Assembly (NCBI GenBank): GCA_048213135.1
Contig: PS015853.1
Span: forward strand, 1-37,164
Reading direction: 5' to 3'
Length of the DNA: 37,164 nucleotides
From: Reclinomonas americana ATCC 50394
Taxonomy: Eukaryota
This document shows positions 1 through 37,164 of the stretch, in pieces; the stretch's first letter is position 1, and every line of letters begins with the position of its first letter. A program made the translations under genes and the position numbers. The notes beneath the pieces were generated by a model that was given only the letters and a program-made list of their open reading frames with translations, did not search any database and was not told where the DNA came from.

Positions 1-3
1 CAA

Positions 4-157
4 GAGTCTCGCTGTGTCGCTCAACGAGTCTCGCTGTGTCGCTCAACGAGTCTCGCTGTGTCGCTCAACGAGTCTCGCTGTGTCGCTCAACGAGTCTCGC
101 TGTGTCGCTCAACGAGTCTCGCTGTGTCGCTCAACGAGTCTCGCTGTGTCGCTCAAC
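4..157. repeat. 22-bp perfect tandem repeat (GAGTCTCGCTGTGTCGCTCAAC) x7, in the roadblock gene intron
   Basis: Seven consecutive copies read directly. Confidence 0.95.
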
Positions 158-216
158 CCTTGTTCCTTCTCTCCCTGATCTATCCCTTCTCTCGTCCTTC
201 TCCCCCTCCTGCTCAC

Positions 217-838
217 CTGAGGATCCAAATCACGCACGACCGAGCGCGCCTTGGCCGCCAACGACGTAATGTGCTGCGCGTACTTTTGCGTCGACGCCGC
301 GTCCAACGACGATCGCACCGCCACGCCGTCCGAGTTCACAATCACCACGCCCACCACGCCCGGGTGCGAATTCAATCGCGTAATCGTCTCCTCAACTTCG
401 CTCTGCGGGAGGTGGGGAAAGGGGGAAGTGAGGACGAGAGGAGAGTGAGAGAGGAGGAGAAGGGAAGAGAGGGAGCACAGTGAAGAAACGGGAAGAACTT
501 GACTGATGAGTGACAGCAGAGTGAAAGGGCGAGCTCCATGTGTGTGGGTAAGAGAAGAAGAAGAAGAAAAGAGGGGAGGACAAGGAGGGAGAGAGATCGT
601 GATAGATCGAACAATCTTTCTTGCACTGCGACAAGTGTGCATGACTGAGAGCGAAGAGTGAAAGGCGAGCTCCATGTGTGTGGGTGAGAGACGAAGAAGA
701 AGAAGAGAGGGGAGGACAAGGAGGGAGAGAGATCGTGACAGATCGAACAATCTTTCTTGCACTGCGCCAAGTGTGCACGACTGGGAGCGAAGAGCGAAAG
801 GGCGAGCTCCGCGTGTACTTGTGTGAGTGAGTGTGTGA

Positions 839-878
<40 letters not shown>

Positions 879-1054
879 TCGTGACAGATTGAGAGAGCTG
901 TCTTTCTGCGACAAGGGAGCATGACTGGGAGCAGCGAGATCCGTGAGAACGTGTGTGTGTGTGAGTGAGAGACAAGAGGAGAGAGAAGAGTAGAGGAGAG
1001 TAGAGATATGGACACATCAAGCACACTTTCTTGCACTGCGACAAGTGATCATGG

Positions 1055-1116
<62 letters not shown>

Positions 1117-1587
1117 GTCGTACGTCGTCGTACGTACGTACGTACGTCGTACGTACGTGTACGTACGTACGTACGTACGTACGTACGTACGTACGTACGT
1201 ACGTACGTACNNNNNNNNNNNNNNNNNNNNNNNNNNNNNNNNNNNNNNNNNNNNNNNNNNNNNNNNNNNNNNNNNNNNNNNNNNNNNNNNNNNNNNNNNN
1301 NNNNNNNNNNNNNNNNNNNNNNNNNNNNNNNNNNNNNNNNNNNNNNNNNNNNNNNNNNNNNNNNNNNNNNNNNNNNNNNNNNNNNNNNNNNNNNNNNNNN
1401 NNNNNNNNNNNNNNNNNNNNNNNNNNNNNNNNNNNNNNNNNNNNNNNNNNNNNNNNNNNNNNNNNNNNNNNNNNNNNNGGTAAGGGAAGGTAAGGTAAGG
1501 TAAGTAATTAGGTACGACGAACTACTAACGTACGACCTTACCTTTCGTTCGTACTACGTCGACGAACGTAGTAGTACTACTGTCGTC

Positions 1588-1630
<43 letters not shown>

Positions 1631-2077
1631 TCTCTCTCTGTGTGTGTGTGAGAGAGAGAGAGTAGGAGGTTGAGCAAACGTATTTGCAGTGAGCATGACT
1701 GAGAGCGATTTTGAGAAAGCGATTGACTGAACAGCAGAGTGCATGACAAGAGAGAACAACATAACAAGTGAGTGTAGGAGAGCAAGACAGAGAGAGAGAG
1801 AAAGAGAGAAGAGCGCGCCATTTCCAACCAACACTGACACACGCTCACAGACAGTCTCCTTCTGCTCACCACTCCCTCGCCATCACATAGGCGCACACAG
1901 CGCACACAACAGACAACACAGACAAAGAGAGGAGCGCGCAGGTGGCAGTTTGTCACAAGAAAAACAACAAGTTTTTTCGCGCGCTTTTCCTCACAATCAT
2001 GATGAACGCACACGCACGCACAAGTCTCTCTCTCACTCTCTTCTTCTCTCTCTATTTGCCACAAGAGCACTCACCAT
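217..2077 (-). CDS. DYNLRB: Dynein light chain roadblock/LC7 type, partial (3' exons lie left of the window). Exons 2077-2075 (ATG only) and 402-217
   Basis: Exon 402-217 is flanked by cag| and |gtgagc and encodes SEVEETITRLNSHPGVVGVVIVNSDGVAVRSSLDAASTQKYAQHITSLAAKARSVVRDLDPQ, a typical roadblock sequence. ATG|gtgagt at 2077-2075 supplies an in-phase Met; that first exon is inferred across an N-gap. Confidence 0.88.
518..930. repeat. Degenerate ~137-bp minisatellite (2 full copies plus a partial), intronic
   Basis: Units start near 518, 655 and 791 and share GGCGAGCTCC and GAGAGATCGTGA...CTTGCACTGCG. Confidence 0.85.
1211..1478. other. Assembly gap flanked by (CT)n and TACG-type low-quality sequence
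   Basis: N run; (TACG)n degenerate flanks at 1111-1210 and 1479-1590. Confidence 0.95.
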
Positions 2078-2433
2078 TGACTCTGTGACACACAAACAAG
2101 AAACACAAATCAACGCACACCACTGTCCGTCGATCGCAACGGACCAGTGGACTCATCCATGCGCGACTGACAGAGATTGCGTCGTCTCTCTGTCACTCTC
2201 CGCCTGTACAAGAGAACGCGCGTGTCGAGACAGCAACAAGGAGAGAGAGACACACACTTACAAGGTGTGTGAGTGTGTGTGCGTGTTTGATCCTGCGGGA
2301 CATTGCCGCCTCTCTCTCTCCCTCCCTCGCGTGACACTGAGCGCGTGCGGTGTTTACAGTGTGCGCGTGGCAGCAGCAGCAGTGACCGCAGCACAAGAAC
2401 GAGCGAGAGAGCAAGAGAGAGCGAGGAATTTTC
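2078..2433. promoter_or_regulatory. Probable bidirectional promoter/5'UTR region between head-to-head roadblock and RasGAP genes
   Basis: Divergent start codons lie 356 bp apart; positional inference only. Confidence 0.5.
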
Positions 2434-5400
2434 ATGGCAGCGGCGCTATTTGCGTCTTTGACATCATCCTCATCGTCATCGTCTTCCTCATTGCCGCCAC
2501 CACCGCCGCCGCCACCCACCGCGAGCATTGTCATTATTCCACCGGGAACGCCTCCATTATCCGCGGGATCATCATCGGGGGGATCATCATCATCGGTAAT
2601 GAGCAGTGATACGCCACCTCCGTCGCCGCCATCGCCACTGCCGCAGCCGCCGCAGCCGCAGCAGAGGCGAATGGCCACGTCATTGTTATCTGTCCCCACG
2701 GCCACGGCGGCGGCATCTGGGATTCCGCCGGTATTGTCTCCGAGGCGGACGCACTCGATTATGGTGGATGGGATGCTGTCGCCGGCGGGGTCGCCGGGAG
2801 CGCGATTGGCGCGGTTGAAGGAGCTGATTCAGGCGGAGGCGGCGAGGGAGGCGGAGGTGGTTCGAGTGCAGGTGGGTCGAGAGTGGGATGCAAAGTGGAT
2901 GGGATATTGACGGGATTGTGAGCTGACTCTCTCCTCTGTCTCTCTCCCTGCCTCCTTCTCGTTCTCTCCTTCCTTCCTTCTCGTTGTGTCTTCGTTCTCG
3001 TTCTCTCTGCCGTATCTCTCTTCCTCCATGTTCACTCTCCCTTCGTTCTCAAACACTCTCTCTCTTAGTTCTCATTCTCTGTCTTCCTCCTCGTTCTCTC
3101 TTCGTTCTCGTTCTCTCTCCTCCATGTTCGCTCTCTTTTCGTTCTCATTCACTCTCCATTCTTTCCACTCACCCTGCCAACGCGTTCTATCCCCTTCTCG
3201 TTCTCGTTATTCTCGTGCCTCCTTCCTTTACGTTCCCGCTCATCTCCTTCTGGTCTTCTCTGCATTATTATCGTTCACCCTCCATTCCTTCTCGTTTTCT
3301 CTTCGTTCTCGTGCACTCTGCCGCTTTCTCATTCTCTCTCCTTGCTTCTCGGTTGTACTCACTTCGCTCCGTCTCTCCTGCCTTCTCATTCATTCTTCCT
3401 TCCTTTTCGTGCTCATTCTCTTTGCTATCCATGGAGTTCGCAGCACACTCAAACCTGTGATGCACGAGAGAAGAAAAAATGCAGAAGAATGAGAACTTGA
3501 AGCTATCTGTCGATATCGATCGACGGTATGAAAGAGCATGAGAGGCGACTGAGCGCTGAGCCACCACCTCCACCTTGATCTCAATTTTTTTTGCACCCTC
3601 CCACATTCCTTCGTCTCACCTAGACTCTGTCATCTTCCACATTGGCGCTACCGTCATGTTGTCTTCTCTTCCCCTTCCCACCCTTCCCTTCCCACCCTTC
3701 CCCCTTCCCACCCTTCCCTTCCCACCCTTCCCCCTTTCCCCACCCTCCCCTTCCCACCCTTCCCCCTTCTTTCCTCTCACATCCTCTTCTCCCTTTATCG
3801 CAGCGCGAAATGCCCGCACTTGCCGCCGAACTCGGCAAACTCTCCCGCAAACTGCGCGAGTTCAAGGTCAAGATCTTCAACATTGACCGCAAGGTCAAGT
3901 TCTACGTCGGCATCCAGTCACCACTGGAGCAGCACAAGTACGAGGACTTTCTCGGCAACTTCTTCGAGACCGCTCACATGGACCAACACCCGCTTGGCGC
4001 GAGGCTAGAGGTGCGTGGCGCAGAGTGGATTGCACGGATTGACAAAGAGTAATGCTGAAAGAATCCGCCAGGCCTTTGTCAAGCTGTTGAATCTATGTCG
4101 ATGGTATCCCGAGTATCTGTGCCATGTGGTGGATTACGTACCGTTCCAGGAGCTGGATTCACTCGTCGCCACCACGTGCTCGTCGCTGTTTGGCAATTTC
4201 TACCAGCCAGGAGAGGAGTGGTTGTTGTTGAGATTTCTGCAGGTTCGATATCGGGGAAGTGGCAGGGTGTTGTGATACATGGTTCCTCTCCCCTCTCGCT
4301 CTCCCCTCTCGCTCTCCCCTCTCGCTCTCCCCTCTCGCTCTCCCCTCTCGCTCTCCCCTCTCGCTCTCCCCTCTCGCTCCCCCCTCTCGCTCCCCCCTCT
4401 CGCTCTCCCCCTCTCGCTCTCCCCTCTCACCTCACACACTTCCCGCCTCCGCAGAAACACGCCACCCACCCGCGCCGGCGCCTGCATCATGTTCGTTGTC
4501 GACTATTGCATCGACGAGGAAGTCAAGCCAAAGCTCGGCTGTTGCGTCTCCTTTCCTCTCTGCCTCTCTCCCCCCCCCCCCCCCTCCTCTCTCCTTGGCT
4601 CATTCCTTCTAGTGATCCACGACGCCGTCGGCATCACCGCCGAAACCATTCGGCAAGTGTGCAAAACCATTCCCGAGAAGCTCCTGCCGCAGTGGTTCAA
4701 GGACAAGTACAGCGATCGCTTCCTGACGCGGGCGGAGGTGTACTGCAATCGGTGCGGTCGGCTGCAGGGTGTCAACTTGGAGCATGTGGTGGCGGCGCAC
4801 AAGCAGATTGTGCAGTCGGATCGATTGTTGTTGCGTGGCTCGAAGGAAGGGAAAGGAGGAGAGCGAGTGCTTCTGACTCCCTGAGTGCGCACAGTGTGGA
4901 GCATCAGGACGAGGTGTATGCGGCGCTGGTGTACCTCAAGAGCAAGTACTCGCCATCTGTGGTCGTGTTTGACTTGGAAGGTTTGGTTGTCTTCAACGTG
5001 CATTGGTGTGGCGAGATGGTTNNNNNNNNNNNNNNNNNNNNNNNNNNNNNNNNNNNNNNNNNNNNNNNNNNNNNNNNNNNNNNNNNNNNNNNNNNNNNNN
5101 NNNNNNNNNNNNNNNNNNNNNNNNNNNNNNNNNNNNNNNNNNNNNNNNNNNNNNNNNNNNNNNNNNNNNNNNNNNNNNNNNNNNNNNNNNNNNNNNNNNN
5201 NNNNNNNNNNNNNNNNNNNNNNNNNNNNNNNNNNNNNNNNNNNNNNNNNNNNNNNNNNNNNNNNNNNNNNNNNNNNNNNNNNNNNNNNNNNNNNNNNNNN
5301 NNNNNNNNNNNNNNNNNNNNNNNNNNNNNNNNNNNNNNNNNNNNNNNNNNNNNNNNNNNNNNNNNNNNNNNNNNNNNNNNNNNNNNNNNNNNNNNNNNNN

Positions 5401-8400
5401 NNNNNNNNNNNNNNNNNNNNNNNNNNNNNNNNNNNNNNNNNNNNNNNNNNNNNNNNNNNNNNNNNNNNNNNNNNNNNNNNNNNNNNNNNNNNNNNNNNNN
5501 NNNNNNNNNNNNNNNNNNNNNNNNNNNNNNNNNNNNNNNNNNNNNNNNNNNNNNNNNNNNNNNNNNNNNNNNNNNNNNNNNNNNNNNNNNNNNNNNNNNN
5601 NNNNNNNNNNNNNNNNNNNNNNNNNNNNNNNNNNNNNNNNNNNNNNNNNNNNCTCTCCCCTCTCGCTCTCCCCTCTCGCTCTCCCCTCTCGCTCTCCCTC
5701 TCGCTCTCCCTCTCGCTCTCCCCTCTCGCTCTCCCCGTCTCGCTCTCCCCCTCTCGCTCTCCTCCGTCGCTCTTCCCCTTCCCCCATTTTCCTTCCCCTT
5801 CCCCTTCCTCCCCATTATCTCCCCTCCCTCCCCATTATCTCCCCTCCCTCCCCTTCCCTCACTTTCTCCATCACAGCGCGTGCTGGTCTTCGACTTTGCG
5901 AGGTGCACGGACACGTTGAATTTCCTGCGAGCGAACACCTACGGCACCAAGTTGCTGAGTGCATACACCAAGTTTCGTGCTGCGCAGTCGACACGGCATC
6001 GCTTGCTTTTTGCAGTACTAATTGTTCCTTGTACTTCCAGGCGCGGTGGCGGACGGGCGGTACTACGGCATGCTTTGCATGAAACCCTGTCGCGGTACAT
6101 TAATGACGATGATTCGGACTTGGAAATTGATCCGCTCAAGGTGTGTCTCACTACTCACTCTCCCCTTTCCTTGCTTTCCGTCGTGTCTCATCGACTCGCA
6201 GATCGCCAAGAGGTTAAACATGCACGCCGAACTCAACCGTGACCGCACCGAGTTGGCGCAGATTCGTGAAATTCGCTTTGTTATTGACGAGAGTTGCGCA
6301 TCTCCGCCTCCTCCAGTCATTCCTCTCTGCGCCTCACCCTTGCTCCTTTATCTGGCGCGCAGACACACCTCGCCTTGTATCATTATGTTCCGATGTGTTG
6401 GATGGCATCTTCTCCTCGCTGCCGGAGATGCCGCATGGCATTCGATGGCTATCGAAGCAGCTCGTACTGTTGCGTGGTGCTTTCTCTCTGTGTGAGAGTG
6501 GTTTCACCTTTTGGTCTCATGAATGAATGCGGGTGCAGAATGGCCAAGGAGCGGCAACCGGAACTTGACTTGGACAAGCAACGGATTTTGGTGGCAGGGT
6601 TTGTATTTCTAAGGTTTATCCTGCCGGCTGTTGTGGCACCCGAGACACTGGGAGTTGTTGATACGCCTGTGACGCCGGAGTATCGGAATGGATTGACGTT
6701 GGTGCGTGGGTTGCCAGAGAGAGAGAGAGGAGGGATAGGGAGAGGGAGAGAGACTGTGAGGTTTGATTGTCTCGACTTCGCATTCAAACTGTGTGCATAA
6801 TTGTGCATATTGTTGCGGCATGATTTTCACGCTCTGTTCGTTGGTATCTCTGCTCTCCCTTCTTTCGCTCTTGTCTTCTTCTCTCTGTCTCTGATTCCAT
6901 CTCTTTTGTATCATGTTGGAATCTCCTAGCTCTGTCTCTCTCGCTCCCTCTTTCACTTTGCAAGTCTATCTTTTGGTAGCTCTATTTTCGTCCTCTTTCT
7001 CTTTTTTTCTCTCCCTTGTCTTTTGCGCTTTTCACTTCAGTTTTTTACTTTGGCAAGTTATCGTGCTTGTAATTTTGCTCTCCTCTACCTCCTCTTTCTC
7101 CTCCTCTTTCTCCTCCTCTTCCACCTCCTTCTCTCTCTCTCTCCCCTTGTCTGTCACTTCAATTTAGAGTTGTTGTTGGCAACTATGCTCTCCTTCTCTG
7201 TCTTGCCGCACTTTCCCTCTCTCTCGCTCTGTGCGTCTTTCTCTTTGCATTCTCGTCTCTTTCTCGATGTTTGGAACGATCGTATTGGTCTCTCTCTCTC
7301 TCTCTCTCTCTCGCTGTGTTGTATCTTTTTCATCATTCCTGCACAGATTGTTAAAGTTTTTGAATCTCTCTTCTCCTTTTCTCTCCCCCTGCTCATCCCT
7401 CCTTTGCAGATCGTAAAAGTGCTGGAGAAGATGGCCACAGCGCTGCTGTTTGGACCAAAGGACCCGCACATGATGCCGCTGAACGAATTTCTGGAGGAGA
7501 AGAGACCTCTGCTGGTGGCATACGTGCAGGAGTTGATTGACGTCAGCGATCCGGACCCGCTGTTCATGGCAAGTCTCCTTCTTCATTCCGCTCTTTGCGC
7601 GTGCTGGAAGAAGTCTCACACTCGCTCTCTTGCCATCCAACAGAGCCCACTGGCAGACTCCGTGCCTTCCACCGTCACCATCACACCCAACGAACTCTTT
7701 ACGCTCCACCGTCAGTTTTTGGAAAACCTGCCCAAAGTGGTTCGTTTCTCTTCTCGTTTTATCTGGGCGGTGCAATCCGCCTTACCCCTCCTCCGTTCTT
7801 GCAGTTGGACGCCATGCATCTGGCACGGCAAGGCATGATCCGCGCCGATGGTCACGACGAAATGGAACTGATTGTCCGCGAGCTGGGTGCGGTGTCGCGC
7901 CTGCTGCCGCGTGAGGAGAACAAGTTCCTGTTGGTGGAGGTGCCGTCGTCCGTGACTGCTGGTCGGAGATTAGAGGTTTGTATCCGCTCCTGGTCGTCAT
8001 CTTCTTCTCGAAGCCGCTCACCGCCACCACCGCAGCCGCTGTCGCCGGAAACCATGCACACTCGCGATCCGAAAATCACTGCCGCCCTCGACGCGCTGCG
8101 ATTAGTGTTTCTGCAAGAGGATGGTGTGTCGCCGTACTTGTGTGCGTCGCTCACCGAGTGGCTGCAGGCCAAGAGCGAGGTGTGTGGCAAAAGGGTATTC
8201 AGCGATGTTTGTTCCTTTTCGAGCTCATTCGGTATCGGCAACAGATATGTTCGGATGATCGCATGTTGATGGAGTTGTCGGATGCGGTGGATCGACTGGA
8301 CGAGTTGCCACCGGCGTTCACGGAGGATCATTTTTTGATGTTGCTGCAGTTGTTGGAGAAGGTGAGGTGACCCAGGAAAGAGTGGGTAAAAGGGATGTGG

Positions 8401-10057
8401 AGGAATAGGCAGAGAGAAGAGACAGGCAGGCTGAGAAAAAGGGAGTGAGAGAGAGGGAGTGGAGTGTGCGCGAGAGAGACAGAATGAGATGGAATGTCAG
8501 CTTCTCTCTCTGTCAGAATGCTGACTTCAATTCGTGGCAGACTGGCAGAGGGCGTGTGAGTGTTAGAGAGAATGATTTAGAAGGATTGTCAGCGTTCTTA
8601 CTCTTTCTATATGTGCTGCTTCTGTTGTTTCCACCCGTGACAGACAGACAGAGGGCGTGAGAGAGAAAGAGAGACTGTGAGAGAATGAGAAGGGTTGTCG
8701 GCCTTCTAGTTGTGTTACTGTCTTGACAGCAAACAGACAGACAGAGTGAGAAAGATAGGAGGAGATTGTGCAAGAGAGTGAGAAGCAATGAGAGTGATTG
8801 TCAGCCTTTCGACGTGTTGCTCTCAGTGTTTTCACCTTGACAGAAAACGAGTTTGTGTGTGGGAGAGTATGAACGAGTAGGATTGTCATCCCTCTCATTC
8901 TTTCACTGTGTGCTGCTCTCCGGGTTATCACCCGCGACACACAGAAGATGCGAGAGCGAGAGAGAATGAGTGTGTGTGTGTTTCGTAGAGAGAGAGAGAG
9001 AGAGAAACAATGAGAACAATTGCCAACCTTTCTCTCTTTTCTCAGTAATTCCTGTGGCTCACTCTTTCCCTTTCTCTCCCCCTTTACCCTCACCAGGAGT
9101 ACAACAAGCGAGAGACCTACCGCGCCGCGCTGCTGGAGGACTACGGGCGCCTGCGCACCTCGGTCGAACAGCTGAGGAAAGAAATCATTGCGGCCATGGA
9201 GGAGCGCTTGGCGTACTCGGACTTTCTGTCGCAGGCCAAGCGGACGAGTTTCGAGCGGCGCGCCAAGATGAAGATGCAGAGCATGTCGGGCAGCATGAAG
9301 AAGCGGCGCAGTTTGGAGACGTCGGACCCGAGGAATTTGAAAAAGGGCAGCAAGAGGACGGCGAGTTTGCCGGATGTGTCGCTGGAACCGTTGCGTGAAA
9401 AGGGGGAAAGGGGCGGAAGGGAAAGATCTTTCCTTTGCCTTCATGGCCACCTTTCTCTCTCTCTCCCTTCCTTTCTCCGTCAGTTCACCCTCTTCTCTGT
9501 TGCATTCGACATGCTTCATTTCTCTGCACTCTGTGCGCTCTCTTGCACTCATTCATGTCTCTCTTGTCCTCTGTGTTCCTGTTTCTCCCTCCTTCTGGCA
9601 TCAGTCTCTGCTGTCTCCTTTTTCTCATTTCTCTTTACACCCATTGCGTTTTCTTCTCGTATCTCTTTCCCTTGTTTGCTTCCCTATCTGCTCTCACCCT
9701 TCCACCCTTCCCCCCTTCTCCCACCCTCACACCTCCATTTCCCTTCGTTGCAGTCCCCCCGGCACCGTCCTCGGCCCATACATCTTCACCCAGGAGGACC
9801 TGGCCGGCAAACGCCTGGTGGCCTCCTTCGACTCCAAGGCGGTCGGCGTGCCCGGCTGGTGTATCGAGTTCCGCTCGCAGTACGCCGGCATGATCGACGT
9901 GGTGTTCAAGGAGGGCGCCGGTCAGGAGACCGGCCGTGTGTACGTCGACATTGACACGCTGTTGGACGATTCGCTGTCGAGAGAGACGTTTCAGTGTGGC
10001 CCACTGGAGCTGCGCATCAAGTCGTTCCTGTCTCTCATCAACAAGATTTTAACATGA
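2434..10057 (+). CDS. Ras GTPase-activating protein, Gap1/Sar1/IQGAP-related type (RasGAP + RasGAP_C-like), ~884 aa. Exons 2434-2871, 3804-4010, 4072-4242, 5877-5971, 6041-6140, 6202-6292, 6363-6468, 6539-6701, 7410-7568, 7644-7739, 7805-7975, 8036-8179, 8245-8361, 9097-9389, 9754-10057
   Basis: All 14 introns are phase-consistent (13 GT-AG, 1 GC-AG). Motifs: arginine finger FLRANT, LEIDPLK, MPHGIRWLSKQL, signature GFVFLRFILPAVVAP, KDPHMMPLNEFL, ITPNELFTLH. Confidence 0.9.
4285..4427. repeat. 13-bp tandem repeat (CTCTCCCCTCTCG)n; the same repeat resumes after the gap at 5653-5760
   Basis: Read directly on both sides of the 4455-5021 insert and gap. Confidence 0.9.
4455..4980 (+). CDS. Fragment of an unrelated gene with TFIIB/cyclin-fold-like repeats inside RasGAP intron 3. 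Exons 4455-4540, 4613-4829, 4895-4980
   Basis: Three phase-consistent exons give NTPPTRAGACIMFVVDYCIDEEVKPKLGLIHDAVGITAETIRQVCKTIPEKLLP...DEVYAALVYLKSK, resembling the TFIIB repeat-2 pattern (SPxSxAAAAIYM...AGVADVTIRQSYRLI). It enters in phase 2, incompatible with the phase-0 RasGAP donor. Confidence 0.55.
5022..5652. other. Assembly gap
   Basis: N run. Confidence 0.99.
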
Positions 10058-10889
10058 CTTTTTTTCGTCGTTGTGAGTGACATTTTTCCCCCTAAAAAAA
10101 CTGAGTGGTGGTTGTGGTGTTGGTTGTAGTTATCTGTGTGTGGCTCGTGGTGGTGAGCCCTCTACTAATGAATTTTTGGCGAGTGTTGTTGTTACGCCTG
10201 CATGGCGACGGGTTCCATCGAACAAGGTGTTGAATTCACTGTCACTGGTTGGTTGGCGTGCTTGCCTCTTGCACCTGCGTGCTCTCCAATTCTTTTTGTG
10301 ATCTCGTGTGCTTTCTCGTGCAGAAACGACAGCATGAAGCATTTCGAATTCATCGCGTTCTGTTGGCGAGATGTCTCACTCTCTCAAGATGGATCATCAT
10401 GCCGCTCCGTTGCTGTTGGGATCAGTAATGTTGTTGTTGTGGCGGTCGTGGCGAGCCGGCTCAAAACCAGAAGCAAACAAACAATCTCCCACCCGCAGCC
10501 TCAGGGCAATTAGAACCCTAGCGTCGCTACTGCAGCACGAGTTCAGCGTCTACGTAGGCCGCTGACACTATTTGCGCCACGAAATCCTTTCGAGGCCGAC
10601 ACGCGTTTAATTGGCTTTGCCTCCCGAAAGGGAAGATGACTGTTGGAGAAGTAATTATGTGCTGTAAACTGTTGGTGCGCCAAGGTCATTGTGGGCATTG
10701 CCGCATTGCTGGAATGTGGTGAATGAAGCTCAAAGTGTTTTGTCGTGAAGGGCAGTGTCAAGGGTCCAGGGTACAAGGTTGCAGCTAGGTGCACAATACA
10801 AAGGCGAGCATGGTGTTAAGAGGTAGAACTTACGTACGTAAGAGCCTCAGTTGTCCTCGCCGTCCTCGTCCCACTCATTCGATCATTAC

Positions 10890-11189
10890 ATGGAGGAGAG
10901 TGGCGCTCCCCCGCCTCCCTCCTCCTCCTCCACTTCCACCTCTCTTTACGGCAACAAGTACTCGTGTGTGGTGTGCGGCATTGATCTGTCGCGTCGCTCG
11001 CTCGCCAGTCGCCTCTCGCATGTCAAGACGTGCTCTCGTCAGCATGCCACCGCGGGTGTGAGGAGTAATGTGGAGGCAGTGGTCAGTGCGGCGGTGCCAG
11101 TGCACACGGTGAGTGGAAGAGAGGGAGAGAGGGGAAGGGAGAGGGGGGGGGTAGAGAGAGGGACAAGAGAGAGAGAGAGAGAGAGAGAG

Positions 11190-11226
<37 letters not shown>

Positions 11227-11853
11227 TTGTGTGTGTGCCTTGTCTGTCTGTGTGTGAAAGAGAGAAAGTGTGAGAGAGAGTGAGTGATTGATGTTCGCGC
11301 CAACTCCTTTGGCTCACGACTGAGAGGGTGAATGAGAGAGAGAGAGAGAGAGAAGGTTTATGATCGTGTCTGTGCCTTGTCTTCATCTGTGTGCATGTGT
11401 ATGTTTGTCAGTGATTGATGTTCGCGCCAACTGAATTGAATGTCTCTCAAGAGAGAGGGACAGAGAGAGAGAGAGAGAGGAGGGAGAGGCTGTGAGTCTG
11501 TCTGTGCATGTCTATGTGTGTAAGCGAGAGGAGAGGGATTGATCTTCGCGCCAACTGAATTGATGATCTCTCAAGACTGAGAGAGAGAGAGAAAAAGAAA
11601 GAAAGAGGAGAGGGGGACTGTTTCTTCATCTTCTGTGTGTGAGAGTGAGAGGAGAGATTGATCTTCGCGCCAACTGAGTTGATTGTTCTCAAGACTGAGA
11701 GAGAGGTGAGAGAGGGAGAGGGCTGTGAGTCTGTCTGTGCGTCGTCTTCGTCTGTGTGTGAGAGTGCCTGTGATTCGCGCCAACTCACAATCTTGGTGAA
11801 TTGGTGACTGAGAGAGGGTGAGCCTCTGTTGTCTGCGTCCTTTGTGTGTGTGT

Positions 11854-11950
<97 letters not shown>

Positions 11951-14900
11951 ACAAGCAACCATCCATCACTTTCTCTGTCTGTCTCTCTCACTCTCTGTCT
12001 TGAGAGACATTTCAGTTGCCGCAAGCACGAGAGATGACGATGTGTGTGAGAGAGTGTCTCTGCTGCCTTGTCTGCATATGCGTGTGGACCCAGCTCACAA
12101 TCTTGATGCTAAGTCAGAGAAAGTAAGCTGAGAGAGTGTCTCTGCCTTCTCTTTTTCTTTGTGTGTGTTTGCGCCGATCACTGAACGAGAGACATCACGC
12201 TCACACGCGCTGACTCTCTCTTCCCTGCTGCTCGTTGCGCACAGCTCACTCAAATGCTCGATCAAACGTCGCCCGTGGAGCCCTCTCGCAAGCGCAAGCC
12301 ACCAGCTGCGCCAGCTGCATCCTCGCGAGTGACGCCTCCTCTCCCACCTCCGCCGCCACAGCCACCAGCCGATGTTCGCAGCCTGCTGCACAATGTTGCG
12401 TCTGTGTGCACCTCCTTTTGCCACAGCAGTAATCGATGCTGAGTGAGGGTGATTCTCTTCGCTCCTCTCTCTCGCGGCCAATCCAGCTCATGCGCAATCT
12501 ACTTGTTAGTTCAGAATGCAAGTCATCCTCTTTCTTCATCCTCCTCCTTCTTCTTCTTCTTCTTCTTCTTCTTTCGTTTTTCCGCATCTTCTTTGTCTTG
12601 TTTGTTGCGTTCATCAAATCTGACTCCTCTGCACTTTCTCTCCTCTTCCCCCTTCTCATCGTCCTCCTCCCTCCGTCCCTCCCTCCCTCCCTCCCCCCCT
12701 CCCTCCCTCCCTCTCCCTTCTCTTACTTTACCACTTGCAGGCCTCGGCCCGCCCATGCGTGGAAACCTTCCTCACCGAGGCCGGCATGTCGATGCTCATG
12801 TACACGGACGCCTTCCTGCGTGCCGGCTACGACACCCCACAAGTGCTGGCGGGACTCACGGAGCGCGACCTCACCACGGTGGGCATTGAGCTGCCGGGCC
12901 ACCGCAAGCTCCTGCTGCAGCACAGTCGGCGCATGCAGCAGCGCAATCGCGCCTCGGCGGCAGCGGCGCCCCCATCATCGTCTTCTTCCACGACGGGAAC
13001 GACTGGAAGGAAGCGCTCGCGATCGGCCAGCGAACGTGACGGTGGTGGTGTTGGCAGAAATGGGGAAGATGACGACGAGGCTTTGCTGATGGCCATGGCC
13101 ATGTCGGCGTCACTGGCGGCGCAGGAACAAGAGGAGGAGATGAGAAAGCAACAGGAGGCTCTCGAGTTGGAGCAGCTGTTGGCTGGAACGATTGAGGACA
13201 GCGGTGTGCATGAGCGGGAAAAGGACATGGATGAGGTGGAGGTGATGGTGATGGCAAAGACAGCGGGATTCGAGGAGGGCGCCATGCTGCCACCTCCCCC
13301 GCCGCCCGCTGCTGCTGCTGCTGCTGCTGGCATGTTGGCGCGACTGGCCAACGAACTGTTGGACATGGAGGAGAAGCAGCCGGTCACCACCTCGGTGACG
13401 ACAGTGTCTGCGACAGAGTCTGCGGTCGGCGCAAAGGTGGTCAGCCGACCAGCCATGCCGCCGAGTGCGCTGCAGCGGAAATCCTCGCGTACTACGCTGA
13501 CTCGCGTGCAGGAGGAGTTGGAGCCAATGACGGCAGTGGCGTGCGCCATGAGTCAGGCGGCGCGCGAGGCGAGTGCGCAGCGAGAACGACAGCGAGTGCG
13601 TGACTTTGTCGATTGGAGAGAGAGCTCGTTCTTGGCGCTGGTGGATTCGGTGCACCGGCTTGTCGATGAGTGGAATGCGGAGTTGGTGCAGCGTGTGACG
13701 GGGATGTGCGAGGAGTTGGATGGGGAGTTGTGGTGAGTTTTGGTACCAGGGGTTGTTGAATCAAGGAATACATGCGTGTCTACCGTTCTGCTGGCTGTTG
13801 CTCGCCCTCCTTTCCCTTTGCTGTTGCTCGCCCTCCTTTCCTTTTGCTGTTGCTCGTCCTCCTTTCCCTTTGCTGTTGCTCGCCCTCCTTTCCTTTTGCT
13901 GTTGCTCACCCTCCTTTCCCTTTTCCTCCTTTCCCTTTGCTATTGCTCACCCTCCCTTCCCATTGCTATTGCTCACCCTCCCTTCCCATTGCTGTTGCTC
14001 ATCCTCCTTTCCCTTTGCTGTTGCTCACCCTCCCTTCCCTTGCTGTTGCTCACCCTCCTTTCCCTTTGCTGTTGCTCATCCTCCTTTCCCTTCCTGTTGC
14101 TCGTCCTCCATTCCCTTTGCTGTTGCTCGCCCTCCCTTCCCTTTGCTGTTGCTCACCCTCCTTTCCCTTTGCTGTTGTTCACCCTCCTTTCCCTTTTCCT
14201 CCTGCTCACCCTCCCTTCCCTTTCCCTGCTGCTCACCCTCCCTTCCCTTTACATAGGGTCCAGCTGGTGCGCGACCACCGATTACTCCTGCACACCATCA
14301 GCGCGCAAGTGCGATCGTCGGTGCAAACCGCTGTGCCGTTGCCGCCACCCGAGGTGGTGGAAGCTTCCAGTGCCGCCGCCGCTGCCGCTGCGCTGAATCG
14401 GAGCATTCCGCCGCCGTCCACCCCGTCACCACCGCGCGTGCGGCAGGAATCCATGACCAGCACTCGTGTACAGAGCATGCCTGTTGTTGATGTACGTTCG
14501 CCTGCGCCCACTGGCGACACTGGTGAGGCGCATCCCCCCAAATCACCATTTCTTCATGCGTAATCTTATTCTCTCGTTTCTGCAATGCAGGCACTCAACT
14601 GTTCGAGTCACTCTTGAATCTGGCGTGTTCTCCGCCCGCACCATCAGAAAAGGTAACAGTGTCCTTTGTCACCGTTTGTTTCCGTCTCTCGTGAACCAAT
14701 TGTTGTATGGCAGCCGGACACCTGGGGCATCTCGCACGATCCACAGAGTCCACAATGCACTCCGCAGAGTGCCACAGAATCGCCAGCACTCGTCGTTCTT
14801 GACACTCCGACACCTCCACAACCTGCCGCGCCGCCTCCACCACCGCCACCACCGCGAGCAGTTGTTACCATCGATGACGAGGAGGAGGAGGAGGAGGATG

Positions 14901-16525
14901 TTGAGATGCTGGAGCTGGGCATCGGCAGTGACGATGACGACGATGAGGAGGAGGAGGAGCAGGATATGAATGAGGAGCGTGGACGAGGAAGCCGCTCGTC
15001 AACAGCACCTCCGCGGTCTTCGTCGGATTCACCACCGTTGTTTCCTGTCATCGCTCCTGCCGTCAAGAAGCCTCCAGCCGTCGCCGACTCAGCGGCACGG
15101 CGCAAGTCTCTGGTGGAGTTGTTGCAGAAGCAGACGGAGGCGGACTTGTCGGTTGCGTTGTCGCCATCACTTGCTCGCTGTATATGTTTTTCTGCCACAT
15201 TCTGCTTCTCTGTCTCGTCGTCTCTGTTGTCTGGTGTACCTCTCTGTCTCACTGTGCTGGTCTCTGTTGCATGCTGCACCTCTCTGCCTGGCAGTCTCTT
15301 ATATGGCCTTCTGACTCTGCGGTCTTTTTGCTTCTGCCATCTGTCTTTTACAATACCTCTGTCGCCCTTGATTTCTATCTGTAATTCGCCTCGTCTTCGC
15401 CGCGTTCGTTATCTCTCGTTCTGGTCGTATCTACGTGCGTGTCTGTGCAACCTCAGCTTCTCGATTATGACGCTCTCATAGTCTCAGTCGCTATCCCTTG
15501 CTCCCTGCTAATCTCTTCGCTGCCACGATCATTTATCTCTCTGTCTCTTCGTCTCAGTTGCCATCTTTGTGTCTCTGTCTCACGGTCCCTTTGTCTCTGT
15601 ATTTGGATTCTGTCAATCTCAATGTGTCTCTCTCATGTGCTCAAACAGAGACTGATGCAACGGCGTGGACTGCGGAGATACGGCTCATTCGCCGCCATGG
15701 TGAACGCACTGGCAGAATCGCTGATGGACTTTGAGGGTGATCCTGGTGAGTTGCCCTTGTGCTTGCATTTTCATACCTCGTTTCTTTTGTTCTCCTCGGT
15801 TCTTCGTCCACGTGCTGTCCTTGCAATCTTCTTGCCCTCGGTGTTGCCGTCCCACTGCATTCATTCTCTTTTGCGGAGTCTTGTCTCCAATTTTCCCTTT
15901 TTCTGTTCTCTGTGTCCTCAGTGTTGCCCCACTGCATTCATTCTCTTTTCTGCGCGACATCTCTTGCGAACCGCTCTTCTTATTACTCTTTCTCTTCCTT
16001 CGCATGCTCTCTCCCGTCACTCGCACCTGAAAGTCGATCACGAGAGCCGCAGTTGTTTAGCACCCCTCCTGTCTTCTGCTCCTCTTCCTCCCCCCCCACC
16101 CCCTTCCCTAATTCGCCCACAGCTCAACTCTTCGTCTCCATCGACGACCAACTCGCCTCCTCCGTCATGGCCGGCCTGCGCTCCATGGACCGCGTTCACG
16201 AATCCATTCTCCTCTTCAAGGTAATCCGCTCTGCATGCCAATCCCTTTTGCTGCTACTCTCCACTCACTCTCCCAACGACAGCCCCTCGAACTGCCGGAT
16301 GTGCGCCGCCGCCTGAAACGCGAGTGCGGCGTGCAATGTGAACCGAAGATCCTCGCACGCATTCTGCAGCAGGCCGGCGTGGCCTTTGTGTGGAGCAACA
16401 AGAGTGCAAAGCGGGGCAAGAAGGCTGCTGCTGCTGCCAAATCATCGCAAGACAGGCGCACCCCAGCGTCGCAACGCACGGTGGTGGAGGCTGACGACGA
16501 CGACCATGATGATGACTTTGAGTGA
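10890..16525 (+). CDS. SLX4: SLX4-like structure-specific endonuclease scaffold (UBZ finger, SAM, MLR-like motif, SAP, C-terminal Slx1-binding CCD), ~854 aa. Exons 10890-11108, 12245-12394, 12741-13732, 14257-14522, 14591-14652, 14714-15151, 15649-15745, 16123-16220, 16283-16525
   Basis: Phase-consistent model. CVVCGIDLSRRSLASRLSHVKTC (C2HC UBZ), ALLMAMAMSASL (MLR-like), TEADLSRLMQRRGLRRYGSFAAMVNAL (SAP), and HESILLFKPLELPDVRRRLKRECGVQCEPKILARILQQAGVAF (matches the SLX4 CCD pattern ILLYQPFEL...LLDFLDTHCITF). Confidence 0.82.
11285..11790. repeat. Degenerate ~110-127-bp minisatellite in SLX4 intron 1 with invariant core TTCGCGCCAACT x5
   Basis: Cores at 11294, 11421, 11545, 11664 and 11774. 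Confidence 0.85.
13790..14250. repeat. ~27-bp minisatellite (TGCTGTTGCTCACCCTCCTTTCCCTTT)n filling SLX4 intron 3
   Basis: More than 15 imperfect tandem copies. Confidence 0.9.
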
Positions 16526-16586
16526 ACAACATCAACAAAAATCAAAGCTACAATCAACCGAAGCGAGGTGGGTAAGAAGGGTGGGG

Positions 16587-19500
16587 TCAGGCACGGCGAA
16601 CGCGCTGTGGCTTGGGCTCCTCGTCATTGACGGGGCGGTAGCTGGGTCGAATGCGTTGCTGTTGTGTGTAGGGCGACAGATCTGCGATCGGGGAGAGGTG
16701 AATACGTAAATATAGATATCTCTCTCTCTCTCCCTCCCTCTCTCTTTCATACCTGGATGCCGCTTGGTGGGCGATGCCGACATTGGACGCTTGCTTCCGT
16801 TCGCGGGAGACGTTACCGCGGGTGCTACAGCACCATTTCCCAAGGCAGCGGCGATTGCGGCGGCTGACGATGGCGTGGTGGCGCTGGACTTGGAGGTGGC
16901 GCTGGCCGGACGCACAGCGCCCTTGCTCGGTGATTTGGAGTGGCCGCGGTGCGAGTCTGCCAGGAAATAGTCAGCTGAACAAGCGCACACTCTCTGGTCA
17001 TCATCGAGGGCGAACGCACTGGGCGACTTGGCGGCTGCTGCGGGCGATCCGACTCCGAGTTGCACCGACAAGTCGCTCTCCATGAACAGGCTCTCGAGCA
17101 GTCGCTTCATCTCGCCCACGTCGGCCGATTGTTCGATAACCGGTGTGGAGTTGGATCGCGTGGAGCTGTGTGGCGGGTGTGTGTGAGAGAGAGAGAGGGC
17201 GAGTCAGTGACAAGGAGGGGGAAGAGAAATAAAGTGAGGGGGCTTGGTGACAAAAAAACGAAACGACAACTTGCGCGACAACTCCCACTGCAATGAGCGG
17301 TACAAACTTGGGCCACCGAATGCTCGCATGCCCTCCTCCACGTCGGCGCTGACCATCGGCGATGGTGGCGGGCGGTCCAGGATGGTGCTTGGGTTCCACT
17401 CGCGGCGGGTCTGTGATTTGGGAAGGTAGAAGTGAGGGGCGGGAGAGGGAAGGAGGACGAGAGGGAACAGGAGGAGACAACTGGCTATTGAATGCCGAAT
17501 AAGATTTGAATAGGTACCAAGGCGTGCAAGGTAGAAGATGCCCTAGAAGAAACTTCACAGATCCACAGACAACATGAGCATCTACCAGAGATCAAACAAG
17601 TCTCATGTGACAACAAAAAAAGTGTTATTGATCACTCAGCCTTGAATGCCGGGCACACGAGAGAGAAGCACAGAGGAAGATAGAGAAGAATCAAGCCCTT
17701 GATTCGTGAATGCCATATAAGTTCGCAAGAGAAACCAAGCCAGCTAACATCTCTTGCCTCATTTCACACTACCAATCTCTTGGCTCCCGAAGAACCAAAC
17801 CGTGAAAAAAAGTGACTCACAAGAGGAAGCAGAAGCATGGCAGGACATGACAAGGCGAGAGGGGAATAGACCGCGAAAGGATGCAAGTGAGCAAGGAGGT
17901 GAATGACAAGATCCAATCTGCTTAGCTGCAAAGCAGAACGACAGGAAGAAGAGCACGCAAGGTAGAAGAATCAAAGACAAGCTTTGATACTGATTCACGA
18001 AACACCAACTGATGAATGACACGGCAACAAGCAAAGTGCAGTGTGGAAGGGGAAGCGCGCAGTAAACGATTGACAGAAAAGAGCAGCCCACAGTCGTTGC
18101 ACAACAACGGAAGATGCAGAATCACAAGATGAGCAATGAACGGTTGACAGAAAAGAGCAGCCCACAATTGTTGCGCACCAATGCAAGATACAGAAACAGA
18201 ACCCAAGCAATGATTGCCTTTCATCTTTTCCCCCTTCTCTCCCCCTTGTCCCCTTTTGCCACTCACCGCCGTCACCGGGTCCGGAGGCGGTTGCATTCTG
18301 TTCGCCAACATGGCGGGCACCGGATCGTAGATGGTGGACCGACGCACTCGTGGTGCCCGGTGCACCTGCGTGCGCGCTTGCGGCGACACTTGTGACGACA
18401 GAGTGAAGGTGCTAGCGTCGGCCGTGCTCAACGAACGCTGCAATGGCGACCGCGGTGGTCGCAACTCCTCACCCACATCGGGGTCGTGAGTCGGCGACGG
18501 GTGGTCGCTCAGGGCGTGCATCACGACTGAGAGAAAGGAAGAGAGTAAGAGAGAGAGAGGGAGAGAGAGAGAGAGTGAGCTCTCACGCAATAAAGTGAAG
18601 AGATGAATGAAACACAACTGGAGTGCATGGCCTTGGAGTGCGCTGCGGCGACTTCGACGGGTCGACTGGCGCCAGCACTCGGCGGGCGAGGTGGACTCTT
18701 GCTCTTGGTGTGCTGTGTGGAAGAGGTGTGAGCACGGGTGACATGGAACGAAGCAGTGTTCTTCACGAAATACCTCGTCACGGAGCACGTCCTTGGCCAC
18801 TCCCGCGGCCTGCCGCACCACATGGTGAGCGGCCAGTGCGCGTTTCGTCTGTGTCAAGAAAGGGGTAAACACATCTTCCGTAGAGATTGGCGACCACAAA
18901 GGGTGGGCGACTGCACCTCGAGCACGGACTGTGTCTTTTCGGCGTTTCGCTGCGCCATTTCGGCGGCCCACTGTCGCAGTGAGGAGCGACTGCTGTCGAT
19001 GCGAGTGGCGCGATTGCTCTCCTGCAAAGAGGGGGATGAGTGAAAGTGAGAATAAAAACAAAGGAAGAAGGAAAGAAAGGAATAGAGAGAGACATGGAAT
19101 AAAGAGAGAAGGGAGACAGGATATCAGAAACCAACACGCCCCCTTGTCTCACGCTGCGCAACTCGGTTCTCGTGCAGCACACGCCGCTTGAGATTGTCAA
19201 TGTAATCCATGCGCCCGCGGATCTGACGAATGCGGTCCGACAGCGACATGAAGAGTGTGGGCGACTGCAGCATTAACGCCGCCTCGGCTTCCACCTCCTT
19301 TTCTGCCTCTCCATCGGTCTACAAGACGAGGAGGTGAGTGAGGAAGGTGATGCAGATAAAGGGGCACAAAATAAAAAGGACACGCACAAGTGCCGAGTCA
19401 ACGACTTCGGGCTCCAGCAGCGACGGATTGTTCACCAGCACGCGGAGGGCAAGGACCTCGCGGTGACGGGCGTCGTTGAGGGATTTGATGGCCTCCTTGG

Positions 19501-20057
19501 CATCCATGCCTTTGACGAGGGTCTGCGAGGGAGGGAAAGTGAGTGAAGGGGACAAGGAGGATACACGGAAAAGAGAGAGAGAGAGGGAGGGAGAGAGAAT
19601 GTCAGAGAGAGAGAAGGGAGGGAGAAGACAGAGAAAACAAGCGGGTAGATGCCGAAACAACGAGGGAGGCAACTGGCAGAACTCACGAACAGAGCACACA
19701 AAGCTGCGAACAAGGAATATGCTCAAGTGATTGAGCAGCGGAGAGAACAGCAAAAGCATACTGCTGCATATGCAGCGAGAGAGAGAATCCGACAAGAAAC
19801 CGAAGCAGCCGCATAGCGCAACACCAACAGTAACTGAGACACGATGCTGGCTGTATTTGTAGCATGCCAGATATCGAGGGAGTGACAGAGGATAGACGCA
19901 TGTGCCGAGACTGACAGACAGAAAGAGAAAGCGAGAGAGAGAGAGAGAGAGATAGAACTGACCCTGTGTGGAGGACAAGAAAAGAGCACAACACTCAGTG
20001 ACAGCGTGTGAGATAGCAGGGAAGTGACAGAGGACAGTCACGTGGCGCAGCATGAGC

Positions 20058-20142
<85 letters not shown>

Positions 20143-21194
20143 AGGAGGAGAAAATAGAATGTGTGCAGAGAGAGGAACTGAACCTGTGCGGAGGACAAGA
20201 AAAGAGCACAGAGAGCAAGCCACACTCAGCAGTGTGTCAGATATCGAGGGAGTGACAGAGGATAGACGCATGTGCAGAGGCAGACAGCCAGAAAGACAGA
20301 GCGAAAGAGAGAGAAACTGAACCTGCATGGACGCCAATGAGCAGAAGGAAAGATCACCACACTCAATGGCACTGTAATATTCTTCAACCTCTTGTCGCAC
20401 AACAGTTCGCAGGCAATCTTTCTTTGTGCATCCACATGAAACAAGGCCGAAGACAGCAAGATCGAATACAGGAAAAGCTGAAAACTGACAATGGAGAGCG
20501 GCTTGAAGACGCAATCAAGAAATACCGAGCCAAAGAGAGCAGGGCGGACGCAAGAACAAGACACGCAGCTGTAGAACATCGTATAAAAAAGTGGCAGACG
20601 CGCAGAGGGGAGAGAAGGACAAGCAGTGGAAGGAGAAACAAGAATGCAAGAGAGAAGCAGGTGAGCGAGAGAATAGAGAGCAGCAAGGCAGAAAGCAAGG
20701 GAGAGAGAGAGAGACAAGATGGAGGCTCTGCACAGGCCCTTCCTCTCTATCAGACTCAATATATAAACAGCAAATAACTCCGTTCTCTCTTTCCCTCTCA
20801 CCTCCATCTCCTCCTCCCACGTCACCAACGTCGGTGCCATTCGCCGCCCACGCGCCGCCCACGCCGCTCTCAACGGAGACAAAGACAGCGCCGCTCGCGC
20901 CTCGCTCCTCTCCTTCTTCTTCTTCCTACTCGTCTTACTCTGCTCACTCTTCTTCTTGTGCTGCTTCACTCCCGCCTCCTCTTCCTCCGCCTCTGCCTTC
21001 CCCTGTGACACAGAGGACGCGCGTCGGCCACGCGGAACAGGCTCGGCAGAGTACGCGCGAGAGGCCTTCCGCACGTGTTTGTGCGCTGGTGGTGGAGGTG
21101 ACTTGACTGTCTTGGTGGCAGTGGTGGTGGGAGGAGGTGCTGTGTCCTCCTCGTCTTTCGCGACGACAGCAGCCGCCGTACTGGTGTCGCCCAT
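16587..21194 (-). CDS. Hypothetical protein (low-complexity plus helical segments). Exons 21194-20802, 19522-19388, 19318-19163, 19021-18917, 18848-18774, 18712-18619, 18526-18267, 17410-17304, 17165-16753, 16681-16587
   Basis: Ten phase-consistent GT-AG exons from MGDTSTAAA to ...PKPQRVRRA*; no family recognised. Donors at 19162 and 17303 are the least certain. Confidence 0.72.
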
Positions 21195-21736
21195 TGAGAC
21201 ACACTCAAAACAGCCGCGTCTCAGGTGTCACGCGCGCGCATCATGGTGTCGCTGGTGCCCATCATGCGCGCGCGAAGTTTGCCAGACTGACTGGCATCCG
21301 GTTGCGTGTTGCTTCCGCGACATGAGCACACTAGCGCGGAGCACGCCAGATAAGAACGATCAAGAACAGCAAACTTGCACGCGTCCAGGACAGATTTTCT
21401 TGGGTGCAACTGGCAGCAACAAAACTTTGCAAATCCAAACAGCAACACAACCCGGAGCTGTATCGATATCATTATCACCATGCTAAGTAGGCGCTGGGAA
21501 CAAAGACGCACAGAAACAAAATCCGGTATTTTCGAAGTCGAAGTTACAATACCGAGCAGCATCTGGAATCCTGGACGCACGGGTCTGCGCTTATGCCTCG
21601 CCGCCTCCTCTCTCTCCTCCCTCTCCTCTCTCTACATCCCTCTCTCTGTCTCTCGTTTTTTCAACCAGGACAATCTGTCCCGAAACTTGCGAAAAAGACA
21701 TCGGTTTTCCAGCATCGAGCGAGAGAAGGAGAGAAG

Positions 21737-23780
21737 ATGAGACGCTCGACGCCGACGCCCACCGGCACCACAGCCAAGTCGCCCTCACGACGCACAGGTC
21801 GCGCGACAACGCCCTCGCCAACGACCGCGAGCACACGCCGTCGCTCATTGTCGGTGACGGCGGGAAGCGGAAGTGGAGGTGGCGGGAGACATCAGCAGCA
21901 GTCTCAGCAGCAGTCGCGACAGGTGCTCCCGATGGAGTTGTTGGAGTGGCAGTTGGAGGAGCAGCCGACGGAGGAGGACTTGGAGGAGGTGTGTGTGTGT
22001 GTGTGAAAAGGATGTTTGGTGGTTGGTTGATCGTGAGTGGCCTTTCATCGGAGGCGCAATGGGCATAGTGTGTCTGTGTGTATGAGTGTGAGTGAGAGTG
22101 AGAGATGGGAGAGTGAGCTGCAGTGTGCTTGTTGCGTTTGAGGGCAGCATCGGAACAACCAGGAGAGTTGTCGTGTTTCGGAGCATCCTGTCTTCTCTCC
22201 GCCTCTGCCTCTCTCATTCGTGTCTCTCTGTCTCTCGCTTTCCGAAGTCGTGCTTCTGTCACATCAAAGTTCCTTCAGTTCTCTTGCCTCTTCCTCTCCC
22301 TTTCCTCCTCTCCCTTTTCCTCCTCTCCCTTTTCCTCCTCTCCCTTTTCCTCCTCTCCCTTTTCCTCCTCTCCCTTTCCTTCTCTCACCCCTCCCCTTCC
22401 ACCCCCTTCCCCCTCTCACCCTTCCCTCTTCAGGCCGTCCGCCAAGCCGCCGAGCAACAACGCTTCGAGGCCGAGAAACGACGCCTGGAAGACACGCTGC
22501 ACACGATCCAACGCCAGAGCCTCGACATTGACCGCAAGCTGCTGGCACTCAAAGTCGCCTCCTCGCCCTCCAACAACAGCAACACCTCCAACGCCACCGC
22601 GCATGCAGCGCACGCAGCCGTGGCCGCCCGCGGAGTGGTGGCCACGGCCTCGAGCCTCGGTGGCGGCGAATCACTGTCGGTGCTGGTCGCGCGCCAGCGA
22701 CGACTCGACGCACAGCGCGCCGAGGCCGAAGCCCGGCTGCGTCGCCTCGACTGGTGCCGTCGCGAGTCGCACGTCATTCGTGAACAACGACGCGCGTCGC
22801 GTCACACCACACCAACATCGTCGCCCACTCGCAAACGTGGCAGCGGCGCTGACAAGGCGGCAGTGGTGCCGCCACTGACCATGCCGACCGCTGACGAGGA
22901 CGCGGAGATGACGACAGCGGAGGCCAGTGAGTCGCCAGTGGCGGCGTCCAAGATCGCGGCCTACTCGTTGGACTTGCCGTCGCCGCACACCTCGAAGACG
23001 GTGATGATGCAGACGATGAAACGGTCGCCGACGGGCGGCGCCGCGTCGATCATCATGGCAGCGTCACCGGCCAGCAAAAAGGCCTCGAGTCGCCGTCAGC
23101 AGCGTGCGGACCAGGATGCCGATGGCATTGGTCCCACGGCGCCGATGATGTCGGCCAATGTGCCGGATCGGAAACAGACCACCACCAAGCACCACTCGTC
23201 GGCACAGATGCAAGTGCTGGCCGACATGGAGACCGGCCTCAATCGCGAGTTGCAACGTCAGCGCGTGGCGTTGGAGACGTTGCGTGCGGAGGAGGCGCAG
23301 CTGGTCGAAGTCGTGCGGCAAGCCAAGCAGGCGCTGGCCGAGAAGCGACAGCAGATCAAGAGTCGGGAGGAGGGCCTGCAGCTCGCCGAGACGGCCACGG
23401 AGAGACGAATGCGGGCGTTGCATGCGGAGCGTGACGAGCTGGTGAAGAGAGATACGGAAGGTGGCAAGCAGCAGAAGCAGCAGCAGCAGCAGCAGCAGCC
23501 GTTGCCGCCGGCAGTGGTGCTGCAAAAGGGCGCTCCACCGGCGCTGCCGCACCAGCAGTCGCCCATTGACCCACACCGACCGTACTCGGGTGCCACCACC
23601 ACCACCGACGACGACGACGAGGACGGCAGAGATGACGAGGGGACGCGGCAAGAGGCCGACGAGGAGGAGGAGGAATACTACGAGTATTATGGTGACGATT
23701 TTGAGTCGTCGTCGATCGGCAGCTCCGGCTTTGGTCTCAACTTTCAACTGGCGGCCATTGTCGATCAACTTTTGGTGTGA
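21737..23780 (+). CDS. Hypothetical coiled-coil protein. Exons 21737-21988 and 22434-23780
   Basis: gag|gtgtgt...cttcag|gcc phase-0 intron; long ORF with heptad-like E/Q/R/L-rich helices and an acidic tail. Confidence 0.78.
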
Positions 23781-24240
23781 GACGGGCACGCAGCAAAAAA
23801 TGAAACAAACATGCGATACATTTTACTTGGGGTCAGCACGTCTCCTGCAACAGGAAGATGAAGCGGATGGCAGTATCCGAGCTTGCACAAGTATCACGCG
23901 TTCTTGGGGTCTGCGTGCTGGTGGATTGACTGCTGCATATGCTCATGGACCAAATGGTGTCTCTTCCACATTTGCAGAACTCACATGCTCACCTCCCCTG
24001 AACATTCAAGCAACACATGCCTAGTTTCACTCTGGTGGCGTGGGTTTCACGGCGCCTTCTCCACGCTCTCAAAAAGCAAAACCTCATCCAAGCAGTGAAG
24101 CAAGATGCCTTCTTGTGGCCTGTAGCTGCAGCTGGTGGTCGACTACTGCAGCTGCAGGTGGTAGTCTATGCTGCAGATGACAAGTGCCTTCCCTTCCACG
24201 TTTGCAACAGTCTCCGTCCCACCTTTCCCTTCAGTCTCCC

Positions 24241-27200
24241 TTACTCCGCTGTTGTTTGTGGGTCGACTGCTGCTGCTGCTGCTGCTGCTGGTGGTGCAAC
24301 AGGCGGCGCCTCTTCCACACTTGCAGAAGCAGCCGCACCGGCAAGCGTCGCCGCCGCAGCAGCCTTGATCTCCTCCAACTTCTCCTTCTTCTCGCGACGC
24401 TCCTGTCGCTTCGCCTCTCGTTCCGCATGCCGTTGATCCCGCTCCGCATGCCGCTTCTCTCGCTCAACTCGCTGCTGCGCCTTGTCGATCTTGTGCTGCG
24501 CACGCTGCCGCAGTGCCTCGGCCTTGGCCAGCACGCTTTTCCCGTCGGCGCCAGCCGACGCAAGGGCATCGACGGCCTCGGTGAGCGCACGCACCGCATC
24601 CTCGTGACGCCCGGCCTTGAGGAGCGTCTTGCCGATGCGAACGCGCAGCAGCACAGTTCTACAACGACGAGTGAGACACTACACACCACAACATGGAAAT
24701 GAAAAATGCACACAGCACGCAACTGCGGGTGTTGTGCACCGAGGGCACGCGTTCGCCTCTTGTGCGCATCCTCGTACAGCGGCAACACGCTGGTGGCGTC
24801 GCCCGCCGTCAGCTTTCGCGTGGCGTTGCACAGGTCGAGCAGCACGTCGATCGTGGTGGCATGATCGGCCCCCAACACGCGCTCGCGCGCCGCCAGGCAC
24901 TGCTTGAGTGGTGCCACGGCGGCCTCAAACTGACCCAGTTGGAGGAGGGTGGTGCCGAGGTTGCGCAGCGAGGCCAGGTAGTCGGAGTTGTCGCGACCGA
25001 GGCGTTGCTGTGAGGGGGGAGGGAGAGGGAGAGAGGAGGAAAGGGAGTGAGAGAGGGCACGGTGATGTCAAGCTCAGAATCGACTTCACTGCTTCTCTCG
25101 CTCATCTCTGTGTCTTGTGCTCACCACTCACTCGCTATACATTCCTTCTTTCCCATCGCGCATTCAGTTCCACTTGTTTCTCACTTTTCTCTTCTCTCAC
25201 ATCCATCTTTTGTCTTTTGCTCACCACTCACCCGCGGTGCACTCTTTCTTTCTCACTACACACTACTTCCCACTTTCCTCTCTCTCTCTCCTTCATTCAC
25301 CTTTCTGTGACGTTACCACTCACTTGCTGGACGCTCTTTCATTTTCACTGCACACTCTGTTCCACTTTCCCTTCTCTCTCTCTCTATCTCTCTCTCTCTC
25401 TCTCCCCCCTTGATTCGCCCACTCTGTCCTATGGTTGCAGCTCGCCTGCAGTGCACTCTTTCTTTCTCACAGTGCAGTCCGTTCCACTTTCCTCTTCCTC
25501 CTTCATCCACCTTACTGTCAACTCCTTCCCAATCATTCTTTCTTTCTCACCGCACACTCCGTTTTCTCACTTTCTCCATCTCTCGCTCATAAATCTTCTC
25601 GCCTTTCGCCTCTCACCCGCACTATTTCCATTCTCACTGCACACTCCAATTCACTAGATTTCTTTCCACTCATTTCTCACTCTTCTCGTTCCCCCCTTCT
25701 CTCTCTCGCCTCTCCCTGATTCTCGAACGCAACTTCGGCCAGCGGAACCACTCGTTGAAGCAGAGCCAGTGCATCGGCATGTCGTTGAACTGAAATGTAC
25801 GCCATTGAAAGGTTGTTCATCAGCGCGAGAGCCTGCCAAAGATAAAAAGTGAATACAGTAGTGTGAAACAAGTCGACATCTGTCTCGTAACCTCCGGATC
25901 CGAGATCGTATCGCCGACAGAGGACGACATTGCGCGCCACGATTCCTCGTACACCGGAATCGCTTGGTCCATGCGACCGAGACCACACAGCGATACAGCC
26001 AACGCATGCAGAGTGCTATGCACGAAGCAGACGCATTGAGAAAGACGATGACAAATTGGTGAGAGCAGATAGCAAGAAAAGACGATCAGGAAACAGAGCA
26101 GCAAGGATGTAAAAGATGAGGTAATGAAAGCGATGCCAAGCTAGACGAGAGTGAACTGAAAACCGACGGATAGACAGACGAACATCAAGAGTTTCGCAGA
26201 TGTCGCACACTCTCCTCGCACATATCAACGGCTCAAGGGTTAACGATCATGAAAGTGCAAAGGGGGCATAGAATGAAGGTAGCGGAGAGTGTGCGAGATA
26301 ATACTATTGTTGCAATCAATCTTGCCACACAAAACAAGAAGACCAGAGTGGGGGCATAGGAGGCATGCAGACAAGGGCATGTAATAAACATGAACAAAAA
26401 GAGCCACTGCTGCACTCGATCATACCACATCAAAGAAGAATATAAGAGTGGGTCACAGGGGGGAAGATAGTTAGAAATGCGAACAACAACTCTGACACCA
26501 GAGTGCAAACAACACACTACTTTTCCTCTCCACCATCGCCGCACCTCAACGTATTCCTGTGCGTCGCTCCCAGTGCCGCCCTCTGCGCCGTCACGCACTT
26601 GGAGAGAATGCTCACACTCTCCTCGTACTGATTCAGCGCCTGCAGCACCTCGCCCAGATTGTGCATGGCCCACAGACTCGTGAGTTCCGTCGGCGTCGCC
26701 GCCAGCGCCTCCACACACGCACGGAACATGGGAAGAGCGTCCTCTAGCCGACCGGCGGCACGATGACACGCCGCCAAGCAGTTGCGCGTCTTGGCAGTGT
26801 CGGCGTGCTGCGCTACCGAATCAGTGCACACATTCGTTGCCCCTCACTGTCCAGGCAGGCACAAACCTGAGCACCGAGTCGCTCCTCCCGCTCCTGCAGC
26901 ACCGCCGACAAGTGCGCCTGCGCCTCGGCCACCAGATCGTCGTGTGGCTTGCCTGGCGGCAGCAGTCGTGCTCTCGACAGCAGCACCGAGCCGAGATTGT
27001 GCCGTACGCTGAGCAACTGCAGTTGCACGCGAGCATCCGTCGGTGCACTGCCGATCGCCGCCATGGTGTCGCGCAGCAGCTTTTCGGCCTCGGCGAGGGC
27101 GTCGGTGAGCTCCAGCGCCACGGCCAGATTGTTCTTCACCGACAACACGTCTTCGGAGAGCGGGTCGTGGTCGGCGGCAGCCGTCAGTGCCGAGAGGCAT

Positions 27201-29009
27201 GTTTCCAGGATTGGTCGCGCCTCGGAGTGCAGGTCCAGGAGCTGCAAGAAGCGAGAAGCGAGAGAGAAGGAAAGGACGAGGTAAATTCAACAAGGCTGAG
27301 ACCGCAAGGAACACATTCAGTCTACCAGGTGCCGTATCTCATTCGACGGTGCCCATTACCTATCACTGCAACTCCCACTTCTTCGCAATTACTTTCTCAT
27401 CTCTATCACACTTGCCACTCTGCACAGAGTGCACTCGTGGCCGGCACTCAAGCAACTCAGTCGCAGTCTCAGCCGTAACAGCACAGCTCGAGTGCTATCA
27501 CAGTAATCTCTGTTGCCATTGAGATTATAGTAACGCAAGAGAACGAGTGGACATGTGGAAGAATGATGCTGAATGAGTGTGAGTGACAATCACGGCAGGC
27601 CGCGACCCCACCACATTCCCCCCTCCTCTCACCGCCTTCGAGCCGCGTCCACTTGACACGACTGAGGCAGCGGCCCACATCCTGTGCCAGATCAATGCAC
27701 GCAAACTGCAGCGACTGCGTTACGTGCCGCAAGTGCAGGCAAGCGAAACCTCACACATTCATGTGCTCGTTCACTCTCTCAGCGATTACACCTCACTTCT
27801 CCTACACCCTGTTTTCTTATGCTTCAGTCTCTCCTCCACTCTCTCCTGCTCCACCGATCGTCTTGTGCGCCCTTCGATTCGCTAAGCCTTGATCTTGCTC
27901 GCTGTCGGCTCTCACTCTGTTATCCTTTCCCTTTCCCAATACACATTATCCTTCACCCTTCCTTTGCTGTCCTCTTCCTCTCTCCACTCCACCACCCTCT
28001 TTCCTTTGCCTATCCCGTTCCCTCCCCTTTCCCTCTCCCTTTCCTTTCGCCCCCATTCACCTGCAGAGGTCGCTCAATCTGATCTCGTCCGCTCTCTCTC
28101 CCACTTCCCATAATCCCCCTTTCCCTTCCTCCCTCTCACCTGCAGGGCAACTCCAAGCTGCCTCAGCGTCTCGATGCTGGCCCTCCCTTGCAGCATCTCC
28201 TCCAGCTGCCGCACCTCGGACAACATTTGCCGCGCCTCTCGATTGGCCCCGCGCCGCAACAAACACGTGGCTAGACCGCGTCGCAGCCGGCACGAATCCG
28301 GGTGCTCGGCGCCCAGCTGCGTATCAGCCGCCTGCAACGCACTGCGGCACAGCTCCTCGGCTTGCGTATATTGCTGCGACGAAATAGATTGAACATCTCT
28401 CTCTCCCTCCCCGCCCCCTCTCCTTCCACGTCATACCTTCTCCTCGATGAGTGCCGACAGCAGTGTAGACTGGCAATGTACAATCTCCTCGACATTGACA
28501 CGCGGACCCTTGGCGGCCGAACTCAGAGTGTCTTTCGACAGCACCTCCGCCTGCTCCACTTGTCCGCGGTCGAGAAGCAGCACCGCAAGATTGTTGCGCA
28601 ATCGTGTCATCAGTGTCTCGTCCGGTGCCTCCAGCGCCACTGCCTCGCGATAAAACACCTCCGCCTCGTCCAGCTGCTTGCGCGCATGCAGCGTCAGTCC
28701 AAGAGAGCTCTTGATGGTGGCCAGTTGCACCACGTCGACACCCGCGGCCGCCGGCATACGCTGCAACAGCACGAGGCACTCGCGAAATCCCTTCTCCGCC
28801 TCCTCCAACAGACCCAACTGGTACTGGCACCACGCGATGCGATTGCGGCAAATCACCGAACGTGCGTCGTCGGTGCCGGCCAGCGACTCGATCAGCAGTG
28901 CCAGTGAGGCGCTGTAGTGCAAGATGGCGCGACGGTGGTCGCCACCGATCTGTGGTTCGGCAGAGAGGAAAGGGCGATAGTGACAGATGAGTTGCACGAA
29001 GAAATCGAT

Positions 29010-29040
<31 letters not shown>

Positions 29041-29262
29041 GAGAGAGAGAACAGATAAAGGCAGACGGATACACCCTGAAAGATGAGAGATATGGCGATG
29101 TCGAAATCGAAAAATGGGTGAAGGACACAGACATGTCGAGAGACAGAGAGCGACAGACATACAGACACGATAGTATCACAGAAACAGATTCACAGACCGG
29201 CAAACACAAGGACAGACAGACACGAAGAGACAGAAAAAGAAGAAGACAGACAGAAGCCAGAA

Positions 29263-29311
<49 letters not shown>

Positions 29312-32300
29312 TGGAGAGACAGACAAAGGCAGACACTCATACAGACAAACTCACAGACAGACAGACACACAGACAAGCCATGCAGCAGCAGCTCGAAGTC
29401 TGCGAACAGAGATGCAGGGCACTTGCCTCCAACACACCCACCTCACACAACCACCCGCGCTCCCTCAGCAACACCCATCGCGTCTTATTGGCAGTCGCAC
29501 GCAACGGCGGCGGCATACGTGCCACTGCATCGGTGGCGCTGAGACGCTGAATGGCCACTCGACACTGAGACTCCATGTCGACGGCGCGCGTACGATAAAT
29601 GGCTGGATGCAGGCGTGCGAGCGTCGTAAACGCCCGCAGTGTGTCGGTCCACGGCTTGATCTCCAGCGCGCGCGACCGTGAACGAATCAGCGACCGCCAC
29701 AGGCCGAGCACCGCCGGCAACATGGTCGCTCGTCGTGCCCATTGCGAATCGTCGCTCAATCCGGTCTTTCCAATCCACCGCACCCACTCAATGGCCTGTG
29801 ATGCTGCACGTACCGCCAGCGTCTCCACCAACGTGGGAAGCTCACGGGCCAGCACCGCTGCGAGCGTGGGCGAGAGTGAGAATACCGGAACGACCGGCGA
29901 GCGTCGCGGATTGCCATCGTCCTCCACCGCACCCGACGCGGCCAGTCGACTCCACTCGGCCTCGGCGGAGAGGCACACGGCTCGGCGACGCGTCACCAGC
30001 TGTACCGATTCAAACACTTCCAGGCGCTGCAGGATGGTTGGTCAGAAAGCGAGGCGTGACATCAGCGACGTGTGGGGCAGAGTTCGCACCTTTTCCACAA
30101 CATCAGCGGGTGGCAGAGGCGGCGGCAGTGGCACATTGGCCTCCAGCGGCGGCACGTCCGTCAGTGCATCCGTGGCCGGGATCAACGACATCACCTCGAG
30201 CAACACTCGCAGCGACGCGAAGCCGAGGGCGCGTGTCACCACCGCCAGCGCAATGCATAACCGACGGTCCAGCGGCGCGAAAATGGCCATGGCAAAGCGC
30301 AGTGCCTCGTCCGTGTCACCCGTGCGCAGCCAGGCAAGGTGTTCCGGTTGCGGCTCGGGGTGGTCTTCCAGATGCGAGAGGAGGGCGCTGCAAAAGAGAG
30401 GAAATGAGAGGTCCTCTCTCTCTCTCGCGTTCTCACGCATTCTCATCACCTTGCCACCACGGCCAGCCGAGGTGCATTGCGCTGCGCCGGCACGCACAAC
30501 GTGTCGACCACATCCGGAGTGATTCGGGAACCGCGCACACACTTGACACAGAATTCGCGACAGTCGGCCTCGTCCAGACCCGCGTCCAAGGCGCGACTCA
30601 TCACTGGGCAGGCGGCGCGCGGTCGCAGTTCGTCGGCCAAACCCACCGGACCAGTGACGACAAAAAGCGGTGCCATGACCGCCGATGATTCCTGCGCTCC
30701 CCAAGCGGGTACTACGAGATGAGCACCCCGCGGCAGTACATGGTCTCTCACACGTGGCGGCGTCAGCACGCACCTTGCCGGGTGTGATAAAGGCGGCGCG
30801 CGGGACGAGTGCCACCAGCTGCTCGACGGAGCACGCATTCAGGTACACCACAATGCGTCGCTTCTGCTCATCGTCGCCACCGCTGGCCGAGGCCTGCAGA
30901 TACAGCTCCGAGGCGGCGGCACCCACCAAGGCCTGTGCTTGCGGCACGTCACGCAGTCGCTGCAGTTTGCGTGCGTTGATCTGGCACAGGATGAGGGCGG
31001 CAGCCTCGGCCGTGTCGAGTGGACGCGGCTCAAAGGCGGTGGGAGGAGGGGGGAATGTGGTGGGGTCGCTGATGGGGAAAGAGTGAAAAAGGAAGATGTG
31101 GACGGATGGAGTCAGCCAGATGCGACTCACAAGAATGGATCGGCAGCCGGCACGGGTTCGGGCGCACTAGGGGCGGCTGTGCCAACAGGTGGTGAATGGC
31201 GAGGATGGCAAGCGGTGACGATAAGGATTTCAAATACAAACCAGGTTCTGGTGGTGGCTCTGTGATAGCGTGTGAGTCACATGAAGTGAATGGACTCATC
31301 CACACGACAACTCACCGACGATAGCTGGTGGCGCCTCTTCGCCACTTCCCGATCCTGCTTACAAGGAGGAGAATTAATCAGCGACGAGGAGAAGTCGTCA
31401 GTGTGGACGTGACATGTGCTCACCAGATGCTTCGCCTTCGACGGCTGTTGCAGATGCTGCTTCAACGGCGACAAAGTGAAGTGAGCCACAAGGGATGATG
31501 CGAGACAGCGTATGCATTTTACCTGTTGCCTCCGCGTCACCTGCAGGGGTGAAAGGTAAGCAGTGGCACAGAAGACCTCACTAAAGCTGTGAACTCAATG
31601 CAGAGGGAGGGCGAATGAGAGAACCTAACAGCCAGACGAAGAAGTTGAATGACGAGGAGAGGGATGCCAAGATGAGAGGCACTCCTTGTTTCTTCTCCCC
31701 TTCCGGCGTCTTTTCTTTCAGCCTCTCCTTCTTCATCTGATTGCTAGTTTCTCTCACCCTGTCCACTCCACTCACAGGCATTTCCCCCCCTTCCTCTCCT
31801 TCTCAATTCCTCCTTCTTCGTCTGGCTGTTAGTTTCTCTTTCATGCTCTCTCTTCTCCACTCGTCACTTGTCTTCCCGTCTTCCCCCTGTTCCCGTCTAC
31901 TTTATTCCTTCTTCGTCTGGCTGCATGTCCTTCCTCTCTCTTGCACTCACTTGTGTTCTCCCCGTCGTCCCCCTTTCCGCCTTCTTCTTTGTTCCTCCCC
32001 CCTTTCTTCTCCCCATCTCCACTCACTTGTCTCCTCCTCCTTCCTCCCTCTTGCACTCACTTGTGTTCTCCCCGTTGTCCCCCTTTCCGCCTTCTTCGTT
32101 TTCTCCCTCCCCTTTCTTCTCCCCATCTCCACTCACTTGTCTCCTCCTCCTTCGTCTCTCTTGCACTCACTTGTGTTCTCCCCGTTGTCCCCCTTTCCGC
32201 CTTCTTCTTTTTCTCCCTCCCCCTTTCTTCTCCCCATCCCCACTCACTTGTCTCCTCCTCCTGCTTCACCACCTTCTTCGCCTGCTGCTGCGGTGGACCC

Positions 32301-32637
32301 ACCACTGCGCCCGCCCGATCCATCAGATCCACACACACAATCGTTCCCTGCGCACAGTGTCGCTCTCGCAGCGTGCGCGCCACCTCCAGCGCCACCTGTC
32401 GCAACAACATGCTCTCCTCCACCACATCAGCACTCTCCACGAGGAGAATGCCAGCGGGGCCGGAGGGAGGTTGTGTGCAGGCTGTGAGAGAGGGAAAGAG
32501 GGAGAAGGGTGAGAAGGGTGGAAGGGTGGGAGAAGGGTGGGAGAAGGGTGGGAGAAGGGTGGGAGAAGGGTGGGAGAAGGGTATGAGAAGGGAGGGAGAG
32601 CAATGAGCACCAGAGAAGTTAGATCAGGAGGTGAAAG

Positions 32638-32711
<74 letters not shown>

Positions 32712-33272
32712 GAGATACTGAAACGGATTGATCGCAGTTGAGAATGTGATCGACAACTGTGAGAGACGGAGACAGTCACAGTCACATACACACACACACG
32801 CACACACACACACTGAGAGAGAGAGAGACTTGTACTTGCCTGAGAGCAAAACATTTGCACTTGCAGTGGCCCACTCAAGCACTCTTTGCTGTCGCGGAAA
32901 CAGCCAGCGCTCGTCTGTGAATGCTGTGTGGAAGACGAGGAGGTGAGTGGTGGAAGGAGTGAGTGAGACAGTGAGAGAGCGCGAACTCAACTCTCCATTC
33001 CTGTCGCGTCCTGTTGTTCGAGAACTCTCTTGGGACGAAGAGAAGGAGGGTGTTGAGGACAGCGTGCTGTGTTGGCAACTTGTTTCGTGACACTGTTCTT
33101 CAGTCGGCGGTGTCGACTTTGACGATCACAATGGTACACGTCAGATGAGCGACGTCGGAGTACGTGCCCGCCGACGTCCATCATCAAGCACTGGGACTGC
33201 TGGCCAGGTTGTTGTTGACTTTCGTACTGCTGTGTCAGTTTGCCAACTGGGTCGGCGACCTGTTTGTGTCAT
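24241..33272 (-). CDS. Degenerate STAND (NB-ARC-like) domain plus kinesin-light-chain-type TPR array, ~1478 aa. Exons 33272-33168, 33116-32987, 32923-32840, 32481-32248, 31540-31523, 31456-31424, 31354-31316, 31259-31242, 31176-31131, 31068-30774, 30691-30450, 30387-30090, 30026-29442, 28949-28437, 28373-28140, 27241-26867, 26807-26545, 26015-25892, 25832-25734, 25007-24724, 24658-24241
   Basis: All junctions are phase-consistent. TPRs are clear (LGAEHPDS, LSVKNNLAVAL, WAMHNLGEVL, LGATHRNTLSTLHALA, LGADHATT). The STAND assignment and the first two exons are less certain. Confidence 0.78.
27602..27740 (+). pseudogene. Inverted, diverged copy of the 5' part of exon 31068-30774 of the host TPR gene, lying in one of its introns
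   Basis: 139 nt match the reverse complement of 30931-31069 with 12 mismatches and no gaps (manual alignment). Confidence 0.9.
31935..32262. repeat. ~110-bp tandem triplication spanning a splice donor of the TPR gene
   Basis: ACTCACTTGTCTCCTCC recurs at 32021, 32131 and 32242. Confidence 0.9.
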
Positions 33273-33464
33273 GGCCGGAGAGGTCGCCGGCTTGTTGACG
33301 TGTTCGGCAAGTAGTACCCTTGCCAAGCATGTCACATCGGCGGCGTCTCCCACCCAGCAGGCCTATCGACTTTCTCTCTGCACTACAGCGTACAACGTAA
33401 CAGAACATTATTCATTGACCCCCCTGATATTATTCTCGTCATACATATACAACAAATAGTATTT

Positions 33465-36400
33465 TCACCACACCTGCACGCCACAGTCAGTACATCGCCA
33501 AAACACATACCGGCAGACTGACGACGCAACTCCCATGGCCACCAACAAATCCGTGGAGATGAAATCGAACTCGAAGCACACACTGAAGAAGGCAAGCGTG
33601 ACAGCCTTCAGCGGCTCGTTGATCACTGCACAGGCGGAGTCAGCAATCAAGGTGACGACACGAACACAGCAAGACCCACTCACATGCATCCTCCACCACA
33701 CTGTGCGGCAGAACGAGAGTGAAGACACACAAACGTGAGTCAAACACGTCAGTGAGGACATGAAAAACGAAGAGAATGAACTCACCCCCATGCAGTCTGT
33801 CGGTAAACCTGTGTGACATCACCGAGTGAGTGGCAAAGAAACCGCACCAGCCAGCACAAGGCACGTGCACGCAACAGATCCCTGAACCTCGTTCAGCACC
33901 AGTTGCCCGGCGGTGATAAGTGCCATGTAGGCAAAGAAGAGTGCCAGAAGGATGCACAACAGGTAGTTCCTGCAAGTTTGAAGGAAGCGGTGGTGAGAAG
34001 CGTGAAGGTGTTCGATGAAAAAGAAAGCAAAACACACCAGTACACCAAGTAGTACGGGATATTGCTGGTCTTGAAGCGCAGCTTGACACGCTGCCACCAG
34101 CTCAGTGTCCTCTGCATGTCGAGTTCCTCGCGAATTGTGCGTTCGCGGTATCGTTGCAAAAGTGTGTCGGTGGTGGCACTATAGTGGAGGGAAAGGAATG
34201 AGCAAAGAAGAGAGTGATTGACCGAGAGAGAAGAGCGGGAAGGCATCGATTGCGGTGAGGAAGCATTGGCAGTGAGAGCGCCGAGCCGGTCTCCTTGTTC
34301 TCCTCACATAACCGTTCCTCTTCATGTATCTCTATGGTCTGCTCCTCCATTCTCTTTGCCCTCCTTGATGCGTTCATCGTCTTCTACTCTCATCCTCTGC
34401 CTCTTCGTGCTTTTCGTTCCACAAATTCGTATTTTTGTTCAACCTCTCTTTTCTCTACTTCCGTCTCTTTCTGTTCGATTCTATCCTTCGTCCGCCTCTC
34501 GTTGTTCTACTCCTCCAGCTCCTCTGCAGCTTCATTGACATCCCGCTCCACTTTGGCTTCTCCCAACGGCCCTACTCCTTTTATCACCTTCCTCAAACGG
34601 CCATACTCCTGTCATCGCATTCTCCCTTCGTCGCCTTCTCCCCTCATCCTCTTCTACTTCGTCCCTTCTCCCTTCGTCCCTTCTCCCTTCGTCCCCTTCA
34701 ATCACGTTCCCCTTCTCCCAGATTCAACTGCCCCCACCCCAGCATCTCCCTTTATCCTCTTCTCCCGCCCTGCCCGTCTCCCTCCATCCCCTTCCCTACA
34801 CGCAACTGCCTCCAATGTTTCCGATCCGTGGTCGGTGCATCGCCGACCAGATCGACAAATGCCACCTTCAAATCACGGTTCCCCTCCTGCGCCATACATC
34901 AGCATTAGCGTGATGCAAGTACCCTCCTGGCCCTCAAGCCAGTCGATGAAAGACGCAACCATGGACGGCACTGGCGCCACTTGCGTCGATCCGTCGCCCC
35001 CTTGCACATTCGGAGCCTGCAGATCGGCATTCACAGCCAGCTGCGCAATCGAGAGGCACAGGAAGGACAAGTCAGCAGATAAATCCTCAGATGCGCATCG
35101 CCATTCCACGCACCATGGACGACTTGGTGGCGAGATTCGGAGACGGCGGTGCCGTACTCCTCGTTGCCTCCAACACCGCAATGTCAATGTTGGTGCGTGA
35201 CGACTGCATTGCACAATTCAGTGGGCGAGTGATCATCGCGATAATACAAAACCGTCGTTCGGCATTCGCTCACCGCCGACGCATGACTCGGTCGCGAGCC
35301 ATCGGAGCCGTGAGACAGCCGTTCGGCCGTGGAGCTCTGCTCGGATACGGTAAGCGAAGGAATAACAACACTGGAATCATGTGGCAACGACCGACGTACC
35401 GACTGTCCTGTACTCTCCAGCGTGGCGTCGGCGTCGATCATTTCCTGCAGTTGGGTGAACCAGTGAATGAGTGAAATCGACTCTTTGTCGACTGCTCGCC
35501 GCACCGTCTCTCTCTCTCACACACACACATACGCTCAAGCTCTCTGTAAATCAACTCTCTTACTCGCATGCTCACTACCATTTCTAACCCTCTCACGATT
35601 GTCTGTCACTTTCTCACTCTCTGTCACTCCTTCCCTCTCACGCGCTCTCCTCCATTTTCTCAACCTCTCGCACGCTCTCCGCCACGTTCTCACTCTCTCA
35701 CACGCTCTCTCACAGTTCTTCTCTTCTTTCACATTCTGTTACTCTCTCTCCGACTCCCTCCCATCATCACCTTCTCCCTTCTCACTCTCCTTCCTCTCTT
35801 TCTCCTTTTTCCTATCCCTTCCCTTTTCTCTCTTGCACACTCTCCCGTCCCCTTCTTTTCTTCTCTCACTCCCTCTCTCTCTCTCTCTCCCGCGCCTCTC
35901 TCTCCTTCTCCCTCTCTCCCACTCCCTTCCTCTTCCTCTTCCTCTTCCTCTTCCCCTCTTCCCCTTCCCATCCCCATCCCCATCCCCATTCCATCCCCTT
36001 CCCCCTTCCCCTTCTCCTTCCCCTTCTCCCTCCCCTATTTCCTCCCCTTCCCCTTTCCTCCCGTTCTCCCCCCACTCACCCTAAACATGGCCCGCCCATC
36101 ACCCGCCGTCTGCGGACGGAAACTCGCCGACGTTGGTCGTGAGCGCACCACAGACGAAGGACGCGCTCCTTGCATGGCCAGCGCCGAAGCCACGGCCGCC
36201 GTAGCCATGACGTGATCCACGGGCATCTGACCCGCCTCCTGATGCTCAATGTACCGATCGACGATGCGATCGCCTTCGGCGTCACCCTCGTCCTCGTCCA
36301 CGCCCAGCCCCAAATCGTGACTGCTCTGATGTGCCGCCGTGATGGCCGCCGTGGCGTGAATCACTTGGAACATGCTCTTCACATCGTGTTCCATGGTTCG

Positions 36401-36662
36401 AGCCTCAATAATGGCACGTGTCAGCTCGCCCTTCTCGAAAGCAGTGTCCAGCAGCGGTACACGCGGTGTGCGTCGAAAAACTTGCGACAGGAATCTGCGC
36501 AACGGGGATGAGCGGATGGAGAAGAGATACACACGCGAGAGTCGAACGCACATGGCGACTGGAAGGATTGTGAAGCCGGTGATTCCACCAATCCACACGT
36601 CGCGCAGAAACGAGGTCACCACACTGGCGTCCTTTTGGTCGGCCAGCAGTGCGTTGATGTAG
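33465..36662 (-). CDS. Polycystin-1 (PKD1)-like membrane protein, 3' part (5' end lies right of the window). Exons 36662-36552, 36494-36080, 35444-35400, 35336-35274, 35203-35114, 35040-34960, 34886-34807, 34178-34038, 33969-33876, 33808-33786, 33700-33684, 33625-33531, 33473-33465
   Basis: Phase-consistent model. DVWIGGITGFTILPVAIFLSQVFRRT resembles PKD1 TM3 (GLVSSVVVYPV...LFR). IPYYLVYWNYLLCILLALFFAYMALITAG...LINEPLKAVTLAFF resembles PKD1 TM4-5 (LPxW...EPLKV). Confidence 0.68.
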
Positions 36663-37008
36663 CTGTGGGGGAAGGAGAGGAGATGTGAATACGACAGCAG
36701 AAAGGGGAATATAATCCAACAAGAGTCGGCAAGAAAGACAGTGGAAGAAATCGAGTGCGGTGCACAAAGACGTGAAAAGCGATCTAACGCGATAGGAGTC
36801 AGATGGACAGCGATGAGATTAACTGCAAGAACTGCAAAACGCAGTGCTGTGCAACACACATGCAGCAAATGGTACACCACAAAAAAGAAGTGCATGAAAC
36901 GCCTGGCAGACCATGCGACCAGACTCAGAGACAATGTGTCTATCGACCAACGCAACATGAGCAACATGGTGGCCGGCAAGAGTACAGTCAGCTTCTGACT
37001 GCAAATTG

Positions 37009-37164
<156 letters not shown>

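Follow-up and report, generated by a model that had tools for sequence, protein, structure and literature searches.

A frequent class of predicted GTTGCGT 5′ splice sites interleaved with ordinary donors in a 37-kb window of the Reclinomonas americana genome

How does a spliceosome find introns that begin with GTTGCGT, one base longer than the local donor GTGCGT? The question is raised by a stretch of 37,164 nucleotides from Reclinomonas americana ATCC 50394 (contig PS015853.1; in the following, the window), in which a sequence-only reading had assigned donors starting with GTTGCG to about 20% of the introns. Such a class suggests that the splicing machinery recognises introns by two distinct start signals. 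Should the pattern extend to the whole genome, standard splice-site models would treat the donors of a quarter to a third of the introns as non-functional, and automatic gene predictions for this lineage would then be systematically wrong at these exons.

All donors, introns and gene models were read from the DNA letters of this one 37-kb window, and the models were rebuilt and curated by hand with the claim already in mind. The reconstruction yielded 59 introns, and not about 69 as counted before, in six gene models with unbroken reading frames. The open frames span 1288, 778, 623, 532 and 422 amino acids, in addition to a RasGAP gene in two parts (345 and 613 amino acids) that is divided by an assembly gap at 5022-5652. 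In what follows, donors with G at +6 but without G at +5 are called displaced (n = 20). Seven of them lie in the RasGAP/IQGAP-like gene (2671..10051, plus strand, 16 introns), which is supported by Pfam RasGAP matches on three exons, an alignment with homologues and its open frames. The SAM-domain gene (12254..16525, plus strand, 7 introns, 778 amino acids in an unbroken frame, Pfam SAM_1/SAM_2) has displaced donors at 12395 and 15152. On the minus strand, the 623-amino-acid model (16590..21194, 9 introns) contains those at 19162, 18618 and 17264, and its frame is unbroken only with donor 19162. The TPR gene (24234..31459, minus strand, 15 introns modelled, 1288 amino acids open, provisional 5′ end), which was recognised by Pfam TPR_10/TPR_12 and its repeat spacing, contains 25891, 25733 and 24723. 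The 422-amino-acid model (33465..36967, minus strand, 11 introns, unbroken frame) has 34959, 34806 and 33875 as well as the putative 36956 and the ambiguous 33530; a Pfam search with its long reading frames gave no match. Protein searches able to reveal transcript-derived proteins likewise returned no match. A gene finder blind to the donor motif recovered 16 of the 34 ordinary donors and 9 of the 20 displaced ones, less than half of either class.

All 14 GTTGCG sites listed in the sequence-only reading carry the motif on the strand given, and in the rebuilt models each of them is a donor that maintains the reading frame; the variants at 18618, 25891 and 5972 are present as well. The earlier observation is thus confirmed: GTTGCG opens 15 of 59 introns, about a quarter (13 of 57 if the doubtful sites 36956 and 33530 are set aside), and is the commonest donor hexamer. 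Five further introns begin with GTTGTG, GTTTCG or GTTACG, so that the wider class, GTTNNG without +5G, comprises 20 of 59 introns; counted narrowly or widely, the class makes up 25-34% of the donors in the window. Members beyond the sites listed earlier are GTTGTGA at 4269, GTTTCGT at 17264 and, putatively, GTTGCGT at 36956. The whole window contains 18 copies of GTTGCG on the plus and 16 on the minus strand. When only the sense strand within gene spans is considered, 15 of 24 copies serve as donors, while 5 fall in exons and 4 in introns; for the full GTTGCGT, 13 of 17 copies are donors. If positions varied independently, the base frequencies of the 58 GT donors in the window would predict 1.1 GTTGCG donors, so that the 15 seen are more than chance would give (Poisson p ~1e-12). 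Among the introns as modelled here, the GTTGCGT class is real, distinct, frequent and non-random, and two classes of predicted 5′ splice sites co-exist within the same genes.

Ordinary donors read AG/GTGAGT, GTGCGT or GTGTGT and carry G at both −1 and +5. The displaced class is a near-invariant /GTTGCGT with G at +6, and its 20 members have G at +4 in 17 and C at +5 in 18 cases. On the exon side, −1G is found in 3 of 20 displaced donors versus 35 of the 38 GT donors outside the class (p = 5e-9), which agrees with the previous statements that most ordinary donors have this G and that 12 of the 14 listed donors lack it, the exceptions being 15152 and 34959. The positions are linked, as 20 of 24 donors with +3T lack +5G, compared with 5 of the 34 GT donors that have another base at +3 (p = 2e-7). 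Since the class lacks +5G but possesses +6G, it is formally the local GTGCGT moved by one base, and to this extent its former description as GTGCGT plus one T is apt. The description is not general, however. Whereas N in ordinary GTG-N-G donors is A in 13, C in 7, T in 4 and G in 2 cases, it is C in 15 and T in 2 of the displaced GTTG-N-G donors (p = 1e-4), and GTTGAG does not occur among these 17. This dissimilar profile shows that the class is one specific heptamer and does not arise by adding a T to whichever local donor. The exon-side profile of the displaced class fits the absence of an exon signal as well as it fits an ordinary profile displaced by one base; the respective log-likelihoods, obtained by hand arithmetic from the counts, are about −28 for a uniform and −26 for the displaced profile.

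Several junctions are held by protein homology or repeat spacing. An alignment with homologues fixes the RasGAP junctions 6292|6363 and 6468|6539, and 5971|6041 to within one residue. The donor of the latter (GTTTCGT, 5972..5978, plus strand, phase 2) lies inside a conserved RasGAP motif, and the tolerance of one residue results from the model being one residue longer than the seven homologues aligned there. At the donor GTTGCGC (6293..6299, plus strand, phase 1, A at −1) the split codon encodes the N of a conserved E-N-T, and the alignment passes the junction without a gap. The junction of GTTGCGT at 6469..6475 (plus strand, phase 2, T at −1) is gap-free against six of eight homologues, and positions 141 and 145 of the Pfam RasGAP profile flank it, four codons apart. 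In the TPR gene, removal of the intron behind GTTGCGT at 24717..24723 (minus strand, phase 2, A at −1) gives the interrupted repeat the exact spacing of three other repeats (G at +22, A at +27), whereas alternative donors add one or four residues. For GTTGCGT at 25727..25733 (minus strand, phase 0, A at −1), which is supported by the frame and the TPR period, the junction is fixed to within about two residues, because the period across it is 44 residues compared with 42-44 elsewhere.

The remaining displaced donors are predicted from the reading frame. In the RasGAP gene, the provisional GTTGTGA (4269..4275, plus strand) is one of five in-phase GT donors for acceptor 4454 (4218, 4224, 4227, 4269 and 4272) and was chosen because it preserves the whole open frame of the exon. 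GTTGCGT at 4541..4547 (plus strand, phase 1, T at −1) is the sole in-phase GT; as the 86-nt exon upstream has a weak coding signal, its support is medium. GTTGCGT at 4830..4836 (plus strand, phase 2, T at −1) has the in-phase alternatives 4827 (GTTGTTG, a tandem site) and 4815 (GTCGGA), and GTTGCGT at 9390..9396 (plus strand, phase 2, C at −1), also found by the donor-blind gene finder, keeps the frame into the last exon. Both sites of the SAM-domain gene are GTTGCGT in phase 0 on the plus strand and agree with the frame: 12395..12401 (T at −1) has in-phase alternatives at 12374 and 12404, and 15152..15158 (G at −1) was recovered by the donor-blind finder. In the 623-amino-acid gene, GTTGCGC (19156..19162, minus strand, phase 0, A at −1) had been regarded as ambiguous, yet no other choice preserves the frame; GTGAGA at 19152, considered in its place, gives stops. 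The same gene has, on the minus strand, GTTGTGT (18612..18618, phase 1) and GTTTCGT (17258..17264), both consistent with the frame, the latter again found by the donor-blind finder. GTTACGA in the TPR gene (25885..25891, minus strand, phase 0, G at −1) offers the only donor/acceptor pairing near its junction; a search 30 nt further upstream added one in-phase GT, 25918 (GTCGGC). The sites of the 422-amino-acid gene are all GTTGCGT on the minus strand. The putative one at 36950..36956 follows an 11-nt first coding exon and has a phase that suits acceptor 36663, but owing to its many in-phase alternatives it is weakly supported. In the same gene, 34953..34959 (phase 0, G at −1) is required by a change of frame, 34800..34806 (phase 2, A at −1) is the sole in-phase GT, and 33869..33875 (phase 0, T at −1) keeps the frame across three short exons. 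The site at 33524..33530 was called ambiguous and remains so because it would open an in-frame intron of 57 nt near the stop; retention or GTATGT at 33510 also leaves an open end.

What kind of introns are these? Of all 59, 58 start with GT and one with GC, and all end with CAG or TAG. A CTNAY motif is located 10-45 nt upstream of the acceptor in 18 of 20 displaced and 27 of 34 ordinary introns, and the pyrimidine fraction before the acceptor is 0.72 and 0.71, respectively; the two classes thus agree in the branch-like motif and its spacing from the acceptor, in the pyrimidine tract and in the acceptor itself. Together with the terminal dinucleotides, the degenerate branch motif, and a removal that restores both frame and homologous protein, these features indicate that the predicted introns of the displaced class are GT-AG introns of the ordinary (U2-type) kind. 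In U12-type introns both the donor, of the RTATCCTT type, and the branch site, which lies near the acceptor, are rigid. A second system resembling the minor spliceosome, with a divergent donor motif of its own, would share the rigid intron-side motif without exon consensus, but GTTGCGT is unlike the U12-type donor and the branch region does not deviate from that of ordinary introns, which makes such a system highly improbable. Equally improbable are GC-AG introns starting 3 nt further on (GTT|GCGT), which would keep the frame and add one residue. Every GTTGCG site does have an in-phase GC at this distance, and the window has one clear GC-AG intron, at 7569. Its donor, however, is GCAAGT with −1G, unlike GCGTNN. 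Moreover, at the sites compared (6293, 6469 and 24723) extending the exon by GTT does not give a better protein: at 6293 the GC reading replaces the conserved N by two other residues, and at 6469 and 24723 it adds one residue to an exact homologue or repeat spacing. It is also very improbable that faulty gene models produced the class, or that it goes back to a family of recently inserted introns. Hand curation from DNA and the doubtful sites 36956 and 33530 speak for an artefact, whereas the long unbroken frames, four junctions checked by homology or repeat spacing, and the lack of any other in-phase GT at 4541 and 34806 speak against it. An inserted family is disfavoured by an all-against-all blastn of the 59 introns, which gave CT/GA low-complexity matches only, none of them class-specific, and thus no introner-like similarity along the introns; past +7 the displaced introns have no sequence in common.

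The remaining question is what reads the displaced donors. Besides a variant U1/U6 or a dedicated factor, the sequence-only reading had invoked standard U1 in the shifted or bulged register known from mammals; proteins might assist such a U1. The motif, formally GTGCGT plus one T, lacks +5G and regains the consensus one base downstream. According to the available part of Tan et al. 2016 (PMC4856993), the absence of +5G and −1G defines human shifted-register sites, which also share an extra base after GU and cleavage at GU. Furthermore, Thecamonas and Mamiellales, two lineages favouring +4C, retain a standard U1, as stated in the accessible text of Roy and Bowser (bioRxiv 10.1101/2022.06.08.495308). 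RNAduplex calculations, in which shifts and bulges were allowed and the textbook U1 5′ end was used, from which that of the host may differ, gave mean energies of −7.7 kcal/mol for ordinary donors, −1.6 kcal/mol for the displaced class in the best of any register and −2.3 kcal/mol for 1762 unused GT sites; the corresponding AUC values are 0.97 for ordinary and 0.44 for displaced donors. Because textbook U1 pairs no better with the class than with unused GT sites, a register shift or bulge does not suffice for a standard U1, and the mammalian mechanism does not carry over by itself. In addition, +5A would pair better but is never found in the 17 GTTG-N-G donors. While the human sites described by Tan et al. 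(PMC4856993) account for some 1-2% of donors and their alternative register allows good pairing with standard U1, here 25-34% of the window donors share one fixed heptamer without useful pairing. Hence, we consider standard U1 an unlikely reader.

A reader other than textbook U1, which cannot pair usefully in any register, would therefore probably be needed. When 16 variants at U1 positions 5-6 were scanned, G at position 5 was the best compromise: ACGUAC yields AUC values of 0.92 and 0.77, and ACGCAC reaches −7.1 kcal/mol for the displaced class. Against a changed U1 it counts that even with the best single variant the class stands out only moderately from unused GT sites (AUC 0.77-0.79), and that the lack of GTTGAG donors can be accounted for only by a reader with G opposite +5. 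As a tentative model that we prefer, though we give it slightly less than an even chance, the introns may be ordinary U2-type introns with two donor classes, the displaced one being an AG/GTGCGT signal that a non-textbook U1 reads with a shift of one base. The first G of the class would then occupy the place of −1G, with T standing for the usual first G, and cleavage would be set at the sole GU by later steps (U6/U5). The reader could be a host U1 with a changed 5′ end, placing G opposite the C of GCG as reported for Mastigamoeba, or a second U1 variant devoted to this class. Possible, albeit doubtful, is the more specific idea of two 5′ splice-site readers side by side in the major spliceosome, e.g. 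a pair of U1 snRNAs that differ at their 5′ ends, one reading AG/GTRNGT and the other the fixed /GTTGCGT one base out of register, with introns of both kinds interleaved within the same genes. The 37-kb window contains no snRNA genes. Quite unlikely is recognition of the heptamer by a dedicated protein, or independently of U1 by U6/U5 directly or another RNA: about 13 bits in seven intron bases, no exon-side signal and no useful pairing with standard U1 would suit it, but no candidate is seen in the window and the one-base relation to GTGCGT would be a coincidence. If the preferred reading by a non-textbook U1 is true, displaced-register recognition would here be, in nature, a mainstream mode and not an oddity of 1-2%. 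One could then test how cleavage is positioned although the initial recognition is out of register, and whether a single genome can come to carry diverse U1 5′ ends.

There is precedent for U1 5′ ends changing along with atypical donors. In the available text of Roy and Bowser (10.1101/2022.06.08.495308), Entamoeba has GUUUGU(U) donors with a co-evolved U1 5′ end, and Mastigamoeba balamuthi has GUGCGC donors and a U1 with ACGUAC. The atypical donor with U at +3 and a preference reaching +7 resembles that of Entamoeba, of which a changed U1 is a feature. In Entamoeba, however, the motif is in register with +5G and covers 88-90% of the introns of intron-poor genomes, whereas here two classes (20 displaced, 38 other GT and one GC donor) occur in intron-rich genes, the atypical one out of register. 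With Mastigamoeba, Thecamonas and Mamiellales the window shares a frequent +4C in the ordinary class (GTGCG in 7 of 34), and a U1 with G at position 5, as in M. balamuthi, is the best single fit in our scan; a second, displaced class is not reported for these lineages in the part of that preprint available. A minority donor type common enough to spoil gene prediction is also known from the copepod Eurytemora affinis, where, as described in the accessible portion of PMC5714493, about 12% of the introns have GA or GG donors. There GT itself is altered, whereas here GT is retained and the downstream register is altered.

Twenty of the 59 introns in six rebuilt gene models begin with GTT-N-N-G and lack G at +5, mostly as GTTGCGT. 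We refer to these donors as the displaced class, in distinction from ordinary donors of the AG/GTGAGT, GTGCGT or GTGTGT kind, which have G at both −1 and +5; a donor is numbered by the first base of its intron. GTTGCG itself opens 15 of the 59 introns, or 13 of 57 if two doubtful sites are dropped. All 14 GTTGCG sites that the sequence-only reading had listed as donors, some 20% of its introns, are present in the window sequence, and each of them keeps the frame. Two had been called ambiguous. At 19162 the frame decides for GTTGCG, the adjacent GTGAGA at 19152 bringing stops; 33530 is still ambiguous, with an in-frame intron of 57 nt and a stop immediately after it. To these we added GTTGTGA at 4269, GTTTCGT at 17264 and, as a weak case, a putative GTTGCGT donor at 36956, where the first coding exon would measure just 11 nt. 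Judged from the sequence of this one 37-kb window, the GTTGCGT observation can be regarded as confirmed, and it appears somewhat stronger than first described.

The window (37,164 bases, G+C about 55%) contains two runs of N at 1211–1478 and 5022–5652. Pfam searches of its long reading frames revealed a RasGAP domain across three plus-strand exons, a SAM domain on the plus strand and numerous TPR_10/TPR_12 repeats on the minus strand. For the gene models, all GT/GC...AG pairs fitting the flanking frames were enumerated and the spliced frames were verified to be open. On the plus strand this gave a RasGAP/IQGAP-like gene that has 16 introns and is split by the assembly gap into pieces of 345 and 613 aa, and a SAM-domain gene (7 introns, 778 aa). 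The minus strand carries a TPR gene (15 introns, 1288 aa) and two genes of unknown family (9 introns, 623 aa; 11 introns, 422 aa), and a two-exon gene with a single intron encodes 532 aa. The weaker regions 1–2600, 10100–12250 and 31460–33460 were left out of the models, which hold 59 introns in place of the roughly 69 counted before. Outside the six models, at 10890–11110 on the plus strand, an ATG-initial exon with a short zinc-finger-like cysteine/histidine motif ends at a GTGAGTGG donor. The stops of the SAM-domain gene (16525, plus strand) and of the convergent minus-strand gene (16590) are about 65 nt apart, so that the 3′ untranslated regions of both genes must overlap or abut.

The frequency of the motif is not explained by its single positions. 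The test against independent position frequencies that the sequence-only reading had proposed, run on the 58 GT donors of the window, predicts 1.1 GTTGCG and 0.5 GTTGCGT donors; 15 and 13 were observed. Within the six gene spans, which hold 14.7 kb of exon and 14.4 kb of intron, the sense strands carry GTTGCG 24 times, as 15 donors, 5 exonic copies and 4 intronic copies, and its rate of use as a donor is the highest of all hexamers (GTGAGT 8/18 and GTGCGT 5/18 in the same spans). The intronic copies, at 6812, 12604 and 22131 (plus strand) and 19822 (minus strand), may be either sites that are not used or donors of small exons that escaped recognition; those at 12604 and 22131 read GTTGCGT. A donor-blind gene finder that scores all GT donors alike, weak and serving as a control only, recovered 9 of the 20 displaced and 16 of the 34 ordinary donors. 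As far as such a weak finder goes, this similar recovery indicates that coding and frame evidence backs both classes equally.

Several junctions can be checked by homology or by repeat spacing. When eight full or partial RasGAP homologues were aligned to the spliced RasGAP model, junction 6292/6363 (last base of one exon/first base of the next; donor GTTGCGC) left no gap, its split codon being the N of a conserved E-N-T. Likewise, junction 6468/6539 (GTTGCGT) left no gap against six of the eight, and the Pfam profile positions are also continuous there. At 5971/6041 (GTTTCGT) the model exceeds the seven homologues aligned at the junction by one residue. In the TPR gene, the repeat interrupted by the intron at 24723 has the exact spacing of three other repeats (G +22, A +27), whereas the in-phase alternatives would insert 1 or 4 extra residues; for 25733 and 25891 the TPR periodicity fixes the position to about 2 residues only. 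No other in-phase GT exists for 4541 and 34806, and most remaining sites of the class have in-phase alternatives without G at −1 and without G at +5. A phmmer search of 1.84 billion representative proteins with exon 6540–6701 as query yielded 22 matches; a separate homologue search with this exon against longer proteins found none. The best of the 22, P0001, a protein fragment of 74 aa, is 70% identical to the exon and shows that a relative exists. It starts at the identical exon start and, where the exon ends here, continues into V-C-L-L..., a read-through which implies that the relative would have a GT-N-TG-Y donor where GTGCGT stands here (6702). No exon fragments of a relative were found with two exon-plus-read-through frames.

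The 3′ halves of displaced and ordinary introns are alike, and the difference is restricted to the 5′ site. All introns of both classes end in CAG or TAG, the pyrimidine content is equal, and a CTNAY motif lies 10–45 nt upstream of the acceptor in 18 of 20 displaced and 27 of 34 ordinary introns. Lengths are alike as well, with a short mode of 57–99 nt and a long tail. Past +7 the introns have only CT/GA microsatellites in common, so they do not form an inserted-element family (introners). At the 5′ site, the shortage of G at −1 noticed in the sequence-only reading is pronounced (3 of 20 versus 35 of 38 other GT donors, p = 5e-9), and among GT donors T at +3 is linked to a missing G at +5 (p = 2e-7). 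Four GTT donors nevertheless have G at −1 and +5, GTTCGT at 7740 (plus strand) and GTTTGT at 7976 (plus strand), 31241 and 26866 (both minus strand), and T at +3 is thus tolerated in ordinary donors here. The single GC-AG intron among the 59 (7569–7643, plus strand, 75 nt, donor G/GCAAGT) is in frame, and its retention would also keep the frame.

Formally, A/GTTGCGT is an ordinary AG/GTGCGT in which T replaces the first intron G and the cut falls one base further upstream. The −1 bases of the class (A8 T7 G3 C2) are similar to the ordinary −2 profile (A20 T9 C3 G2); the absence of an exon signal fits them just as well as a displaced −2 profile does. A simple reading as the same donor in a shifted register, however, does not fit either the base at N or the pairing with U1. 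In ordinary GTG-N-G donors N is A13, C7, T4 and G2, in the displaced class C15 and T2 (p = 1e-4), and no GTTGAG donor occurs among the 59 modelled introns. With the U1 5′ end taken from PMC4856993 and with bulges and shifts permitted in RNAduplex, ordinary donors had a mean energy of −7.7 kcal/mol with this textbook U1, and the four in-register GTT donors one of −6.7 kcal/mol; the displaced class reached −1.6 kcal/mol, as against −2.3 kcal/mol for 1762 unused GT sites on the same strands. The corresponding AUC values are 0.97 (ordinary) and 0.44 (displaced). Textbook U1 therefore accounts for the ordinary class very well and for the displaced class not at all. The sequence-only reading had suggested a shifted or bulged U1 register, a variant U1 or U6, or a dedicated factor. 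This interpretation is supported in part: the class exists and, in formal terms, is displaced by one base, but standard U1 in such a register is insufficient.

The most economical inference would be an altered U1, an additional U1 or some different reader. Among 16 variants scanned at U1 positions 5–6, G at position 5 was the best compromise, and it would also explain the requirement for C at +5. The variant ACGUAC gave AUC values of 0.92 (ordinary) and 0.77 (displaced), and ACGCAC reached −7.1 kcal/mol for the displaced class. The whole window gave no Rfam match at gathering thresholds and contains no snRNA gene (U1, U6).

According to the accessible text of the sources, shifted, bulged and asymmetric-loop registers together make up about 1–2% of human donors (PMC4856993). 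In Entamoeba a GUUUGU(U) donor is almost universal and U1 is altered to match, Mastigamoeba combines a U1 with ACGUAC and GUGCGC donors, and a preference for C at +4 goes with a standard U1 in Thecamonas and Mamiellales (Roy and Bowser, 10.1101/2022.06.08.495308). A second, displaced donor class is described in neither of these accessible texts. No account of a GUUGCGU class came up in the accessible literature on U1 registers, on the donor consensus of protists, or on Thecamonas and Monosiga, although an organism-specific report could have escaped this search. A literature search with the motif string returned primers, aptamers and microRNAs only.

Tandem arrays fill the long introns and spacers (13794–14250; 4286–4428 and 5653–5779; 11413–11766; 31928–32262; 37011–37118). 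Their units include 26/52 nt in a SAM-gene intron, a CT-rich 13-mer on either side of the assembly gap, about 120 nt, about 110 nt, and (AC)54. In addition, there is an inverted repeat of 139 nt (27602–27740 and 30931–31069, 91% complementary): the beginning of a TPR-gene exon, together with the final base of the intron before it, recurs in reversed form inside an 898-nt intron of the same gene.
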